From a bacterium (lineage in GTDB: Bacteria > UBA8248): a stretch of DNA of 64,000 nucleotides. The position numbers and the translations under genes were made by a program. Below the pieces are notes generated by a model. The model ran no database searches, was not told the DNA's origin, and saw only the letters and a program-made list of their open reading frames with translations. Each line of letters begins with the position of its first letter. Position 1 is the first letter of the stretch. The DNA is taken from positions 1,696,001 through 1,760,000 of the forward strand of contig OY843592.1 of the NCBI GenBank assembly GCA_963692865.2, in the 5' to 3' direction. Positions 1 through 64,000 of the stretch are shown one piece after another.

Positions 1-1
1 C

Positions 2-538
2 TGGATATTGAGTCTGGACGCGGATGAATGCGTAACTCCCGAACTTGCGGAGGAAATTCTCTCCGTCTTGTCCGCAGGCGGTTCCACCATGGGGTATCGG
101 GCGCCCCGAAAAAACATCTTCTTCGGCCGCTGGCTCCGCCACGGCGATCTTTGGCCGGATTATCAGATACGGCTGTTCCGCCGCGACGCGGGGGCGTTTA
201 ACGGCAAGGGCGTCCATGAGTCCGTGGTGGTGCAAGGGCGGGTGGGCGTGTTTTCCTCCCCCCTGGAACACTATAGCTACGACGCGCTTTCGGGTTTTTT
301 CGAAAGGCAGGTCCGATACGCCAGGCTGTCGGCGGAGGATTTGTTCGCCGAAGGAGCGCGGCTTCGCATGAGCGATTTCCTCATCCGCCCGCTTTGGCGT
401 TTTTTCAAGAGTTACGTCTTGAAGATGGGTCTTCGGGACGGCGTCGAGGGTTTTTGGGTATCCGTCGGCTCCGCCCATTACGTGTTCATGCGCGCCGCCT
501 TTTTATGGGAGTTGTCTCGAGAGCGTGAGCGCCCTTAG
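2..538 (+). CDS. Glycosyltransferase family 2 (WaaE/KdtX-like LPS core glycosyltransferase), 5'-truncated by the window edge
   Basis: Frame open from position 2 (WILSLDADE DxD motif). Also PDYQIRLFRR, VHE, HYSY and C-terminal G.RDG..G motifs typical of this family. Adjacent to GT4, msbA and waaL. Confidence 0.85.
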   Translation, partial: WILSLDADECVTPELAEEILSVLSAGGSTMGYRAPRKNIFFGRWLRHGDLWPDYQIRLFRRDAGAFNGKGVHESVVVQGRVGVFSSPLEHYSYDALSGFFERQVRYARLSAEDLFAEGARLRMSDFLIRPLWRFFKSYVLKMGLRDGVEGFWVSVGSAHYVFMRAAFLWELSRERERP

Positions 539-1640
539 CGTTTTTCATACGGAAGCCTCCCCGGGCATGGGCGGACAGGAGAAGAGGATCCTGCTGGAGG
601 CCGCTTCTCTCATCGAGCGCGGGCACGAGGTTCTGTTGATCGGGCAACCGGACGGCGAACTGAAGCGGGAGGCGGACGAGGCGGGGGTGCCGTTCGAGCC
701 GGTGCGCATGAGCGCTTCCTGGGATATGTCGGCGTTGGGCCGACTTCTCAAGCTCATCCGCAAGCATCGCCCGGATTTGATTCATACGCACAGCAGCAGG
801 GATTCCTGGCTCGGGGGCATCGCGGGCCGGATGTTCGGCGTGCCCGTGGTCCGCACCCGCCACGTATCCAGACCCGTGAGTTCACACGGACTGAACTGGG
901 TGTATCGGCTTCCGCACCGGATCATGACGACGGCCGAACATATCCGCGACGTCCTGGTCGATGCGAGAGCATGTGCGCCCGAGCGAATCAAGGTGTTGCC
1001 GACGGGCGTGGATTTCCGGCGTTTTCGCGAGAATGTGTCCGGAGAGGGTTTCCGCGCGGAAATGGGGTTGATGAAAGATACCCCCGCCGTGGGAATGATG
1101 GCGCAACTCAGAAGCTACAAGGGACACGAATATATCCTGGCGGCGGCGCGATTGCTCAAAGACGAAGGGTGCGGCGCGCGGTTTTTCTTGGGAGGAGACG
1201 GGGAATCGCGAGGCGTGTACGAGGAGGAGGCGAGGCGCCTTGGCCTTTTGGACGGGACCGTCACTTTTATGGGATGGCGGGCGGACGTGCCCGAGATCAT
1301 GGCCGGTCTCGACGTGCTGGTGATAGCGTCTACGGGCACCGAGGGCGTTCCCCAGGTGGCCCTGCAGGCGATGGCCATGGGCCTTCCCGTCGTGGGCACC
1401 GACATCGGCGGCGTGACCGAAGTGCTGGCGCCGTCCGGCGCCGGGGTGATCGTGCCGCCTCAAGACCCCGCCGCTCTTGCGAACGGCATTCGGAGTTTGC
1501 TCCGCGCCCCGGCGCGCAGGGAAGAAATGGGTCGTTCGGGCCGGGAATATGTGCGCAGATGGTTTTCGCACGATAAAATGGTGGATGAAACGCTGGCTCT
1601 TTATGAGGAGACGATTTCATCGCGTGGCGGGCGAAGGTGA
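525..1640 (+). CDS. Glycosyltransferase family 4 (GT-B)
   Basis: GGQE N-terminal motif, HTHSSRD, EGVPQVALQAMAMGLPVVGTDIGG. Overlaps the upstream GT2 gene. Confidence 0.9.
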   Translation: MSALSVFHTEASPGMGGQEKRILLEAASLIERGHEVLLIGQPDGELKREADEAGVPFEPVRMSASWDMSALGRLLKLIRKHRPDLIHTHSSRDSWLGGIAGRMFGVPVVRTRHVSRPVSSHGLNWVYRLPHRIMTTAEHIRDVLVDARACAPERIKVLPTGVDFRRFRENVSGEGFRAEMGLMKDTPAVGMMAQLRSYKGHEYILAAARLLKDEGCGARFFLGGDGESRGVYEEEARRLGLLDGTVTFMGWRADVPEIMAGLDVLVIASTGTEGVPQVALQAMAMGLPVVGTDIGGVTEVLAPSGAGVIVPPQDPAALANGIRSLLRAPARREEMGRSGREYVRRWFSHDKMVDETLALYEETISSRGGRR

Positions 1641-1780
1641 GTTTCCCTGCGTCTTGAGCCGCCTTTGAGCCCCGGGGAATTGCAAAGCGAGCGAAGAAAC
1701 TCCATCGCCGCGCGCGGCGCCGAAGGGACGTGTCCTGACGCCGTCGGCGGGCCCGGTTTGAATTTTGAAGAGGATTCCGG

Positions 1781-3568
1781 ATGAGCCGCACCCAGGTTTA
1801 TCTCAGACTCTTGAAGTATTTGCGCCCGTACCGGCTTCGGTTCGGCGTCGCCGTCGCCTGCACGGTCATTGTGGGCGGCCTGAATGCGTATCCCGCTTAT
1901 CTCGTGCAGCACGTCATCAATGACATTTTGATCTCGAAGCGCTCCGGCATCGTCTTTTTGGTTTGTCTGTCTCTGGTCATCGTCTATGTGACGAAAGGCA
2001 TCGCCGCTTATTTCCAGAATTATTTCATGCACTGGGTCGGTCAGCACGTGGTGATGGATATCAGAAACGAGCTCCACCGGCATCTTCTTCATTTGCCGCT
2101 TCGGTTTTTCGAGATGAAGACGACCGGAGAACTGATGTCGAAAGTCATTTACGACATCTCCCTGATGCAGAATGCGGCGACGAATTCCGTGCGGGATTTG
2201 CTCCGGCACGGGTTCACCTTCATCGCCTTGCTTGGCGTGGCGGTTTACCAGAGTCCCCGAATGGCGGTGATATTCATCGTCATCATTCCATTGGTGACGT
2301 TCTTGGCCGTGGCGATGGGAGAAAAGATTCGCCGGATAACGCGGAGAAGCCAGGCGCGCATGGGCGACATGAGCAGCCTGATGAAGGAAACCTATGCTGG
2401 CATTCGAGTCGTCAAGGCCTTTGGAGCGGAAGATGAGGAGGAGAGCCGTTTCGCGCGCGTCACCCGGTCGTTTTTCGACACCATCATGCGGGCCATGCGG
2501 GTCCGCTCGCTGGCGCCTCCGATTGTGGAGATCATCGGTGGAATTTTGGGGGCGGGGATTTTGTGGTTCGGCGCCCAGTCGGTCATCTATGGAAGCATGG
2601 ATCCGGGCAAGCTGACGAGTTTCGCGGTCGCCTTGGGGATGGCCTACAGCCCGCTGAAATCCTTTACCAGCGTGTTTCATAGCCTGGTGGAAGGAATTGC
2701 GGGTGGCCAATCCGTCTTCGAAATAATGGATGAGCATGCGCACGAGGAGAAGAACCCGGCGGGCGAGGTGATGGAGCGGCTTTCCCGGCATATCCGGTTC
2801 GAGGGCGTGCATTTTTCCTATTCGGACGAAGCGACGTTGGAGGGTATCGACGTAGAGGCGCCTGCGGGTTGCACCCTGGCCGTCGTGGGAATGAGCGGCG
2901 CGGGAAAAAGCACGCTGCTGGATTTGATTCCGCGTTTTTATCTGCCCGCACGGGGGAGCATTCTCTTTGACGGAAAAGAGGCGTCCCTGTATTCGCTGGA
3001 CAGCTTGCGCGCCCAGATAGCCGTGGTGACCCAGCAGGTGATCCTGTTTAACGACACGGCGGCGAACAACATCGCCTATGGTGTCGAGGGACCCGTCGAC
3101 CGTGAAGAAATCATCTCCGCGGCGAAGGCGGCCAACGCCCATGATTTCATCGTGGAGCTTCAAAACGGGTATGAGACCATGCTGGGAGAGGAGGGGGTGC
3201 GTCTTTCCGGCGGTGAGCGCCAGCGCATCGCCATCGCCCGCGCTATTTTGCGGGACCCCTCCATTCTATTGCTCGACGAAGCCACGAGCGCGCTCGACAC
3301 GGAGAGTGAGCAGTTGATTCAGGACGCGCTCGTGCCCTTGATGGAGGGCCGCACGACGATCGTGGTGGCCCATAGGCTCTCCACCGTCCGAAACGCCGAT
3401 TTGATCATCGTGCTGGATGAAGGGCGAATCGTGGAGAGGGGGACGCACGATGAGTTGATGAAACGGGGCGGTTTGTACCGAAGACTCTACGAGATGCAGT
3501 TCGCGGGCGAGGAGATGTCCCTCTCCGCTCAAGTCGCCGGCGCGACGACCGGCGGGAGCGCGTCGTAG
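1781..3568 (+). CDS. msbA: Lipid A export ABC transporter permease/ATPase (MsbA-like)
   Basis: N-terminal TM domain, Walker A GMSGAGKS, signature LSGGERQR, Walker B LLLDEATSALD. LPS gene context. Confidence 0.85.
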   Translation: MSRTQVYLRLLKYLRPYRLRFGVAVACTVIVGGLNAYPAYLVQHVINDILISKRSGIVFLVCLSLVIVYVTKGIAAYFQNYFMHWVGQHVVMDIRNELHRHLLHLPLRFFEMKTTGELMSKVIYDISLMQNAATNSVRDLLRHGFTFIALLGVAVYQSPRMAVIFIVIIPLVTFLAVAMGEKIRRITRRSQARMGDMSSLMKETYAGIRVVKAFGAEDEEESRFARVTRSFFDTIMRAMRVRSLAPPIVEIIGGILGAGILWFGAQSVIYGSMDPGKLTSFAVALGMAYSPLKSFTSVFHSLVEGIAGGQSVFEIMDEHAHEEKNPAGEVMERLSRHIRFEGVHFSYSDEATLEGIDVEAPAGCTLAVVGMSGAGKSTLLDLIPRFYLPARGSILFDGKEASLYSLDSLRAQIAVVTQQVILFNDTAANNIAYGVEGPVDREEIISAAKAANAHDFIVELQNGYETMLGEEGVRLSGGERQRIAIARAILRDPSILLLDEATSALDTESEQLIQDALVPLMEGRTTIVVAHRLSTVRNADLIIVLDEGRIVERGTHDELMKRGGLYRRLYEMQFAGEEMSLSAQVAGATTGGSAS

Positions 3569-3730
3569 GGTTGTTTGCACGAGGGACGATATGACCGGAT
3601 GAAAGATGGGTCCCGCCGCCCGCACCCGGTTTCGGGAACGCGGGGTTCTATCCCGGCTGGTCGATGAGGCGCAGGCGTTCTCTATGGATGATCGGCCGCA
3701 AGAACGCTGCCCGGGACGGCGGAGTGCTTT

Positions 3731-5060
3731 GTGGAATCAAGGTCCGGAAATAGGCTTATGCGTGAGCTGAGAGACTTTTTCACGGAACTGGGAGAACGCT
3801 TCAGGAGACGTTCTCCTCCTTCCCGGGTGGCGTTCGGCGGTCTTTTCGGTTTCGCCGTCTGCGCTCCGTTCTCGATATCACTCGCTCAGATTTGCGTGTT
3901 CACCGCCGTGGCGGCGTGGCTGGGTTCCATGACCAGGGCGGCCCCCTTGCTGACCCAGAAATTTCCGTTGTGGAAGCCTTGGCTCCTTTTCGCGCTGTTG
4001 ACTTTCGCCAGCGCCTTTCAAGCGCCCGATTCGGTCGACCCAGAAATTTCCGTTGTGGAAGCCTTGGCTCCTTTTCGCGCTGTTGACTTTCGCCAGCGCC
4101 TTTCAAGCGCCCGATTCGGTCGAAAGTCTCATCGAAGCGAGAGAATTGACGCAAATCATGATTTTCTATCTGGCCGTGAACGTCGTTCGAGATGACAGGG
4201 AAGCGCTTTGGCTGATGAAGGCGCTCTTCGCGGCCACGAGCGTTACCGCCTTGTACGCCCTGGGAGTTTCGTTGCAGGGAACCCTGTCGCTGGCAAATCG
4301 CGCCTCGGGTTTTTTCAGCATATACATGACGTTCGGCGGTTTCTTGCTTGTCGTCGGCGTCTTGGCGCTTTCCTATATCTTTGTGCCGACTCGGGAACGC
4401 AAGAGCGTATGGATATATGCGGCGACCCTGCTGATCCTCACCGCATTGCTGACGACTTTGAGCCGCAACGCCTGGGTCGGACTTGCCGTCGGGACGGCGG
4501 TCGTCGCCGTGGCCGGCCGGCGCAAGAGGGCGGTTTTGTGTCTGGCGGCGGCGGTGCTGGTGGTTCTCATGGCGCCTCACTCCATCCGTGAGCGCGTGAA
4601 GAGCATCCTGAATCCCCGGGACGAAACGGCCGTGGAGCGGATATACATGTGGAAGAGCGGCATCGAAATGCTGATGGACAAGAAACTCCTCGGTTTCGGG
4701 CCCGGGCAAGTCAAGGACAATTACGCCCGGTATGCGAACCCCGAGGCGGCCAGGAAATCTGCGGCCCACTTGCACAACAACATCGTTCATTTGGCCGCCG
4801 AGCGGGGAGTTTTTGCGTTGGGCGCCTGGATTTGGGCCTGGGCCGGGTATTTCCTCTTGGTGATTCGGCGAATTCGGGATACAAGGGACGCGCCTTTCGG
4901 AACACGATTTCGCATGGTGGGCGGCTTGGCCGCGGCAGCGGGCTTCTTAAGCGCCGGGATGTTCGAATACAACTTTGGAGATTCCGAGGTGGTGATGCTC
5001 ATTTTCGTGGCGACCGCCTTGCCGTTCATGGGCGGGACGAGCGAGGTTCATTCGGAATAA
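3731..5060 (+). pseudogene. waaL: O-antigen ligase family protein, frameshifted by an 85-bp tandem duplication
   Basis: ORFs 3731-4195 and 4053-5060 share the duplicated peptide WKPWLLFALLTFASAFQAPDSV. Removing one copy gives a single 1245-bp frame. Wzy_C-type motifs LSRNAW, R..MW, G.G.G and HLHNN..H.AAERG. Confidence 0.8.
3952..4121. repeat. Exact 85-bp tandem duplication (3952-4036 and 4037-4121)
   Basis: gacccagaaatttcc...gattcggtc occurs twice head-to-tail. Confidence 0.95.
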
Positions 5061-5079
5061 AACGATATGTGCTGCAGGC

Positions 5080-6261
5080 TTACCGGAAGCGGAACAAAGA
5101 TTGAAAAAAGCCCAGTTTTTTGACCGGTTCGGCGGCAACCAGATCGGCTCCGCCGAGTTTATCGCCCCTCAGTTCATACGTGACGCGGCCCACCTTTTGG
5201 CCGGTGCGGACGGGTGCGGTTATCTCTTCAGGCAACTCCAGTTTCATGGATATACGCTTTTCTTCACCTCTCTTGACCAATGCCTCGACGCTTTCTTTGA
5301 GCCGGATGCGAACCGTTCGTTTCTGGCCCTTCCGCACCTTGATTTGCAGGCGTTTCGGTTTTTTGCTTCTGCTCAGATCGACCCGGCGAAATTGGGTGAA
5401 CCCCCATGCGAGCAAACGCCTGGCCTCTCTGAATCGGTGTTTGGAGTGGCTCGATCCCATCACGACGGCGATGAGCCTTAAATTTTTGCGTTCGGCCGTG
5501 GCGACGATGCTGAACCCCGCTCGTCGGTAATAGCCCGTTTTGAGGCCGTCCAACCCGCGAAACCGCCCCAAGAGACGGTTCGTGTTGGTCAGGGTGAAGC
5601 TCCCGTTGCGGAAAGGAGCGTTCTTGGTGGCGCTCCATTTCATGATGAGTGGATATTTTATCAACTCGCGGGCGAGAATGCCGGCGTCGCGCGCGCTCAT
5701 CTGGTTGGCCGGTTTCTTTCTGCCGGGAGGCAGCCCGTTGACGTTGACGAAACGGGTGTCCTCCATGCCGAGTTCTTTGGCGCGCTGGTTCATCAACTCG
5801 ACGAAAACTTCGATGTCTCCGGCGATGTGTTCCGCCACGGCGTAGGATGAATCGTTTGCGGAACTGATGATGATGGATTTCATCAAATCTCTCAGAGAAA
5901 ATTTCTCTCCTTGCTTCAAATACACCTGCTGGCCTCCGATCCGTGAGGCGCGTCTGCTGGTGGTGATAATTTCATCGAGATGGATGGCGTTTCTTTGAAT
6001 TTGTTCCATGGCGATTAAAGCGGTCATCATTTTCACGATGGAGGCGGGTTGCGTGCCCAGCCGCTCGTTTTTTGCTTTCAGTACTCGCCCCGTATTCGCT
6101 TCCATCAAAAGAATCGAGCGATATGGTATCACCGCTTTGCGGGATTTTTTTCGGCGCGCGGAAGCCGCATCGACGCCGAACGTGAGAGAACATGTGAACA
6201 ACAATGCGAACGTGATGATGGCAAGGCGGAACCGCCGGCCGAGTCCCGAATCGAAAAACAT
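5080..6261 (-). CDS. D-alanyl-D-alanine carboxypeptidase (peptidase S11, PBP5/6-like)
   Basis: Signal peptide, SxxK (SIVK), SxN (SAN) and KTG motifs, PBP5 C-terminal domain. Confidence 0.92.
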   Translation of the reverse strand: MFFDSGLGRRFRLAIITFALLFTCSLTFGVDAASARRKKSRKAVIPYRSILLMEANTGRVLKAKNERLGTQPASIVKMMTALIAMEQIQRNAIHLDEIITTSRRASRIGGQQVYLKQGEKFSLRDLMKSIIISSANDSSYAVAEHIAGDIEVFVELMNQRAKELGMEDTRFVNVNGLPPGRKKPANQMSARDAGILARELIKYPLIMKWSATKNAPFRNGSFTLTNTNRLLGRFRGLDGLKTGYYRRAGFSIVATAERKNLRLIAVVMGSSHSKHRFREARRLLAWGFTQFRRVDLSRSKKPKRLQIKVRKGQKRTVRIRLKESVEALVKRGEEKRISMKLELPEEITAPVRTGQKVGRVTYELRGDKLGGADLVAAEPVKKLGFFQSLFRFR

Positions 6262-6637
6262 GCGCTTCCCTTATATTTTTCCAGGCGGGTTGGGTGGATT
6301 TCGTGACGAGTCCAGCGGATGATGGCTGATCCATTGGACTCCAGCCAATTAAAAACTTTTTCCTTGCGTTTGTCAAAATGAGTTGATTTTAAGGCGGTTG
6401 GATACCCGTTCCGATGCTTATGTCTTTGTATATGATGGTGATGACGCGATCCGCGCCTCACCCTTCCATTCCAATTCTTGCGTCCGTCCGGTTGCTCTGA
6501 TAGGATTTGCGTTACCGAAGGGGTACTGGAGCGGATCCTCGGTTCACAGTGGTGACGCACGTCAATCGCGCTCCATCCAAAATAGGGTATGACATTCTTT
6601 TTTGCCGCCATGGGCGGAAGGAGAAGGAGGTCTTCTC

Positions 6638-7531
6638 ATGTTCAAGGGTTCTTATGTCGCGATGGTGACCCCGTTCCGCGACGGAAAGCTCGACGAAGGG
6701 GGCATTCGCTCTCTGGTGGAATTTCATGTTGAAAACGGAACGCACGGGATTGTAGCGTGTGGAACCACGGGAGAGTCCGCCACGCTGAGCCACGAAGAGC
6801 ACGACCGGGTAGTTGAATTGGTGATCGAACAAGTCGATGGAAGAATCCCGGTCATCGCCGGTTCCGGTTCGAACAGCACCGCGGAGGCCGTTCAGCGCAC
6901 CCAATTCGCCATGCGGGCCGGCGCGGACGGCGCGCTCCTTGTGGCGCCTTACTACAACAAACCCACGCAGGAGGGGCTTTACCGGCATTTCCGTGCGATC
7001 GCGGAATCGGCGGACATCCCGATCGTTCTCTACAACGTGCCGGGCCGCACGGTGGTGCAGATAGCCCCCGACACGGTGGCGCGCCTCTCGGAGATTCCCA
7101 ACATCGTCGGCATCAAGGAAGCGACCGGCAATCTGGCGAATTGCTGCGACATCGTATCCCGCGTCCCGGACGATTTCATCGTGCTTTCAGGCGACGATTT
7201 CGTCACGCTGCCGATGATGGCGATGGGCGGCGTGGGCACGATTTCCGTCACGGCGAACGTGGCGCCCGCGGACGTGGCCCGGATGTGTCAGGCCCAGCTC
7301 GATGGGGATACCGCCACGGCGAAAGCGCTGCACTACAAGATGTGGGAACTCAACCACATGATGTTCTGCGAGACGAACCCGATTCCGGCGAAGGCGACCC
7401 TGGCTATCATGGGGCGCATTGCGCTCGAATACAGACTGCCGCTCTGCGAGCCGTCAGACGCCAACATGAGCAAACTGGAGGCGTTCGCCAGGGAATACGG
7501 ACTGGTCGAAGAAGCGGTGGCGGCGACGTAA
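6638..7531 (+). CDS. dapA: 4-hydroxy-tetrahydrodipicolinate synthase
   Basis: GTTGES, PYYNKP, LYNVPGRT, GIKEA and ETNPIP.K motifs. AGGAGG RBS before ATG 6638. Confidence 0.95.
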   Translation: MFKGSYVAMVTPFRDGKLDEGGIRSLVEFHVENGTHGIVACGTTGESATLSHEEHDRVVELVIEQVDGRIPVIAGSGSNSTAEAVQRTQFAMRAGADGALLVAPYYNKPTQEGLYRHFRAIAESADIPIVLYNVPGRTVVQIAPDTVARLSEIPNIVGIKEATGNLANCCDIVSRVPDDFIVLSGDDFVTLPMMAMGGVGTISVTANVAPADVARMCQAQLDGDTATAKALHYKMWELNHMMFCETNPIPAKATLAIMGRIALEYRLPLCEPSDANMSKLEAFAREYGLVEEAVAAT

Positions 7532-7558
7532 AACTACACAGAACGACAGCATCGCAAT

Positions 7559-7598
7559 AAAGAGCGGGAGCGGCGAATGCTCCCGCTCTTTTCGTTTT
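7559..7598. terminator. Probable bidirectional intrinsic terminator between dapA and the amidohydrolase gene
   Basis: Perfect stem aaagagcgggagc / gctcccgctcttt with a T-run, between convergent genes. Confidence 0.8.
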
Positions 7599-7604
7599 TG
7601 ATGC

Positions 7605-8483
7605 TTATTCTTCCAGCCCGAGGACCTTGAGAGCGTTTCCGCCGAACCAGAGTCGTTTCACGTCGTCTTTGAGCGGGAACTTCTCGAACTCGGCCAGACT
7701 TTCCCCTGGGCTGATCATCGGCCAGTTCGAGGCCCACAGAATCTTGTTCTTGAGCACCGAGTTCCCGTAGCGGATCAGGGGCTCCCAGCCGGTGTCGGGC
7801 GTGGCGATGTATTTGGGCATCGTGCCGCTGACTTCGATGTACAGATTGGGGTGCCGCCAGCTTACGGCGATCATCTCCAGTATCCACGGCCAGCCCCCGT
7901 GCACCGCCACGATGCGGAGTTCGGGAAAGTCCCTCGCCACCTCGTCCAGGTAGATCGGACGCCCGAAATCGAGCAGATTCGAACTGGAGAGATTCATCGA
8001 GGTGTGAAGCAAGACGGGGATGTCCAGTTCCACGCATTTGGCGTAAATGGGGTAGAATTTCTTGTCGTTCGCATGGAGCCCGAGTTCCCAAGGCCCCATG
8101 TTCACGCCCCGGAGTCCATACTCCTTCACTTCGCGCTCCAAATCGCGCAGCGCGTCCATGCCGCGAAACGGGTCGCAACCAGCGGTTCCAATCAGGCGGT
8201 CCGGGTAATCCTTGATGTATTCGCGCAGAACGTCGGCGGGAAATTTCGTGCCCGAGACCGTCGTCATGTCGGAAGTCTTGATCACGGCCTTGTCCACCCC
8301 TTGTTCGTCCAGGAAGGCGACGAACTCCTCAGGCTTCATGTAGCGGTGTTCTTCCTCGTTGCCGAACACCCTTTCCCCATAGTGCCTGGCGTAGTCGGCA
8401 AGTCGGCCCGTCGGTTTCAAATACCTGTCCAGACCCTCGGGAATGGGGCATGAGACTCTGAAATCGATGATGGGTGTCGGCAT
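7605..8483 (-). CDS. Amidohydrolase family 2 protein
   Basis: YPIYAKCVEL.IPV..H, DFPELRIVAVHGGWPW, HPNLYIEVS and KILWASNWP motifs. Confidence 0.85.
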   Translation of the reverse strand: MPTPIIDFRVSCPIPEGLDRYLKPTGRLADYARHYGERVFGNEEEHRYMKPEEFVAFLDEQGVDKAVIKTSDMTTVSGTKFPADVLREYIKDYPDRLIGTAGCDPFRGMDALRDLEREVKEYGLRGVNMGPWELGLHANDKKFYPIYAKCVELDIPVLLHTSMNLSSSNLLDFGRPIYLDEVARDFPELRIVAVHGGWPWILEMIAVSWRHPNLYIEVSGTMPKYIATPDTGWEPLIRYGNSVLKNKILWASNWPMISPGESLAEFEKFPLKDDVKRLWFGGNALKVLGLEE

Positions 8484-8633
8484 TCGCAGGCTCCGTGAAA
8501 TAAGAACTATATATGGGTACAGAGTACCTCAGGACGCCCGTTACCGGATAGCCGGGAAGGGAGAAGCCCGCTCCCTCGCCAGAGGGATTCGAATCCTTTA
8601 TCCTCTTTTTCATTTTAAGGCTTGGAAATTTCC

Positions 8634-9902
8634 ATGACGCAGCGCGGCGAAACGTCAACCCGATGGCTTTGGGCGATTTGCGCGGCCCAGGTGCCGATGA
8701 TGTTCGTCTACGCGAACTACGTGGCGGCGCTTCCGCTGTTCAAGACGGAATGGAATCTCACGAACGTGCAGGCCGGCACGATTTATACGGCGTTCTACGT
8801 GGGCTACATCCTCGCCTCCGCCGTTTTGGCGACCGCGACGGACTACATGAGCGCGAAAAAGATATATCTGGCCTCGAGCCTTTGGCTCGCGCTCCTGAAT
8901 TTCATGTTTCCCCTCCTGGCGGATGGTTTCATCAGCGCATCGGTGTTTCGCGCCCTCACGGGCGTGGGACTGGCCGGCACCTATGCGCCTGCGCTTCGGC
9001 TGGTGGCCGAATACGCCCCGCCGGGGAGGCGCGCCCGGATGGTCGGGGTGTATACGTTCTTTTACACCGTGGGCGTCGCCACGTCGATTTACGTGACGGG
9101 CGCGCTCGTCGCGAATTTCGAATGGCGCGCGGCGTTCGCGTTGACCTCTCTGGGGCCCGCCGCCGGTTTTCTGGCCATGGTGTTTCTGCTTCCCTCCCTG
9201 CCTTCACCGAGGGGGGATGGAGACGCCGGGTTTGAATTGCCCAGGCTTCCGGCGCCGGTGTGGGTGCTCATGGGCGTTGCGGGCGCGCACCGGTGGGAGG
9301 TGTTCGCATTCAGGGGCTGGATAGTCACCTTTCTGGCGGCTTCTTTGGTGATGACGGGAGCAGAAACGCGCGAGAGCGCCCTCCACGTCGCCTCCGCGTC
9401 CGCCGCGTTGATCATCGGACTGAGTGCGGTTTCTAAGCTGATCGGCGGCTGGTGCGCCGATCGCATCGGCAGGCCGCCCACGATAATCGCGAGCCTGTTC
9501 CTGAGCGGGCTGATTTCGGCTTTCATCGGGCTCGCTTTCGGGGCGCCGTTCGCCATATTGCAGATTCTTTGCCTGGTCTGGGTGATCGTGATGCACGTGG
9601 ACGCCCCCGTGCTGGTGGTCTTGACCACGGAACTCACGCCCAGACGCCACCTCGGCTCTGCGCTGGGCATTCAGTCAGGGTTGGGCTTTCTTCTGGGTTC
9701 TCTCGCGCCCATGGTGGTGGGGAAATTCCTGGACATGAGCAACGACTCGACTGATGGCGCGCTGCCCGTGAACTGGGACTGGGCGTTCATCGGACCGGGA
9801 GTCGTAGCTATGCTGGGAGCCGTCGCCACGATTTTCGTCGCCCGGCGTTTCATTGCCGCCGAAAAGCCGCCGGAGGGTGAAGCAGAGGCTTCACGGCCAT
9901 GA
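8634..9902 (+). CDS. MFS transporter
   Basis: About 12 hydrophobic segments and the GGWCADRIGR motif-A repeat. Confidence 0.85.
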   Translation: MTQRGETSTRWLWAICAAQVPMMFVYANYVAALPLFKTEWNLTNVQAGTIYTAFYVGYILASAVLATATDYMSAKKIYLASSLWLALLNFMFPLLADGFISASVFRALTGVGLAGTYAPALRLVAEYAPPGRRARMVGVYTFFYTVGVATSIYVTGALVANFEWRAAFALTSLGPAAGFLAMVFLLPSLPSPRGDGDAGFELPRLPAPVWVLMGVAGAHRWEVFAFRGWIVTFLAASLVMTGAETRESALHVASASAALIIGLSAVSKLIGGWCADRIGRPPTIIASLFLSGLISAFIGLAFGAPFAILQILCLVWVIVMHVDAPVLVVLTTELTPRRHLGSALGIQSGLGFLLGSLAPMVVGKFLDMSNDSTDGALPVNWDWAFIGPGVVAMLGAVATIFVARRFIAAEKPPEGEAEASRP

Positions 9903-10096
9903 TCCCATACGCTCGTCATGCGGTTCTATCCTACGATTTCATATGCTTGACGATGCGCTCAGTTTTGATATGATTCGCCTCACCTTTGAAACGCATCTTA
10001 CATATTGGCTGGCGGGTGGATAGAACCTAAGCTGAAGATTCTTGAAACTGAGATTCTTCGCACTCTTTTGGACTGCTACTTAACGAGCAGAGGAGA

Positions 10097-11116
10097 ATGA
10101 AAATGTTGAAAGGAATCATTGCTGGTCTGTTGGCGGTCGCTCTTCTGAGCGCGCCGGCTTTCGCCGCGGACGACGCCACCATGCGCGCCGCCAAGAAAGA
10201 GGGGAAAGTCACCTGGTATTCCTCCATCACAATCAATATCGCGCAGGATATCTGCAACCGCTTCAACAAGAAAAAAATGGGCGTTCAGTGCGTCCTCCAC
10301 CGAGACGGATCGGGGAAGCTCTACCGTCGCTATCTGCAGGAACGCAAAGGCGGCATTTACGTCGCCGACGTAATTCACACGTCGAACCTGGGGCATTTCC
10401 TGAACTTGAAAGCCAAGAAGATCATCACGCCCTACAAGCCGGCCGGAACGGACAACTTCAACGCGAAGTTCGTTACCAAGGACAACTACTGGACGATTCT
10501 TCGCGCGGGCGTATTGATGCCCTTCTACAACACGAAGAAAGTCAGCGAGAAGGACGCGCCCAAGACGTATGCGGATTTCCTCGACCCCAAGTGGAAGGGC
10601 AAAATCATTCAATCACACCCCAGCTACAGCGGGTTCGTAACGAACGGCATGATCAACATCGTGAACAGGTTCGGCTGGGGTTATTATGAGAAGTTGGCCA
10701 AGCAAAAGCCGAAAATCGTGCAATCCGCGGCCGGCAGCGTTCCTCTCGTAGCGCGCGGGGAAGCTTTGATTGGTACGGGTACGACATCTTATACGCTGCT
10801 CAAGCAAATGCAGAAAGGCGAGCCTCTCAAGCCCGTCATTCCACCGGCGGGCTTGGCTCTGGTGACCTCACCGAACGGAGTGTTCACGAAAGCGCCGAAC
10901 CCCAACGCCGCGCGCGTGTTCACGGATTACCTGTTCAGTCAGGAGACCATGCAGCTTCTGGCGGACTACTTCCTCTACGTGGGCAATCCGAATGTGAAAT
11001 ATCCCAAGGGATTGCCGGCGCTCAAGGACATCAACTTGATGGCCATCGGCGGGGCGGAACTGAAGAAGAAGAACAAGCCGACGCGCGCGAAGTTTAAAAA
11101 GCTCTTCGGCGTGTAA
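10097..11116 (+). CDS. ABC transporter substrate-binding protein (AfuA/FbpA-like family)
   Basis: Signal peptide, AAKKEGKVTWYS, YNTKKV...APKTYADFLDPKWKGK and APNPNAARVF motifs. First gene of an ABC operon. Confidence 0.88.
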   Translation: MKMLKGIIAGLLAVALLSAPAFAADDATMRAAKKEGKVTWYSSITINIAQDICNRFNKKKMGVQCVLHRDGSGKLYRRYLQERKGGIYVADVIHTSNLGHFLNLKAKKIITPYKPAGTDNFNAKFVTKDNYWTILRAGVLMPFYNTKKVSEKDAPKTYADFLDPKWKGKIIQSHPSYSGFVTNGMINIVNRFGWGYYEKLAKQKPKIVQSAAGSVPLVARGEALIGTGTTSYTLLKQMQKGEPLKPVIPPAGLALVTSPNGVFTKAPNPNAARVFTDYLFSQETMQLLADYFLYVGNPNVKYPKGLPALKDINLMAIGGAELKKKNKPTRAKFKKLFGV

Positions 11117-11124
11117 CAAGTATG

Positions 11125-11167
11125 GGCGGGGGCGGTTTCTCGTGAAATATCGAGAAACCGCTCCCGC
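11125..11167 (+). promoter_or_regulatory. Intercistronic stem-loop after the substrate-binding protein gene (mRNA stabiliser or partial terminator)
   Basis: Inverted repeat gcggtttctcg / cgagaaaccgc between the SBP and permease genes. Confidence 0.6.
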
Positions 11168-11228
11168 TTCATTGCTTTACAGGCGCAATTTTCGATAGCT
11201 ACCTAACGCGAGAAGGATACACGCGCTT

Positions 11229-12974
11229 ATGACGCAGGACGCAAGCCAACTTCCCGGAACGATATCGGGAGGTGAGCCCTCAGCCACCAGGAAATTCGAC
11301 TATACCGTCATTGTTTGGGTTGTACTGCTTATCCTTCTAATCATCCTGGTGGCGAATCCCATCTTCCAGCTCTTCAAGGAAAGTTTCTTCGTTTCCGAGG
11401 ACGAGGCCGGCGGCTTCACCTTCCAGAACTACATCGACGCTTTCGAGACCGATGAATACTACAAGCCGATGTATATCACGATGATGCTCGCCATCTCCGT
11501 GGGCTCCATATCCCTGGTAGTGGGAGCGGTGATGGCCTGGGTCGTCAGCCGAACGGACATACCTTTCCCGAGTCTGATCAGGAACGGCATCCTGGCCTCT
11601 TTCGTTACCCCTCCCTTCCTGGGCGCCATCGCCTGGATCTTCCTGGCGGGCCAAAACGAAGGGTGGCTGAACAAGTCGATACGCTGGATATTCGGTTTGA
11701 GCGAGGAATTTTATCTGTTCGACATCTTCACGATGAAGGGCGTCATATTCGCCATGTCGCTCTATTCGTTTCCCCTCGTCTTCATCGTTGTTCTGGCGGG
11801 CCTGAACAACATCTCATCGGACGTGGAGGACGCGGCCAATGTGGCGGGCGGCGGCACGTTCCATACCATGTTTAGTATTACGTTGCCGCTGGTGGCGCCC
11901 TCCCTGTTTGCAGGTTTTATTCTGGCGGCGCTTGAGGCGATGATCCTTTTCGGCATCCCGGCGGTATTGTCGATTCCGGCAGGCCAGCACACGATGACAA
12001 CCCAACTGCGCGCTTTTATGGTTTCAGAAGATGACTTGCTCGGTTTGGCCTCGGCCTACGCGATGCCCATGCTTATTCTGGCGATCGGCATGGTTTGGAC
12101 GCGGGGCATTGTGTTGGGCCGCAGGGGTTACGCAACCGTCGGCGGCAAGGGAGGGCAGAGGCGTCCGCAAAAACTCGGCGTTTGGCGGATACCGATATTC
12201 ATTCTCTGCATGATTCCGCTCGTGTGCGCCATCGTGCTGCCCGGATTCGCTTTGCTGACCACGTCTTTCATGAGAAACCTGGGCGGCGGACTGGAATGGT
12301 CGAACTTCACCTTATGGAATTATCACTTCATCCTGACGAACGACGCGGTGAGGGTGTCGATCTACAATACGATTCTCCTGGCCATCATGGCGGCGACCGG
12401 CGCTACCATTGTGGCTGCGATTTCCGCTTTCATCGCTCAGCGCAAGCTCATCAAGGGCCATCAATACATGGGATTCATGGCGACCGCGCCCATCGGGATC
12501 CCCGGCATCGTCCTGGCGGTGGGCCTGTTCGCAGCCTATACGAAGCAGCCCTTCGTGCTGTACGGGACGCTTTGGATCATGTTCCTGGCGTATCTCACCA
12601 AATACCTGCCCCTTGCGTATCAGACGTCGAACGCGGGTCTATCGAGCATTCATCCCGAACTCGAGGAGAGTTGCCGCATCATGGGGGCGAATCGTCTCCA
12701 GGTTTTCAAGGACGTGACGGTGCCTCTGTTCAAGACAGCCGTCATCGCGTCTTGGATATTGGTGTTCATGCCGTCGCTCCGGGAACTGAGCGCCTCGGTT
12801 CTGCTTTGGACGACGAACACGAAGGTCATCTCGGTCGTCATCGTCGATTTTTACGAGGAATCGCTGTTGGGTCCCATATCGGCCTTGGGCGTCTTGCTCT
12901 TGCTCATCACTTTGGTGGCGATTGTGGTCGGGTTCCGTCTGGTAGGCAGGGACTTCATGAGTTCCAGTGGATAG
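11229..12974 (+). CDS. ABC transporter permease with two BPD_transp_1 domains (FbpB/ThiP-like)
   Basis: Two EAA-type loops (VEDAANVAGG and LEESCRIMGA) and about 12 TM helices. Confidence 0.9.
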   Translation: MTQDASQLPGTISGGEPSATRKFDYTVIVWVVLLILLIILVANPIFQLFKESFFVSEDEAGGFTFQNYIDAFETDEYYKPMYITMMLAISVGSISLVVGAVMAWVVSRTDIPFPSLIRNGILASFVTPPFLGAIAWIFLAGQNEGWLNKSIRWIFGLSEEFYLFDIFTMKGVIFAMSLYSFPLVFIVVLAGLNNISSDVEDAANVAGGGTFHTMFSITLPLVAPSLFAGFILAALEAMILFGIPAVLSIPAGQHTMTTQLRAFMVSEDDLLGLASAYAMPMLILAIGMVWTRGIVLGRRGYATVGGKGGQRRPQKLGVWRIPIFILCMIPLVCAIVLPGFALLTTSFMRNLGGGLEWSNFTLWNYHFILTNDAVRVSIYNTILLAIMAATGATIVAAISAFIAQRKLIKGHQYMGFMATAPIGIPGIVLAVGLFAAYTKQPFVLYGTLWIMFLAYLTKYLPLAYQTSNAGLSSIHPELEESCRIMGANRLQVFKDVTVPLFKTAVIASWILVFMPSLRELSASVLLWTTNTKVISVVIVDFYEESLLGPISALGVLLLLITLVAIVVGFRLVGRDFMSSSG

Positions 12975-12989
12975 AAAGGGAGATTTGCG

Positions 12990-14069
<1,080 letters not shown>

Positions 14070-14079
14070 AGCCTCATCC

Positions 14080-15042
14080 ATGCAAATCGTTATTCCCGAC
14101 GATTGCTTCCGGTTGTTCGAAGATTCAGAAGCCCTTGGGAGACTGCGCGCCTTAGGCGACGTGCATTACTACACCGATAATGCCGAGACCGAAGAATCGC
14201 TCCGCGAGCGCCTGAAAGATGCGGAAATCATCCTCACGACCAGGTACCAGACTGACTTCAAGACGACCGATTTGCTGGATCACATTCCCCGTCTCAAAAT
14301 GATATCCGTGATGGGCACGCGCCCGCGCATGATCGACATGGAGCGCGCCAACGAACGCGGGGTCGTGGTGAGCACGACGCCTGCGGCGAGCGCCTCTTCC
14401 GTGGCCGAGCACACCATGATGCTGATACTGGCGCTGGCGAAAAGAATGCCGCTCATGTTCCCCGCTATGAGAGACGGCGGCTGGCCTCAGGAGCAAGGGG
14501 TCGAGCTCGCCGGAAAGACGCTGAGCCTCATCGGTTTCGGTCATATCGCCCGTTTGGTCTGCCGCATGGCCCTGGGCTTCGGTATGCGGGTCATCACCTG
14601 TTCTCCTTCGATGACGCCCGAACGCGCGCAGGCGGAGGAGGCGGAAGCGGCCTCCGTCGAGGAATGCCTCACGGCTGACGTGGTGTCGCTCCACCTTCAT
14701 TTGCCGGCGGGCGCCGCTCCTTTCATGACGAGAGAAAAATTCGCGCGGATGAAGGAGACGGCGTTTTTCATCAACACGGCGCGCGCTCGGATTGTGGATG
14801 AGGATGCGCTGCTGGACGCCTTGCAAAACCGGCGCATCGCAGGTGCGGGTCTGGACGTTTTCGAGCCTTTCGAGCCGTTGCCGAAGGAATCGATATACAG
14901 GACTTTGGATAACGTCGTCATTACGCCGCATTCGGCCTGGATCACGGACGGCGCCCATGCGAGGTTCCGCAACGTGCCTGTGGCGAACGTCGAAGCGTTC
15001 CTGAGAGGCGCGCCCGTCAACGTCGTTACAGATAACGCGTAA
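14080..15042 (+). CDS. D-isomer-specific 2-hydroxyacid dehydrogenase family protein
   Basis: GFGHIA dinucleotide motif, INTAR, AGLDVF..EP and TPHSA. Lies 10 bp after the ABC ATPase gene. Confidence 0.88.
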   Translation: MQIVIPDDCFRLFEDSEALGRLRALGDVHYYTDNAETEESLRERLKDAEIILTTRYQTDFKTTDLLDHIPRLKMISVMGTRPRMIDMERANERGVVVSTTPAASASSVAEHTMMLILALAKRMPLMFPAMRDGGWPQEQGVELAGKTLSLIGFGHIARLVCRMALGFGMRVITCSPSMTPERAQAEEAEAASVEECLTADVVSLHLHLPAGAAPFMTREKFARMKETAFFINTARARIVDEDALLDALQNRRIAGAGLDVFEPFEPLPKESIYRTLDNVVITPHSAWITDGAHARFRNVPVANVEAFLRGAPVNVVTDNA

Positions 15043-15058
15043 GAAGACGGACGAAACA

Positions 15059-15097
15059 GCTCCGGCAGGCCGATGCGCCGCCGGGGCGGTTTTTGTT
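15059..15097 (+). terminator. Probable intrinsic terminator of the ABC operon
   Basis: GC-rich stem gctccggc / gccggggc followed by ggtttttgtt. Confidence 0.55.
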
Positions 15098-15778
15098 CTA
15101 CTCTTTTTTGATCAGTATGTTGTTGTACACCAGGGCTGCCGCCACGCCGCCGATGACGGGTCCTATCCAGTAGACGAGATGGTTCACGCCGTCGAAACCG
15201 CCTCCTGCCAATGCGGGGCCGAAGGTGCGCGCCGGGTTCATGGACGCTCCCGTGAGCGGACCGCCCATCAGAATGTCCGCGGCGATGGTGAGGCCGATCG
15301 CGAAACCGCCCACGTCGGGATGTCTGTCGTCCACGGCGGAGCCCCAGATGACGGTGACGAGGAAGAACGTGAGGATGATTTCGATCAGAATCCCCATGCC
15401 GAAACTCACGTCACTCGCCAGGGTCGGGGTTCCCAGATTCACCTTTTGCCAGACGTCGGCGGTAAAAATGATTCTGAGCAGGATACCGGCCACGGTCCCG
15501 CCCACGAGTTGACTGATGATGTAGGCGATGCCCGTGCCGCTGTCGGTTTTTTTCGTGACCATAAAGCCTATCGTGACGGCAGGATTGAAATGACCGCCCG
15601 AGACGTGTCCCATGGCGGAAATCATGACCGAGAGGATCAATCCATGGGCGAGGGCGATGCCGATGAGGCCCACGGCTCCGCCCGTTTTCTGGTTCAAGAT
15701 GATGGCGCCCGCGCCGATGAAGCACAGCGCAAACGTGCCGATGGCTTCCGCTACGCAGGCCCTTCCTGTAGGACTCAT
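15098..15778 (-). CDS. Aquaporin (MIP family)
   Basis: Two NPA motifs (SGGHFNPAVT and GASMNPARTFGPA). Confidence 0.95.
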   Translation of the reverse strand: MSPTGRACVAEAIGTFALCFIGAGAIILNQKTGGAVGLIGIALAHGLILSVMISAMGHVSGGHFNPAVTIGFMVTKKTDSGTGIAYIISQLVGGTVAGILLRIIFTADVWQKVNLGTPTLASDVSFGMGILIEIILTFFLVTVIWGSAVDDRHPDVGGFAIGLTIAADILMGGPLTGASMNPARTFGPALAGGGFDGVNHLVYWIGPVIGGVAAALVYNNILIKKE

Positions 15779-15896
15779 TTTCTTCTCCTTATTCGTTCGG
15801 GCGAAAGAATTGGAGGAAAATTCATGCCGCTATTGATTCGATTTGAAGGACTCCAAGCGAGAATAACAGTCTATCCATATGCCTCATTATAGCAAA

Positions 15897-16856
15897 TCAT
15901 GATGGGCGCACCACGTTTTGGGGATTTCCCGAGAGCGCGGCGGCAATGTTTTCCACCGACATCAAAAGGCCCGCTTCGGTTACCTCGGGCGTGATGCCCG
16001 CGTTGTGCGGGGAGAGAACCACGTTTTTCAGTTTCCCGAGCGGATGATTAGCGGGCAAAGGCTCCTGATCGAAAACATCGAGACCCGCCGCGGCCAAGGT
16101 TTCGTTCTGCAAAGCCGATATGAGCGCCTCTTCATCCACGATGGGTCCACGGGCGGTATTCACCAAGATGGTGTTCGGCCCCATGCGGGATAACGCCTCG
16201 GCGCCGACCATGCCGATGGTGTCCGCCGATTGCCGCACGTGTATCGAGACGACGTCGGCCCGTTCATATAGAGAGTTCAAGTCAACGAATTCCAGTCCCA
16301 CTTCTTCGGCGAAATCATCGTCCGGATGAAACGTCCAGGCGATGAGCTTCATTCCGACCCCGGAGGCGATGCGGGCCGTCTGGCGGCCGATGGCGCCAAG
16401 GCCGATGAGGCCGAGCGTTTTTCCGTGCAATTGCTTCATCTGTCCCCGGGGCCACTCGTCCGCCCGCATGGCGGAATCATTGGCAGGTATTTGACGCGCC
16501 GCCGCCATCATCAAGGCCAGGGTGTGTTCGGCGACGGAAACGGCGGCCACGCCCGGCGTGTTCGATACGATGACGCCTGCGCTCTCGGCTGCCTTCAAAT
16601 CGACGTGGTCCGTCCCCGTGCCCCAGATCGAGAGTACCTTGAGATCGCTGCAATTCGAGAAAAAATCCGCGTCGAATTTGCAAAAAGCCCGGATGTTGAT
16701 GATTCCATCGGCCCCGGAAACGCGTCTCAGCAGTTCTTCGGACGTTTGCGGGTTTGAGGTATGGATTTCCGCATCCCCGATCTCCCGCAGGCGGGCATCG
16801 GCGCTGCTGTCCAAGAAAACGGAAGGGTAGTCATCCGGCACGACGATTCGGTTCAC
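15897..16856 (-). CDS. D-2-hydroxyacid dehydrogenase (phosphoglycerate dehydrogenase-like)
   Basis: GTGTDHVD, GLGAIG, VNTARG, AGLDVF.QEP and SPHNAG motifs. Confidence 0.9.
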   Translation of the reverse strand: MNRIVVPDDYPSVFLDSSADARLREIGDAEIHTSNPQTSEELLRRVSGADGIINIRAFCKFDADFFSNCSDLKVLSIWGTGTDHVDLKAAESAGVIVSNTPGVAAVSVAEHTLALMMAAARQIPANDSAMRADEWPRGQMKQLHGKTLGLIGLGAIGRQTARIASGVGMKLIAWTFHPDDDFAEEVGLEFVDLNSLYERADVVSIHVRQSADTIGMVGAEALSRMGPNTILVNTARGPIVDEEALISALQNETLAAAGLDVFDQEPLPANHPLGKLKNVVLSPHNAGITPEVTEAGLLMSVENIAAALSGNPQNVVRPS

Positions 16857-16976
16857 GAAAAAGTCCCTTTATGATTATTTGAGAGCGATTGCCAAGGCGA
16901 TTCTCTTTTATCGCCCTGGCGTGCATAATGGCGTCTTTCTTCCGCTATTCTTATGACACCAAAGGAGACAAGACAA

Positions 16977-17531
16977 GTGGAGCCTCTCGATCCGCGTAAA
17001 GACAGCGCTGTTCCCGGTGAGCGCGCCATCGACAAGCCCGAACTTCCCACGCAGGGCTATGCCTTCACCATGTCCGCCGACGCCGAAACGATAGAGGGAA
17101 AGGGCCAACTCAAACAGGGGACGCACAGACATTTCGAGGTGTATTGCGACGAGCCGCCCCGCATCGGCGGTGAGGATTCCTACCCCCAGCCGCTTTGCTA
17201 CATCGCCATGGGGGTGGGGTTCTGACTCCTGACCCAGCTTGCGCGGTACGCGCATATGATGAAAGTCTCCTTCACGCACGCCAGGGTGCGCGTGGATTTC
17301 GATTACTTTTTGGGGGGTTCCGTCTTGAAGGGCACGGTGAGTGCCGGCTGCAACGAAGTACGCACGCACTTCGAGGTGGAATCCGATGAACCGGCGGAGA
17401 AAATTCTGGCGGTCATCAAGAACGCGAAGCAAGGCTGCTTCGCCGAACAAATGGTGACGGCCGCCGTTCCGCTGAAAAGCACCGTGAACCTGAACGGCGA
17501 ATCTATCTCTCTGAGCGGCGTTACGGCGTAA
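16977..17531 (+). CDS. OsmC-like selenoprotein (TGA 17223-17225 read as Sec)
   Basis: ORFs 16953-17225 and 17256-17531 are in the same frame, separated by one TGA: DEPPRIGGEDSYPQPL..GVGF-U-LLTQ...KQGCF. The TGA sits at the OsmC peroxidatic Cys position. Hairpin at 17240-17254. AAGGAG RBS before GTG 16977. Confidence 0.8.
17240..17254 (+). promoter_or_regulatory. Putative bacterial SECIS hairpin
   Basis: tgcgcg-GTA-cgcgca. The loop G is the 21st nt after the in-frame TGA. Confidence 0.6.
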
Positions 17532-17637
17532 AGCGCTTTGCTTCATGGTTTGAAACAGGCCCTCGCCGCCTGGAGGTTTATCGTAATCCGTCACTTGAGA
17601 CTGAAAAGAACGGTTTCGTCCTCCCGAAAAGGAAGGT

Positions 17638-19146
17638 TTATGCGGAGGCCGCGTTCGCCTTGGCGGCGCGCTGTCCCGCTGCGGTGCCCGCCAGCCGTCC
17701 GTAGACGGAGCCCAGGGTAAGCCCCGCTCCTCCCGGGTAGTTGAAATAGTAGACGCCGCCCACGAGTTCTCCCGCTGCGAACAGCCCGGGGATGAGCTCG
17801 TTCTCGGTGTTCATTACCTCCGCTTTGGGCGTCACGCGGATGCCGCCGAAAGTGAACGTGATGCCGGTCGTGACGGCGAAACCGAGATAGGGCGGCTCGT
17901 CGATGGGAAGCGCCCAGTTCGATTTCGGGGGGTCGATGCCCTTCGTGGATTTGCCGTCTTTGATGGTCGGGTTGTACTCGCCCGGCTGGATGGCGTCGTT
18001 GTATTCCTGAACGGTTTTAACGAATTCATCGACATCGATCTCGAGTTGCCTGGCGAGTTCTTCCAGCGTGTTGGCCTCGGCCTTGGTGACTTCACGGATG
18101 CGATATTCGTCGCGCAGCATGTGAACCGTTTTCTGGTCGAATATCTGAAAAGCGGCCCGTTGGGGCTGTTGGAGAATGTTCCGGCCGTATTTTGCGTAGG
18201 TATAGTTTCTGAAATCGGCTCCCTCATCCACGAAACGCTTGCCCTCGATGTTCACGATGATGCCGAACGGGTAGGAGTGTTTCTGGTAGGATTCCCCTAC
18301 CGTCAGATCACCGAAGGGCGGGGCGTTCAAGTCCCAGGCGACGGCGTGACAACCGCTCCAATTGCCGTAGGGCTGGGCGCCGATATCAAGCGCCATTTTG
18401 ATGCCGTCGCCCGTGTTGTAGGGGGTGCCGCGGACCTTCGCGAGTTCCCAGCCTGGACCGAGGTAACGGCAGCGCATCTCGGAGTTGGCCTCGAAGCCGC
18501 CTGACGCCAGAACGACCCCGTGGGTTTCGACTGTATAGGGCCCATCGGGGCCTTTGACTTCGACGCCGGTCACACCGCCCATCGGGTCGGTTATCAGGCG
18601 CATCGCCTTGGAGGCATAGCGAATCTCGACGCCCGCGTTGTTCGCGGCATCGAGGAGTGAGTCGATGAGGCCGCGCCCGCCACCGACGATCTCGAGAACC
18701 AGACCACCCCAGAAGCGCATCTTGCCGTCTACCTTGAAGGCTTGTCGGCCGCTTGCCAGGATCAGTCGCAAACCCTTTGACTGCATCCATTTGAGCGTCG
18801 GAAACGACTCGTGGATGAGGACGGAAGCGAGGTCGCCGTCTGTCTGGTATTCGGTCAGCATGGCGAGATCGTCAAAGAATTTTTCCGACGTATAGGGATC
18901 GATCTCGATGTTTTCTTTCTCGGCTTCGGAGAGATCGGGCACGAGCGAGTAGATGTCTTCGATGCTGTGGAAGGCGAAGCGGAAAAGGCCTCCCGAAAAA
19001 GCCGAATTCCCGCCGCGCCATGCTTCGGGCGCTTTTTCCAGCACCAGAACCTTCGCTCCCTCGTCTCGCGCCGCAAGCGATGCGCATAGAGCGGCGTTTC
19101 CGCAGCCCACGACGACGACATCGTATTTCTCCGTAGCATTCAGCAT
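17638..19146 (-). CDS. tcuA: FAD-dependent tricarballylate dehydrogenase TcuA-like flavoprotein
   Basis: VVVGCGNAALCA FAD motif, RGGNS, VLASGGFEAN, RGTPYNTGDG, TGITFTFGG and NYPGGAGL. Confidence 0.75.
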   Translation of the reverse strand: MLNATEKYDVVVVGCGNAALCASLAARDEGAKVLVLEKAPEAWRGGNSAFSGGLFRFAFHSIEDIYSLVPDLSEAEKENIEIDPYTSEKFFDDLAMLTEYQTDGDLASVLIHESFPTLKWMQSKGLRLILASGRQAFKVDGKMRFWGGLVLEIVGGGRGLIDSLLDAANNAGVEIRYASKAMRLITDPMGGVTGVEVKGPDGPYTVETHGVVLASGGFEANSEMRCRYLGPGWELAKVRGTPYNTGDGIKMALDIGAQPYGNWSGCHAVAWDLNAPPFGDLTVGESYQKHSYPFGIIVNIEGKRFVDEGADFRNYTYAKYGRNILQQPQRAAFQIFDQKTVHMLRDEYRIREVTKAEANTLEELARQLEIDVDEFVKTVQEYNDAIQPGEYNPTIKDGKSTKGIDPPKSNWALPIDEPPYLGFAVTTGITFTFGGIRVTPKAEVMNTENELIPGLFAAGELVGGVYYFNYPGGAGLTLGSVYGRLAGTAAGQRAAKANAASA

Positions 19147-19430
19147 TTCTCAAAACCTCCTCGAAGCCTTCTGTTCAAGGCGACTCGTATTTGTGCGGAT
19201 TTAGGGATGAGCCATTTCCACGGGGGTTTTCCATCAAGTCCGAAAGTGAGGAAAACTGGCTCTTAACTAGCATAATGACGGGGCCGGGTCAAAAAGTCCC
19301 GGGATAAGATGACTATTCACGGCATCGTGCTAATTCCAGAAACGTGTATCCTGACGACATCTGATTGGTTGACCATGCCGGTCGCCTCGCATAGAATTTT
19401 CTGCTCATTTCCCATCCTCAAAGGAGCATC

Positions 19431-20747
19431 ATGGAAGCGGCTGCCTACCGGAGTTTCATGGAAGAGAGAATCACCCAAATCACCAAAGCCTGTACGCATT
19501 GCGGAAAGTGTTACGAGGTCTGCCCGATGGTCCCGTATTCAGAGGCCAAAGGCGCGGAGCCCGAGCGGGTGACGAAATCCGTGCTCGACATCATCAACGA
19601 TCGCTCCTATGAACCGGAAGGGGCGCTTTGGGCCAAGGCTTGTCAAAAAAGCGGCGTTTGCATCGAGGCCTGCCCGGAGGACGTCAACCCGCGTGAAATG
19701 CTCACCTACGCGAAGCTCAAGCTCCAGAATATCGAATCAGAAGAAGCGGACCTCCAAGAGGCCGGCAGGTCGTATTTTCAGGATCTGAGCCGGAAGATTC
19801 GTTTCATGGCCGCACTCCAGCTCGAGCCCGAGTTGTTCAGGAATCTCACCGCCGTGCGTGGCTCGGAGGCGAACAAAGTGGATGCGGTGTTTTACTTTGG
19901 ATGCAACATTCTCCAGACGCCCCATATCCTGCTCTCCTGCATCGATGTCTTCGACCGTCTTGGGCTGGACTATGAGGTGGCAGGGGGCGTGGGCCATTGT
20001 TGCGGCATCAACCACATCAGGCGTGGGGATCTGGAGGCGGGAGCAGAGATGGGCGCGCGGTCCCTGGAGTATTTCAAATCATATGCGCCTGAGAAAGTCA
20101 TTACATTTTGCCCCACTTGCCAGATGCAGTACTCTGAATATCAACATCTCTACACCGGAAAACCGGTTTTACCCATGGCGGGAGAGTTGAAATCTAACGA
20201 GGAGGAAATCCTGCCGTTCATCCACATCACGCAATATCTGGCGGATAATCTGGAAACCTTGCGGGGAGAATTCACGCAAAAAGTGGAAAAGCGCGTGGCC
20301 GTGCATCTACACGGCGGGAGCGATGGCGTAGAGGAAAACGTCTTGAAAATTCTCCGGGCGGTTCCGGGGATAGAGTTCGTGGAGATTGAACAGCTAGCTG
20401 ATCATGCCTATCAGTGCCCCACGCTCGTCATTCCAGAGGCGAAAGCGGCGATGCGCGAGAGACTTTTCGACTCGGCGCGCCGCGCTCGGGTCGACTCTTT
20501 GCTAACCGTTTATCACAGTTGTCACCGTGAACTATGCGGTCTGGAAAAGGGTGAATCCTTTGAAATCGAGAATTTCATGACGATTCTAGGACAAGCGATG
20601 GGTTTCGAGTATCCCGACTACACGAAGACGTACAAAATCTATGAGGATATCGACCGGGTTATTCATGAGGCGGGCGACACACTGCGCGCCTTCGGAATGG
20701 CGCCTGAAAAAATGCGTGATCAGCTTCAAACGGCGCTCTATGGTTGA
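19431..20747 (+). CDS. Fe-S oxidoreductase with CCG (cysteine-rich) domains (GlpC/HdrD-like)
   Basis: CxxCxxCxxxCP, a second partial Cys motif (CQKSGVCIEACP), YFGC, CCG and CPTC. Confidence 0.85.
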   Translation: MEAAAYRSFMEERITQITKACTHCGKCYEVCPMVPYSEAKGAEPERVTKSVLDIINDRSYEPEGALWAKACQKSGVCIEACPEDVNPREMLTYAKLKLQNIESEEADLQEAGRSYFQDLSRKIRFMAALQLEPELFRNLTAVRGSEANKVDAVFYFGCNILQTPHILLSCIDVFDRLGLDYEVAGGVGHCCGINHIRRGDLEAGAEMGARSLEYFKSYAPEKVITFCPTCQMQYSEYQHLYTGKPVLPMAGELKSNEEEILPFIHITQYLADNLETLRGEFTQKVEKRVAVHLHGGSDGVEENVLKILRAVPGIEFVEIEQLADHAYQCPTLVIPEAKAAMRERLFDSARRARVDSLLTVYHSCHRELCGLEKGESFEIENFMTILGQAMGFEYPDYTKTYKIYEDIDRVIHEAGDTLRAFGMAPEKMRDQLQTALYG

Positions 20748-20767
20748 GCGCTGAGCCTTCCGGGTTT

Positions 20768-21457
20768 TTATTGTTTCCGTACCAAAACGATATTGAAATT
20801 ACCCAACTCATACGCTTTTCCCCAGGAAACCTTTTTGAGCGCAATGATCAAAGAGGGTCTGGCGCGTTCATGGTCGCCCAGTCTCGGGTCGCCCTGAAAA
20901 TATAGTTGCGTCACCAGGGGCTGGTAATCGGAGTGGCGGATGTAAAAATGAATGTGTGACGGCCTCGCCCAGAAGCCGAAGCCGTAACGCCCCGGATGCA
21001 CGGTTTCGAACTGATAAAGGCCTCGCCGAGTGGTGCGCATGCGCGCCCTGTAGAGATAATTCTCCTTCTCGTCCATGCCGTGGTAGCTGCCGCTGTCATC
21101 CGCCTGCCATACGTCGATAGTCGCGCCCTCGATCGTTTTCCGGGTGTTGTGCCCATAGACGCGGCCGCGGATGATCATCGGCGTGCCCGGCGCGTCCTTG
21201 GGCACCAAATAGCCGCGATAAGGAGCCCCTTCCTTGTAGAAGGGTCCCATGGAGTCCGAGGCGGTCGGCTTTCGCGCACTGGACGGCGCTTCGTCTGATT
21301 TTTTGCCTTGCGCGATGAGGAATTTTCCGAATTCCCCCAGTTCCCCGTAAGCGGGTGTGGGGGCGAGGGTTTCCCGAAGCGCGAAGGCCCCCGTGCCGAG
21401 CGCGGTCAGGCCAAGCAGGGAGTTTTTCAGCAATTCTCGTCTGTTCCATTTTCTCAT
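20768..21457 (-). CDS. Intradiol ring-cleavage dioxygenase family protein with a Tat signal peptide
   Basis: NRRELLK twin-arginine motif. GPFY, DVWQAD..G.Y, PGRY, RPSHIHF and TQLYF.GDP. Confidence 0.85.
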   Translation of the reverse strand: MRKWNRRELLKNSLLGLTALGTGAFALRETLAPTPAYGELGEFGKFLIAQGKKSDEAPSSARKPTASDSMGPFYKEGAPYRGYLVPKDAPGTPMIIRGRVYGHNTRKTIEGATIDVWQADDSGSYHGMDEKENYLYRARMRTTRRGLYQFETVHPGRYGFGFWARPSHIHFYIRHSDYQPLVTQLYFQGDPRLGDHERARPSLIIALKKVSWGKAYELGNFNIVLVRKQ

Positions 21458-21652
21458 GGCGAAATTCTCTGGCGGCGGGGCGAAGCTTCTCAGGGAAAAT
21501 TACCATTTCAGAGCAAGAAGGTTCCAGCGCTGGGAATTCACACGCCATATACCTACCAGAGCGTTACCTCAACGCTGGCGCGAGAGTGCTTGAAAATACA
21601 GGCTTTCCGGCGCAGTTACTTCCCCGTGCGCCTCATTTTGGAGAAAACGAAA

Positions 21653-22039
21653 TCAGCCGCGCTGGGCCATTTCGATGCTGATGTTGTCGGGACCCTTGAT
21701 GAAGGCGATTTTCACCCCCGGGCGTATCTCCCAGGGCTCGCAAATCCACTCGGCGCCCTTTTCGGTCAACTCTTTTTGCGCCTCATCCATGTCGTCGACC
21801 AGGAGCCCGAAATGATCCAGCCCGTAGCGGGGTTCGGAGCCGGTCCGCACCGGGTCTTCTCCTTCCGCCCTGCCCGAGACGAGAAACACCATGCCGTTCA
21901 GGTCCATGTTGAACGACGGAGCGCCGCCCAGCTTTCTTTCCTCCAGGACGGTGGCGCCGAACATGTCGATCCAGAAATCGCGGGCGGCGTGCGGGTCTTC
22001 GCTCCTGAAGTGGAGATGGTCGTATGAGTATCTGGCCAT
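21653..22039 (-). CDS. VOC (glyoxalase/bleomycin resistance) family protein
   Basis: DHLH, GLDHFGLLVDD and AFIKGPDNISIE motifs. Confidence 0.88.
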   Translation of the reverse strand: MARYSYDHLHFRSEDPHAARDFWIDMFGATVLEERKLGGAPSFNMDLNGMVFLVSGRAEGEDPVRTGSEPRYGLDHFGLLVDDMDEAQKELTEKGAEWICEPWEIRPGVKIAFIKGPDNISIEMAQRG

Positions 22040-22163
22040 GCGGGAATCCCCTCTCGATAAGCTGTGAACTTCGGGTTCGATGCGTGTCCGGTCGTCTATC
22101 GGCTTGATAAGCCTTGGATTCTAAGGATTGCGGCCAGGAGCGGCAAGGGGCTGGATTCCAGGT

Positions 22164-22805
22164 CTAGCCGGGTCCGCCCTCTTCTTCCTGTATGAGTTTC
22201 TCCGCCTCGGCCATCTCGTGGAATAGAGCGCAGGTAGCCGAGAAATCCCTCTCCAGCTTGTCGAAAAGCTCCCGGATTTGCCCGGGTGAGACGACTTTCG
22301 AGAGTTGGCCGTGGACCGCCTGCCAGGCGGGCGTACCGTGGTCGCCGCGCTGAAAATCCGTTTCTTCGCTCGCCGTTATGGCGTCGTAGACCTCGTGTTC
22401 GTGTTCGAGTATATCCCGGAGCACCGGTTCGTAGTTCGGGTCGTCGGATTCAAGATATCGCATGAGGTAGTGCCTGAATTCCGGCTCTTTTTCCACCGGC
22501 TGCGGGTCGGACATCTCGCGCAGAACCCGGCACGTGGCGGAGAAATCCTTCTCCAGGCGCTCGAAAAGCTGCTCGATGTGGAAGGGGGTGAGAATGTCCG
22601 TAAGTTCCGTAAAAACAACGTGCCACATGTGGGGAAGCCGCTCCCCGCGGGTCGATTCCGCGCCCTCGCCGACGGTGCTCTCGTCATAGACTTCATGCTC
22701 GTGTTCGAGCAGATCCATGAGCACCGGCTCGTAGTTCGGGTCGGCCGAATGGAGGTAGCGCATGAGATAGGGCTTGAATTTCCGTACCTTATGGCGTCTG
22801 GGCAT
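22164..22805 (-). CDS. Hypothetical acidic protein made of two 100-aa internal repeats
   Basis: YLMRYL.S.DPNYEPVL.D.LEHEHEVYD...LF..LE.DFSATC occurs twice, with a 300-bp DNA period. Confidence 0.75.
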   Translation of the reverse strand: MPRRHKVRKFKPYLMRYLHSADPNYEPVLMDLLEHEHEVYDESTVGEGAESTRGERLPHMWHVVFTELTDILTPFHIEQLFERLEKDFSATCRVLREMSDPQPVEKEPEFRHYLMRYLESDDPNYEPVLRDILEHEHEVYDAITASEETDFQRGDHGTPAWQAVHGQLSKVVSPGQIRELFDKLERDFSATCALFHEMAEAEKLIQEEEGGPG

Positions 22806-22922
22806 CGCGTCTTTTCCTATACGGGATCCTTGAAAGTAAAGCACCCATTATACCACCAAACCAGCTGCCTCGCTCGGGAAAATCATTCCCCGGGCGCTTA
22901 CCCTCTTCCATGCCGAGGAGCG

Positions 22923-23777
22923 CTATTGCGGCCGATGTCCACCGAAGGCCCCGGCGATGCCGGAGCGCTCGAATATCCCGCCGACCTCTTCCTGGTTCGG
23001 CCCGTAGAAATTGCCCTCGATCGTGTCGCCGACCGCGCCGCGCCGGGCAAAGCCCCCGTCCTTGACCGCCATGCCGGTCCAGTTCATGTCGCCGTAGGTC
23101 GCGCCCGTATGCGCGTTGGACAAGTCCGTGAAGGTGACGTCCGCCTGCATCCCCGACTGCTCCATCTTGACGGAGACCGCCGCGTCGCCCTGGATGACGG
23201 ACTCCAGGCTGGACGTGACGCTGGAGTCCCGCCCGACGACGAAACCACGCCATTGCGCGCCGCCTTCGGGCGCCGCCGGGTTTTCGCCCGCGCCGTTGCC
23301 CAGCGTGTACGAGTAGAAGACGGTGGTACCGTAATTCGGGTTTTCCTTGTCCGTGAACAGGTTGGCCTGCGAGGCGAAGAAGCCGTGCTGCATCCACCCG
23401 CCGAACACCGTGACGTCGGTGTCATTCACGTTGGCGCCTTCCGAATCGCCGCGCTCCACGACGAGCCGCACGCCGTTCCTCCCGGGCAGAACCTCCAGGT
23501 CCACGTTCGAGGTGCTGAAATTCTTCGTGGAGAAAACGCGGCCGAACCCAAGGGAGCAACTCGCCTCACGGCACACGGTGGGCACGCGCTCCGCGGTCGT
23601 CGCACCGGCGCGGTAGCCCAGCGCGTCTCCGAAGAGAATGATGTTGGCGTTCCCGGCTATCCTGGCGTAGTCCGACCGCGCAATCTGCTCCGCCGTCGGA
23701 CGACCGCCGCTGTTCAGACACCCTGCCAGCGTGACCAGGGAAAGCGCCGTCAAGACTAGAATCGCTAATGTCCTCAT
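22923..23777 (-). CDS. Lipoprotein with a TbpB/HpuA-like C-terminal beta-barrel
   Basis: Lipobox LAGC after MRTLAILVLTALSLVT. C-terminal GNFYGPNQEEVGG.F...GAFGG. GGAGG RBS at 23788-23792. Confidence 0.75.
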   Translation of the reverse strand: MRTLAILVLTALSLVTLAGCLNSGGRPTAEQIARSDYARIAGNANIILFGDALGYRAGATTAERVPTVCREASCSLGFGRVFSTKNFSTSNVDLEVLPGRNGVRLVVERGDSEGANVNDTDVTVFGGWMQHGFFASQANLFTDKENPNYGTTVFYSYTLGNGAGENPAAPEGGAQWRGFVVGRDSSVTSSLESVIQGDAAVSVKMEQSGMQADVTFTDLSNAHTGATYGDMNWTGMAVKDGGFARRGAVGDTIEGNFYGPNQEEVGGIFERSGIAGAFGGHRPQ

Positions 23778-24535
23778 GCGTCGTTTTCCTCCATGTTTGT
23801 TTTGCCGATGTTGTTCGTTTTTGCGTTTCTTGTTGGTCTTCACAGCGCCTTCGTGTGTTCCCGTCGCCGGGCGTCGCGCCGATGGAAGTCCCGGCGTATG
23901 ACAGAAAGCCCGCACCCGGCCACGCCGCATTGCGCGGCCCCGACGATACCGGCGACCCACACGGAGGCTCGTTGCACTGCGAGGGTTGCGGTTCCGTCAT
24001 TCGATTTTTCCCGTAAGCCCCTGCGGAATAACTTACCCAACCAGTCGTGCCCAGAGCGCACGGAAGGGCAAAGCACCTCCTCGGCGTATCTCGTCGAAAG
24101 CGCTGATTTTTCGCATACCCGGTTCCCGACCGCTCTGCTTTTCGTCTCGGAATTACTTACCCCTTCAGGGGGAAGTAACGAAGGCTCAATTATAATAAGA
24201 ATAATGAAATTTCAGGGGAGAATAAAGAAAAATCTCACTGTCTGGCCAGCCGGCGATCCGACGAGAAAGCCGCCGCGTTTCAACGGTTCTGCGAAGCGGA
24301 CAGGGCGGGGGTGCGGTGGATGAATTCCCGAAGCGCCTCGTTCCGGTCTTCCGGTCCCGCCATGGTTTCTTGATGTCGATCTTCCTTCGCGTGCGCTCTC
24401 CCCTGAACTGCGCCGCCGGTTTGTTGTATGATGGACGCGGGAGCAGAGGTTTCACGCCCCTCCGGCATCGCCCGGGGTGGGCCGTGAGTCGCGTGTGGCC
24501 GTCTACACGACTACCAGTTCAATCATGACAGGGAG

Positions 24536-25663
24536 ATGACGATGGAAGATGTGCGCGTGGAGCGGATGGCGGAGATCATCACGGGGTATTCCTCAAAAAT
24601 TAAGCGGGGCGATCTCGTGGGCATCCGGGGCAGCACGGCCGCCGCTCCCCTGGTTCGCGCGCTCTACGCCGAGTGCGTCCGGCGCGGCGCGCATGTCTAC
24701 ACCGAGATGTCGCTGCCGGGGCTGGAAGAGATTTTCTATGAGCACGCCACCCGCAGGCAGCTGGAATATCTCTCGCCCTTGAGGAAGTTCGAAGTCGAAA
24801 ACGTGGACGTCGTCATCTCCATACTCTCTGAGACGAACACCCGGCGGCTCTCGGGCGCGGATCCCAGAAAACAGGCGATGGCTTCGAAGGCCAGGCAGCC
24901 CGTCATGGAAACCTTCATGAAGCGCGCCGCGGAGCATGAAAAGAAGGGCAAGGGGGGCCTCCGGTGGACGCTCACCCTTTTCCCCACCGAAGCCTACGCC
25001 CAGGACGCGGAGATGGGGATCAGGGAATACGAGGATTTCGTCTTCGGCGCGTGCTTCGCAAACGAGGAAGGCGGCATCAGGCGCTGGCGGGCGCAGGACA
25101 GGCGTCAGGCGCGGGTCATCCGCTACTTGAAGGGTCGTAAACTCGTGGAAATCGGCGCGCCGGGCACGGATCTCCGGGTCGGCATCGCGGGTCGTCCGTT
25201 CATGAACTGCTCGGGGCACAACAATTTCCCGGACGGCGAAGTCTTCACCGGCCCGCAGGAGAAGAGGATCGACGGCAAGATCCGCTATTCCTTCCCCGCC
25301 TGCATCCAGGGGCGCGAGGTGGAGGGCGTGGAACTCGAATTCGCGAAGGGCGAGGTCGTGAAGGCGACGGCCCAGAAGAACGAGGCGTTCCTGAAATCCA
25401 TGATCGGCATGGACGACGGCGCCAGGAGGGTGGGAGAGTTCGCCTTCGGCCTGAACGCCGGCATCCAGCGTTTTACGAAGAACACGCTGTTCGACGAGAA
25501 GATCGGCGGCACCCTGCACCTGGCCCTCGGCAAGGGCTACCCCCAGAGCGGATCGAAAAACAACTCCGCCCTGCACTGGGACATGGTGTGCGATTTAAGG
25601 GACGGCGGCGAGGTCTATGTGGACGGAAAGCTCTTCTCGAAAGACGGCGAACTCCAGATTTAG
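24536..25663 (+). CDS. Aminopeptidase, peptidase M29 (AmpS/AmpT/PepS family)
   Basis: NFPDGEVFTGP, GEFAFG.N, LFDEKIGGTLHLALG and SALHWDMV motifs. Confidence 0.92.
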   Translation: MTMEDVRVERMAEIITGYSSKIKRGDLVGIRGSTAAAPLVRALYAECVRRGAHVYTEMSLPGLEEIFYEHATRRQLEYLSPLRKFEVENVDVVISILSETNTRRLSGADPRKQAMASKARQPVMETFMKRAAEHEKKGKGGLRWTLTLFPTEAYAQDAEMGIREYEDFVFGACFANEEGGIRRWRAQDRRQARVIRYLKGRKLVEIGAPGTDLRVGIAGRPFMNCSGHNNFPDGEVFTGPQEKRIDGKIRYSFPACIQGREVEGVELEFAKGEVVKATAQKNEAFLKSMIGMDDGARRVGEFAFGLNAGIQRFTKNTLFDEKIGGTLHLALGKGYPQSGSKNNSALHWDMVCDLRDGGEVYVDGKLFSKDGELQI

Positions 25664-25761
25664 CCGGACGGATGAAACCCCATTCTCATAGGTCTCGGGG
25701 ATAGCCGCAAAACCTTCAAGATGCTATTCTCCACGCGCCGTTTTTCGATACACACCTAAAG

Positions 25762-25837
25762 GGGCGGGTAGCTCAGCTGGAAGAGCGGTGCCCTTACAAG
25801 GCATAGGTCGGAGGTTCGAACCCTCTCCCGCCCACCA
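25762..25837 (+). tRNA. tRNA-Val (TAC), copy 1
   Basis: Acceptor stem gggcggg/cccgccc, D-arm agctcagctggaagagc, anticodon arm gtgcc-ctTACaa-ggcat, T-loop gttcgaa, encoded CCA. Confidence 0.97.
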
Positions 25838-25850
25838 ATTAGTGGATGAA

Positions 25851-26598
25851 TCAATTCCGGATTCCACTCCGTCGACTGACGCGATTCAGGCGACGCTCAA
25901 AATACCTGCGGAACACTTCGTTTTCGGGATAGGCTTCCGGCTCCGCCCAAATCGATCCGATTCGTCCAACCAGCCCCGCAATCCAATCGGCGGCCTGTAT
26001 GGTTTGATAGCGGTGGCTCTCCAGATGAAACGGCTGCTCTATCAGACTTCGGTACGACCGAATTCCATACATGCTTTGCGCCGCTTTGATAAGTAAAGCC
26101 GAGCTGTGCACGTGTTCGTCGAGAGCCAAAAGAAAATTATCCGGCGGCTTGCAATCTACTGCGCAGAACCCATCAATCCGTTTGATTGCCTCAACGAGTA
26201 TCCGTTCGTAGAGCTGATTTGGCTTGTGAAGATCAGGGTCGTCGCTTTTCTTGACTCCAACGTAGAACACGAAACCGCCGAGTTTTCTGATCTTGTTGAA
26301 CAAGCGGTTTGTGAATGTTCGCAATTCAGGGTACTTGTTTACATTGGTTGCCGTATAAAGACTGGCCCCCTTTTTCTCCCACTGGGCAGGATTTTTTCCC
26401 GATAGTTTAATCTCGAAATCGAGCAATTCGCATTTGCGCTGAAAAAACCATGTCCCGAACCCACGTACTTCATCAGATGGAAGTACGAAGCCGGCAAGGC
26501 CAAACACGGGGCTGTCATTGTGTGTCGGGTGGCTCCGACTTCCGACTGATATAAGGTCCGATATGTCCAAATTCGTCAAGATAGGCGATGTAAGTCAA
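25851..26598 (-). pseudogene. DUF3800-domain protein, frameshifted by a 7-bp tandem duplication
   Basis: The N-terminal YIAYLDEFGH.GPYISR (from TTG 26598) and the body SHP..NDSPVFGLAG...IQAADW are in different frames, joined at tccgact x2 (26534-26547). N-terminal DE and C-terminal QxxD motifs are characteristic of DUF3800. Confidence 0.8.
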
Positions 26599-26614
26599 TG
26601 ATCGACCCAAGAAC

Positions 26615-26700
26615 GCAAAAACGCGAAAACCCACGCCGGAGCGTGGGTCTCGGAATGAAGGGTAATCCTGTCATGACAGACAGGAATACGTCTCAAGGAG
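26615..26700 (-). ncRNA. Candidate DUF3800-associated structured RNA ending in a terminator
   Basis: Hairpin at 26662-26689, then a terminator-like stem at 26629-26648 with T-runs on the minus strand, just upstream of the DUF3800 start. Confidence 0.5.
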
Positions 26701-26743
26701 ATATATAAGTCATCGTATTGACATTGTCAAACGGGGCCTTCAG

Positions 26744-27040
26744 GAGATTGTTGAAAAAGTTCCCTCGATGCGGGAAAACCACCGTCATTCCGGCGAAAGC
26801 CGGAATCCATTTTTACGCCTTTTGCTTTTCGTCGGGGTTCCCGCGCATCGCCGGGGAAGGAAATGCCGCGGTGTATCCACCCGCATCCGCAAATGGATTC
26901 CGGCTTTCGCCGGAATGACGAACAAAGCTGCATTCGCTCGTAGGGGCGGTTCGCGAACTGTGGGACAACCCCGAGGAGGGGTTGTCACTACAATCCCATC
27001 GTTTCGAACCTTCATTTATCAGGACTTTTTCAACAACCCC
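26744..27040. mobile_element. MITE-like element with IS1182-type ends, carrying CGTC- and GTAG-type palindromic repeats
   Basis: Ends tgttgaaaaag / ctttttcaacaacccc. Internal cgtcattccggcgaaagccggaatcca ... tggattccggctttcgccggaatgacg and gtaggggcggttcgcgaac. Confidence 0.7.
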
Positions 27041-27045
27041 CACAG

Positions 27046-27121
27046 GGGCGGGTAGCTCAGCTGGAAGAGCGGTGCCCTTACAAGGCATAGGTCGGAGGTT
27101 CGAACCCTCTCCCGCCCACCA
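27046..27121 (+). tRNA. tRNA-Val (TAC), copy 2 (identical to copy 1)
   Basis: Same 76-nt sequence as 25762-25837. Confidence 0.97.
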
Positions 27122-27147
27122 ATGCAAAATGGCTTGGCAGAGTCGGG

Positions 27148-27567
27148 CTATTGGAAGATCAACTGCCAAGAAACACCGAATCGATCCTGCACCCAGGCGT
27201 ATTTCCGGCTGAACTCATAACTGTCCAGAGGCATCAGCACGGCTCCATCGTCTGAGAGGCGCGCGGCCAGGCGCTCGACTTCCGCCTCCGTGCCGGATGT
27301 CACAAAAAGCGAAACGGAAGGGGTGAAGCCGAAGTCATGTTTCACCGGAGAGTCGAAGCAGCGCATCGCACGGCCTGCGAGCGTGAATTGCGCCGACTTG
27401 ATCTTTCCCGCAGCACCTGGTTCGTCCTTTCCCCAACGCTCGACGCTATCCACCGAGCTCTCCGGAAAGGATTCGACGTAAAACCGCATCGCCTCTTCGG
27501 CGTCGCCTTCGAACATCAGGCAGGGTGCGATTCGGGGAGACTCCAGTGGCGCTTCTCTTGTCATCAT
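27148..27567 (-). CDS. VOC family protein (PhnB / 3-demethylubiquinone-9 3-methyltransferase-like)
   Basis: PCLMF.GDAEEAMRFY, FTPSVSLFV and WVQDRFGVSWQL motifs. Confidence 0.9.
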   Translation of the reverse strand: MMTREAPLESPRIAPCLMFEGDAEEAMRFYVESFPESSVDSVERWGKDEPGAAGKIKSAQFTLAGRAMRCFDSPVKHDFGFTPSVSLFVTSGTEAEVERLAARLSDDGAVLMPLDSYEFSRKYAWVQDRFGVSWQLIFQ

Positions 27568-27640
27568 GGCACTCCTGAGGATGGGCTCTTACGAATCGAA
27601 TTTGCTGGTTGGTTTCTTAAATTTCCGACCGCTCCATCAT

Positions 27641-28373
27641 GGGTTGTTGAAAACCCCTTTCGCTCTCGGAAATTTCCCTCACAACCGGCCCTGCTGCGGA
27701 CTGCGCCCTTGAACAGCATAGCCAATCGACGAGAAAAAAAGAATCACTCCCCCCTTGAGGGGTCGGGCATCCCGAGGGGAATGCCCGATGAAAAATCCCC
27801 TCGATGCGGGAAAACCACCGTCATTCCGGTGTCGGAGCCGACCAAGGCGGGAGGGTTCGTCGGAATCCATTTTATGATTTTTGCTTTCGTTTTTGCATTT
27901 GATTCCGACTCGCGGGAGGGAGCGCCGCGCCCGAATCCGGAACGGATGAGGTGGATATATATGGCGGCGTTCGTATCTTCCCCGGCCGGGAGCGAGGACG
28001 GCCGGGCGAAGGGCCAAAGACAAAGGCGAAAATGGATTCCGGCTTTCGCCGGAATGACGAGCAAAGGCCGCTTCTGCGAACCAAGGATTTTCGTGTAGGG
28101 GTCGCATACGGGGTTATTGAACAAGCCTCTAGGAACGAGGGTTTGACGCGACCGATGAAGGAGGAAAAATCACTCCCCCCTTGCAGAGCGACCAACAACC
28201 ACTCCCCGCTTGAGGGGGAGTCGGTGAACTAAGGGCGTAAGCCCGCAAGTGAACCGGAGGGGGGTATAATTCGGAATGGCGATATAACGCATTTTACCCC
28301 CCACCGAATCGGCCTTCGCACAAACCGCTCGGCCTCTTCGTCGGGCTTTCCCCTCAGGAAGCCCGACCCTCAA
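27641..28373. repeat. Composite cluster of palindromic repeats (IS1182-type ends, CCCTTGAGGG family, CGTC family)
   Basis: TIR-like motifs at about 27641 and 28110. cactccccccttgaggg at 27745, with variants at 28171 and 28200. CGTC doublet at about 27820-28060. Confidence 0.75.
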
Positions 28374-29887
28374 GGGGCTGTTGAAAAACCCCTGGTAATA
28401 TGATCGAATGGATGAACGCCCACTCGCCCGAGATGGGAGTACCCCGGATGATGGGAAGCAATAAGCGCGGGCAGATGGATTTGTTCGTGGCCGGTTCTCT
28501 GGAACGGTTGGTTCCCGAGGATCACGTCCTGATGCGCGTGGACCGCGTGCTGGATTTGAGTTGGCTTCGGGAGGAGGTGGCGGATTGCTATTGCCTGGAC
28601 AACGGTCGTCCGGGGGTGGACCCGGAAGTGGCGCTGCGGTTGATGCTGGCGGGCATGCTGCTGGGCTACGTGCACGACCGGCGTCTGCTGCGCGAGGCGC
28701 AGGCGCACCTGGCGGTCCGGTGGTTCATCGGGTGCGGGCTGCACGAGGATTTGCCGCATCATTCGAGCCTGACGCGTATCCGTCAGCGCTGGGGTGAGGA
28801 GCGGTTCAAGGAGATATTCCGCCGCACGGTTCAGGCTTGCCTGGATGCGGGGGTGGCGAAGGGGGAAGTGGTTCACGTGGACGCGTCGTTGATCCGGGCG
28901 GACGTGAGTTGGGAGAGTCTGGCGGAGCGGCACGCGGAGGAGGTGATACGGGAGAACCCCGCCGCGGATGAGTCTGGGAAGAAGGGCGGCGGGGGTTCGG
29001 GGCCGGTGAGCCGTACGGACCCCGACGCGCGTCTGGCGCGCAAGAGCGCTCGGGCGGGGTTCGAGCCGAGCTACAAGCACCACGCGGTGGTGGACGATGC
29101 GCGTGGCGTTGTTCTGGACGTGGCGGTGACGGAGGGGACGGTGAACGAGCGGGAGGTGATTGAATCGCAGGTGGAAGCGGTGAGCGAGTTGTCGGGACGC
29201 GCGCCGGTGATGGTGACGGCGGATTCGGGGTATGCGTACTCGAAGGTATACGGTTTATTGGAGCGTCGGGGGGTGGATGGGCTGATACCGGCGAAGGGGG
29301 AGCCCACGCAGAGCCGTGTGCCGCTGCGCCGGTTCCGCTACGACGAGCGCCACGACATCGTGAAGTGTCCCGGGGGGAAGAAGCTGACCCCCCGGGGGGC
29401 GACGGAGCGGGGGCGGTGGTATGTATCGAGGACGCGCGATTGCGCGGGTTGCGCGCTTCGGGCGGATTGTCTGCCGAAGTCTCAAACGAGCAAGGCGGTG
29501 TTGATTCCGCACGAATATCCGTCGCTGTTGCGCGCGCGTCGGCGGCATGCGCGGTGGGGGGAGGAGGAGCGCCGGCTGTGGCGCCGGCACATGGGGCGTT
29601 CTGAGGGCTACCACGGCGAGGCGAAGAGTTGGCACGGACTGGGGCGGGCGGTGCGCCGGGGCCTTGCGAACATGCGGATCCAGGCCTGCCTGACGGCGAC
29701 TGCGGTGAACCTCAAGCGGCTCGCCGCCGCAGTAGCGGCGCGTTTATTCGCCCTGTGGCGGGTCTGGTTCGCCCGGAGACGCCGTCTGCGCGCGCATCGC
29801 GCCGTCTCACGCCGATTCGGCTTGCTCTCCGCCGCCGCGTGAACCGCCATATCACCCGCTTCCGAAACGGGGTTTTTCAACAGCCCC
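28374..29887 (+). mobile_element. IS1182-family insertion sequence
   Basis: Perfect 18-bp terminal inverted repeats ggggctgttgaaaaaccc / gggtttttcaacagcccc, flanked by a CTCAA direct repeat (28369-28373 and 29888-29892). Single transposase ORF. Confidence 0.92.
28448..29842 (+). CDS. IS1182-family DDE transposase
   Basis: LVPEDH.L, GRPGVDP, LPHHSSLTRIR, VHVDAS, TDPDA, ADSGY, Cys-rich insert, and E..HGEAK..HGLGRA..RGL..NLKR. Confidence 0.92.
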   Translation: MMGSNKRGQMDLFVAGSLERLVPEDHVLMRVDRVLDLSWLREEVADCYCLDNGRPGVDPEVALRLMLAGMLLGYVHDRRLLREAQAHLAVRWFIGCGLHEDLPHHSSLTRIRQRWGEERFKEIFRRTVQACLDAGVAKGEVVHVDASLIRADVSWESLAERHAEEVIRENPAADESGKKGGGGSGPVSRTDPDARLARKSARAGFEPSYKHHAVVDDARGVVLDVAVTEGTVNEREVIESQVEAVSELSGRAPVMVTADSGYAYSKVYGLLERRGVDGLIPAKGEPTQSRVPLRRFRYDERHDIVKCPGGKKLTPRGATERGRWYVSRTRDCAGCALRADCLPKSQTSKAVLIPHEYPSLLRARRRHARWGEEERRLWRRHMGRSEGYHGEAKSWHGLGRAVRRGLANMRIQACLTATAVNLKRLAAAVAARLFALWRVWFARRRRLRAHRAVSRRFGLLSAAA

Positions 29888-29940
29888 CTCAAGGGGGGAG
29901 TGAAATTCAGCGCGCTCCTTTTTGGGGCTTTTTCAACAAT

Positions 29941-29987
29941 CCCACACCCCGGGGGTGGGGAATCTCTCCCCACCCCCGGGGTGTGGG
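29941..29987. repeat. Perfect 21-bp-stem hairpin
   Basis: cccacaccccgggggtgggga-atctc-tccccacccccggggtgtggg. Confidence 0.85.
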
Positions 29988-30033
29988 TTTCATCCTGAAC
30001 CGCTTGGGCTGTGCCCGAGCCGCTTGTCGCGTC

Positions 30034-31761
30034 TTACCTCGCCACCGCGCCGGGCCGGCGTTTCGGGATGATCGGCACGAGCAGGTAGGAGGCGTGGTTC
30101 GGGCCTGAGTGCAGCGTGGTGCGCCCGCCGAAGACTTCCTTGCAGCGGTCGACGGGGTGGTCGTGCAGGAACGGTCCCGAACCGCGCGAGGGCACGTAGG
30201 CCGCCACCGCGGGACCCGGGCGGTCGTAGTCCTGCCCTGCGATGTTGATGGAGAGCTGGAAGCCCTTGGGCAGCACGATGCACTGGGGCCAGATTTCCAC
30301 GTCGAGCTCGTAAATCCGCTCCGGCGTGAGCGGTTGCTTGTCGTCGTGCGTGTGGTAGGGCCGCCAGGGTTCGGACAGCTCCTCGTCCAGCTTTCGGTGC
30401 GAGGCGCGCAGCCAGCCCTGGGCGAGCGGCGTCTTGGGGTCCACAGTGCCCTGGAAATAGACTTCGCGGTTTTGGGGCGAGAACGCCTGGACGGTCACGA
30501 ACAGGTCCGCATCCACCGTGGAGGAGGAGATGAAGAGCTTGGCCGCCATCGGGCCGGTGATCTCGGTCTCTTCCTTGAGCGGCGCCGTCCTGAGCGTGAT
30601 GCCGCGCGTGAGCGCCCGGAATGTCCTGGAGCGCTTCGCCTTCGGCGGGTTCGGATCGAGCTTGCCCTTGCCGCCCGCGTGGAGATAGAGCTTCGTCCAC
30701 TTCGTGCCCTTGAGCGGCCACTCGTGCTCCTTGCGCAGCTCCACCTCGTCGGTGAACGGACGCCTGATGTTCAGCCACACGCGCGGCTCTTTATCCCAGC
30801 CGTTCTGCTCGCCCTTGAGATAATAGTCGAAGAAGCGCTTCTGGAGCTCCATGCCGTATTCGAGATAGAACCACTCCTCGTGCCGGCCCGGATGGCCTTC
30901 GAGCCACTTCTCCTCCGACGCCGCCTGCGTGTAGGCCTCGAAGTTCCCGCGCGGGTGCAGGCCGAAGCCCGCCCAGCTTCCCGCGCTCAGGAAGGGCACC
31001 TTCACCTTCGACCAGTCGGGCGAGCGGGAGCGGTACCAGTCGTCATCCATCTCGCGCGCGAGGAAGTTGGCGAGCGTGTCGGCGCGGTTGTCCTTGAGTT
31101 CCTGCTTCGAAAGCGTCGCCGGGCCCGTGGAGCGCGTCTCCATCCAGTGGTCGCGCGGGCCGTCGGGGTTTCCGTGCTGTACCGCTTCGACCTGGCGCGG
31201 ATACCAGATTTCCATGAACTTGTTCGAGAGGATGCCCCCGTGCCGCGCCCAGTCGCGGTAATGGTCGGCCGCGCCCTCCCAGGGGATCATCGCGGTCAGG
31301 TGCTTGGGCTGGAGCGCCGCGACCTGCCACTGGTTGATGGCGTAGTAGGAGACGCCGTTCAGGCCCACCTTGCCGTTCGACCACTTCTGCTTGCCCGCCC
31401 ACTCGATGGCGATGGCGAAGTCCTTGGTCTCGCGAGGTGAGAAGATGTCGAGATAGCCGGGCGAGCGGCCGGCGCCGCGCGAATCGAGCCGCACGCAGGC
31501 GTAGCCCCAGGGCACCCAGATCTCGGGGTCCACCGTTTCCCAGGTGAGCCAGCGGTGCTGGGAGCCCTCCAGGATGTCGGGGTGCATCTTCACCAGCGAA
31601 TCCCAGAGCGGCTTGTAGTGTTCCTGATACTTGACGCCCTTGCCGTAGGGGCCGCCGGCCATGACGACGGGCACCTTCGCCTTGGTGTCGGGCCGGAATA
31701 CGTCGACCCGCAGCACCACCCCGTCGTCCATCTCGACGGGCAGATCACGTTCGATAATCAT
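30034..31761 (-). CDS. CocE/NonD family serine hydrolase (peptidase S15)
   Basis: MDDGVVLRVDVFRP, DSRGAGRSPG, WSNGKVGLNGVSYYA nucleophile elbow, and a C-terminal PepX_C-like region (GWLRASHR). Confidence 0.92.
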   Translation of the reverse strand: MIIERDLPVEMDDGVVLRVDVFRPDTKAKVPVVMAGGPYGKGVKYQEHYKPLWDSLVKMHPDILEGSQHRWLTWETVDPEIWVPWGYACVRLDSRGAGRSPGYLDIFSPRETKDFAIAIEWAGKQKWSNGKVGLNGVSYYAINQWQVAALQPKHLTAMIPWEGAADHYRDWARHGGILSNKFMEIWYPRQVEAVQHGNPDGPRDHWMETRSTGPATLSKQELKDNRADTLANFLAREMDDDWYRSRSPDWSKVKVPFLSAGSWAGFGLHPRGNFEAYTQAASEEKWLEGHPGRHEEWFYLEYGMELQKRFFDYYLKGEQNGWDKEPRVWLNIRRPFTDEVELRKEHEWPLKGTKWTKLYLHAGGKGKLDPNPPKAKRSRTFRALTRGITLRTAPLKEETEITGPMAAKLFISSSTVDADLFVTVQAFSPQNREVYFQGTVDPKTPLAQGWLRASHRKLDEELSEPWRPYHTHDDKQPLTPERIYELDVEIWPQCIVLPKGFQLSINIAGQDYDRPGPAVAAYVPSRGSGPFLHDHPVDRCKEVFGGRTTLHSGPNHASYLLVPIIPKRRPGAVAR

Positions 31762-32053
31762 ACGCACCTCCTGAGTTTGAGAATGAGGCCGTGCGGCTCC
31801 CGGTGGGGGGCCGCACGCTCTTTCCGCGTTTCCATGAGTAGAATGTGCAGAAATTATGCGCGAAGGGCCTGTGTTTTTCAATATGGAGATGTATGGCTTT
31901 CGCATTTAACCTGTTCATGCGTCGGCGAAGGGAGGGGAAAAGCGTAATGCCCGGATGATTTTAAGGCCTCGGGCCTTTATCCCGCACGCGATAAACGGCT
32001 ATATTCGGTGAAGCAGTTGCGCTCCAAATCCCGCCGCCGGGACGGAGTTCTCC

Positions 32054-32503
32054 TTGATCACATACATCGACGAAATCGACCGCCGCATCTCTGGCTGGAT
32101 GAACCGCTACGGCCGATTATTCTTGCGAATATCGCTCGCCGTCGTCTTCATCTGGTTCGGTATCCTGAAACCCTTGGGCTTGAGCGCCGCGGCGGAACTC
32201 GTTCGCCGCACGGTCTACTGGCTGCCGCCCGATTTCTTCATCCCCCTGCTCGGCTGGTGGGAGGTGGCGATAGGGGTGGGGCTGCTCTTCCGCCCGCTCA
32301 TCCGCGTCGCGCTTTTCCTGCTCTTCCTGCAGATGCCGGGGACGGTTCTGCCGCTCTTCCTGCTGCCCGAGGTCTGCTTCACGCAGGTTCCCTTCGCCCC
32401 CACGCTCGAGGGGCAATACATCATCAAGAACCTCATCCTGCTGAGCGCGGCCATCGCCGTGGGCGGCACGGTGCGGGAGGAGGACGCGGGTCCGCGCATC
32501 TGA
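32054..32503 (+). CDS. DoxX/YkgB-like membrane protein
   Basis: LRISLAVVFIWFGILK, GWWEVAIG and EGQYIIKN motifs. Confidence 0.8.
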   Translation: MITYIDEIDRRISGWMNRYGRLFLRISLAVVFIWFGILKPLGLSAAAELVRRTVYWLPPDFFIPLLGWWEVAIGVGLLFRPLIRVALFLLFLQMPGTVLPLFLLPEVCFTQVPFAPTLEGQYIIKNLILLSAAIAVGGTVREEDAGPRI

Positions 32504-32524
32504 TGTTTCCGTGGCGGTAGTTTT

Positions 32525-32860
32525 GTAGGGACAGGCCTCCGTGCCTGTCCTGATCTCGTTCGCAAACAAGGGACAACCACAGGGGGTTGTCCCTACAGGT
32601 CATACAGGCAGTGTGGGGAAATTTTTGGTCTGTCGGGGTGTTTTTTGTCGTCATTCCGGTATGAGCCCGAAAGCGAACTGGTGGGAGTTTTTGAAAAATC
32701 CCGAAAAGGGAAAGTTCACCGTCATTCCGGCGAAAGCCGGAATCCATTTTTACGCTTTTTGCCTTTCATCGGGATTCTCGCGCATCGGTGGAGGAATGAA
32801 ACGCCGCCGTTCATTCACCCGCACCCGCAAAATGGATTCCGGCTCAAGGCCGGAATGACG
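32525..32860. repeat. GTAG-type REP doublet (32525-32596) followed by a CGTC-type doublet (about 32720-32860)
   Basis: gtagggacaggc..gcctgtcc ... ggacaacc..ggttgtccctac, then cgtcattccggcgaaagccggaatcca ... tggattccggc..gccggaatgacg. Confidence 0.8.
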
Positions 32861-33022
32861 AGCAAAGGCAATATCACTCTTCTTCAAAGGAGAAGTAATC
32901 CCGAAACCCGTGTTCCCCGTCTTCGATCCTCGCTTGCCCTATGATCTGGCGCTGGGACGATGGAACACTTGTAACATCCGGCAATTTGCCGTACGTTGTA
33001 CAAGAACGAAGGAGACAAGACC

Positions 33023-33334
33023 ATGCTGAACTTCCATGACCATGCCGCCGCCATCGACGAGCCGAAGACGGCGCGCATGGAACAGCGAACCAAACCGCAC
33101 GTCAAGGCGCAGATTCAGCAGGCGGCGGCCCTGCTCGGCGTCGACGAGACGACTTTCGTGACCAGCGCGGCGCTGGAGCGCGCCCGGCTCGCGATTGCCG
33201 ACCATGAGCGCACGCTCCTCTCTGCGGAGGACCGCGCCGTGGTCCTCGCCGCCCTCGATGCGCCGGCAGAGCCGACCGAGGCGTTGCGTGAGGCGATGGC
33301 TCTGCACGAAGCGCGGGTGGCGCGTGGCGGCTGA
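33023..33334 (+). CDS. DUF1778 family antitoxin (TacA/AtaR-like, ribbon-helix-helix)
   Basis: KTARMEQR....K..IQQAAALLG....FV..AALERA...LS.ED.....ALDAP.EP..AL. Overlaps the GNAT gene. Confidence 0.9.
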   Translation: MLNFHDHAAAIDEPKTARMEQRTKPHVKAQIQQAAALLGVDETTFVTSAALERARLAIADHERTLLSAEDRAVVLAALDAPAEPTEALREAMALHEARVARGG

Positions 33335-33878
33335 GGCGACACCAAATTCACAAAAGATATCCATCGAGCCGCTCGACCCGAAGAGACACGATCGGGCGAT
33401 TTTCTCCTGCGGAACCGTCAGGCTCGACAATTTTCTCAAGCGCACAGCCAGGAAACACCAGGGGGGAGACTTCTCGCGGGTCTGGGTGGCGACCGAAGGC
33501 GACCGCGCTGAAATTCTCGGGTTTTATGCGCTGAACGCCCATTCGCTAGAAGGCGACGACCTCCCGGCGAATCTCACGAGAAACGCGCCCCGCTCCGGCG
33601 GTATCCCCGCCGTCTATCTTTCGATGATTGCAGTAGACCGCCGCTATCAAGGCCAAGGCTTAGGACGCATACTTCTCGCGGACGCTTTGAAGCATGCGGT
33701 GGCCGCCGCCGATCAGATCGGTCTCAAGGCCGTGGGGCTCGACGTGATCGAAGACGGCGGCCCCGAGGCCGCGGAAAAACGCCGTGCCTTCTACGCCGCC
33801 ATGGGGTTTCAGCCGTTGCCGTCGCGCCCGCTGCGAATGTTCATCTCCATCGAGACGGTTCGCAAGACACTGGTCTGA
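33324..33878 (+). CDS. GNAT acetyltransferase toxin (TacT/AtaT-like)
   Basis: HDRAIFSCG..RLDNFL, GFYAL, IPAVYL..IAVDRRYQGQGLG (acetyl-CoA motif) and FYAAMGF. Confidence 0.9.
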   Translation: MAAEATPNSQKISIEPLDPKRHDRAIFSCGTVRLDNFLKRTARKHQGGDFSRVWVATEGDRAEILGFYALNAHSLEGDDLPANLTRNAPRSGGIPAVYLSMIAVDRRYQGQGLGRILLADALKHAVAAADQIGLKAVGLDVIEDGGPEAAEKRRAFYAAMGFQPLPSRPLRMFISIETVRKTLV

Positions 33879-33936
33879 AGGGCGTTGTAGGCGGGTGGGT
33901 CTGGCGCGTCTGTTCTCCAGACCTTAAAGTGCCCCC

Positions 33937-34794
33937 ATGACTTTCCTCGCTCTCTCGCTGGTGCTGACCGCCGCTTTTTGTCACGCCACCTGGAACCTGC
34001 TGGTCAAGCGCATCAATGGCGGGCCGGAACTCGTCTGGCTGTTTTCCGTTTTCTCGGTCCTGATCTACCTGCCGGTCGTGGCGGGCGTTTATCTGGTGGA
34101 ACGCCCCCCCATGGAGTGGCGCGAGATCGGGTTCTACGTCGGCAGCGCCGCACTGCACATGGCCTATTTCCTGCTCCTCCAGCAGGGCTACCGCAGGGGC
34201 GATCTGTCCCTGGTCTACCCGGTGGCGCGTGCTACCGGACCGTTCCTCTCGACCCTGTTCGCCGTCTCCGTTCTGGGAGAGAATCTGACGGTCCAGATCG
34301 CGGCCGGCGGCCTGGCGATCATCGTCGGCATCGTGTTCCTGACCGGCGGCTTCGACTGGACCTCCACGCGGCGCGTGAGTTCGCTTTTGTTCGGAGTTTC
34401 CACCGGCGTGCTCATCGGCAGCTATACGGTCTGGGACGCCTATGCGGTCAGCGCGCTCGCCATCCCGCCGCTGCTGCTCGACTACGGGTCGATGCTTGCG
34501 CGCGCCTTGTTCCTGGCGCCCTACGCCGTAACGCGCAGGAAGGCCGTCGCGGAGCACTGGCGCGAACACAAGCTCGCCGTGCTCGGAATCGCCGTGTTCA
34601 CCCCGCTTGCGTATATCCTGGTGCTGACGGCGCTCGTCTTCACGCCGATCGTCTACGTCGCGCCGGGGCGTGAGGTCAGCGTCCTGATAACGGTGGCGAT
34701 GGGGTCGATCCTGCTGGGCGAGGGCGAGTTGCGCAGGCGCATGGGATGGGCCTGTCTGATCCTCCTGGGCATGGTGATGCTGGCGCTGGGCTAG
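33937..34794 (+). CDS. DMT/EamA family transporter
   Basis: About 10 TM helices. HATWN, YRRGDLSLVYPVAR and YVAPGREVS motifs. Confidence 0.88.
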   Translation: MTFLALSLVLTAAFCHATWNLLVKRINGGPELVWLFSVFSVLIYLPVVAGVYLVERPPMEWREIGFYVGSAALHMAYFLLLQQGYRRGDLSLVYPVARATGPFLSTLFAVSVLGENLTVQIAAGGLAIIVGIVFLTGGFDWTSTRRVSSLLFGVSTGVLIGSYTVWDAYAVSALAIPPLLLDYGSMLARALFLAPYAVTRRKAVAEHWREHKLAVLGIAVFTPLAYILVLTALVFTPIVYVAPGREVSVLITVAMGSILLGEGELRRRMGWACLILLGMVMLALG

Positions 34795-34925
34795 CGGCGG
34801 ACGGTGCATTCTGTCACTTGAGGGGGCTTTCTATCGTTGCCGTCTCGTCCGCTGAGAATGTACATCAGTATCGACACGATTCGCTTGGCGATGGTCTGAC
34901 GTGTAACTCATGGCGGTAGTATTTT

Positions 34926-35120
34926 GTAGGGACAGGCCCCCGTGCTTGTCCTAATCTCGTCTATAAACAAGGGACAACCACGGGGGGCAGGACAACCCGG
35001 AAGGGTTGTCCCTACGTTTTTAATTTGGAACAGTTTGGTAGGTTGGACATATATGTCCGACATACATGCGACCCTGCCTTTTTCCGCCCTCCGGCCACGG
35101 GCCGCATGTATGCGGCCCCC
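34926..35120. repeat. GTAG-type REP cluster
   Basis: gtagggacaggc...ttgtccctac (34926-35015), gtaggttggacatatatgtccgac and gggccgcatgtatgcggccc. Confidence 0.75.
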
Positions 35121-35301
35121 ACAGTCGAATTGGCTATTAAAAAAGATATAAGGGTGAACGCGCAGGCTATGCATCTCCGCTTATTGAGCCATACCGCTCT
35201 GCTTGCGTCTCAGGATTCCCAAGCCGCTGGCCGGCGCGATAAAAGATGCTATAGTGGCCCCTCTTGAATTCACATCATCATCCCTCATGCAGGAGCGAAC
35301 C

Positions 35302-35694
35302 ATGAGCGAGCCGCAAATCAGTGCGCAGGACGTCCTGAACGCCAGCGCGGGCTGCCTCCAGAAGCAGATGTACGTCTACTTCACGAAACCGGCGAACGGC
35401 CTGGGGCCCGTGATGGAGAATCTCGAAGAGCACCTGAAGTTTCAGGTCGAAATCGAGCAGAAGGGGATCATGTTCGGCGCGGGGCCTTTCTGGACCGACG
35501 ACGAGCAGCGCTGGGAGGGGGAGGGGATGATCATCATCCGCGCCGAATCCCTGGCGGAGGCGAGAAAGATCGCCGAATCCGACCCCATGCACGCGAGCGG
35601 CGCGCGCACGTTCACCATACGCCCCTGGCTGATGAACGAGGGCATGGTCACGATGAAGGTGACCTACTCAGACGGCGGGCGGGAAATCATATGA
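35302..35694 (+). CDS. YciI family protein
   Basis: HLKFQ, FGAGP, GMIIIRAESLAEA..IAESDPMH. GGAG RBS. Confidence 0.85.
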   Translation: MSEPQISAQDVLNASAGCLQKQMYVYFTKPANGLGPVMENLEEHLKFQVEIEQKGIMFGAGPFWTDDEQRWEGEGMIIIRAESLAEARKIAESDPMHASGARTFTIRPWLMNEGMVTMKVTYSDGGREII

Positions 35695-36551
35695 ACTGGA
35701 CGCCGAGACGAGAGAGATTCCGCGTCCTGCTCTCGGGCGCCAGATGCGTGCACCCCGGTTCGGTCTACGACCCCCTCACCGCGCGCATGGCGGAAGACTT
35801 GGGCTTCGAGGTCGGGATGTTCGCAGGCTCAACCGCCTCGCTCACCGTGCTGGGTGCGCCCGACATCATCCTGCTCACCTTGACGGAGTTCGCCGCCCAG
35901 GCGCTGCGCATCAACCGCGCGACCGGGATGCCTCTGCTGGTGGATGCGGACCACGGCTACGGCAACGCGCTGAACGTGAAGAGGACGGTCGAGGAACTCG
36001 AAACAGCGGGCGTGGCGGGCCTCTCGATAGAGGACACGATACTTCCGCAACCCTTCGGTGCGGATGGCGCGCAGCTCACTTCGATTGAAGAGGGCGCCGG
36101 CAAGATGCGCGCGGCCCTCGAAGGACGCCAGGACCCGAGTCTGGTGATAGCGGGCCGGACGAGCGCGCCACGCGTCACGAGTACCGAAGACGCCATCGCG
36201 CGGGTTACGGCCTATGAAGCGGCGGGGGTGGACGCCATCTTCCTGGTGGGCGTCCAGAGCCGCGCGCAGCTCGAAGCCATCGCGGCTGCGGTGAACCTTC
36301 CCATCATCCTGGGCGGGAGCGCGAAGGAGGTGCGGGGGCTGGAATATCTCGCCGGCCAGCGCGTTCGCGTCGCGCTCCAGGGCCACCAGCCCATCATGGC
36401 GGCGGCGGGGGCGGCCTATTCCGCGCTGAAGGCGCTCAAAGACGGCGCGCAGCCCGAAGAGCTGGAGAACGTCCCGGCCGGCGATTTCATGAAAAAATAC
36501 ATGAACGACGCGGACTACCGGCGGCAGATAAGCGCGTTTCTCGATGAGTGA
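35691..36551 (+). CDS. Isocitrate lyase/PEP mutase superfamily protein (oxaloacetate decarboxylase-like)
   Basis: SVYDP..AR, VDADHGYGNALNV, IED and AY..AGVD motifs. ATGA overlap with yciI. Confidence 0.88.
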   Translation: MNWTPRRERFRVLLSGARCVHPGSVYDPLTARMAEDLGFEVGMFAGSTASLTVLGAPDIILLTLTEFAAQALRINRATGMPLLVDADHGYGNALNVKRTVEELETAGVAGLSIEDTILPQPFGADGAQLTSIEEGAGKMRAALEGRQDPSLVIAGRTSAPRVTSTEDAIARVTAYEAAGVDAIFLVGVQSRAQLEAIAAAVNLPIILGGSAKEVRGLEYLAGQRVRVALQGHQPIMAAAGAAYSALKALKDGAQPEELENVPAGDFMKKYMNDADYRRQISAFLDE

Positions 36552-36600
36552 GGTTCGTATACGTAGATATGTCCGACTTGCGGGTTTTTTCCACCCCTCT

Positions 36601-37244
36601 CTCATCCCGAGTAGGCCCGAAGGGCCGTATCGAGGGACGCCATGACGCCGCAAGAGCCGGCCACATATGTTTATATGCTGCGCTGCGCCGACGGCAGCTT
36701 CTACACCGGCGTTACCCGGCGGCCGCTCGAAGAGCGCGTCGGCGAGCACAACAGTGGCGCACTCGGGGGCTATACGCTCAGCAGAAGGCGGGTCGAGCTC
36801 GTCTGGTGTGAGGAGTTTCGCCTGGCGAGCGACGCCGTCGCGGCGGAGCGCCGGATCAAGAGCTGGTCGCGCCGCAAGAAACGCGCCCTGATCGCGGGGG
36901 ACTGGCCCCGGCTGAGGCAGGCGGCGAAGAAGGATTTCAAGCGGAAAGGGTGAGGGAAGGTATCTAATGCGAAAACAATAGCTTCGTCCCGAGTAGACCC
37001 TTCGATACGCGGCTTCGCCGCTACTCAGGGTGAGGCAGGGTTTGGGTGGCGGCTACTCAGGGTGAAATGTTGGGTGAGGATAGGGTGTTGAAAAAATCGG
37101 GCCATGAAAATATCACACCCTCATCCCGAGTAGGCAGATTGGGAGGAGGAAAAACTCCTCATCCCGAGTAGACCCCGAAGGGGCCGTATCGAGGGACGCC
37201 CTTCGACAATCTTATCCCGAGTTCCTAGGGGCTGCTCAGAGTGA
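36601..37244. repeat. Cluster of ctca.cc.gagtag-hairpin-cgtatcga.gg palindromic repeats around the GIY-YIG gene
   Basis: Copies at 36601-36641 (+), 36997-37035 (-) and 37158-37200 (+). Partial copies at about 37052-37065, 37120-37134 and 37199-37244. Confidence 0.8.
36642..36953 (+). CDS. GIY-YIG nuclease family protein (YhbQ/UPF0213-like)
   Basis: YVYMLRCADGSFYTG.T....R..EHN, YT..RR.V.LV..E and A...ERRIK.WSR.KK.ALI. Confidence 0.92.
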   Translation: MTPQEPATYVYMLRCADGSFYTGVTRRPLEERVGEHNSGALGGYTLSRRRVELVWCEEFRLASDAVAAERRIKSWSRRKKRALIAGDWPRLRQAAKKDFKRKG

Positions 37245-37320
37245 AAGGTAGACGCCGGGCGCGGGGAGAGCGTTGCGCGACACCGCGCGCGCATTGACTC
37301 TCCCAACTGGAGGAGCGCTC

Positions 37321-37554
37321 ATGAGGGTGAAATACACAGTCGTTATCGAGAAATCGCCTGACAACTACGCGGCCTATGTTCCCGACCTGCCGGGCTGCGT
37401 CGCGACGGGCCGCACCCGGGAGGATACGCTGGCGGAGATACGCGAAGCCATCGAACTGCATCTCGAAAGCCTGTGCGAGTATGGCGAGCCTGCGCCACAG
37501 CCTCAAGCGACCGCCGACACCGTGGAAGTGGCGGCGGCAGGAACGTCTGGATAA
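37321..37554 (+). CDS. HicB family antitoxin (short form, no adjacent HicA seen)
   Basis: YTVVIEK...NYAAYVPDLPGCVATG.T.E......REAIELHLE. GGAGG RBS. Confidence 0.88.
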   Translation: MRVKYTVVIEKSPDNYAAYVPDLPGCVATGRTREDTLAEIREAIELHLESLCEYGEPAPQPQATADTVEVAAAGTSG

Positions 37555-37769
37555 CGAATCGGCTCCATCTCCCGCCGAGGCGCAGGAAGATGACATTGAA
37601 CCGTATCGAGAACCTCTCCTGAGCACCTCGAAGTAATCTGCCCCGAGCACTTGGAAGAAGCCTGTTCCGAGCCCCCGCGCGAAATGCCGATCTGATGTGA
37701 CGAAAAGCCTTCTCAGGCGATATACTGGCGTCTCAATCAGGGTAACCGTATCGACCCGGGGAGGGCCTC

Positions 37770-38912
37770 ATGGCCATAGAGCTTGCTTGGTACATGTCGT
37801 GCGACGGCGACAGCGCCTACATCGGCCAGAAGTTCGCCGAACACCCCCCGAGCTATGAGACATTCACCCGCATCGCGCAAAACGCGGAGCGCAGCGGCTT
37901 CACGACCATCCTGGTGCCGACGTCGCAGGTGAGCGGCCACTACGGGCCGCAGGCCCCGACGTGGGACAGCATGGTGAACGCCGCGGTGGTCGGCCCGGCG
38001 ACGAAGACGATCAAGCTGCTGCTCGCCGTTCGGGTGGGAATCATCGACCCGGCCATCTGCGCGCGGATGATGGCCTCGCTCGACGAACTCACGGGCGGGC
38101 GGGTGCTCTACAACATCGTGACGGGCGGCGGCGCGCTCGCGAGCTACGGCGAAACGCTGGACCACGACACGCGCTATGAGCGCACGGATGAGTTTCTGGA
38201 AATCCTGGAGGGCCTCTGGACGAAGGAAAAATACTCCTTCGAGGGCAGGTTCTACAATTTGCAAGACGCCACCGTCTATCCCCGGCCCGTGCAGAAGCCG
38301 AGGATCCCCTTCTTCATGGCCGGGGCGTCCGATATCGCGCAGGACATCGCCATCCGGCGGGCGGAGTATTCGGTCTTCTGGGGGGAGACGCCCGAGCAGG
38401 TGGCCGAGCGCGTGCGGCACATGAACGAGAAATGCGAGCGCGCGGGAAGGACGCGCCCGCTCAAGTACGTGACGCGCTTTCAGATCTTCGCGCGCGAGAC
38501 GGAAAACCAAGCCTTCGAGGCGGCCGAGGAGGTCATGAGCCAGGTAGACCCCGAGGTGCTGGCGCACCGCGGAAAGGTCATCTCCTCGTTCGAGAGCAAG
38601 GGCACGAAGGATCAGCAGGCCCGCACGCGCGAGGAGATGGTGGGTCCCAACCTGTGGGCGGGCATGGGCCGGATTCGCTCGGGCTCCGCCGTCGCCATCG
38701 TGGGTTCCTATGAGCAGTGCGCGCGGAAGATCATCGAGATCGAACGGGCGGGCATCGATTTGCTGATACTCTCGGGCTTCCCCCTGCACGAGGAATGCCA
38801 AACCGTGGGCAGGCACGTGATTCCCCTCGTGCGCGAGATGGAGCGGGAAATGGGTCTCGTGCACGAGGAGGATGAGGCGTTCCTGTCCCTGAGCCAGGGG
38901 GTCTCCGTCTAG
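37770..38912 (+). CDS. LLM-class flavin-dependent monooxygenase (SsuD-like)
   Basis: AERSGF..ILVP, LLAVR.G, LDELTGGR..YNIVTG, FEGRFY and LWAG...R.G...AIVGS motifs. Confidence 0.88.
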   Translation: MAIELAWYMSCDGDSAYIGQKFAEHPPSYETFTRIAQNAERSGFTTILVPTSQVSGHYGPQAPTWDSMVNAAVVGPATKTIKLLLAVRVGIIDPAICARMMASLDELTGGRVLYNIVTGGGALASYGETLDHDTRYERTDEFLEILEGLWTKEKYSFEGRFYNLQDATVYPRPVQKPRIPFFMAGASDIAQDIAIRRAEYSVFWGETPEQVAERVRHMNEKCERAGRTRPLKYVTRFQIFARETENQAFEAAEEVMSQVDPEVLAHRGKVISSFESKGTKDQQARTREEMVGPNLWAGMGRIRSGSAVAIVGSYEQCARKIIEIERAGIDLLILSGFPLHEECQTVGRHVIPLVREMEREMGLVHEEDEAFLSLSQGVSV

Positions 38913-38992
38913 TTTTCAGGAATTTCAAAAATACGGGCAGGCTTGGAACAAAGTCCGTTCTCCTTTCGGTTGTCAATCAACGGAGGTGGAAC

Positions 38993-39487
38993 ATGCGCAA
39001 AATAATTTTTGTATCAATTCTATCTGTTCTGTTTGCCGGGGGAACGGCAAAAGCCAACGACCTCGAATATGCGAAGCGTAGCACTAATCTAGGGCTACAA
39101 ATGGCATACGATCAATTAATACTTTCCCACGGCATCATTACAACATTATGCGCACAAAAACACGTGGCTACGTGCGACTTCTTTACCAAAGGCAAATACA
39201 TGCCTACTGCAATAGATGCACATTGGAAAGAATTGAAAGCATTAGAAAAGCTTAACACAAAACGGATATCCGGTACGGTGACGGCGGGCAAACGAAACCG
39301 GCGCAAAGTAGATTATGCCAAATGCCGCCTGAAAGCCATGCGAAACGTGCGCGGGAACAGAGGCGGCATCATAACTGGGCAATGGTATAAAGATGATTTG
39401 AACGAATTTACTCGGCTATGCATGGAAGCCAAGGGGTATACCTACGCCCCCAAAGAAGTAGTAAAGAAGCCAGAAGATTCCGAATAA
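38993..39487 (+). CDS. Hypothetical secreted protein, AT-rich relative to its neighbours
   Basis: GGAGG RBS, signal peptide MRKIIFVSILSVLFAGGTAKA, four Cys. No family recognised. Confidence 0.65.
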   Translation: MRKIIFVSILSVLFAGGTAKANDLEYAKRSTNLGLQMAYDQLILSHGIITTLCAQKHVATCDFFTKGKYMPTAIDAHWKELKALEKLNTKRISGTVTAGKRNRRKVDYAKCRLKAMRNVRGNRGGIITGQWYKDDLNEFTRLCMEAKGYTYAPKEVVKKPEDSE

Positions 39488-39534
39488 CTCAAACTAAGGC
39501 ACTACCCTCCTTTCACCGATGAGGACGAAACTAC

Positions 39535-40710
39535 ATGAACTTTGACTTGAACGAAGAACAGAAGGCATGGCGCGATAAGGCGAGAAAATTCGCGGAAGAA
39601 GAAGTCGCGCCCATATCCCTCGAGCGGGACATGATTCCCGATCCGCGCGAGACCTTCGACTGGGAGATCATCAGGAAAGGCTCCAGGCTCGGTTTCCGCA
39701 CCGCCGTCGTGCCGAAAGAGCGCGGGGGCCACGGGATCGATTTCGTCACCCAGGCGCTGGTGATGGAGGAAATCGCGCGCGGCGACAGCGCGATCTCCAA
39801 GACCTTCAGCCAGTGCTGGAAGTGGAGCCACCTGATAGCCGCCTCCTGCACGGATGATCAGAAGGACAGGTTCCTGAAGCCGTTTCTCGAAGACGACACT
39901 TATCTCCTCGGCAAGGGCGGAACCGAGGAGACGGCTGGTTCCGACAACCGCATGCCCTCGGACGACCCCCGGACGGGCTGGAAGCTCCAGGCGGTGCGCG
40001 ACGGCGACGAATGGGTGCTGAACGGGCGCAAGCGCTACATCGCCAACGGGAGCGTGGGGAAGCTCTTTTTCATCGACGGCAGAACCGACCCCGACGTCCC
40101 CATCACGCAGGGCACCACGCTCTTCCTGGTGCCGGCGGATACGCCGGGGTTCCGGGTGGGGAAGGTGTACGACAAGATCGGCTGGCGCTTTTACCAGAAC
40201 GCCGAGCTCATCTTCGAGGACGCCCGCGTGCCGCACGCCAACGTGGTGGGCGAGGTGAACCGGGGCATTCAGGCGCGAAAGGGCGATACGTCGGAATTCG
40301 GCGATCTCGAACTCTCCGCCAACGGGCTGGGCGTGTGCCAGGCGGCGGTCGACATGGCGATGCGCCAGGCCAGAACGCGCTGGCAGGGCGGCAAATACAT
40401 CATCGAGCACCAGGCCATACAGCTCAAACTCGCCGAGATGCACATGCTCACCGAGGCGCTTCGCTCCTACGTCATGCGCACGGCCTGCGACCTCGCAAAG
40501 GGCGCCGACCGCGAGATGAAGCACAACATCCTGCTCATGAACTTCGCGACGGACGTCATCCAGCGCGTCACCCACCTCTGCATGGACATCCACGGGGGCG
40601 CGGGCGTCATGAAGGACGTGGGCGTGGAAAAACTCGTCCGCGACGCGATCGTCTGGACGCATCTCGCCGGCGACGCCGTACAGCGCATCAAGGTCATCAA
40701 GCACCTTTAG
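39535..40710 (+). CDS. Acyl-CoA dehydrogenase family protein
   Basis: MNFDLNEEQ, TE..AGSD, WVLNGRKRYI.NG, KIGWR and IHGGAG......VEK..RD motifs. Confidence 0.92.
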   Translation: MNFDLNEEQKAWRDKARKFAEEEVAPISLERDMIPDPRETFDWEIIRKGSRLGFRTAVVPKERGGHGIDFVTQALVMEEIARGDSAISKTFSQCWKWSHLIAASCTDDQKDRFLKPFLEDDTYLLGKGGTEETAGSDNRMPSDDPRTGWKLQAVRDGDEWVLNGRKRYIANGSVGKLFFIDGRTDPDVPITQGTTLFLVPADTPGFRVGKVYDKIGWRFYQNAELIFEDARVPHANVVGEVNRGIQARKGDTSEFGDLELSANGLGVCQAAVDMAMRQARTRWQGGKYIIEHQAIQLKLAEMHMLTEALRSYVMRTACDLAKGADREMKHNILLMNFATDVIQRVTHLCMDIHGGAGVMKDVGVEKLVRDAIVWTHLAGDAVQRIKVIKHL

Positions 40711-40723
40711 GCTGAGGGATTTC

Positions 40724-41803
40724 ATGAGCGAAAAAACGGTTTCCCTTGCCGTCATCCTGGGCGACGGCGTGGGGCACGACGTGCTGCCCGTGGCGACGGA
40801 GGTGATACAGACTGCATCGGGCGCGATCGGAGTGGAAGTCAAGCCTGAAATCTATGACTACGGCGCGCTCCACTATCTCGAGCACGGAACCCCGCTGCCC
40901 GAGGACGTGAACGGCCTTGTGCGCGGCCTGGCGGAGAAGCACGACGCCATCCTTTTCGGAAGCGCCGGCCTCGACCCCAGAATCCCCGAAGACGTGAACT
41001 GCCGTGACCTCCTGCGCGCGCTTAGGTTCGAACTCGATTTGTACGTGAACCTGCGGCCGTCGCCGCTGCTGCACCCCGATTTCTGTCCCCTGAAGAAAGA
41101 CGCCCCCATCGACTTGGTCGTCGTGCGCGAGAACACCGAGGGCGTGAACGTGCGCGTGGGCGGCAACTTCAAGAAGGGGACGCCGGATGAGGTCGCCATC
41201 CAGGAGGACATCAACACCTACAAGGGCGTCTCGCGCATCTGCCGCTACGCCTTCGAATACGCGCGAAAACACGGCTACCCCAAGGTGACGATGGCGGACA
41301 AGCACGGCTCCCTCATTCACGCGCACGGCCTGTGGCAGCGGGTGTTCTGGGCGGTCTCGGAGGAATTCCCCGACGTGGCGGGGGAGCACTACTTCATCGA
41401 CACCCTGTGCCAGGACCTCCTGTTCAAGCCGGAGGATTTCGGCGTCATCGTCACCAACAACATGTACGGCGACATCCTGAGCGATCTGTGCGCGGGACTC
41501 GTGGGGGGCGTGGGGCTGGCGGCGTCGGGGTGCATTCACCCGGGCCGCGTGTGCATGTTCGAGCCGGTGCACGGCACGGCGCCCGACATCGCGCTCAAGG
41601 GAATCGCGAACCCCTTCGCCGTCTGCCTGACGGGGAGAATCATGCTGAACACGCTGGGCCTCGATGAGTCGGCGAACCTGATCTGGGAGGCGATTCGCTC
41701 CGCCGTCCGCGAGAAAAAGACCACGGCGGATCTCGGCGGTTCGCTCAATACCCGGGAAGTGGGCGATTACCTCTGCGCGCACATCGAAAAATCAAGCGCG
41801 TAA
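40724..41803 (+). CDS. Isocitrate/isopropylmalate/tartrate dehydrogenase family protein
   Basis: GDGVG, VRENTEG, NMYGDILSDL and FEPVHGTAPDIA..GIANP motifs. Confidence 0.9.
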   Translation: MSEKTVSLAVILGDGVGHDVLPVATEVIQTASGAIGVEVKPEIYDYGALHYLEHGTPLPEDVNGLVRGLAEKHDAILFGSAGLDPRIPEDVNCRDLLRALRFELDLYVNLRPSPLLHPDFCPLKKDAPIDLVVVRENTEGVNVRVGGNFKKGTPDEVAIQEDINTYKGVSRICRYAFEYARKHGYPKVTMADKHGSLIHAHGLWQRVFWAVSEEFPDVAGEHYFIDTLCQDLLFKPEDFGVIVTNNMYGDILSDLCAGLVGGVGLAASGCIHPGRVCMFEPVHGTAPDIALKGIANPFAVCLTGRIMLNTLGLDESANLIWEAIRSAVREKKTTADLGGSLNTREVGDYLCAHIEKSSA

Positions 41804-41835
41804 GTTTTTGATTTTAATGACGAAGAGGATGATTC

Positions 41836-43521
41836 ATGCCCTTTGAAGTCGGCGCGCCCGCCCACGCGGGCCAGATCGTCGTGGACGCCCTCGTCAGGGA
41901 GAACGTCAGGAGGCTCTATTGCCTTCCCGGCTCCCATCTTCTGCAGTTCTACGACGCGCTCCGCGAAGCCCCCTCCATCGGCCTCGTCACCTGCAAGCAG
42001 GAGCCGAACGCCTCCCTGATGGCCGACGCCTACGGGCGGCTCACCGGAGAGCCGGGCGTGTGCCTGCTCACGGCGGGCCCCGGCGGCGCCAACTCCATCG
42101 CGGGCGTGGCGCAGGCCTACGGCGCTGCTTCGCCGATGGTGCACATCACCGGCTCCGTACCTCTGGACGCATCGCGCGAGGCGTTCCACGGCGTGGACGA
42201 CCCCGACTTTCTGGTCGAGATGTTCCAGAAGGTCACCAAGTGGAGCGTCCGCGTGAAGCGCATCGAGGAGATATCCGGCGTCATGGCGAAGGCGTTTCAC
42301 GTCGCCAGAAGCGGGCGGCCGGGGCCGGTGCACGTCGAGATACCGAGGCTCGGCGACTACAGCCCCCATCTGTTGCAGGATGCCCCCATCGCTCTGCCCG
42401 AATATGAGCCGAAGCCCACGCAGGTCGTCGCCCCCAATGCGGAGGACGTCGCCCAGTACGCGCGCAGGTTGCTGGCGGCGGAGTATCCCGTCATCTGCGC
42501 GGGCAAGGGCGTGATGCGGAAAGGCGCTATGGACGAACTCTCGCGCATCGCCGATAAGTTCTCGATTCCCGTCATCTACCCCCAGGATGCGATGGGCGTC
42601 ATCCCGGAAGACCACCCCCTGGCGGTGGGGCATTACTTCGCCTTCAGGAACACCCGGTTCATGGACGGCGTCACCTCCAGGTGCGACTTGATGATGTTCA
42701 TCGGCCTGAGAGCCGACACGGCGGAGGTGGAGCACATCGAACCCTATGCGCCTTCCGAGCGGATTTTCATCGGCTTCGACGATGCGGAGGATGCGCACTA
42801 CGGCGGCGCCGACGAGATAGTAGCGGATCCAAAGATGTTCCTGAGCGCCCTGGAGGCGCATCTGGAGAGCGAGGGCGGACGGGCTGGCGCCGAGGTCAGG
42901 GAGCAGGTCGCCGAGGGAAAGGCGGACTTGAGGAGGCAGGCTCTGGATGTCACCCAAGGCCATGAGAGCGAGACGCCGATCCATCCGGCGCTGTTGATGG
43001 AAAGGCTCAGCAAGCACATCAAGCCCGACGCGGTCGTCGTCTCCGACGTGGGCAACTGCCAGATGTTCGCGCGCTACTACGTGCCGCTCACGAACCGGTT
43101 CTCCTTCATGCAGTCGGGCGTGTGGAACGCCATGTCCTTCGCGCTGCCCACGGCCATCGTCGCCAAGATGGAATACCCCGAACGCGACGTCATCGGCCTG
43201 GTGGGAGACGGCGCGTTCCTGATGACGATCGGCGATTTCGTGACGGCGAGCGAATACGGCGCCGATATCGTGATGATCGTCCTGAACGACGGCTCCTACG
43301 GCCAGATAGACCGCCAGCAGCAGAACCTCTACGGCGCGGCCTACGGCTGTGATTTCAAGAGCCCCAATTTCGCCGGGATGGCGGGTTCTTTCGACGCGTT
43401 CGGCGTGCGGGTGGAAGACCCCGCCGACCTCGACGGGGCCATCGAGGCGGCGCTCACTGCGGGCCAGCCGGCCATCGTGGAAGTCATGACGCGCGAACAG
43501 CCGCTCCCGAAGATTTCTTGA
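41836..43521 (+). CDS. Thiamine pyrophosphate-binding protein (acetolactate synthase large subunit-like)
   Basis: E..ASLMADAYGR, TAGPG..N, GRPGPV and the TPP motif GDGAF...LND. Confidence 0.9.
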   Translation: MPFEVGAPAHAGQIVVDALVRENVRRLYCLPGSHLLQFYDALREAPSIGLVTCKQEPNASLMADAYGRLTGEPGVCLLTAGPGGANSIAGVAQAYGAASPMVHITGSVPLDASREAFHGVDDPDFLVEMFQKVTKWSVRVKRIEEISGVMAKAFHVARSGRPGPVHVEIPRLGDYSPHLLQDAPIALPEYEPKPTQVVAPNAEDVAQYARRLLAAEYPVICAGKGVMRKGAMDELSRIADKFSIPVIYPQDAMGVIPEDHPLAVGHYFAFRNTRFMDGVTSRCDLMMFIGLRADTAEVEHIEPYAPSERIFIGFDDAEDAHYGGADEIVADPKMFLSALEAHLESEGGRAGAEVREQVAEGKADLRRQALDVTQGHESETPIHPALLMERLSKHIKPDAVVVSDVGNCQMFARYYVPLTNRFSFMQSGVWNAMSFALPTAIVAKMEYPERDVIGLVGDGAFLMTIGDFVTASEYGADIVMIVLNDGSYGQIDRQQQNLYGAAYGCDFKSPNFAGMAGSFDAFGVRVEDPADLDGAIEAALTAGQPAIVEVMTREQPLPKIS

Positions 43522-43523
43522 GG

Positions 43524-43897
43524 AGGGATGTTGAAAAACCCTCGATCTCGAAATTCGGCGTATGGCGCCGACCGGGGGGCTATAGCGGACAGGCCCCTGC
43601 GCCTGTCCGAGGTCGCGACCTTGGACCGTTCACAAGAACGGCCCACTACGAGGTCGTGCGGTTTTGTTCGTTATTCCGGCGCATGCCGGAATCCAGGGAC
43701 TTTGCTTTTGTTTTTTTCTTCTGTATTCCCGCCAAAGAGTGGGGGATGAAAAACCGGAGCGTTGCCATTCTCCTCGGCTCTGGATTCCGGCTTTCGCCGG
43801 AATGACGGTGAGTAATCTCGATTGTAGGGGCGGTTCGCGAACCGCCCCTACGGAGCCAAGTCGACCGAGAGGCGTAAGGGGGTTTTTCAACAGCCCC
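43524..43897. mobile_element. MITE-like element with IS1182-type ends and REP cargo
   Basis: Ends gggatgttgaaaaaccc / gggtttttcaacagcccc. Contains a CGTC doublet (about 43669-43808) and gtaggggcggttcgcgaaccgcccctac. Confidence 0.75.
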
Positions 43898-43974
43898 CTA
43901 CGCGCCGGTGGAAGTCTTTCCACCCATCTCCTTCATCACGGAAAATAACCGCTCAATAATCAAGGAGTTTGACC

Positions 43975-44757
43975 ATGGACATTCGTCTGGACGGAAAAAA
44001 AGCGCTCATCACGGGCGGCAGCCGGGGCATGGGCCGGGGCATGGCGCTCAAGTTCTCCGAATCGGGGGCGGAAGTGGCGGTCGTCGCGAGGCGGCCCGAC
44101 GTGCTCGAGGAGACGAGGCGCGAGATCGAGGCCGCCACCGGGGGCCGGGTGTTCGCCTATTCGTGCGATATGCGCGACGCCGAGGCGATCAAGAATATGT
44201 GGGCCGCGGCGCTCGGGGATTTGGGCCAAATCGACATTCTTGTGAACAACGCGGGCGCCTCCACCCGGGGCCCGTTCGAGGAAATCAGCGACGAGATTTG
44301 GGAGGAGGACCTGGGCCTCAAGCTCTTCGGCGCCATCCGGACCTGCCGCCTCGCGTTTCCCGCGATGAAGGCGCGCCGCTGGGGCCGCATCATCAACGTC
44401 GTGACGGTTGCGGGAAAAGCGCCGCCCGCCACGAGCGCGCCCACGTCGGTCTCGCGCGCCGCAGGCATGGCGATGACCAAGGTGCTGGCGGGCGAAGGCG
44501 CGCCCTACGGCGTCCTGGTGAACGCGCTTTGCACGGGCCGCATCGTGACGGATCAGATCGCGCGGCGCTACGAGCGGGAGAAGCCCGGAATCTCATTTGA
44601 GGAATACGTCGCCGAAGCGGGGCGCGACATACCGCTCGGCAGGATGGGAACCGCCGAGGAATACGCCAACATGGCGTGTTTTCTCGCGTCCGACGCGGCT
44701 TCTTTCATCACGGGGACGGCGGTCAACATCGACGGGGGGTTCTGCCCGGTCGTGTAG
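43975..44757 (+). CDS. SDR family oxidoreductase
   Basis: TGGSRGMG, LVNNAG and FITG..VNIDGG motifs. Confidence 0.92.
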   Translation: MDIRLDGKKALITGGSRGMGRGMALKFSESGAEVAVVARRPDVLEETRREIEAATGGRVFAYSCDMRDAEAIKNMWAAALGDLGQIDILVNNAGASTRGPFEEISDEIWEEDLGLKLFGAIRTCRLAFPAMKARRWGRIINVVTVAGKAPPATSAPTSVSRAAGMAMTKVLAGEGAPYGVLVNALCTGRIVTDQIARRYEREKPGISFEEYVAEAGRDIPLGRMGTAEEYANMACFLASDAASFITGTAVNIDGGFCPVV

Positions 44758-45053
44758 ACTCGGGGATTTCTTCTATATTTTCCGGGAGACTCCGAAAAGA
44801 GGCATCCCGCAGCTTTCGCCAGAACCGGCGCGCCGGCTCCGCTGGAAGCGGACGCTCCCGCCCGGGAGCAACAGAACCCAGGGGGCGAGTGGTCCTGCAC
44901 GCCTCGCCCCGGAGGCTCCCTGATGAAGAGGCGCTTGGCGGAGGCGCGCCGATTTGCTATGGATGATTCCGTATAGTTGACGTGAAACGTCTGCTCCCGC
45001 CGGAGAAGTATGAAAAGCCAGCGGCGCGGCTACCATGCCATGAGGTCATCCCC

Positions 45054-46205
45054 ATGAACGGCGACGCATTCGACGCCCTGGTCATCGGCGGCGGAATCAA
45101 CGGACTCTCCGCCCTCTATCACCTGAAACGGCTGGGCGCTGCGCGCGTCGGGCTGGTGGAGCGCTTCGAGATCGGACACGACCGGGGCAGTTCGCACGGC
45201 GCGGCCCGCGTCACGAGAAGCGCCTACGTCGCCCCTGAATACGTCCGCCTCATGCAGTGGGTGCACAAGGAAGAGTGGCCCAGGCTCGAAAAAGACTTGC
45301 GAAAAAAACTCGTGTATTCCAATCCCGGGATATACACCGGGCCGCCGTGCGAGCGTTACCATTCCTACATCCACGCGGTGGCGCAAGAGGGCGTGGACGT
45401 GGAGCTCCTCACCGCGGACGAGGCGCGGGAGCGGTTTCCCCAGTTCACCTTCGAGAATGCGGAGAGCGCCCTGCTGGACAAGACGGGAGGCTTCATATCC
45501 TCCAGGGAGGCGATCGATTCGCTCGCCGCGCTGGCCCGCGAGAACGGAGTGAGGGTCCTTGAGAACACCATCGTCCACGGAATCGACCCGGCGTCCGACC
45601 CCGTAAAGGTCGAAACGAGCGAGGGAACCTTGGAGAGCGAACGCCTCGTCGTGGCGGCGGGGGCGTGGGCGAAAGACTTGCTCCCGTTCCTGAAGCCCAG
45701 GCTCAACATCGCCCGCCAGACGGTCGGGTATTTCACGCCCGAGGATGATTTGGACGCCTACCGGCCCGGCCGTTTCCCGGTCTGGGCCTACAGGGAGCAG
45801 GACGAGAACAACCTTTTCTACGGGATGCCCGAATTCGGGCGCGCGGGCGTCAAGGTGGGCCGGCATCTGAGAGTCGGGGTGGATGACGATCCGGACAACC
45901 CGCCTGACGCCATCGACCAGGAGAAAATCGCCGACGTGAAGCGCTTCATGGCGCGCTTTTTCACCTGCAAGAACTGGACGCTCGCCGGGGCGGAACACTG
46001 CCTCTACACGAACGCGCCGAACGAGGATTTCATCATCGACTTACACCCCGAAAACCCGCGGGTCGCGTTCGGGGCCGGCTTCTCGGGCCACGGGTTCAAG
46101 TTCGGCCCTCTCACGGGAAGGCTTCTGGCCGAACTGGCGTGGGAGGGGAAAACTTCCATACCCGATGCCGAACTGGCGAGGCGCCTTTTTTCACTCAAGA
46201 AATAA
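45054..46205 (+). CDS. FAD-dependent amine oxidase (monomeric sarcosine oxidase/SolA-like)
   Basis: IGGGING, GSSHG..R..R, CLYT..P.EDFIID and GFSGHGFKF motifs. Confidence 0.88.
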   Translation: MNGDAFDALVIGGGINGLSALYHLKRLGAARVGLVERFEIGHDRGSSHGAARVTRSAYVAPEYVRLMQWVHKEEWPRLEKDLRKKLVYSNPGIYTGPPCERYHSYIHAVAQEGVDVELLTADEARERFPQFTFENAESALLDKTGGFISSREAIDSLAALARENGVRVLENTIVHGIDPASDPVKVETSEGTLESERLVVAAGAWAKDLLPFLKPRLNIARQTVGYFTPEDDLDAYRPGRFPVWAYREQDENNLFYGMPEFGRAGVKVGRHLRVGVDDDPDNPPDAIDQEKIADVKRFMARFFTCKNWTLAGAEHCLYTNAPNEDFIIDLHPENPRVAFGAGFSGHGFKFGPLTGRLLAELAWEGKTSIPDAELARRLFSLKK

Positions 46206-46649
46206 GGTCTTATCTCTCCCGATGAGGGTCCGCGTCCCTCGCGCGGCGACGGGTATGGATCCCTTAAAGCGAGCGCAGAAAGGCGAGCAGCGCCGCGATT
46301 TGAAGTCCATAGAGATTCCGAAGCACACCCATAAAATTTGATTCTTTGGTTTTTCTTCTTGACAAGGAAGGATTTCTGATAGATGGTTAATTATTAGTTA
46401 ACATTATTTAATTATCATTAACATCTGATCGTTTACTTGATTTCCACAAGTTGGAGGACGCCCGGCGGTTACAGAACTTACAAACAGGACTGATTCGACC
46501 GCACCGCATCAATTTGTCACGAGAAAGCAGAACTTGTCCTGCCCCGCTGCCCCATCATCTTCGTATTACCCCCACGATACGATGGCTGATGCGGGTGGCG
46601 GGGCGGCGGGTTTTTCGAAAGCCTATGACACCCCTTGCTCAATGAGTTT

Positions 46650-46978
46650 GTAGGGACATGCCTCTGTGCCTGTCCGAAGCCCCGTGTCTGTCCCTGTGAA
46701 GCGTAACCACGGTCCGAACTTTCCCTTTTCGGGAAGTTCGACGCCCCTACGAGTGAATACGCTTTTGATCGTCATTCCGGCGCATGCCGGAATCCAGGGA
46801 TTTTGCCTTTGTTTTTTTATTTCTTCTGTATTCCCGCCAGTGAGCGGGGGATGAAAAATCGGAGCCTCGCCATTCTCCTCGGCTCTGGATTCCGGCATTC
46901 GCCGGAATGACGGCGGTGGTCGATTCCGACCGATGAGGAAGGAATCGACCGAGCAAGGAGGACTTTTTCAACAACCCC
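46650..46978. repeat. REP cluster (GTAG unit plus CGTC doublet) ending in an IS1182-type TIR
   Basis: gtagggacatgcctctgtgcctgtcc, a CGTC doublet at about 46770-46912, and ggactttttcaacaacccc. Confidence 0.75.
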
Positions 46979-46995
46979 GGCGAACGGGGAATGCC

Positions 46996-47820
46996 TCAGG
47001 ACGCTCCATCCCCAATAAGCGCCCGCAGATTCTCCGCCGCCAGCCGCGCCGCCGTTTTTATGTCGGGTTTGGAAACTATCTGGCACGTCAGGTAGCCCGC
47101 ATACCCTATCGAGCGGAGCGCACCGATGACCTCATCGAAGGGAATGTGCCCGCCGCCGGGATAGTAGCGGTTGTTCTCGGCGATGTGCATGTGGCCCAGA
47201 AACGCTTTCGATTCGATGATGGGAGCCGTGAACGACGCCTCATCCGCGTTCATGTGGTAGGTGTCGAGCATGAGGACGAGGGCTTCATGGCCGAGTTCCC
47301 GGCAGAGCGCCGCGCCTTCGGCAGCCGTGGTCACGTTGTTGATCCAGTGACTGCACAAGGGCTCGAGATAGAGTCTGGCTCCCCGCGAGGCGGCCTCATC
47401 CGCGAGGCCGAGGAGCGCGTCGCGCATCCAGCGGAGAGAATCCTCGCGCCGCGCATCCTCGCAGAGGTTGCCGCGCGAGGAGCCGATCACCATGCCGCAC
47501 CCGAACCTCTGCGCCATATCGAGCGCGTCCAGGTGGCGGCGCCAGGACACCTGCCTGATCTCGGGGACGGGGTGGCACAGCCATATCCTGTCCTGAAAGC
47601 CCATGGCCGCCGTGTGGATCATCGAAACGGAAAGCCCCCGGCTGTTGATCTGCTTTTCTATCTCGTCCAAATCGAGTTCGGCTGGCTTACGCACCGAGAG
47701 CTCCACCGCCTCGAAACCCGCCTCGGCCACGCAATCGAGGTTCCCCGCCAGGGTCCCCTGCGCGCTGGGGAGGTTGGGGGTGGAAATATCCGGCGTGGCG
47801 ATCTGGTAGCTGAGCTTCAC
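46996..47820 (-). CDS. Sugar phosphate isomerase/epimerase (xylose isomerase-like TIM barrel)
   Basis: GFEAVEL, LEP, LDTYHM and H.HIAENNR..PG.GHI.F motifs. Confidence 0.88.
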   Translation of the reverse strand: MKLSYQIATPDISTPNLPSAQGTLAGNLDCVAEAGFEAVELSVRKPAELDLDEIEKQINSRGLSVSMIHTAAMGFQDRIWLCHPVPEIRQVSWRRHLDALDMAQRFGCGMVIGSSRGNLCEDARREDSLRWMRDALLGLADEAASRGARLYLEPLCSHWINNVTTAAEGAALCRELGHEALVLMLDTYHMNADEASFTAPIIESKAFLGHMHIAENNRYYPGGGHIPFDEVIGALRSIGYAGYLTCQIVSKPDIKTAARLAAENLRALIGDGAS

Positions 47821-48275
47821 GTTGCAGTCTCCTCTGCCCTCATCGCGCCCCAGGACGCGGCGCGGTGCGGCGTTATCTCAATCATCCATGCGTGGATCGT
47901 TATCGGTCCGCGGTACTGCGTGTATTTCTCCCGGAGCCGCTCCGCCGCCTTCTCATACGCTTCGGCGTCCGCCTCGGCATGGATGATCCTCGCGCTCCCG
48001 AAGATGAGGGCGAAGCCGAGTTTCGCCCAGTCGTCCTCGTAGTGATCCACCAGGAATGTGACCTGCGCGTTCTCGCGGATGTTGTCGAGCCTTTTGAGCC
48101 GCTCGACGTCTTTTTTCTGCTTGCCGTCCACCGGAACGTATATCTTCCCGTCCACCACGGCGAAAACGACGGGCACGACGTGGGGCGCGGCGTCCTTCCC
48201 CGCCGTCGCCAGCCGCGCCACGCGCGCGCGCTCCACGAACGCCCAGGCATCATCGCCGAATCTAGGCTTCGTCAT
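47817..48275 (-). CDS. PPOX-class (possibly F420-dependent) oxidoreductase, Rv0121-like
   Basis: ARVARLAT....PHVVPVVFA, VD.K.K...LKRL.NI.EN..V..LVDHY.DDW, and L..KY.QY. Confidence 0.82.
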   Translation of the reverse strand: MTKPRFGDDAWAFVERARVARLATAGKDAAPHVVPVVFAVVDGKIYVPVDGKQKKDVERLKRLDNIRENAQVTFLVDHYEDDWAKLGFALIFGSARIIHAEADAEAYEKAAERLREKYTQYRGPITIHAWMIEITPHRAASWGAMRAEETAT

Positions 48276-49816
48276 TTCGCCTCCCCGTAGCCCCCGCCGC
48301 CCGGCGTGATAAGCGTGAGGGTGTCGCCGGGCTCCATGTCGGTGGTGACCTTGGGGTCGATCTCATGGTCGTTGATGCGCACCTGCCCGCGCGCGCCGTG
48401 CCCCCCGCCGAACAGCCCCGGCGCCGGCGATTTCGTGCGCTCGGCCATGAACGATACGGTGATGCGCGCCGGCGAGTCGTTCCGGAAGACGATCCGCTGC
48501 CCGCAGCCGCCCCGGAATCTTCCGGCGCCGCCGGAGTCCCTCAATATCGTCTTCTCGATGAGGGTGAAGGGCGTGATGCGCTCGATCACCTCTATCGGCG
48601 TGTGGGAGACGTTGCTCGGATAGCTCAGGCACGCGTGGCCGTCTCCGCGCGCGGTGGCGCCCGTGCCCCCGTTCTGGAAGAAAAGCCCCGCCGTCCGCAC
48701 GCCGCGCTTGTCCAGCCCCGTGAAGTTCACGCACCAGAGCGGCGAGCCGCTCGCCGCGGGCGCCTCCTCGGGGATGACGGGGGCCAGCGCCTCGAAAACG
48801 GCGGCGGGCAGGTAGTGGCCCACCAGCATCCGCCCGCCTCCGGCGGCGGGGTGGAGCGGCTCCAGGATGCTGCCCGGCTCCGTCCGCACGTCGATGGGCC
48901 GGAAACACCCCTCGTTGTTGGGAACCTCGGGACACAGGACGCATTTGATGGGATAGACCGAATAGGCGTAGGTGTAGTTGTAGGCCACGTTCACGGCGCG
49001 GTCGACCTGGGGCGAGGAACCCGCGTAGTCGATGACCAGCGAATCCCCGGTTTTCTCGATTCGCGTCCGCACCCGTATGGGCTCCGCGAGGCCGTCGGTC
49101 TCGATTTCGGACGCGAATTCCCCGTCGGGCAGACGGCGCAGGGCGTCGCGCATGGCCTTCTCCGAGCGGCCCTGAATCTCCTTCGTGAGCGCGCGCAAAT
49201 CCTCCAGACCGTATTCATCCAGCAGATCGCCCAGGCGTTTTTCCGCCAGACGGTTCGCCGTGAGCTGGGCGTTGATGTCGCCCATCACCAGATCGGGCAC
49301 GCGCACGTTGTAGCGGATCAGGTCGATGAGCGTCCGGTCGGGCTCGCCGCGCCGGTACATCTTCATCATGGGGATCTGGAAGCCCTCCTCGTAGACCTCC
49401 CTCGGGTCGGGGGAGCGGATTTTCCCGCCGATGTCCGGCAGGTGGGCCGTACTGGCCGAGAAGCCGATGAACTTATCCCGGTGGAACACCGGCATCACGA
49501 TGTTCACGTCGGGGAGATGCCCCGTTCCGTACCAGATGTCGTTGGTGATGAGGATGTCGCCGGGCTCCAGCGTCTCGGGCGGAAACGCTCTCAGGAAGTG
49601 GCGAACCGTTATCGGCAGGGTGCCGATGAACGAGGCGATGCTGGCTGAGGACTGCACGAGGGAGTGGCCCTGATCGTCGGTGATCACGCAGGAAAAATCG
49701 TTCGACTCGCGCACCAGCGTCGAGAACGAGGTGCGCACCAGCGTCGCCGCCGCCTCGTCCACGATGCCGATGAGACGCCGCCAGAGCACTTCCAGCGTGA
49801 CGGGGTCGAACGCCAT
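48272..49816 (-). CDS. Hydantoinase B / 5-oxoprolinase family subunit
   Basis: DPVTLEV, RTSFS...RES.D, PGD..ITND...GTGHL.D, H..DIGG, DSGGAG.FRGG.G and TPGGGGYG motifs. Confidence 0.93.
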   Translation of the reverse strand: MAFDPVTLEVLWRRLIGIVDEAAATLVRTSFSTLVRESNDFSCVITDDQGHSLVQSSASIASFIGTLPITVRHFLRAFPPETLEPGDILITNDIWYGTGHLPDVNIVMPVFHRDKFIGFSASTAHLPDIGGKIRSPDPREVYEEGFQIPMMKMYRRGEPDRTLIDLIRYNVRVPDLVMGDINAQLTANRLAEKRLGDLLDEYGLEDLRALTKEIQGRSEKAMRDALRRLPDGEFASEIETDGLAEPIRVRTRIEKTGDSLVIDYAGSSPQVDRAVNVAYNYTYAYSVYPIKCVLCPEVPNNEGCFRPIDVRTEPGSILEPLHPAAGGGRMLVGHYLPAAVFEALAPVIPEEAPAASGSPLWCVNFTGLDKRGVRTAGLFFQNGGTGATARGDGHACLSYPSNVSHTPIEVIERITPFTLIEKTILRDSGGAGRFRGGCGQRIVFRNDSPARITVSFMAERTKSPAPGLFGGGHGARGQVRINDHEIDPKVTTDMEPGDTLTLITPGGGGYGEAK

Positions 49817-51906
49817 TATCCGCTCACCTCGATGACGATGTGGCCGCCCGCGTCTTTCCTGAAACGCGCGTCTTGAGGGACCACGATGGTGGATTCACGC
49901 TCCTCGACGATGGCGGGGCCGTTGAATTCCCGCCCGCCCGGCAGCGAATACCGGTGGTATACGCGCGCCTTCTGGAATCCGCCTTCGGGGCCGAAATATA
50001 TTTTTCTCGATCCCTTCTCAAAATCGCTGTCATCCGGGAGCGGCGCGACGTCCATGCCGCCCGGCGCAGGCCCCAGCATCGTCAGCCGCCATGCGGCCGC
50101 CTCCGCCGCCACGTTCTCGATTTTCCGCAGATACCGCCGCTCATAGGCGCGCTCGAAGGACTCCTGCATATTTGCGCTATCTCGTACCGGCATCCCTCCC
50201 TCCTCGGGGAGTGGGACGCTCACCGTATCCGTCTGCCCCCGGTAGCGCATGTCGGCCGCGCACAGAAACTCCCAGCGCCCGTCCACGTCGAGCCCCTCAC
50301 CCAGGGTATCTTTCATCGGAGCTGCCATCTCCCGGTAAAGCGCCTCGACGCGCGCCCAGTCCACCGCATCCACGTCGGACACCAGGACGCGGACGGCGTC
50401 CGCCCTCGGCCGCGCCGCCAGGAGACCGGCGGCCGAGGCCACGCCCACGTCCGGCGGGCAGACGACCCGGCGGATGTAGAGTTTGCGCGCCATGTGGCAG
50501 GCATGAAGCGGCGCGGCGCCGCCCGTGGCGATCAGGGCGTAGTTCCTGGGGTCGCCTCCCTTCTCGGCGATGTGGACTCGCGCGGCGCTCGCCATCTGCT
50601 CGGTGATGATCTCGTAAATCCCCCACGCCGCATCCTCTACGCTCATGTCCAGCTCCCCGGCCAGAGACGAGACGGCTTCGCGCGCTTTGTCGGTGTCTAA
50701 TTGCATCGCGCCGCCCAGGAAGAAATCGGGATTGAGATAGCCCAGGAGCAGATTCGCATCCGTGACGGTGGGCTGCGCCCCTCCCTGAGCGTAGCAGGCG
50801 GGCCCCGGGGTCGCTCCGGCGCTCTGCGGGCCGACGCGAATCAGCCCCAGGTCGCTTATCTGCGCGATGCTGCCGCCGCCCGCGCCGATCTCGACCAGGT
50901 CCACCGTGGGCGAGAGGATGGGCAGGCCGCTTCCTTTCTGGAACCTGGAAGTCCGCGCCACCTCGAAGCGGTTCTCCGTCGCGGGTTCGCCGTCCTCGAT
51001 CAGGCATATCTTGGCCGTCGTCCCGCCCATGTCGAACCCCAGGGCGTGGGCCTCGCCCAGGGAGCGGGCGATTTGCGCCGCCGCGAGCGCGCCGCCCGCA
51101 GGCCCCGATTCGATGATGCGCACCGGATGCTCCCGCACGCCCTCGACCGCCGCGAAGCCCGAATTGGAGAGCATGATGAACAGATCGCCGGAAAAACCTG
51201 AATCCCGCAGGCTCGCAAGCAGGCGCGCCAGGTACGCATCGGCGATGGGCCGCACGTAGGCGTTCGCCGCCGTGGTGGACGCGCGCTCGTACTCGCCCGT
51301 CTCGGGGGCCACGGCGGATGAGATGGAAACGGGCGTATCCTCCGCGATTTCCTCGATGGCCGCCCGGGCCGCCCTTTCGTTTGCAGGATTCACGGGCGCG
51401 TGGAGAAACGAGACGGCGATGGATTCCGCCCCCATTTGAATGAGCCTTTCCGCCTCGCGCTTCACGGCTTCTGCGTCTATGGGGACCACCACCTCGCCAT
51501 CCACGTGGACGCGCTCGGGGACCTCGGCCCGCAACTCCCGCGGGATCAGGGGTTCGGGCATCTCCTGGTGCAGGTCGTAGAGGTCGAAGCGCTTCTCGCG
51601 CCCAATCTCGATGACGTCCGAAAACCCCCCCGTGGTGATGAGGCCCGTGCGCGCGCCTTTTCTCTCGATGAGGGCGTTGGTGATGAGGGTCGTGGCGTGC
51701 ACGATGCTCGCCAGATCGGATGCGTCGACACCCGCGGATTCGAGTATTTTCCTGAAACCCGCCAGCGTGCCCTCGGCGGGGTCATCGGGCGTTGTCAGCA
51801 CCTTGGCGATATGGACCGCGCCTCGCGCCTCATCAACCAGCACGAGGTCGGTGAACGTGCCCCCGATGTCTACGCCCAGGCGGATTTGCGTGTCCTTATC
51901 CATCAT
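49816..51906 (-). CDS. Hydantoinase A / 5-oxoprolinase family subunit
   Basis: GVDIGGTFTD, HATT..TNA, ESGPAGG, DMGGTT, IGAGGGSIA and GPQSAGA.PGPACY motifs. Confidence 0.93.
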   Translation of the reverse strand: MMDKDTQIRLGVDIGGTFTDLVLVDEARGAVHIAKVLTTPDDPAEGTLAGFRKILESAGVDASDLASIVHATTLITNALIERKGARTGLITTGGFSDVIEIGREKRFDLYDLHQEMPEPLIPRELRAEVPERVHVDGEVVVPIDAEAVKREAERLIQMGAESIAVSFLHAPVNPANERAARAAIEEIAEDTPVSISSAVAPETGEYERASTTAANAYVRPIADAYLARLLASLRDSGFSGDLFIMLSNSGFAAVEGVREHPVRIIESGPAGGALAAAQIARSLGEAHALGFDMGGTTAKICLIEDGEPATENRFEVARTSRFQKGSGLPILSPTVDLVEIGAGGGSIAQISDLGLIRVGPQSAGATPGPACYAQGGAQPTVTDANLLLGYLNPDFFLGGAMQLDTDKAREAVSSLAGELDMSVEDAAWGIYEIITEQMASAARVHIAEKGGDPRNYALIATGGAAPLHACHMARKLYIRRVVCPPDVGVASAAGLLAARPRADAVRVLVSDVDAVDWARVEALYREMAAPMKDTLGEGLDVDGRWEFLCAADMRYRGQTDTVSVPLPEEGGMPVRDSANMQESFERAYERRYLRKIENVAAEAAAWRLTMLGPAPGGMDVAPLPDDSDFEKGSRKIYFGPEGGFQKARVYHRYSLPGGREFNGPAIVEERESTIVVPQDARFRKDAGGHIVIEVSG

Positions 51907-52868
51907 TCCGCGTTCAGGAGAATCTCGCCGTCTTTGATGACGGCATCGCCGTCGAACCAGACCGAGGGCGCCCGGATGACGGCGTCGAAGTGGGTCTTGG
52001 CCTGCACGTCGCCGCCGAGGTTGGCGGAGGTTCCGATTCCGATGTGGATGGTGCCGTTCACGCCCTCGTCGTTCAGCATCTCGCCCGTGAAATCCTTGCA
52101 TTCGGGATTGAGGCCCATCGCGAACTGCGCGACGTTGTAGACCCATTCATCGTCCTGCGCGGCCAGAAGAGTTCTGAGGAATTCCGCCTGCCGTCCGCCG
52201 GTTATCTCCCGCACGAAGCCGTTCGTAATCCTGAAAGTCACAGGCTCCTCGACCACGCCCACGCCGTAATAGGGAATGCTGCCGTCCACTACGAGGGCGC
52301 CGCTCGTCGTCCCCTCCACGGGCGATGTGTTGGCCTCGATGTTGGGAACGGCGGTGAAGCCGGCGCCGTCGAGCACGCAGGCGTGGCTGTTGCCCGCGCG
52401 TCCCTCGACGCTGAGCACAAGTTCGGTGCCCGCCGGGTTGGTTACGCGCACCTCGCGCGCCGCGCTCAGGCGCGCCGCCAGGGCGTCGCAAAGGGGTTTT
52501 CTGGCCCTGAAATCCGCCATCAGCCCGCCGCGCTCCATCTGGCCGGGCGTGAACGCCGTCATCGAGAGCACGCGCGCGCCCGCGCCTATCGCCTCCCTCG
52601 TCGCCCGCGTATGGGCGAGGGCGTGGGTGACGGGCAGGAAAACCACGTCGGAGGCCCGCATGGCCCCGGCCACGGCGCGCGGGGGCTCCTCGTTGTCTAT
52701 CTTTCTGGCCGGGCATACGACTATCGTGGCCCTCGCGCCGCGTTCGCCCGCCTCATCGCATAGGGCCTGCGCGATGGGGAGGCGTTCCGCGTCGGTGACG
52801 ATGAGAACGTCTTCGCCTTCCTTCACGCCGGCGCAATCTCCAACCAGAATTTTCGCGCCCTTTTTCAC
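51903..52868 (-). CDS. M29 aminopeptidase-like metalloprotein
   Basis: GEDVLIVTD, GTEL, P..E....PVEG...G.LVVDG, .FAMGLNP, DE...GTIHIGIG and HFD. Overlaps the hydantoinase A start. Confidence 0.78.
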   Translation of the reverse strand: MKKGAKILVGDCAGVKEGEDVLIVTDAERLPIAQALCDEAGERGARATIVVCPARKIDNEEPPRAVAGAMRASDVVFLPVTHALAHTRATREAIGAGARVLSMTAFTPGQMERGGLMADFRARKPLCDALAARLSAAREVRVTNPAGTELVLSVEGRAGNSHACVLDGAGFTAVPNIEANTSPVEGTTSGALVVDGSIPYYGVGVVEEPVTFRITNGFVREITGGRQAEFLRTLLAAQDDEWVYNVAQFAMGLNPECKDFTGEMLNDEGVNGTIHIGIGTSANLGGDVQAKTHFDAVIRAPSVWFDGDAVIKDGEILLNAE

Positions 52869-52920
52869 CGAACTGTCCTTCGTTGTGAATACATGATCGC
52901 GAAACGAAGTCCGCACGCAT

Positions 52921-53178
52921 GGGGTTGTTGACAAACCCCCTTCTTTCTCGGAATTCACCACTCCCGTCATTTCGGCGTCATTGCCGTTTCTGTTGTAGGG
53001 GCCGCATATATGCGGCCCTCCCCGTTCGTGGCATGCGGGTCGCATATATGCGACCCCTACACTCCCTACGGCAAGGTGATATCCTGTCGCCGTCATACCG
53101 GAAATTGCGGGACTTTTTAATAACCCCTCAAGGGGGGAGTGGTTTGGCCCGACCCGCCAGGGCTTTTTCAACAACCCC
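52921..53178. mobile_element. MITE with IS1182-type ends and a GCAT target-site duplication
   Basis: ggggttgttgacaaacccc ... gggctttttcaacaacccc, flanked by gcat (52917-52920 and 53179-53182). GTAG REP cargo. Confidence 0.8.
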
Positions 53179-53294
53179 GCATCCCCCGTCTGCGGCGTTT
53201 CGAAACCGCGCCCAGGCTATGAATGCGCCTTTGCGCTACGGAGTCCGCCCGTATAAAAGTAGGAATCTACACCACGGAGATAGCCGAGGCGAGT

Positions 53295-54014
53295 ATGATC
53301 GAGGAAAATCGCGCCGTTCAGGAATCGAGGCTCAGCCGAGAGCGACTGATGGACATCTACGAGCGCCTGTATGCGCGCTTCGGGCCGCAGGACTGGTGGC
53401 CCGGCGAGACGACGCTCGAGATATGCCTGGGCGCCATTCTCGTTCAGAACACCTCGTGGGCGAACGCGGCGCGCGCCATCGAGAACCTGAAACGAGAAGG
53501 CCTCCTCTCGGAGAACGCGCTCAAGAAGGCGCGAGTAGACCGCCTCGCCCGCCTCATCCGGCCCGCGCGGTTTTTCAACATGAAGGCGAGAAGAATCAAA
53601 GGATTCGTCGACTACCTCACGAAACATTTCGAGGGAGACGTGGGCAATTTCCTGGGCCTGCCGACGGGAGAGCTGCACGAGGAGTTGATGGGCCTGGACG
53701 GCGTGGGGCGCGAGACGGCCGATTCCATCACGCTCTACGCCGCAGAGAGGCCCGCCTTCGTGGTGGACGCCTACACGAAGCGCATTTTCTCACGGCTCGG
53801 GCATTTCGAGGCGTCGAAGAACGGGGAGAAGGACTACCTCGCCTTGCAGGAGCGCATTACGGCGCACCTGCCCCGCGACACGGCGCTTTTCAACGAATAC
53901 CACGCCCTGCTCGTGCGCCTGGGGCACACCTTCTGCCGCCCCACGCCCAAATGCGGCGAATGCCCGCTCCGCGCGGTCTGTCCGTACCCCTGGGACGCCG
54001 TGCGCCGGAAATGA
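53295..54014 (+). CDS. Endonuclease III-related HhH-GPD protein with a 4Fe-4S motif
   Basis: GPQDWWP, GAILVQNTSW.N, GVGRETADSI.LYA, VVDAYT.R and C-x6-C-x2-C-x5-C. Confidence 0.9.
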   Translation: MIEENRAVQESRLSRERLMDIYERLYARFGPQDWWPGETTLEICLGAILVQNTSWANAARAIENLKREGLLSENALKKARVDRLARLIRPARFFNMKARRIKGFVDYLTKHFEGDVGNFLGLPTGELHEELMGLDGVGRETADSITLYAAERPAFVVDAYTKRIFSRLGHFEASKNGEKDYLALQERITAHLPRDTALFNEYHALLVRLGHTFCRPTPKCGECPLRAVCPYPWDAVRRK

Positions 54015-54252
54015 CTGGAAAAGCGAAAAATCACTCCCCTTGAGAATCGGACTTCCCGTGAGGAAAGCCCGAAATCGCGCCGGTTGGGGGTCGGTTCCGA
54101 CTGGAAGAGAATGCCGTCCAGGTATGCGTTGGACTTGGGGGAGGAATGAAACTTCTGCGGTGAGGGCGAAAGCCGCCTCGTCGTGGTAAGGTGGCGTTTC
54201 ATCAGACAGGTAGTAACGATATGAAATTCTCACAGTTGGAACGGAGGTGGAA

Positions 54253-55677
54253 ATGAGCGCCGATGGACTGAATTTTCTCTCAATATATGAACTCGCCCAG
54301 CAAATCGAGGGCAAGGAAATCTCCCCGCGCGAGGTGGTGGACGCGCATTTGCGCCAAATCGAGGCCCTGAACCCCGAACTCAACGCGTTCATCACCGTAT
54401 GCGCGGACGATGCCCGTGAGGACGCGGCAAAGGCGGAAAGCGAGATTCAGGGCGGCCGCTACCGGGGGCCTTTGCACGGCGTGCCGGTCGGCATCAAGGA
54501 CATCATCGATACCGCCGGCGTCCTCACGACGCAGGGGTCGAGCTTTTTCCCGGATAACGTCCCGGCGGAGGACGCCGTGTGCGTGAGTAAGCTGAAAGAA
54601 GCGGGCGCCGTCATCGTCGGCAAATGCAACACGCACGAGTTCGCGGCGGGCTCCACCACGGTGAACCCCCACTACGGCCCGGCGCGCAACCCCTGGAATC
54701 CCGAGCGGGTCTCGGGCGGTTCGAGCGGCGGTTCGGGCGCGGCGGTGGCGGCCTATATGTGTCCGGGCGCCGTGGGAACCGACACGGGCGGCTCCATCCG
54801 GGGCCCCGCGAGCGCATGCGGGACGATGGGCCTGAAACCCACCTACGGGCGCGTGAGCCTGCGCGGCATTTTCCCGAACTCTACGACCCTCGACCATGCA
54901 GGGCCCCTCGCGCGAACGGCGCGCGATTGCGGCCTCATGCTACAGGTCATGGCGGGCTACGACCCGGCGGACCCGGGCTCCAGGGACCGCGAAACGCCCG
55001 ATTTCTGCGCCCTGATAGGCGAGGGCGTCGAGGGAATGCGATTCGGCGTCTGCGAGGACCTCTATCTCCCGGAAAACGACGCTTCGGTGCAGAAAGGCTT
55101 CGAGGATGCGATGGAGACCATGAAGGCTCTGGGCGGCGTGGTCGTTCATGTGCGCTATCCGAACGCCGAACGGATGAGAGAGGCGCGGCGCATCATCGCC
55201 AGCGCCGAACTGGCGTCGGTTCACCGCGAGCGCTTCGACGAGCACCCCGAGATGTTCGGCGACGACGTCCGCGAGCGCCTGGAGGTATCGAGCCGCGTGA
55301 CGCTGGATGAATACGCGCTCGCCATGAAAGAACGGCGCACGCTCACCCGCGAAATGGAAAAAGTGTTCGATGAGATCGATATATTCCTGGCGCCCGGCTA
55401 TCCCTGCCCCGCGGGACCCGTTGCGACGGAGACGGGAACGGTGAACGGGAAGGAGTTCTCCTTCACGGGCCTCGGCAGACCGCAGACGGGCCCGTACAAC
55501 CTCTTCGGTTTCCCGACCATGGCGGCGCCTTCGGGCTTCAGCGCGGACGGCCTGCCCGTGTCGGTGCAGATCGTGGGGCCGCCCTGGGAGGAGGCCCGCG
55601 TGCTGCAGGTCTCCCATGCGTTCGAGGAAGCCATTCCGGAGGTCCGGAACAAGAAGCCGCCCATGTTCGGCGGGTGA
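54253..55677 (+). CDS. Amidase signature family protein
   Basis: GPLHGVPVGIKD, GGSSGGS, GTDTGGSIR.PA and KPTYGRVS motifs. Confidence 0.93.
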   Translation: MSADGLNFLSIYELAQQIEGKEISPREVVDAHLRQIEALNPELNAFITVCADDAREDAAKAESEIQGGRYRGPLHGVPVGIKDIIDTAGVLTTQGSSFFPDNVPAEDAVCVSKLKEAGAVIVGKCNTHEFAAGSTTVNPHYGPARNPWNPERVSGGSSGGSGAAVAAYMCPGAVGTDTGGSIRGPASACGTMGLKPTYGRVSLRGIFPNSTTLDHAGPLARTARDCGLMLQVMAGYDPADPGSRDRETPDFCALIGEGVEGMRFGVCEDLYLPENDASVQKGFEDAMETMKALGGVVVHVRYPNAERMREARRIIASAELASVHRERFDEHPEMFGDDVRERLEVSSRVTLDEYALAMKERRTLTREMEKVFDEIDIFLAPGYPCPAGPVATETGTVNGKEFSFTGLGRPQTGPYNLFGFPTMAAPSGFSADGLPVSVQIVGPPWEEARVLQVSHAFEEAIPEVRNKKPPMFGG

Positions 55678-55762
55678 TTTGTCCGATCATTTTCTTAGGG
55701 AATTATATACATGACTCGACAATTGGATTCCGGGCTTTGGATTTGAAAAGGAACGATGTAAT

Positions 55763-55934
55763 CACTCCCCCCTTGAGGGTCGGGCATCCCGAGGGGAATG
55801 CCCGACGGTGAAGCCGAGCGGTTTGTGCGAAGGCTGAACCGGTGGGGGGTATGCTTCTAAAATAACAGCTCCCCCCACCAGCGCGACTTCGGGCTTCGCC
55901 CTCGTCTTGCTGACTCCCCCTCAAGGGGGGAGTG
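55763..55934. repeat. CCCTTGAGGG-family palindromic element (uninterrupted copy)
   Basis: cactccccccttgaggg ... ccctcaaggggggagtg with internal hairpins. Confidence 0.8.
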
Positions 55935-56074
55935 AGAAAAACCCAAGCATGAGGGAGTGGTTTTCGAGAGGGAATTATGAATTCAACTGCTAGATTCTTT
56001 ATGAATTGACCACTCAAAAGAAGTTGTCAATTCAAGTATATAATTCCCTTTTCTTATTATGAGGGTATAGAGAC

Positions 56075-56923
56075 ATGACGCAAACCGATAACTCCGCGCT
56101 CGTTTCGGGGGCGTGGCTCGCAGAACGCCTGGGCAGTCCGAATCTCCACGTCATCGAGGTTTCCTCCGCGAGCGACGACGCCTCCTACCGCGAAGCCCAC
56201 GTGCCGGGCGCGCACTGGTGGTTCTGGAAAGGGGCGCTCTGGCACGAGACGGACCGCGCGTTCGCCGCGCCCGAGGCACTGGCAGAGCGTCTGGGCGGGA
56301 TGGGAATCGGGCCGGATGATGAAATCGTCTTGTACGGCGATCCGGTGCAGTTCGGCACCTACGCCTTCTGGGTGCTCAAGATGGCGGGTTTTCAGAACCT
56401 GAAGCTGCTGGACGGGTCCAAGAAAAGGTGGATTGCCGACGGGATGCCCGTCTCGAGCGATGCGCCGAGTACTACCGCCGTCGCCCACCCCGCGCCGGAT
56501 GGAGGAGAGATCTTGGGCGTGGGCAGGGACGACATCCGCAGGAAACTCGGAGAACCGGGCAGGGTGCTGCTCGACGTGCGCTCGCCCGAGGAATACAGGG
56601 GCGAGCGGGTGATGCCGCCTCCCGGTTTCGACCACGGGGCCGAGCGCGCGGGCCGCATACCGGGGGCCGCGCACCTGTTCTTCCGGGAACTACTGAACGA
56701 GGACGACACTTATAAAGACAAGGAGGAGCTTGCGCGGATTCTCGGTGCTGCTGCCGCCGCGCCCGATGACGAGATCGAACTCGTCCTCTACTGACGCCTC
56801 AGCCACCGGGCCAGTCTGGTCTGGTTCGCCATGCGGTATCTGCTGGGTTATGAAGACGTGAAAATCTACGACGGCTCATGGACGGAATGGGGGAGCATCG
56901 TCGGTTTTCCGATTGAGAAGTGA
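56075..56923 (+). CDS. Two-domain rhodanese/sulfurtransferase selenoprotein (TGA 56792-56794 read as Sec)
   Basis: Reading through the TGA gives [36 protein letters not shown]...PIEK*, which restores the catalytic loop (normally YC) and the YDGSWxEW signature. Hairpin at 56806-56824. Confidence 0.88.
56806..56824 (+). promoter_or_regulatory. Putative bacterial SECIS hairpin
   Basis: ccgggcca-GTC-tggtctgg (8 bp including two G-U pairs). The stem starts after an 11-nt spacer and the loop G is the 20th nt after the TGA. Confidence 0.6.
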
Positions 56924-56990
56924 AGGAATCTCGTAAATCGGCGTAGGGACAACCCCCTGTAGTTGTCCTGCGTTCGGACAGGCACGGGGC

Positions 56991-57318
56991 GAGGTTGTTG
57001 AAAAAGTCTTGGAAAGCGATTTTGAGTTTCACGCCCGCTTTTGACGTTCACTCCCCCCTTGAGGGTCGGTCTCCCTCGGGGAAGACCGACGGTGAGCTAA
57101 GGGCATATGCCCGCAAGCGAACCGGTGAGGGGTATAATTGAAATTGCACGATAAAACACGATTTACCCCCCACCGCATCAGCCTTCGCACAAACCGCTCG
57201 GCTTCTGCGTTGGGCTTTCCCCTCGGGAAGCCCAACCCTCAAGGGGGGAGTGGTTCTTCTCTCTCATCTGTTGATTCTAAACGCCAAACCACGAAATAGA
57301 GGGTTTTTCAACAACCCC
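56991..57318. mobile_element. MITE-like element with IS1182-type ends containing a CCCTTGAGGG element (57049-57252), itself inside a GTAG REP doublet (56943-57332)
   Basis: Ends ggttgttgaaaaag / gggtttttcaacaacccc. The flanks ggacaggcacgggg.. and ..gcctgtccctac are the two halves of one REP hairpin. Confidence 0.75.
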
Positions 57319-57365
57319 ACGCCTGTCCCTACGATATGCTCGTGGCGTGGGGCAAAGACGGAAGA

Positions 57366-58346
57366 TCATTTCACGGGATAGAGCGGCTCCTCCCCCCGCA
57401 GGACGCGCAACACGTCCGTCGCCGCCTTTCGCCTCATGTCCTCGAGAGCCGCCGTGCTGTACCACGCGCTGTGCGGCGTGACGCGGCAGTTGGGGAGGGC
57501 GAGCAGCGGGTGATTCGGCGGGGGAGGTTCTTCTTCGAGCACGTCGAGGCCCGCGCCCCGGATGGCGTTTCTCTTGAGCGCGGCGGCCAGCGCCCGCTCG
57601 TCCACCAGTTCGCCGCGCGCCACGTTGATCAAAACGGCGCTCGACTTCATCCGTTCGAGCGCTCCGGCGTTCACCATGCCCCGGGTTTCGGGCGTCAGGG
57701 GCGCGTGCAGGGAGACGTAGTCCGCCTCCTCCCAAATCCGGGCGAGCGCCGCGTTCTCGGCCCCCGGTTTCTCGAATGCGGATTCGGGCACGAAAGGATC
57801 GTGCGCGATGACGCGCATCCCGAAGGCGCGCGCCTTCTCCGCCAGGGCCGCGCCGATCCTCCCGATTCCCACCACGCCCAGCGTCGCGCCCCGAAGCGGG
57901 GCGATGGGCCGAAGCGCGGCGATCCCCCAGCCGCCTTTTTCGACTTCCGCGATACCTTGCTCCAGTTTTCTGGCGAAGTAGAGGATGAGCGCCATGGCGT
58001 GATCCGATACTTCATCGACGCAGTAATCGGGCACGCAGGTGACCAGAATGCCCTTTTTTCTTGCGGCCTCCAGGTCGATGTTGTCCACGCCCACGCCGCC
58101 GCGCGCGAGAATCTTGCAGCGTCTTAGCTTGGCGATGACGTCTACCGTGAAGGCAGGAATCGAACCGATGATGACGCTTTCCGCCTCCCGGCAGAGTTCG
58201 ACCAGGGATTCAGCGTCCGCTCCCATCCCCAGACGAAGGCGGGAACCCAGAGGCGAGAGGATTTCCTCCTCGACCGTGGGGGGGCCGAAGCGCGTTCCGG
58301 CGACGGCGATGAGCGGGCCGTCTTTTGCGGGTGGACTCAATACCAT
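57366..58346 (-). CDS. D-2-hydroxyacid dehydrogenase (CtBP-like)
   Basis: R.GVGVDNID, VPDYC.DEVSDH, GIGRIG, INVARG and TPHSAWYS motifs. Confidence 0.9.
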   Translation of the reverse strand: MVLSPPAKDGPLIAVAGTRFGPPTVEEEILSPLGSRLRLGMGADAESLVELCREAESVIIGSIPAFTVDVIAKLRRCKILARGGVGVDNIDLEAARKKGILVTCVPDYCVDEVSDHAMALILYFARKLEQGIAEVEKGGWGIAALRPIAPLRGATLGVVGIGRIGAALAEKARAFGMRVIAHDPFVPESAFEKPGAENAALARIWEEADYVSLHAPLTPETRGMVNAGALERMKSSAVLINVARGELVDERALAAALKRNAIRGAGLDVLEEEPPPPNHPLLALPNCRVTPHSAWYSTAALEDMRRKAATDVLRVLRGEEPLYPVK

Positions 58347-58409
58347 GGCTTCTCCCGAGTTCCCCGTTTCCGGAGGGTGAGGTGTATGAATAGTCGCCTG
58401 AACGCAGAT

Positions 58410-58443
58410 AAAAAAACACCGCGGCTTGACGGCCGCGGTGTTT
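58410..58443 (-). terminator. Intrinsic terminator downstream of the ferredoxin gene
   Basis: Stem aaacaccgcggc / gccgcggtgttt with a T-run on the minus strand. Confidence 0.8.
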
Positions 58444-58460
58444 GAATCGGCATGGCGGAA

Positions 58461-58772
58461 CTAGCGCAACGTGTTGTCTGCTCTTCGCGGCGGGTCGTTC
58501 GCCGGGCGCGGCTCGACCGGCTCGTTGTTCTTGAATTCCTCGGTGAGTTCCGCGTTGATTTCCGCCCATACGGGGTCGTCGTCTTCACTCTCCAGAATGG
58601 CGTCGATTGGGCATTCCGGCTGGCAGACGCCGCAGTCGATGCACTCCTCGGGGTCGATGATCAGGAAGGGTTCCCCTTTGTACTCGCCTGGGTGCATGCA
58701 GTCCACGGGACACACGCTCACGCACGTCGCATAGCGTTCGCCCAGGCATTTTTCCCCGATGACAAATGTCAT
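58461..58772 (-). CDS. Ferredoxin (FdxA-like dicluster type)
   Basis: C......CVSVCPVDC and IDPEECIDCGVCQPECPIDAI. Confidence 0.92.
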   Translation of the reverse strand: MTFVIGEKCLGERYATCVSVCPVDCMHPGEYKGEPFLIIDPEECIDCGVCQPECPIDAILESEDDDPVWAEINAELTEEFKNNEPVEPRPANDPPRRADNTLR

Positions 58773-58970
58773 GGATCATTCCCTCCTACGGATGATGAAG
58801 ATTCTTCCGATTTGAACCCCGAGGGAACGACCCTCTGGTGATTCACGTTTATTGAACTTAAATCCACCTGGAAACACCAAAAACAAGGCGATGCTATCAG
58901 ATGCGCCTTGAGAAAAGCAAGGGATGAAACACACAAAATCGAGATTCTTTTGCCCGGGGGCGAGGTTTTT

Positions 58971-59900
58971 TCAGCCTGCCGGTTTTTGGGAGGCGTCGAA
59001 AATTTTACCGAGCGCGCCGAGCATGGCTTCGACCGATTCGGGGGGCACGCCGCCGAGTTCCTCCTGGAAATCGAACCCCTGGAGCCAGCGGAACTTATCG
59101 AGCGAGGCGGCGCTGATGTGCGAGTCCACCCCCAGCGATTCAAGGGTCGAGACGACGCCTTCCATCTCCTGCGCGCGCCTTTCGGCGACGATGAGGCTCG
59201 TGCCCGCCAGGCTCAGGGCGAGGTCCCGGAGGGGGAGGCCCTCCACGGTGCCCGCGATGGATTCGAGGAGCTCCTCCACGAGGCCGCAGCGCCGCGCCGC
59301 CTCGATGGATTCGAGAAACGTCATCATCAGTCCTTTGGTGAACACGCTGCGCACGACCTTGAGGGCGGAGGCGTCTCCCACGCGCTCGCCTAGCACCTGA
59401 AGCCGCATCCCGTAGCGCGCCATGGCCTCACTCAGGGGTTCGGCCTCGGGCCCCGAAATCAACGTGACGACCTCGTGTCCGTACACTTCGGCAGGGTCGC
59501 ATATCGCCCCGTCAATCGGCTCGCCTCCGCCCCCCTCGATGAGGCGGCCGATCTCTCTTTTCATCTCGGGGGTCGTGGTGTTCAAATCCAGGTACGCGGT
59601 GTTTCGAACGAAGGGCGAGGCGCTGCGCGCCACATCCAGCGCGCTTTCCGTCGTCACGAGCGAGAGAACGACCTCCGCGCCATCGAGCGCCTCTTCGATG
59701 GACTGCGTCATCCGGATGGCCGGGTGGGCGGCTGCGTCGAGATGCTCGGGCCGCCAGGGCGGTCTTTTCCACACATGGACTTTCGCCACGCCGGCTTCCG
59801 CCAGTCCCCGGGCGATGGGTCTGCCCGCCATGCCGAACCCCAGGACGCAGACGGTGGGAGGATTTTCAAGGTTCAAGGAGGTCTCTCCATAGAGCTTCAT
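58971..59900 (-). CDS. NAD(P)-dependent oxidoreductase (6-phosphogluconate dehydrogenase-type NAD-binding domain plus DUF1932-like C-terminus)
   Basis: LGFG.AG, YLDLNTTTP..K, GDASALKVVRSVFTKG and RRAQEM motifs. Confidence 0.82.
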   Translation of the reverse strand: MKLYGETSLNLENPPTVCVLGFGMAGRPIARGLAEAGVAKVHVWKRPPWRPEHLDAAAHPAIRMTQSIEEALDGAEVVLSLVTTESALDVARSASPFVRNTAYLDLNTTTPEMKREIGRLIEGGGGEPIDGAICDPAEVYGHEVVTLISGPEAEPLSEAMARYGMRLQVLGERVGDASALKVVRSVFTKGLMMTFLESIEAARRCGLVEELLESIAGTVEGLPLRDLALSLAGTSLIVAERRAQEMEGVVSTLESLGVDSHISAASLDKFRWLQGFDFQEELGGVPPESVEAMLGALGKIFDASQKPAG

Positions 59901-60082
59901 GTGGATGGGCGCATGATTCCCGATCATATTCCACGCAAATAATATATGATGAAATGATTATAAAATAAGGCGGCGCGCGGCTCTAGCGCGTCCGGGCTTT
60001 CTGCATCGGCTTCGTATACGCGCGAAAACGGGAATTTGGAGCATAACCTATGGACCCGGTGGTTCCCATATCGAAATTCAAC

Positions 60083-60319
60083 GGGGTTGTTGAAAAAGTC
60101 CTATGCGGGCGGATTTGCGTTTGTAGTAGTAGGGACAGGTCGCGACCTGTCCCTACGGTAGGTGGCGTTCTTTTCTCGGGACCCAAGATGAATTTGGTTT
60201 TCGTTCGTCATTCCGGCTTTCGCCGGAATGACGGCTGTAAGGGCGATTCGCGAACCGCCCCTACGCAAGCCTCGTCAACCGGGATTCACTCTCCCCTCAA
60301 GGGGGTTTTCAACAACCCC
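60083..60319. mobile_element. MITE-like element with IS1182-type ends and mixed REP cargo
   Basis: ggggttgttgaaaaagtcc ... ggggttttcaacaacccc. Contains gtagggacaggtcgcgacctgtccctac, cgtcattccggctttcgccggaatgacg and a GTAG-like unit. Confidence 0.75.
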
Positions 60320-60412
60320 GCGTGGGCTGCTCAGGACGAAGGAGCAAGGTCGGGCGGGCCGGTGCGCGGTTTCCTCTGCCCAATCCGCTAGGGCGCGCCG
60401 CCCGCGCGCTTC

Positions 60413-61303
60413 TTATTCTTCGAGGCCCATCAGGCGGGCGGGGTTTCGCTGCACCATCCAGCGGATCTCCTCGTCTTCGAACCCCAGGCGCAGCATGGTG
60501 GCGATGAACATGCGCAGCATTTCCGTGGGCGGGGGATTGAGGTCGAGTTGCGCGTCGGTGCTCATCACGCATCGCTCGGGGCCGAGGGCGCGCGCGGTTT
60601 CGGCGACTTTCACCGGGTCGAGGTCGCGCCACATGGGGAAGGCGGATATCCACGTGAACTCGACGATGTAGCCCAGGTCCGCCACCTCGCGAAGCTGCCC
60701 CTCGCTCGCGCCCACGATGAAGATGATCGGATGGGTGAAGATGAATTTCTTGACCCCGATCTCCTTCGCGCGCCGCGCCAGGGCGACGCCCTCCTCCGCG
60801 GAGAGATGCCCCGTGGCCACGGCCACGTCCGCGTCGCGGGCGATTTCGAGTATGGCGTCCGCCTCGGGGCATATCGCTCCGTTTCCGTCCATAACCGTCA
60901 GACCCTGCGCGGGCGGGGGCCGGCTGTAGGCTTCCGCGATGCGCTTGCTGTAGGCCCCCACCGCGATGTCGTTCGCCGCCGAGTAGGTGGGCATCCAGAT
61001 GACCTTCACGCCCAAGCGCGCCGCGCTTTCCGCCGCGAAGGGCGAGAGACCGCCCACGTTGGCGTTGAGCGTGATGGCGCCGAAGGCCGTGACGCCCGGA
61101 TAGACCTCGTTCAGGATCCGGGCTTGGGCGATGGTGGGCCACAGGTGGCTCTTCATCACGAAGCCGCGCATGCCGACGCCGCGCGCGAGTTCGGCCCATT
61201 CATGGTCCAGGACGCGTCCGGGTTCTTCCAGGAATACCTGGGGGAAGATGTGGGCGTGAACGTCGATGGCGCCTTCGAGGAGGTCGTCCGCCTTCGTGCG
61301 CAT
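60413..61303 (-). CDS. DUF6282-like amidohydrolase-fold protein
   Basis: GAIDVHAH, GM...V.KSH, G.ITLN..VGG, WMPT, ATGH.S, THP, STD and NP..L motifs. Confidence 0.78.
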   Translation of the reverse strand: MRTKADDLLEGAIDVHAHIFPQVFLEEPGRVLDHEWAELARGVGMRGFVMKSHLWPTIAQARILNEVYPGVTAFGAITLNANVGGLSPFAAESAARLGVKVIWMPTYSAANDIAVGAYSKRIAEAYSRPPPAQGLTVMDGNGAICPEADAILEIARDADVAVATGHLSAEEGVALARRAKEIGVKKFIFTHPIIFIVGASEGQLREVADLGYIVEFTWISAFPMWRDLDPVKVAETARALGPERCVMSTDAQLDLNPPPTEMLRMFIATMLRLGFEDEEIRWMVQRNPARLMGLEE

Positions 61304-61414
61304 AAGGAAAAACCCTCCGAATACGAGTAGAAAATCACCTGAGATCATGAAAATTCATCATGCGCCATGAGGGGGCGGCGGGCAAGCCGGTCGCCGAAAA
61401 AGCCCCCTGACGCG

Positions 61415-61778
61415 GGGGTGTTCAAAAAGCCTCGAATCTGTGATTCGGCGTGTGTTTGGATGACCGGGAGGGTGGAAACAATCACTCCCCCTTGAGGGTT
61501 CTTGCCGTCCGACGAGAGAGGAATCACTCCCCCCTTGAGGGTCGGGCATCTCCTCATCGGGATGCCCGACGACGAGCTAAGGGCGTAAGTCCGCAAGCGA
61601 ATCGGTGGGGGGTAAAATTCTGAATGGCAAAAAAACGCGATTTACCCCCCACCGATTCAGCCTTCGCACAAACCGCTCGGCTTCATCGTCGGACTTTCCC
61701 CTCGGGAAGCCCGACCCTAAGGGGAGAGTGATTCGTAGATCGCAAGGGTTTCGTAGGGGCGCTTCCCGAAGCGCCCCC
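61415..61778. repeat. Cluster of CCCTTGAGGG-family elements (full copy 61525-61730) with a degenerate TIR and a GTAG unit
   Basis: ggggtgttcaaaaagcc, cactccccc(c)ttgaggg at 61483 and 61525, and gtaggggcgcttcccgaagcgccc. Confidence 0.72.
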
Positions 61779-61871
61779 GCAAGCCGGTTCCCGCCGCGCG
61801 ATTCAGGTGATATTCTCCGGGAAATGCTCTCATGAGCAAGAGTAATGACTTCTCCCGGAGGAGGATGTCTC

Positions 61872-63002
61872 ATGCCCCACGTCCAGAGCATCGGAACGCC
61901 GGTGCGCGAAATCGAAACGCCCGCTCTGATAGTCGATCTCGACGTCATGGAGGAGAACCTCGCGTTGATGGCGAAGCGCCTGGAGGGAACGGGCGTCCGG
62001 CTCCGCGCCCACGCCAAGACGCACAAGAGTCCCTGGCTCGCGAGAAAACAGATGGCCCTCGGCGCGGTGGGGGTTTGCTGCCAGAAGGTGAGCGAGGCCG
62101 AGGTGATGGTGGAGGGCGGGGTCGAGAACGTGCTCGTGAGCAGCGAGGTCACGGCCGTCTCGAAGCTCAAGCGTCTGGCCGCGCTCGCGCGCCACACGAA
62201 CCTGATGGTGGTGGTGGATCATCCCCAGGGGGTGGCCATGCTCTCCGAAGCCGTGACGGCGGCGGGAGCGGAGATCGGCGTGCTCGTCGACGTGGACGTG
62301 GGCCAGGGACGATGCGGCGTGGCGGCGGGAGCGGCGGCGGTGGAGCTGGCCCGGCGGGTGGAGGCGGCGAGGGGACTCGAACTCAAGGGGATTCAGGCCT
62401 ACCAGGGCGGCGCCCAGCACGTGGACGGCTTCGCCGAGCGGCGCGAGGTCTACGCGGACGCCATTGCGCGGATGCGCGAGACCGTGGCCGCGTTCGGGGC
62501 CGCCGGGCTTTCGCTTGAGATCAAAAGCGGCGGCGGCACGGGTTCATGGCGGTGGGACGCGGAATCGGGCGTGCTGAACGAGCTTCAGGCGGGGAGCTAT
62601 CTCTTCATGGATTCCCACTACCGCAGCATCGGCGGCGAAGGTTCGGACACGTATGACGACTTCAAGCCCAGCCTGTTCGTGCTGACGACCGTGGTCAGCG
62701 CGCCCGGGCCCGGACACGTCGTGATGGACGCCGGCCACAAGGCGCTCTCATCGGACAGCGGGCTGGCGCCCTGTCTCGAACTCGAAGGCGCCGTGCACGC
62801 GCGGGCATCGGATGAGCACGGCGTGCTGGAACTCTCCCCGGGTTCCAGGCGGCCCGAGATCGGCGAGACGCTCCTGTTCCAGCCCAGCCACTGCGACCCG
62901 ACCATCAACCTCTACGACGTCTACCACGGCGTACGCGGCGGTATGGAGGAGGGCGTTCTCGAAGCCGTGATCCCCGTGGCCGCGCGCGGCTGCGTCTGGT
63001 AG
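61872..63002 (+). CDS. DSD1-family PLP-dependent enzyme (D-threonine aldolase / D-serine dehydratase-like)
   Basis: ETPALIVDLD, RAHAKTHKS (PLP lysine), RCGV, GGGTG, ELQAGSY.FMD, DAG.K, SDEHG and PSHCDPT.NL motifs. Confidence 0.9.
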   Translation: MPHVQSIGTPVREIETPALIVDLDVMEENLALMAKRLEGTGVRLRAHAKTHKSPWLARKQMALGAVGVCCQKVSEAEVMVEGGVENVLVSSEVTAVSKLKRLAALARHTNLMVVVDHPQGVAMLSEAVTAAGAEIGVLVDVDVGQGRCGVAAGAAAVELARRVEAARGLELKGIQAYQGGAQHVDGFAERREVYADAIARMRETVAAFGAAGLSLEIKSGGGTGSWRWDAESGVLNELQAGSYLFMDSHYRSIGGEGSDTYDDFKPSLFVLTTVVSAPGPGHVVMDAGHKALSSDSGLAPCLELEGAVHARASDEHGVLELSPGSRRPEIGETLLFQPSHCDPTINLYDVYHGVRGGMEEGVLEAVIPVAARGCVW

Positions 63003-63042
63003 GTCGAACCCGACTGATGAATGAGGGTTTGCCGACCGGTGA

Positions 63043-63650
63043 GGGGTTGTTGGAAAAGTCCCTCTGTGGAGGGGGATTAGGGGACGCATATATGCGTCCC
63101 CTACACTCCGCCCTCGTTCTTTCGGACCGTTCGGGCGGACACATCGGTCCGTCCTTACAAAACCATCGCACCCCCACCGCTTCGGGGACTTTTTCAACAG
63201 CCCCTTGAGGGGGTGATCCTCCACCGAGGAGAATTCTGAATTCACTCCCCCCTTGAGGGGGGTGTTGAAAAACCCCTCCTCGCTCGGATTGACCACCGCC
63301 GTCATTGTCGTTTCTATTGTAGGGGCCGCATATCATGCGGCCCGGCTTTTTCGCCTTCACAATACGGGTCGCATGATATGTCGGACATATATGTCCGACA
63401 TACGGGTAAAACGTGGTTGATCCGAGAGGGACAGGTTTTTCAACAACCCCTTGAGGGTCGGGCTTCCCGAGGGGAAAGCCCGACAACGAGGCAAGGGCGA
63501 AGCCCGCAGACGAGTTGCTGGGGGGAGCTTTTGCCGTGGCATGTCCCCCCACCGAGTCAGCCTTCACCTGTCGGTTCGGCTTCCTCGACTCCCCCTCAAG
63601 GGGGGAGTGAAATTTAGCGCACTCCTTTTGTGGGCTTTTTCAACAACCCC
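63043..63650. mobile_element. Nested MITE/REP cluster, including a MITE at 63258-63450 with a TTGAG duplication inside a CCCTTGAGGG element
   Basis: TIR pairs at 63043-63204 and 63258-63450, plus an extra right TIR ending at 63650. TTGAG at 63253-63257 and 63451-63455. Confidence 0.8.
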
Positions 63651-63686
63651 GGAAAGATAGGATACGGCCCCTGCAAACCCAGGCCC

Positions 63687-64000
63687 TTACGCCGGCTTGC
63701 CGAACGTGGCCACCCTGTCCACGCGGCACTCGAAGAGCACGCGTTTCTCGTCTATCGCGGGGTCCCTGAGCGCGTAGGGCGGGTCCGCGCCCGTGTATTT
63801 CGTCCAAATGCGGTCGAGCTGTTCGGTCGCACGCTCGCCGCCCGGCCCGTCCTCGTGTATCTCGTTCACCACCGTGCACTTGATGCTCATCCAGTGGTAG
63901 GGGTTCTCGGGGTTCACGAGCAGAATCGTGAGCTGCGGGTTGTTCCGTATCCATCCGCACTTGGGCCGGTGCGAGGCGGTGTTCACCAGAATCGTGTCGC
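63687..64000 (-). CDS. Pyridoxamine 5'-phosphate oxidase (PPOX-class) family protein, 5'-truncated by the window edge
   Basis: ILVNTA..R.K...IRNNP......V.PENPYHW....Y...DPPY.....EKRV. Confidence 0.75.
   Translation of the reverse strand, partial: DTILVNTASHRPKCGWIRNNPQLTILLVNPENPYHWMSIKCTVVNEIHEDGPGGERATEQLDRIWTKYTGADPPYALRDPAIDEKRVLFECRVDRVATFGKPA

Follow-up and report, generated by a model that had tools for sequence, protein, structure and literature searches.

MITEs with ends of the IS1182 type are already in print: the accessible parts of two reports describe them in Methanosarcina acetivorans, where they are related to ISMac2 (PMC3852290), and in Paracoccus yeei, as MITEPye1 (PMC11578231). 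As described in those parts, such elements are short intergenic stretches without coding capacity, with TIRs of 18-26 bp that correspond to those of an IS1182-family IS; short direct repeats flank them and movement in trans has been proposed. They are present in 1-3 chromosomal or 7-14 copies, their repeats measure 4 bp and each IS has a single element type. The elements analysed here, in a window that comprises the whole 64,000-nucleotide stretch of DNA and in the 4.15-Mb genome (G000) to which it belongs, share the former features and differ in the latter, since they amount to about 300 pairs and 1129 TIR ends, have 5-bp duplications and dozens of REP-built interiors, target palindromes and are spread genus-wide.

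Insertion into short extragenic palindromes is likewise described, in the available text of PMC3184786, for IS1397, ISKpn1, IS621 and IS1594, which are autonomous ISs of the IS3 and IS110 families, whereas here the transposase is predicted to be of the IS1182 family, non-autonomous derivatives are the main insertions and the targets are C-run/G-run palindromes rather than GTAG or CGTC REPs. The passengers of our elements fit both definitions, GTAG and CGTC, of the REP superfamilies of Di Nocera et al. 2013 (PMC3733652). In the accessible sections of that paper the CGTC-1 REP consists of the CGTC tag, a stem of 8 bp that begins with AT, a loop of 4 nt and the tail CCA and occurs mainly as inverted dimers, all those of Halothiobacillus neapolitanus lie inside a 41-bp palindrome, the flanks are treated as target palindromes and no transposase is reported for CGTC REPs; here, in contrast, the flanks are IS ends with duplications. 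The BIMEs of enterobacteria and the NIMEs of Neisseria are also intergenic mosaics mixing several palindromic repeat types, but they are portrayed, in the descriptions available, without bounding IS ends and without target duplications. In the REPIN/RAYT system, as far as its available description extends, the repeated unit is also an inverted REP doublet, whereas the present genome yielded no RAYT and the unit moved would be bounded by the TIRs of a putative DDE transposon.

Because IS1182-ended MITEs and IS insertion into REPs have both been published, we read this MITE swarm as a known kind of element in a new form that is modular and very large, and the statement of the initial annotation that the arrangement had not been described was too strong. 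The open-access texts searched contained no account of IS1182 MITEs that form several families and are laden with REPs.

Abundance and pairing of the TIR motif

The elements, most of them 150-450 bp long and non-coding, are bounded by a 19-bp inverted repeat, GGGGYTGTTGAAAAASCCC, that also forms the ends of a 1514-bp IS, and the conservation of the ends has a sharp boundary at 19 nt, G10 and A11-A15 being among the conserved positions. The window contained 26 matches to the motif, while 100 shuffles averaged 0.39 (maximum 2), and all the TIRs placed there by the initial annotation were recovered with 0-2 mismatches (Table 1). When the ends were tabulated genome-wide, as had been proposed, neighbours facing inward lay within 500 bp of each other in 286 of 332 cases, against 41 of 329 for neighbours facing outward; neighbours of the same orientation lay within 150 bp in 147 cases. 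Bracket matching of the ends gave 364 pairs, with spans of 151-500 bp in 288 of them and with 54 enclosing another pair, and left 401 of the 1129 ends partnerless under this rule. Pairs of up to 1000 bp span 92,652 bp, or 13.7% of the non-coding DNA in a crude ORF-based estimate, and 55 of the 1129 ends fall in the small contigs C2-C8, which are partial duplicates of C1. Degenerate partners were considered as an account of the solo ends and dropped: an inward candidate was present within 600 bp for 212 of the 401, and the outward control (139) makes this count uninformative.

Most of the ends that had been taken as unpaired in the window (27640, 37081, 46978 and 61414) remained so, the exception being 63650, where the FAM2-like host that received the element 63258-63450 has its right terminus. 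The flanking repeats reported for two elements and for the IS (GCAT, TTGAG and CTCAA) were confirmed. Inverted repeats were looked for at the breakpoints of an 8-kb inversion and none were found.

Table 1. Elements, solo ends and IS features in the window
Feature	Positions	Strand	Details	Basis
TIR-bounded element, 297 bp	26744..27040		CGTC-REP inverted dimer and GTAG REP; without duplication; right end 5 bp short of tRNA-Val	
Left-type end, partnerless	27640..27654	+	its element truncated at 28110, where the host MITE begins	
FAM2-like host MITE, left part	28110..28373		interrupted by the IS	81-88% identity alignment
Autonomous IS, 1514 bp	28374..29887	+	TIRs of 19-20 bp; flanked by the 5-bp duplication CTCAA	sequence read
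Transposase ORF, 480 aa, IS1182 family (predicted)	28400..29842	+		NCBIfam NF033551, Pfam
FAM2-like host MITE, right stub	29888..29943		own TIR at 29929-29943	
Solo end	37081..37095	+	2 mismatches	
FAM5 element, 374 bp	43524..43897		CGTC dimer and GTAG REPs; without duplication	
Solo right-type end	46964..46978	-	adjoined by a CGTC dimer at 46770-46912	
Element, 258 bp	52921..53178		4-bp flanking GCAT; internal GTAG-REP inverted pair	
FAM2-like element, 328 bp	56991..57318		two inverted copies of the target palindrome	
Element, 237 bp	60083..60319		GTAG REPs and one CGTC palindrome	
Solo end	61414..61428	+	1 mismatch	
Element, 162 bp	63043..63204			
FAM0 element, 193 bp	63258..63450		5-bp duplication TTGAG; nested in FAM2-like host; other genomic copies 98-99% identical	
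FAM2-like host remainder	63451..63650		right TIR at 63636-63650; other host piece at 63205-63257	

The autonomous IS

Members of the IS1182 family have one ORF between terminal inverted repeats and are about 1.3-1.9 kb long in all (ISfinder), and the IS of the window, with one 480-aa ORF, inverted ends of 19-20 bp and 1514 bp, lies within this range. Its transposase scored 345.5 bits against NCBIfam NF033551 (cut-off 270), the next best family being IS5 with 91.6, under the IS5 cut-off, and it matched DUF772, DDE_Tnp_1 and DDE_Tnp_1_6 in Pfam. Judged by its sequence, then, the autonomous IS is a member of the IS1182 family. A second copy, 100% identical, lies at G000:C1:1499149-1500662, the duplication length and the target palindrome being the same for both. 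The pair of ends at 28110 and 29943 does surround the IS, as had been annotated, the IS's own ends being at 28374 and 29887: after removal of the IS and of one CTCAA, the host MITE aligns with other elements at 81-88% identity, and the alignment crosses the insertion point.

Target duplications and empty sites

Of 310 pairs, 60 were flanked by exact 5-bp duplications, where shuffling of the right flanks gave an expectation of 5.5, an approximately 11-fold enrichment, whereas 4-bp duplications flanked 13 of 310; because 5 bp is the dominant length, the 4-bp GCAT represents a minority class. Among the bracket-matched pairs just 62 of 364 keep an exact duplication. The preferred insertion points are the centres of C-run/G-run palindromes, roughly C5-N5-G5, and the target palindrome carried inside the element at 56991..57318 is CCCCCCTTGAGGG. 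Of 62 targets, 18 had a perfect stem of at least 6 bp with the duplication at its centre, as compared with 1.3% of random positions, in a test that allowed for a symmetry centre offset from the duplication by about half to one base. Strict symmetry about the duplication was rejected, the flanking arms being complementary over at least 4 nt in just 4 of 62 sites. All three palindrome families had been proposed as insertion targets, and this holds for the C-run/G-run type but not for the GTAG and CGTC types: none of 60 reconstructed targets was a GTAG or CGTC REP, so that just one of the three feeds back as a target.

Paralogous empty sites, that is, uninterrupted copies of the reconstructed target, were found for 36 of the 62 elements with a duplication. 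Orthologous empty sites were found at two loci, with short intergenic DNA in 9 of 20 and 5 of 17 of the relatives fetched; the site of the FAM5 element (43524..43897) contains the same element in one relative and is empty in 9 of the 20 fetched. A clean comparison with one copy of the duplication was found at neither of the two loci. Both the genome-wide enrichment of duplications and the presence of empty sites are as the initial annotation had anticipated. Public sequencing runs were also consulted, of which 4 contain the stretch and 20 a small share of it, and the contigs of 4 runs met only at joints with short sides of 20-28 nt, as repeats typically produce, none of them bridging an element.

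Some further candidates did not hold. Abutting elements would be expected often, since either junction of an insertion is again a C4-N5-G4 site; frequent re-use of junctions was rejected, as a 5-nt spacer between a right end and a left end occurred just once and spacers of 4-6 nt in 4 cases. A TIR-bounded segment of 1823 bp with CTCAA on both sides (G000:C1:1830072-1831894) was set aside, its 1.45-kb core being single-copy and without an Rfam match; the apparent duplication may be a coincidence because CTCAA is the commonest flank. Finally, two nested composites retain an outer duplication, and because each is single-copy the mobilisation of composites as one unit is unsupported and was rejected.

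Element families and modular interiors

The elements form families with copy numbers of 39, 25, 24 and 16 and identities up to 100%, and duplications at differing targets flank 23 of the 39 copies of FAM0 and 8 of the 16 of FAM3. In their interiors the TIR is followed by a short linker (one of a few, 20-30 nt) and then by GTAG- or CGTC-tagged REPs or by inverted REP dimers. Identical linkers adjoin different REPs, REP modules are common to different families in both orientations, and among 34 end classes class 0 pairs with 16 partner classes. At 63010-63690 of the window the interior looks to have been exchanged in situ while the outer ends were kept. The interiors have no stretch of at least 60 nt in common with the IS, save one 69-nt match to the IS right end outside the window, which bears out the earlier view that they are not transposase remnants.

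The consensus of 348 CGTC units comprises the CGTC tag, the stem ATTCCGGC, the loop GAAA and the tail CCA, and units up to 600 bp apart form 141 inward pairs against 4 outward ones, that is, inverted dimers of their own of about 136 bp. By these characters the CGTC palindromes are CGTC-1 REPs as defined in the accessible part of PMC3733652. In the family consensuses the GTAG units consist, for example, of GTAG followed by a 9-bp stem with a 3-nt loop, and such palindromes can be classed as GTAG-tagged REPs (5-13 bp stem, 2-20 nt loop), although the RAYT with which that type is associated was not found in this genome.

Distribution among relatives

In a search of 51 genomes of the class, the motif proved to be expanded only in the genus to which G000 belongs. 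In the 30 relatives searched, all the genomes with at least 31 motif matches (n = 13) had some transposase match, and none of the genus genomes with 0 or 1 motif matches (n = 5) had any. Transposase matches were weak or fragmentary in three motif-rich genomes, G003, G005 and G016, whose assemblies consist of 190, 350 and 30 contigs, and in fragmented relatives the motif is often located at contig ends. Motif and transposase copy numbers do not track each other across genomes, and G000 has the most ends (429 with the strict pattern) despite just two intact copies of the IS.

Mechanism and alternative explanations

With a probability of roughly four in five, we take the elements to be a non-autonomous MITE swarm with IS1182-family ends and modular REP-bearing interiors, moved in trans by the transposase of the IS. 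That they are MITEs follows, at the level of sequence, from TIRs that match the IS, from the duplications, from their small size, non-coding nature and many copies, and from filled and empty sites; mobilisation in trans by the IS1182 transposase is suggested by the matching ends, the duplications, the targets and the co-occurrence of motif and transposase. The putative DDE transposase most likely binds the 19-bp ends and moves the elements, and each insertion would produce a 5-bp duplication, preferentially at the centre of C5-N5-G5-like palindromes. Because several families carry target palindromes near their ends, elements and IS insert into each other, and the interior mosaic may have arisen from such nesting, with later deletions or recombination among the copies. 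The REP dimers would be passengers, multiplied whenever a family amplifies.

The role given to the REPs is where an alternative deserves most attention, namely that the elements are true MITEs whose mixed interiors were not captured as cargo: GTAG and CGTC REPs would move or convert independently and settle in MITEs already in place, just as in any other intergenic DNA, recombination adding the rest. We regard this as a serious contender, although at somewhat less than even odds. Between 65 and 80% of each palindrome type lies outside the detected pairs, as do 79 of 141 CGTC dimers, and G007, a relative with neither TIR nor transposase, has 120 CGTC units (up to 2 mismatches; 103 with up to 1) in a different arrangement; the REPs are therefore not dependent on the TIR elements, and the joining of different REPs to identical linkers also agrees with independent entry. 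The initial view of the CGTC palindromes as element cargo is thus right for some dimers, which lie inside TIR pairs, but not for most; likewise the claim that MITEs spread and shuffle REP-like repeats stands in that modules are common to families in varied combinations, but not in so far as it makes the REPs dependent on the elements. Against entry by a separate route, REPs are enriched 3-4 fold within TIR pairs in non-coding DNA (45 out of 82 for CGTC dimers and 255 out of 562 for GTAGGGG sites, with 13.7% expected), and the consensus sequences of families include REP modules, the copies of these families bearing their own duplications, so that MITE transposition appears to have multiplied at least these REP copies. 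Matches to a Y1 transposase, weak or partial, were present in 11 of 23 genus genomes, which speaks for a separate route, yet no Y1/RAYT match was obtained in G000 (97% complete), and RAYT was rejected as the driver of the GTAG REPs.

The identity of the transposase can also be questioned, since the elements could have been spread by another IS1182-family variant, since decayed or lost, the present IS being a recent arrival that shares its ends. Two fragments of a variant with 84% DNA identity persist in G000, the intact copies are identical to each other with at most 84% protein identity to the copies of relatives, many families look old (median pairwise identity 70-88%) and transposons with transposases of just 59-60% identity carry the identical 15-nt end. 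The resident IS, however, has the exact 19-nt end, the same target and the same duplication length, and 38 of 741 pairs of FAM0 copies are at least 98% identical, therefore pointing to recent activity, so we consider a vanished variant improbable. Hardly credible, finally, is that the 19-nt motif is a functional site of the host (protein-binding site or terminator) kept by selection without any transposition. The motif is indeed common, lies between genes and is conserved from species to species within the genus, but it is identical to the IS ends, flanking 5-bp duplications are 11 times the shuffled expectation, paralogous and orthologous empty sites are present, and the five genus members without the transposase are also without the motif (0 or 1 matches).

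Biological implications

With its 1129 ends this genome bears one of the heaviest MITE loads that can be documented from these data, and the whole load would be attributable, if mobilisation in trans is correct, to an IS with just two intact copies. On the practical side, the elements break short-read assemblies and give rise to spurious ORFs. As a natural system the swarm would combine one transposase end sequence fronting many unrelated interiors, mosaics built by nested insertion into target palindromes that the elements themselves carry, and the multiplication of REPs as passengers. This passenger route bears on a question raised in the accessible part of Di Nocera et al. (PMC3733652), namely by what means CGTC REPs, lacking their own transposase, come to spread, although it gives only a partial answer in this genus. 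By eye, the arms of the 41-bp palindrome of Halothiobacillus neapolitanus, as given in the available text, are alike to our TIR at 13 of 17 positions. A more speculative proposal, which we think doubtful, is that cassettes with TIRs of this IS1182 subgroup are a general vehicle for multiplying REP dimers, including CGTC ones, and that the palindromes of Halothiobacillus neapolitanus are ends of the IS1182 type. If this were true, the TIR-linker-REP architecture would be a way in which REP families and DDE transposons propagate together.

Insertion sequence ends in the genome

Here we examined the terminal inverted repeat (the motif, or end) that an IS1182-family insertion sequence (IS) in the window shares with short elements; coordinates lacking a contig name are those of the window. 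Searching the window for GGGGNTGTTGAAAAA with at most two mismatches yielded 26 matches, against a mean of 0.39 and a maximum of 2 in 100 dinucleotide-preserving shuffles. All the pairs and single ends listed in the initial annotation were recovered among them, the flanking repeats named there (GCAT at 52921-53178, TTGAG at 63258-63450 and CTCAA at the IS) were correct, and the observation is confirmed. The window corresponds to C1:1696001-1760000 of the source genome (G000; 4,150,441 bp, eight contigs, 61% G+C). The whole genome contains 1129 matches (445 without a mismatch, 390 with a single one, 294 with two), and their alignment on the motif gave a conserved stretch of 19 positions, GGGGYTGTTGAAAAASCCC, with an abrupt outer limit at the outer G and a gradual fading inward past position 19. 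The small contigs C2-C8 are partial duplicates of contig C1 and hold 55 of the 1129 ends; in several of them, regions of C1 recur almost unchanged, elements and flanks included (for example, C4:8407-8969 and C1:1186147-1186710), a pattern that suggests redundant haplotype contigs in an assembly with a contamination estimate of 6.69%.

The IS has CTCAA on either side, and its ORF of 480 amino acids matches the IS1182-family transposase model NF033551 (345.5 bits, cut-off 270) and the Pfam families DUF772, DDE_Tnp_1 and DDE_Tnp_1_6. The non-coding part of the IS is limited to 26 bases at one end and 45 at the other. G000 holds a second, 100% identical copy, as well as a further IS1182-family variant that is 84% identical to the intact IS in DNA and is represented by two fragments, each about 380 bp long (see table). 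Beyond these, no further match of at least 60 nt to the IS was found in G000 except one of 69 nt to its right end, which means that the short elements did not arise simply by internal deletion of the IS, in agreement with the earlier view that their interiors are not transposase remnants.

Features of the insertion sequence, the largest short-element families and the recurrent target palindromes in G000
Feature	Location	Size or copies	Description
IS	28374-29887	1514 bp	both ends this motif, as a 19-20 nt inverted repeat
Variant IS fragment	C1:414456-414837
Variant IS fragment	C2:17150-17530
FAM0		39 copies	exact 5-bp duplication in 23
FAM1		25 copies	exact 5-bp duplication in 5
FAM2		24 copies	exact 5-bp duplication in 3
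FAM3		16 copies	exact 5-bp duplication in 8
Target palindrome 1			...CACTCCCCCC-TTGAG-GG...
Target palindrome 2			...TACCCCCC-TTGTC-AGGGGGG...
Target palindrome 3			AAACGCTCCT-TTCTC-AGTCGCGTTT
Target palindrome 4			GAACCC...GGGTTC

Pairing, duplications and nesting

Inward pairing of the ends, as had been proposed, predominates: 286 of the 332 inward-facing neighbouring matches in G000 lie within 500 bp of each other, against 41 of the 329 outward-facing ones, and the span of neighbouring ends peaks at 150-350 bp. Among the 310 inward neighbours at most 2500 bp apart, 60 are immediately flanked by perfect direct repeats with a length of exactly 5 bp when 5.5 are expected from shuffling the right flanks among these pairs, and 13 carry a 4-bp repeat (2.2 expected), so that the target duplications noticed in the window are enriched genome-wide. 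Bracket matching with nesting allowed gave 364 pairs, 288 of them spanning 151-500 bp, 62 with an exact 5-bp duplication and 54 enclosing another pair; it left 401 of the 1129 ends without a partner, and 147 same-orientation neighbouring ends lie at most 150 bp apart. At the doubly nested C1:712098-712589 the duplications of both the outer element (GATTG) and the inner one at 712308-712517 (TCCTC) are intact. The two nested composites with an outer duplication still in place each occur once in G000, and none was found to have moved as a single unit.

Interiors of the short elements

Full-length clustering of the 296 pairs of at most 700 bp resolved families of 39, 25, 24, 16, 9, 7, 5, 3 and 3 copies, together with sixteen pairs and 133 singletons. 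The duplications of FAM0 and FAM3 are spread over several different target types, and at least 98% identity in 38 of the 741 FAM0 copy pairs indicates that this family has been recently active. A block of about 85-100 nt of GTAG-tagged palindromes is common, in both orientations, to FAM0, FAM3, FAM4 and FAM6, the consensuses of FAM5-8 contain a CGTC-tagged dimer, and the consensuses of FAM1 and FAM2 are each a separate long, imperfect palindrome. Clustering the 55 nt adjoining each end gave 34 classes that pair promiscuously, classes 0 (59 ends) and 1 having 16 partner classes each and the most frequent pairings accounting for 14, 13 and 12 of 283 elements. The class consensuses run from the terminal repeat through one of a few linkers of 20-30 nt to a palindromic repeat (REP), and one linker was found joined to different REPs. 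A segment of 1823 bp (C1:1830072-1831894; locus L088, 301-2123) is likewise bounded by these ends and flanked by CTCAA left and right. It has repeat-rich ends and a single-copy core of 1.45 kb, and neither an Rfam match nor a convincing ORF was found; it may be an element that carries a large cargo, or a chance combination of frequent flanks.

The GTAG and CGTC palindromes correspond to two REP superfamilies of Di Nocera et al. (PMC3733652). G000 contains 348 CGTC units (tag, 8-bp stem starting AT, 4-nt loop, CCA tail), which within 600 bp form 141 inward pairs (median span 136 bp) against 4 outward pairs, 62 of the 141 lying inside terminal repeat pairs. When non-coding DNA is estimated roughly from ORFs, the terminal repeat pairs occupy 13.7% of it and contain 45 of its 82 CGTC dimers and 255 of its 562 GTAGGGG sites, and REP copies within amplified families necessarily multiplied along with those families. 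The majority of the palindromes in G000 are nonetheless located outside these pairs, and G007, a congeneric genome free of motif and transposase, has 120 CGTC units with at most two mismatches (103 with at most one), which have a GAAG loop and form mostly outward-facing pairs about 121 bp apart (for example, loci L097-L099) rather than the inward pairs of about 136 bp seen in G000. The REPs thus do not depend on the terminal repeat elements. A search for a Y1/RAYT transposase found none in G000 and weak matches in 11 of 23 genomes of the genus.

Target choice and empty sites

Sixty duplicated sites rebuilt in G000 resolve into a few recurrent palindromes (see table), with a strong preference for C in the five positions preceding the duplication and G following it. 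Of 62 sites, 18 have a perfect stem of at least 6 bp centred no more than 2 nt from the duplication, and 25 have one of at least 4 bp; among 5000 random positions the corresponding frequencies are 1.3% and 10%. The outer 5 nt are TTGAG, CTCAA, TTGTC or GACAA at 208 of the 1129 ends. Each IS copy interrupts a FAM2-type element at the TTGAG/CTCAA palindrome, the left copy of this palindrome in one case and the right copy in the other. Of the three palindrome types previously put forward as insertion targets, one holds and the other two do not, and re-use of targets regenerated at junctions was not borne out in G000.

Empty sites, expected under the initial reading, were found both within the genome and in relatives at two loci. 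Defined as a match of at least 25 nt on each side of the junction, an uninterrupted paralogous copy of the reconstructed target exists for 36 of the 62 duplicated elements (up to 48 copies per element), and the IS host, once the IS and one CTCAA are deleted, shows 81-88% identity with other elements over a stretch that spans the insertion point. Site 43524-43897 was compared in 20 relatives: the 374-bp element is shared by one of them (G005), nine contain only motif-free intergenic DNA of 28-41 bp, seven have other motif-bearing sequence, and in three one of the anchors went undetected. In the alignment the element stands in place of a short spacer directly after the upstream stop codon; because it replaced this spacer, the site is not a clean comparison of one against two duplication copies. 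At 63010-63690, five of 17 relatives have 27-105 bp free of the motif, seven have motif ends at both sides, three a one-sided end and two other sequence (397 and 656 bp). Several species share the outer junctions (...CGACCGRTGA before the left end, GGRAAGA... after the right end) around wholly different interiors, which hold CGTC dimers in some species and either GTAG REPs or C-run palindromes in other species, indicating either an old insertion remodelled in place or repeated insertions there.

Concerning the neighbourhood, a segment of about 8 kb (44900-52915) has an inverted orientation in G000 when compared with all relatives that have both flanking blocks listed. One breakpoint adjoins element 52921-53178, and no inverted repeat joining the two breakpoints was found. 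A tRNA-Val gene (anticodon TAC, 27046-27121) starts 5 bp past the right end of element 26744-27040.

Distribution and known systems

In a first draw of 30 relatives, the 13 genus members with 31-383 strict-pattern matches all had some transposase match, weak or fragmentary in G003, G005 and G016 (assemblies of 190, 350 and 30 contigs), and the five with 0 or 1 had none; motif and transposase numbers do not follow each other across genomes. Among 51 genomes of the class, the motif is expanded in 17 of 22 other genus members and no genome outside the genus exceeds 3 matches, the highest count being that of G000 (429, strict pattern). The motif-free members are the most distant (conserved-gene identity 80-83% against 87-92%). 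The same 15-nt end occurs on transposons of two alphaproteobacterial MAGs whose transposases are only 59-60% identical, so the end sequence predates the genus.

The initial annotation regarded the arrangement as undescribed, which is too strong. MITEs with IS1182 ends are reported from Methanosarcina acetivorans (lengths 160 and 169 bp, copy numbers 14 and 7, repeat of 4 bp or absent; PMC3852290) and Paracoccus yeei (18-bp terminal repeat, 4-bp repeats, 1-3 chromosomal copies; PMC11578231), and a review covers ISs that use REPs as insertion sites (PMC3184786). Di Nocera et al. (PMC3733652) place every CGTC-1 dimer of Halothiobacillus neapolitanus within a 41-bp palindrome, whose arms in the printed consensus, compared by eye, agree with the present terminal repeat at 13 of 17 positions, a likeness that is suggestive. 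In the openly accessible literature searched, we found no precedent for a system in which hundreds of copies share one IS1182-type end, interiors of dozens of types are assembled from GTAG and CGTC REPs after a small set of linkers, the elements themselves carry target palindromes and are nested, and the spread extends throughout a genus. Novelty and the number of target palindrome types aside, the initial interpretation was largely right.

Mechanism of spread

The data show 5-bp duplications, palindrome-centred targets, nesting, empty sites and co-occurrence with the transposase, and the ends of the short elements are identical to those of the IS. The IS1182-family transposase probably moves the short elements in trans. 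Families with a target palindrome near their ends would draw further insertions, and these may leave stubs such as the closely spaced same-orientation neighbours. Deletion or recombination between copies would then give new combinations of end modules; many elements lacking a duplication have the left flank of one target type and the right flank of another, the outcome that recombination between copies would produce.

Follow-up and report, generated by a model that had tools for sequence, protein, structure and literature searches.

Sulfurtransferases of the COG2897 type with selenocysteine (Sec) have been predicted since 2005, when, in an analysis of the Sargasso Sea, a 'rhodanese-related sulfurtransferase' (COG2897), represented by three sequences and with the SECIS element in figure 3, was presented among 15 new selenoprotein families (PMC1088965). 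In 2007, a study on the Olavius symbionts counted 'sulfurtransferase COG2897' among the known selenoprotein families (PMC1976440). A 2026 review distinguishes five Sec-containing rhodanese forms, of which form 4 is the Sargasso one with the motif UxxG and form 3, with the motif CxU, is represented by the family rhodanese_LYCAU (NF041203) (PMC13188914). A full-text search that covered few subscription journals retrieved predictions and reviews, and no biochemical study of a Sec rhodanese. On the genomic side, three MAGs designated 'Nitrospinota/Nitrospinae' and belonging to the GTDB phylum UBA8248 are, in the BSepDB publication, in the top ten of bacteria by selenoprotein genes, with 48-54 such genes (PMC13326102), and the host genome of the gene described here is probably part of this selenoprotein-rich UBA8248 group, given that a Nitrospinota bacterium is recorded as the origin of one member in a database cluster close to the protein; one BSepDB supplement file contains none of the terms 'rhodanese', 'UBA8248' or 'OsmC'.

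The gene at 56075-56923 of the 64-kb window (the whole stretch of DNA that was analysed, 64,000 nt) is, with a probability of roughly 0.9 as judged from comparative sequence evidence, a real selenoprotein gene which encodes a tandem-rhodanese sulfurtransferase with a predicted Sec at the catalytic position. As in the Sec-containing COG2897 family, a tandem rhodanese has Sec for the catalytic Cys, Cys homologues and a SECIS-like hairpin, and both are computational predictions only. Compared by motif, the published form 4 has UxxG, while the sequence found here is U-R-L-S (UxxS), within a loop of the CR(L/M)SHRA type; a paralogue in the same genome, with U-Q-T-G, fits form 4 better than the UxxS gene does. 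The family rhodanese_LYCAU is likewise a rhodanese-domain selenoprotein, but it is single-domain, with 126 positions and Sec two residues after a Cys, whereas the gene in the window encodes two domains; membership in NF041203 was rejected at 35.6 bits against a cut-off of 115. Against this literature the gene appears new as a genus-specific member of a type predicted since 2005, and the known picture of selenoproteomes is unchanged by it.

The features of the gene are as follows:

56061..56065, + strand: Shine-Dalgarno-like GAGGG, read from sequence only, 9 nt upstream of the ATG
56075..56923, + strand: full predicted selenoprotein coding sequence, tandem-rhodanese sulfurtransferase, 282 residues (U240) plus terminal TGA
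56096..56464, + strand: N-terminal rhodanese domain, about residues 8-130 (Pfam; limits approximate)
56531..56893, + strand: C-terminal catalytic rhodanese domain, residues 153-273 (best Pfam stretch)
56792..56794, + strand: in-frame TGA, predicted U240, first residue of the active-site loop U-R-L-S-H-R, aligned to the catalytic Cys
56804..56833, + strand: nucleotide-invariant stretch, codons H244-M253, in 21 orthologues, with synonymous variation suppressed
56805..56825, + strand: putative bacterial SECIS hairpin with a 9-bp stem and the apical loop GUC (56814-56816)
56921..56923, + strand: true stop codon (TGA in 9, TAG in 6 and TAA in 6 of 21 orthologues)

The ATG at 56075, backed by the N-termini MT(Q/P)(T/A)D common to the orthologues, opens 239 sense codons, after which the TGA at 56792-56794 ends the open reading frame of translation table 11. 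Past this codon the frame runs on through 42 sense codons (RLSHRAS...) up to the TGA at 56921-56923, and the 282-residue frame through the internal TGA that the preliminary description had proposed agrees with the sequence in its start, its internal TGA and its end. A scan for sigma-70 promoters between 55600 and 57400 returned no sites. Public gene calls for the rhodanese protein end at 237-239 aa (21 among the best 120 database clusters) and lose the catalytic residue together with the last 42 residues; one close database cluster carries the name 'rhodanese-like domain-containing protein'. For annotation this means that public gene sets mis-call the predicted selenoprotein as a 239-residue protein.

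The rhodanese family PF00581 matches the protein twice, with 104.4 bits against a cut-off of 22.2 (E 5e-30, best stretch 153-273), and the best solved-structure match is the Thermus thermophilus rhodanese 1uar (E 5e-59, residues 8-282), followed by the Mycobacterium tuberculosis CysA/SseA thiosulfate sulfurtransferases. An AlphaFold (AF2) model from a 30-row alignment (pLDDT 86.9, pTM 0.88), weak at residues 269-276 with pLDDT below 50, matches 1uar in Foldseek with a TM of 0.85 and an rmsd of 2.6 Å. The two-domain fold is shared with 1uar, 3hwi, 3aax and 3hzu (T. thermophilus; M. tuberculosis CysA2/CysA3/SseA) at TM 0.84-0.86 and 36-38% identity, and these enzymes have the same active-site strand-loop-helix with an Arg after the catalytic residue, but Cys in a loop C-R-I-(A/G)-E-R-S where this gene has the predicted Sec in U-R-L-S-H-R-A. 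In the alignments U240 stands opposite the Cys of the Y-C-R active-site loop of 1uar and 3aax, and in the model it is located between strand 235-239 and helix 243-256, the canonical catalytic place. The block Y239-C240-R241-L242-S243-H244-R245-A246 is invariant in 29/29 full-length database homologues (58-65% identical), and the earlier placement of the TGA exactly at the active-site Cys of the second rhodanese domain thus holds against 1uar as well as against all 29 homologues.

Active-site loops of thiosulfate sulfurtransferases (TST) read CRxGx(R/T) and those of 3-mercaptopyruvate sulfurtransferases (MST) CG(S/T)GVT. The loop U-R-L-S-H-R resembles the TST type in its Arg residues at positions 2 and 6, but has Ser at position 4, and the NCBIfam 3-MST equivalog NF008557 reaches 86.8 bits, below its cut-off of 250. 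In tandem rhodaneses the N-terminal domain is structural and inactive. In the protein described here, strand 83-89 and helix 92-103 of the model mirror strand 235-239 and helix 243-256, with G88-D89 at the place equivalent to U240-R241 of the catalytic domain, and with this dipeptide in place of U240-R241 the N-terminal domain is presumably non-catalytic and structural, by analogy.

The protein was searched against 40 related genomes and all 51 sampled genomes of the phylum. Within the genus, 21 of the 22 other genomes carry the internal TGA, namely in 20 whole genes and in one gene split over two contigs, with the TGA on the C-terminal piece (G003); the remaining genome (G017, 79% complete) holds the last 36 codons only, at a contig end, and its TGA site is not covered. 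None of the 22 has a Cys codon at the site. The 20 whole congener genes, at 77-93% protein identity, have exactly one in-frame TGA each, and the TGA lies in the same column in 22/22 Sec-type sequences. While the terminal stop of the 21 full-length orthologues varies among all three stop codons, the internal TGA is kept in 21/21, from which it follows that this lineage uses TGA as an ordinary stop, with constraint on the internal one only.

Outside the genus, TGA occurs at the site in none of the 38 matches listed in the phylum sample (35-69% identity), one of which, at a contig edge, has TAG, and the codon is TGC in 8/8 homologues fetched from other genera. The Cys orthologues (P0018-P0121), which come from sister genera of the family and from Rokubacteria, Chloroflexota and Tectomicrobia MAGs and are named 'sulfurtransferase' or 'thiosulfate/3-mercaptopyruvate sulfurtransferase' in databases, are 54-65% identical over the full length and share the block Y-C-R-L-S-H-R-A, but they have TGC at the catalytic codon, their hairpin region varies synonymously, and the eight fetched have no 3-nt loop initiated by G. 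The pairing of Cys and TGA, which had been suggested as a check of the selenoenzyme, is therefore found both at the codon level (TGC in 8/8 fetched) and at the protein level (Cys in 29/29 database homologues). The genus-level switch from TGC to TGA and these Cys orthologues would form a clean natural Cys/Sec pair, which lets one ask what selenium buys a persulfide-carrying enzyme.

A hairpin follows the internal TGA, as had been noted before, although with a spacer of 10 nt; the 11 nt given previously apply only if the closing A-U pair is left out. It extends from A56805 to U56825 with 9 bp, the loop G56814-U-C56816 and -12.0 kcal/mol, and the G of its small apical loop, which begins 19 nt past the UGA, is in keeping with a SECIS-like element; the spacing rule of bSECISearch is 16-37 nt. 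A search of the whole window with Rfam at gathering score returned two tRNAs only and no SECIS family, a null result which is uninformative because bacterial SECIS elements are short. As stand-alone evidence, the stability of the hairpin was dropped in favour of the invariance of silent sites: the 91-nt fold of 56780-56870 is no better than shuffles (z = -0.80), and one of the eight Cys homologues (L050) forms, at the corresponding position, a hairpin of the same stability (-12.2 vs -12.0 kcal/mol), since the codons for H-R-A-S-L-V-W are inherently self-complementary.

In the 21 orthologues, synonymous variation is found in 107 of 134 amino-acid-invariant degenerate codons gene-wide and in 0 of 8 such codons within H244-A252. 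The 10 nucleotide-invariant codons H244-M253 are the longest such run in the gene, the next longest having 4, a length reached in 0 of 100,000 shuffles, and 56804-56833 is the sole 30-nt window with 0 variable sites against a gene mean of 15.1. Judged by these sequence comparisons, the putative SECIS element exceeds chance by conservation and not by stability. The hairpin is identical in 22/22 Sec sequences and consequently offers no covariation or compensatory base-pair change to prove the structure; with its stability unexceptional and L050 folding equally well, constraint on codons or amino acids could account for part of the invariance. Ser247 is encoded by AGT in 21/21 Sec orthologues, so that the stem is closed and the loop begins with G, whereas the eight fetched Cys homologues have TCN or ACC at this position and loops of 4-8 nt without that G.

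The genome possesses the complete Sec machinery. selA (E 1e-151), selB (391.7 bits, cut-off 242.25; its match overlaps that of selA by about 0.5 kb in search coordinates), selD (334.6 bits) and tRNA-Sec (76.7 bits, cut-off 47) are all found, each above its curated cut-off. The selD gene has its own in-frame TGA, and this TGA-bearing gene is the usual Sec-type SelD. Two tRNA-Sec matches with identical scores occur, at G000:C1:1207504-1207596 and G000:C4:29719-29811, which may mean that the gene is duplicated or that contigs are redundant or contaminating; the assembly has an estimated contamination of 6.69%. Further genes of this genome that were examined for a candidate Sec codon are:

G000:C1:65915-66877, - strand: selD (locus L019), TGA in G-G-U-G-S-K-L-G, followed by a long hairpin with the loop GGA
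17052-17531 of the window, + strand: OsmC-like gene (PF02566, E 1.3e-12), TGA 17223-17225 in G-F-U-L-L-T
G000:C1:2395379-2396161, - strand: second tandem-rhodanese gene (locus L045), 32% identical, with A-Y-U-Q-T-G-Y-R

The OsmC-like gene bears out the statement of the preliminary description that the window holds a second such case. OsmC-like proteins (UxxT) are a known selenoprotein family, and every match to this gene listed for 25 related genomes, three paralogues in the host genome among them, has one TGA. The second rhodanese is TGA-bearing across the genus, in the congeners listed, and a third rhodanese paralogue (G000:C1:729477-730316) has Cys. The three further candidate Sec codons examined are each followed by a hairpin whose 3-nt loop has G in first position, 17-20 nt past the UGA: GGA in selD, GUA in the OsmC-like gene, where the hairpin lies 20 nt downstream of the TGA, and GGC in the second rhodanese, 17 nt after it. 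A scan for read-through TGA codons based on GC3 was too noisy to be used; among nine candidates inspected by eye, the OsmC-like gene (17223) was the one convincing case, and the remaining eight resembled out-of-frame or non-coding artefacts or, in the case of 48274, an ordinary stop.

An internal TGA can have more trivial causes. From TGC to TGA takes one base, and public callers do end the protein there in the 21 clusters mentioned, as would be expected of a nonsense mutation in the catalytic Cys codon of a decaying gene. Such a pseudogene is nonetheless very unlikely, as 21 of 22 congeners (77-93% identity) retain the TGA, with start, length and stop position conserved and neither a frameshift nor a second stop in any congener gene. 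Moreover, the 42 codons downstream of the TGA differ by 176 synonymous vs 32 non-synonymous codon differences in 20 non-independent comparisons with the host genome, a pattern of sequence change which places these codons under purifying selection. Even less credible is an error of sequencing or assembly that replaced TGC or TGT, the outcome which the preliminary description had named as fatal to its reading: neither codon was found at the site in contigs of the runs X1 (depth about 40, covering 55906-57076) and X3 (depth about 6.7, covering 55915-56916), both with 0 differences to the window. As these runs possibly are the source sample, they give no independent support; this comes from the 21 congeners that have the same TGA. 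In the RNA run X23, positions 56349-56917 are covered by a contig from a relative with 79 differences, 121 differences falling outside the listing; contigs being no proof of transcription or translation, it does not count as evidence here.

Somewhat less remote, but still improbable, is that read-through of the UGA yields something other than, or in addition to, Sec, by near-cognate insertion of Cys or Trp, or that termination there is regulated, with a 239-residue non-catalytic product and a minor full-length form, the ratio of which could be shifted by the selenium supply. This proposal has to contend with a complete Sec system in the genome, with a hairpin architecture that is common to the other candidate Sec codons and strictly conserved in its nucleotides here, and with TGA otherwise acting as an ordinary stop for which TAA or TAG can stand in; the truncated product, which would lack the entire active-site loop as well as the final helix and strand of its domain, would be unlikely to fold. 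The interpretation as a selenoenzyme, which had been put forward from sequence alone, is supported by the conservation of the TGA, the pairing with Cys, the hairpin and the Sec machinery together.

Read as a selenoprotein gene, the locus would encode a 282-residue cytoplasmic tandem-rhodanese of the thiosulfate-sulfurtransferase type with U240 as the catalytic residue of the C-terminal domain. At the UGA of 56792-56794 the hairpin 56805-56825, with G as the first nucleotide of its loop, would recruit SelB-GTP-Sec-tRNA(Sec), and we infer that Sec is inserted at 56792 in place of termination, while the TGA at 56921, without such an element, would terminate translation. That the enzyme may transfer sulfur or selenium is a reasonable proposal, and from homology a double-displacement cycle may be envisaged, in which U240 would act as a selenolate, cradled by the loop U-R-L-S-H-R where helix 243-256 starts, and take over a sulfane sulfur (or selenium) from a donor, for example thiosulfate or a persulfide. 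From the resulting enzyme-Se-S(-) intermediate, or Se-Se(-) if selenium is carried, a thiophilic acceptor would then receive the atom. Such chemistry, its substrate and any selective advantage of Sec over Cys are what we infer.

With respect to its origin, the Sec form may go back to a Cys enzyme and have arisen at the base of a single genus. Most of the hairpin would already have been latent in the codons for H-R-A-S-L-V-W, and AGU for Ser247, fixed in the Sec lineage, would have closed the stem and provided the G of the loop; the gene would then be an example of how a SECIS element arises where conserved codons already hold a latent hairpin. A wider proposal combines several of these elements: that an independent and recent genus-level conversion from Cys to Sec took place in a CRLSHRA-type subfamily of two-domain UxxS proteins, one that would be missing as a separate form from current selenoprotein catalogues; that the near-SECIS nature of the H-R-A-S-L-V-W codons and AGU for Ser247 eased this conversion; and that the enzyme, in a lineage that has dozens of selenoproteins and two Sec rhodaneses, might carry selenium, as Se-Se or Se-S, towards SelD and not just sulfur. 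As a conjunction of all its parts this proposal is speculative and on balance doubtful.

The neighbours of the gene in the window are:

54247-55677, + strand: amidase-signature enzyme (PF01425, E 4e-118)
57366-58346, - strand: D-2-hydroxyacid dehydrogenase

In the genus, the amidase is located upstream of the Sec rhodanese in 19 of 20 loci, with a gap of 41-70 nt in 12 of them, and the 2-hydroxyacid dehydrogenase is convergent with it in 16 of 20. Within 500-nt flanks of eight Cys homologues outside the genus no amidase was seen, and these observations are too few to suggest a pathway common to amidase and rhodanese. The rhodanese gene lies between two MITE-like repeats (55697-56049 and 56986-57323), each some 340 nt long and with terminal inverted repeats; a 17-nt core of this repeat occurs 10 times in the 64-kb window, and in the sequencing runs compared the contig depth over parts of the repeats reaches up to about 80-fold the depth of the rhodanese gene. 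In the host genome the upstream copy is inserted between the amidase and the rhodanese gene.
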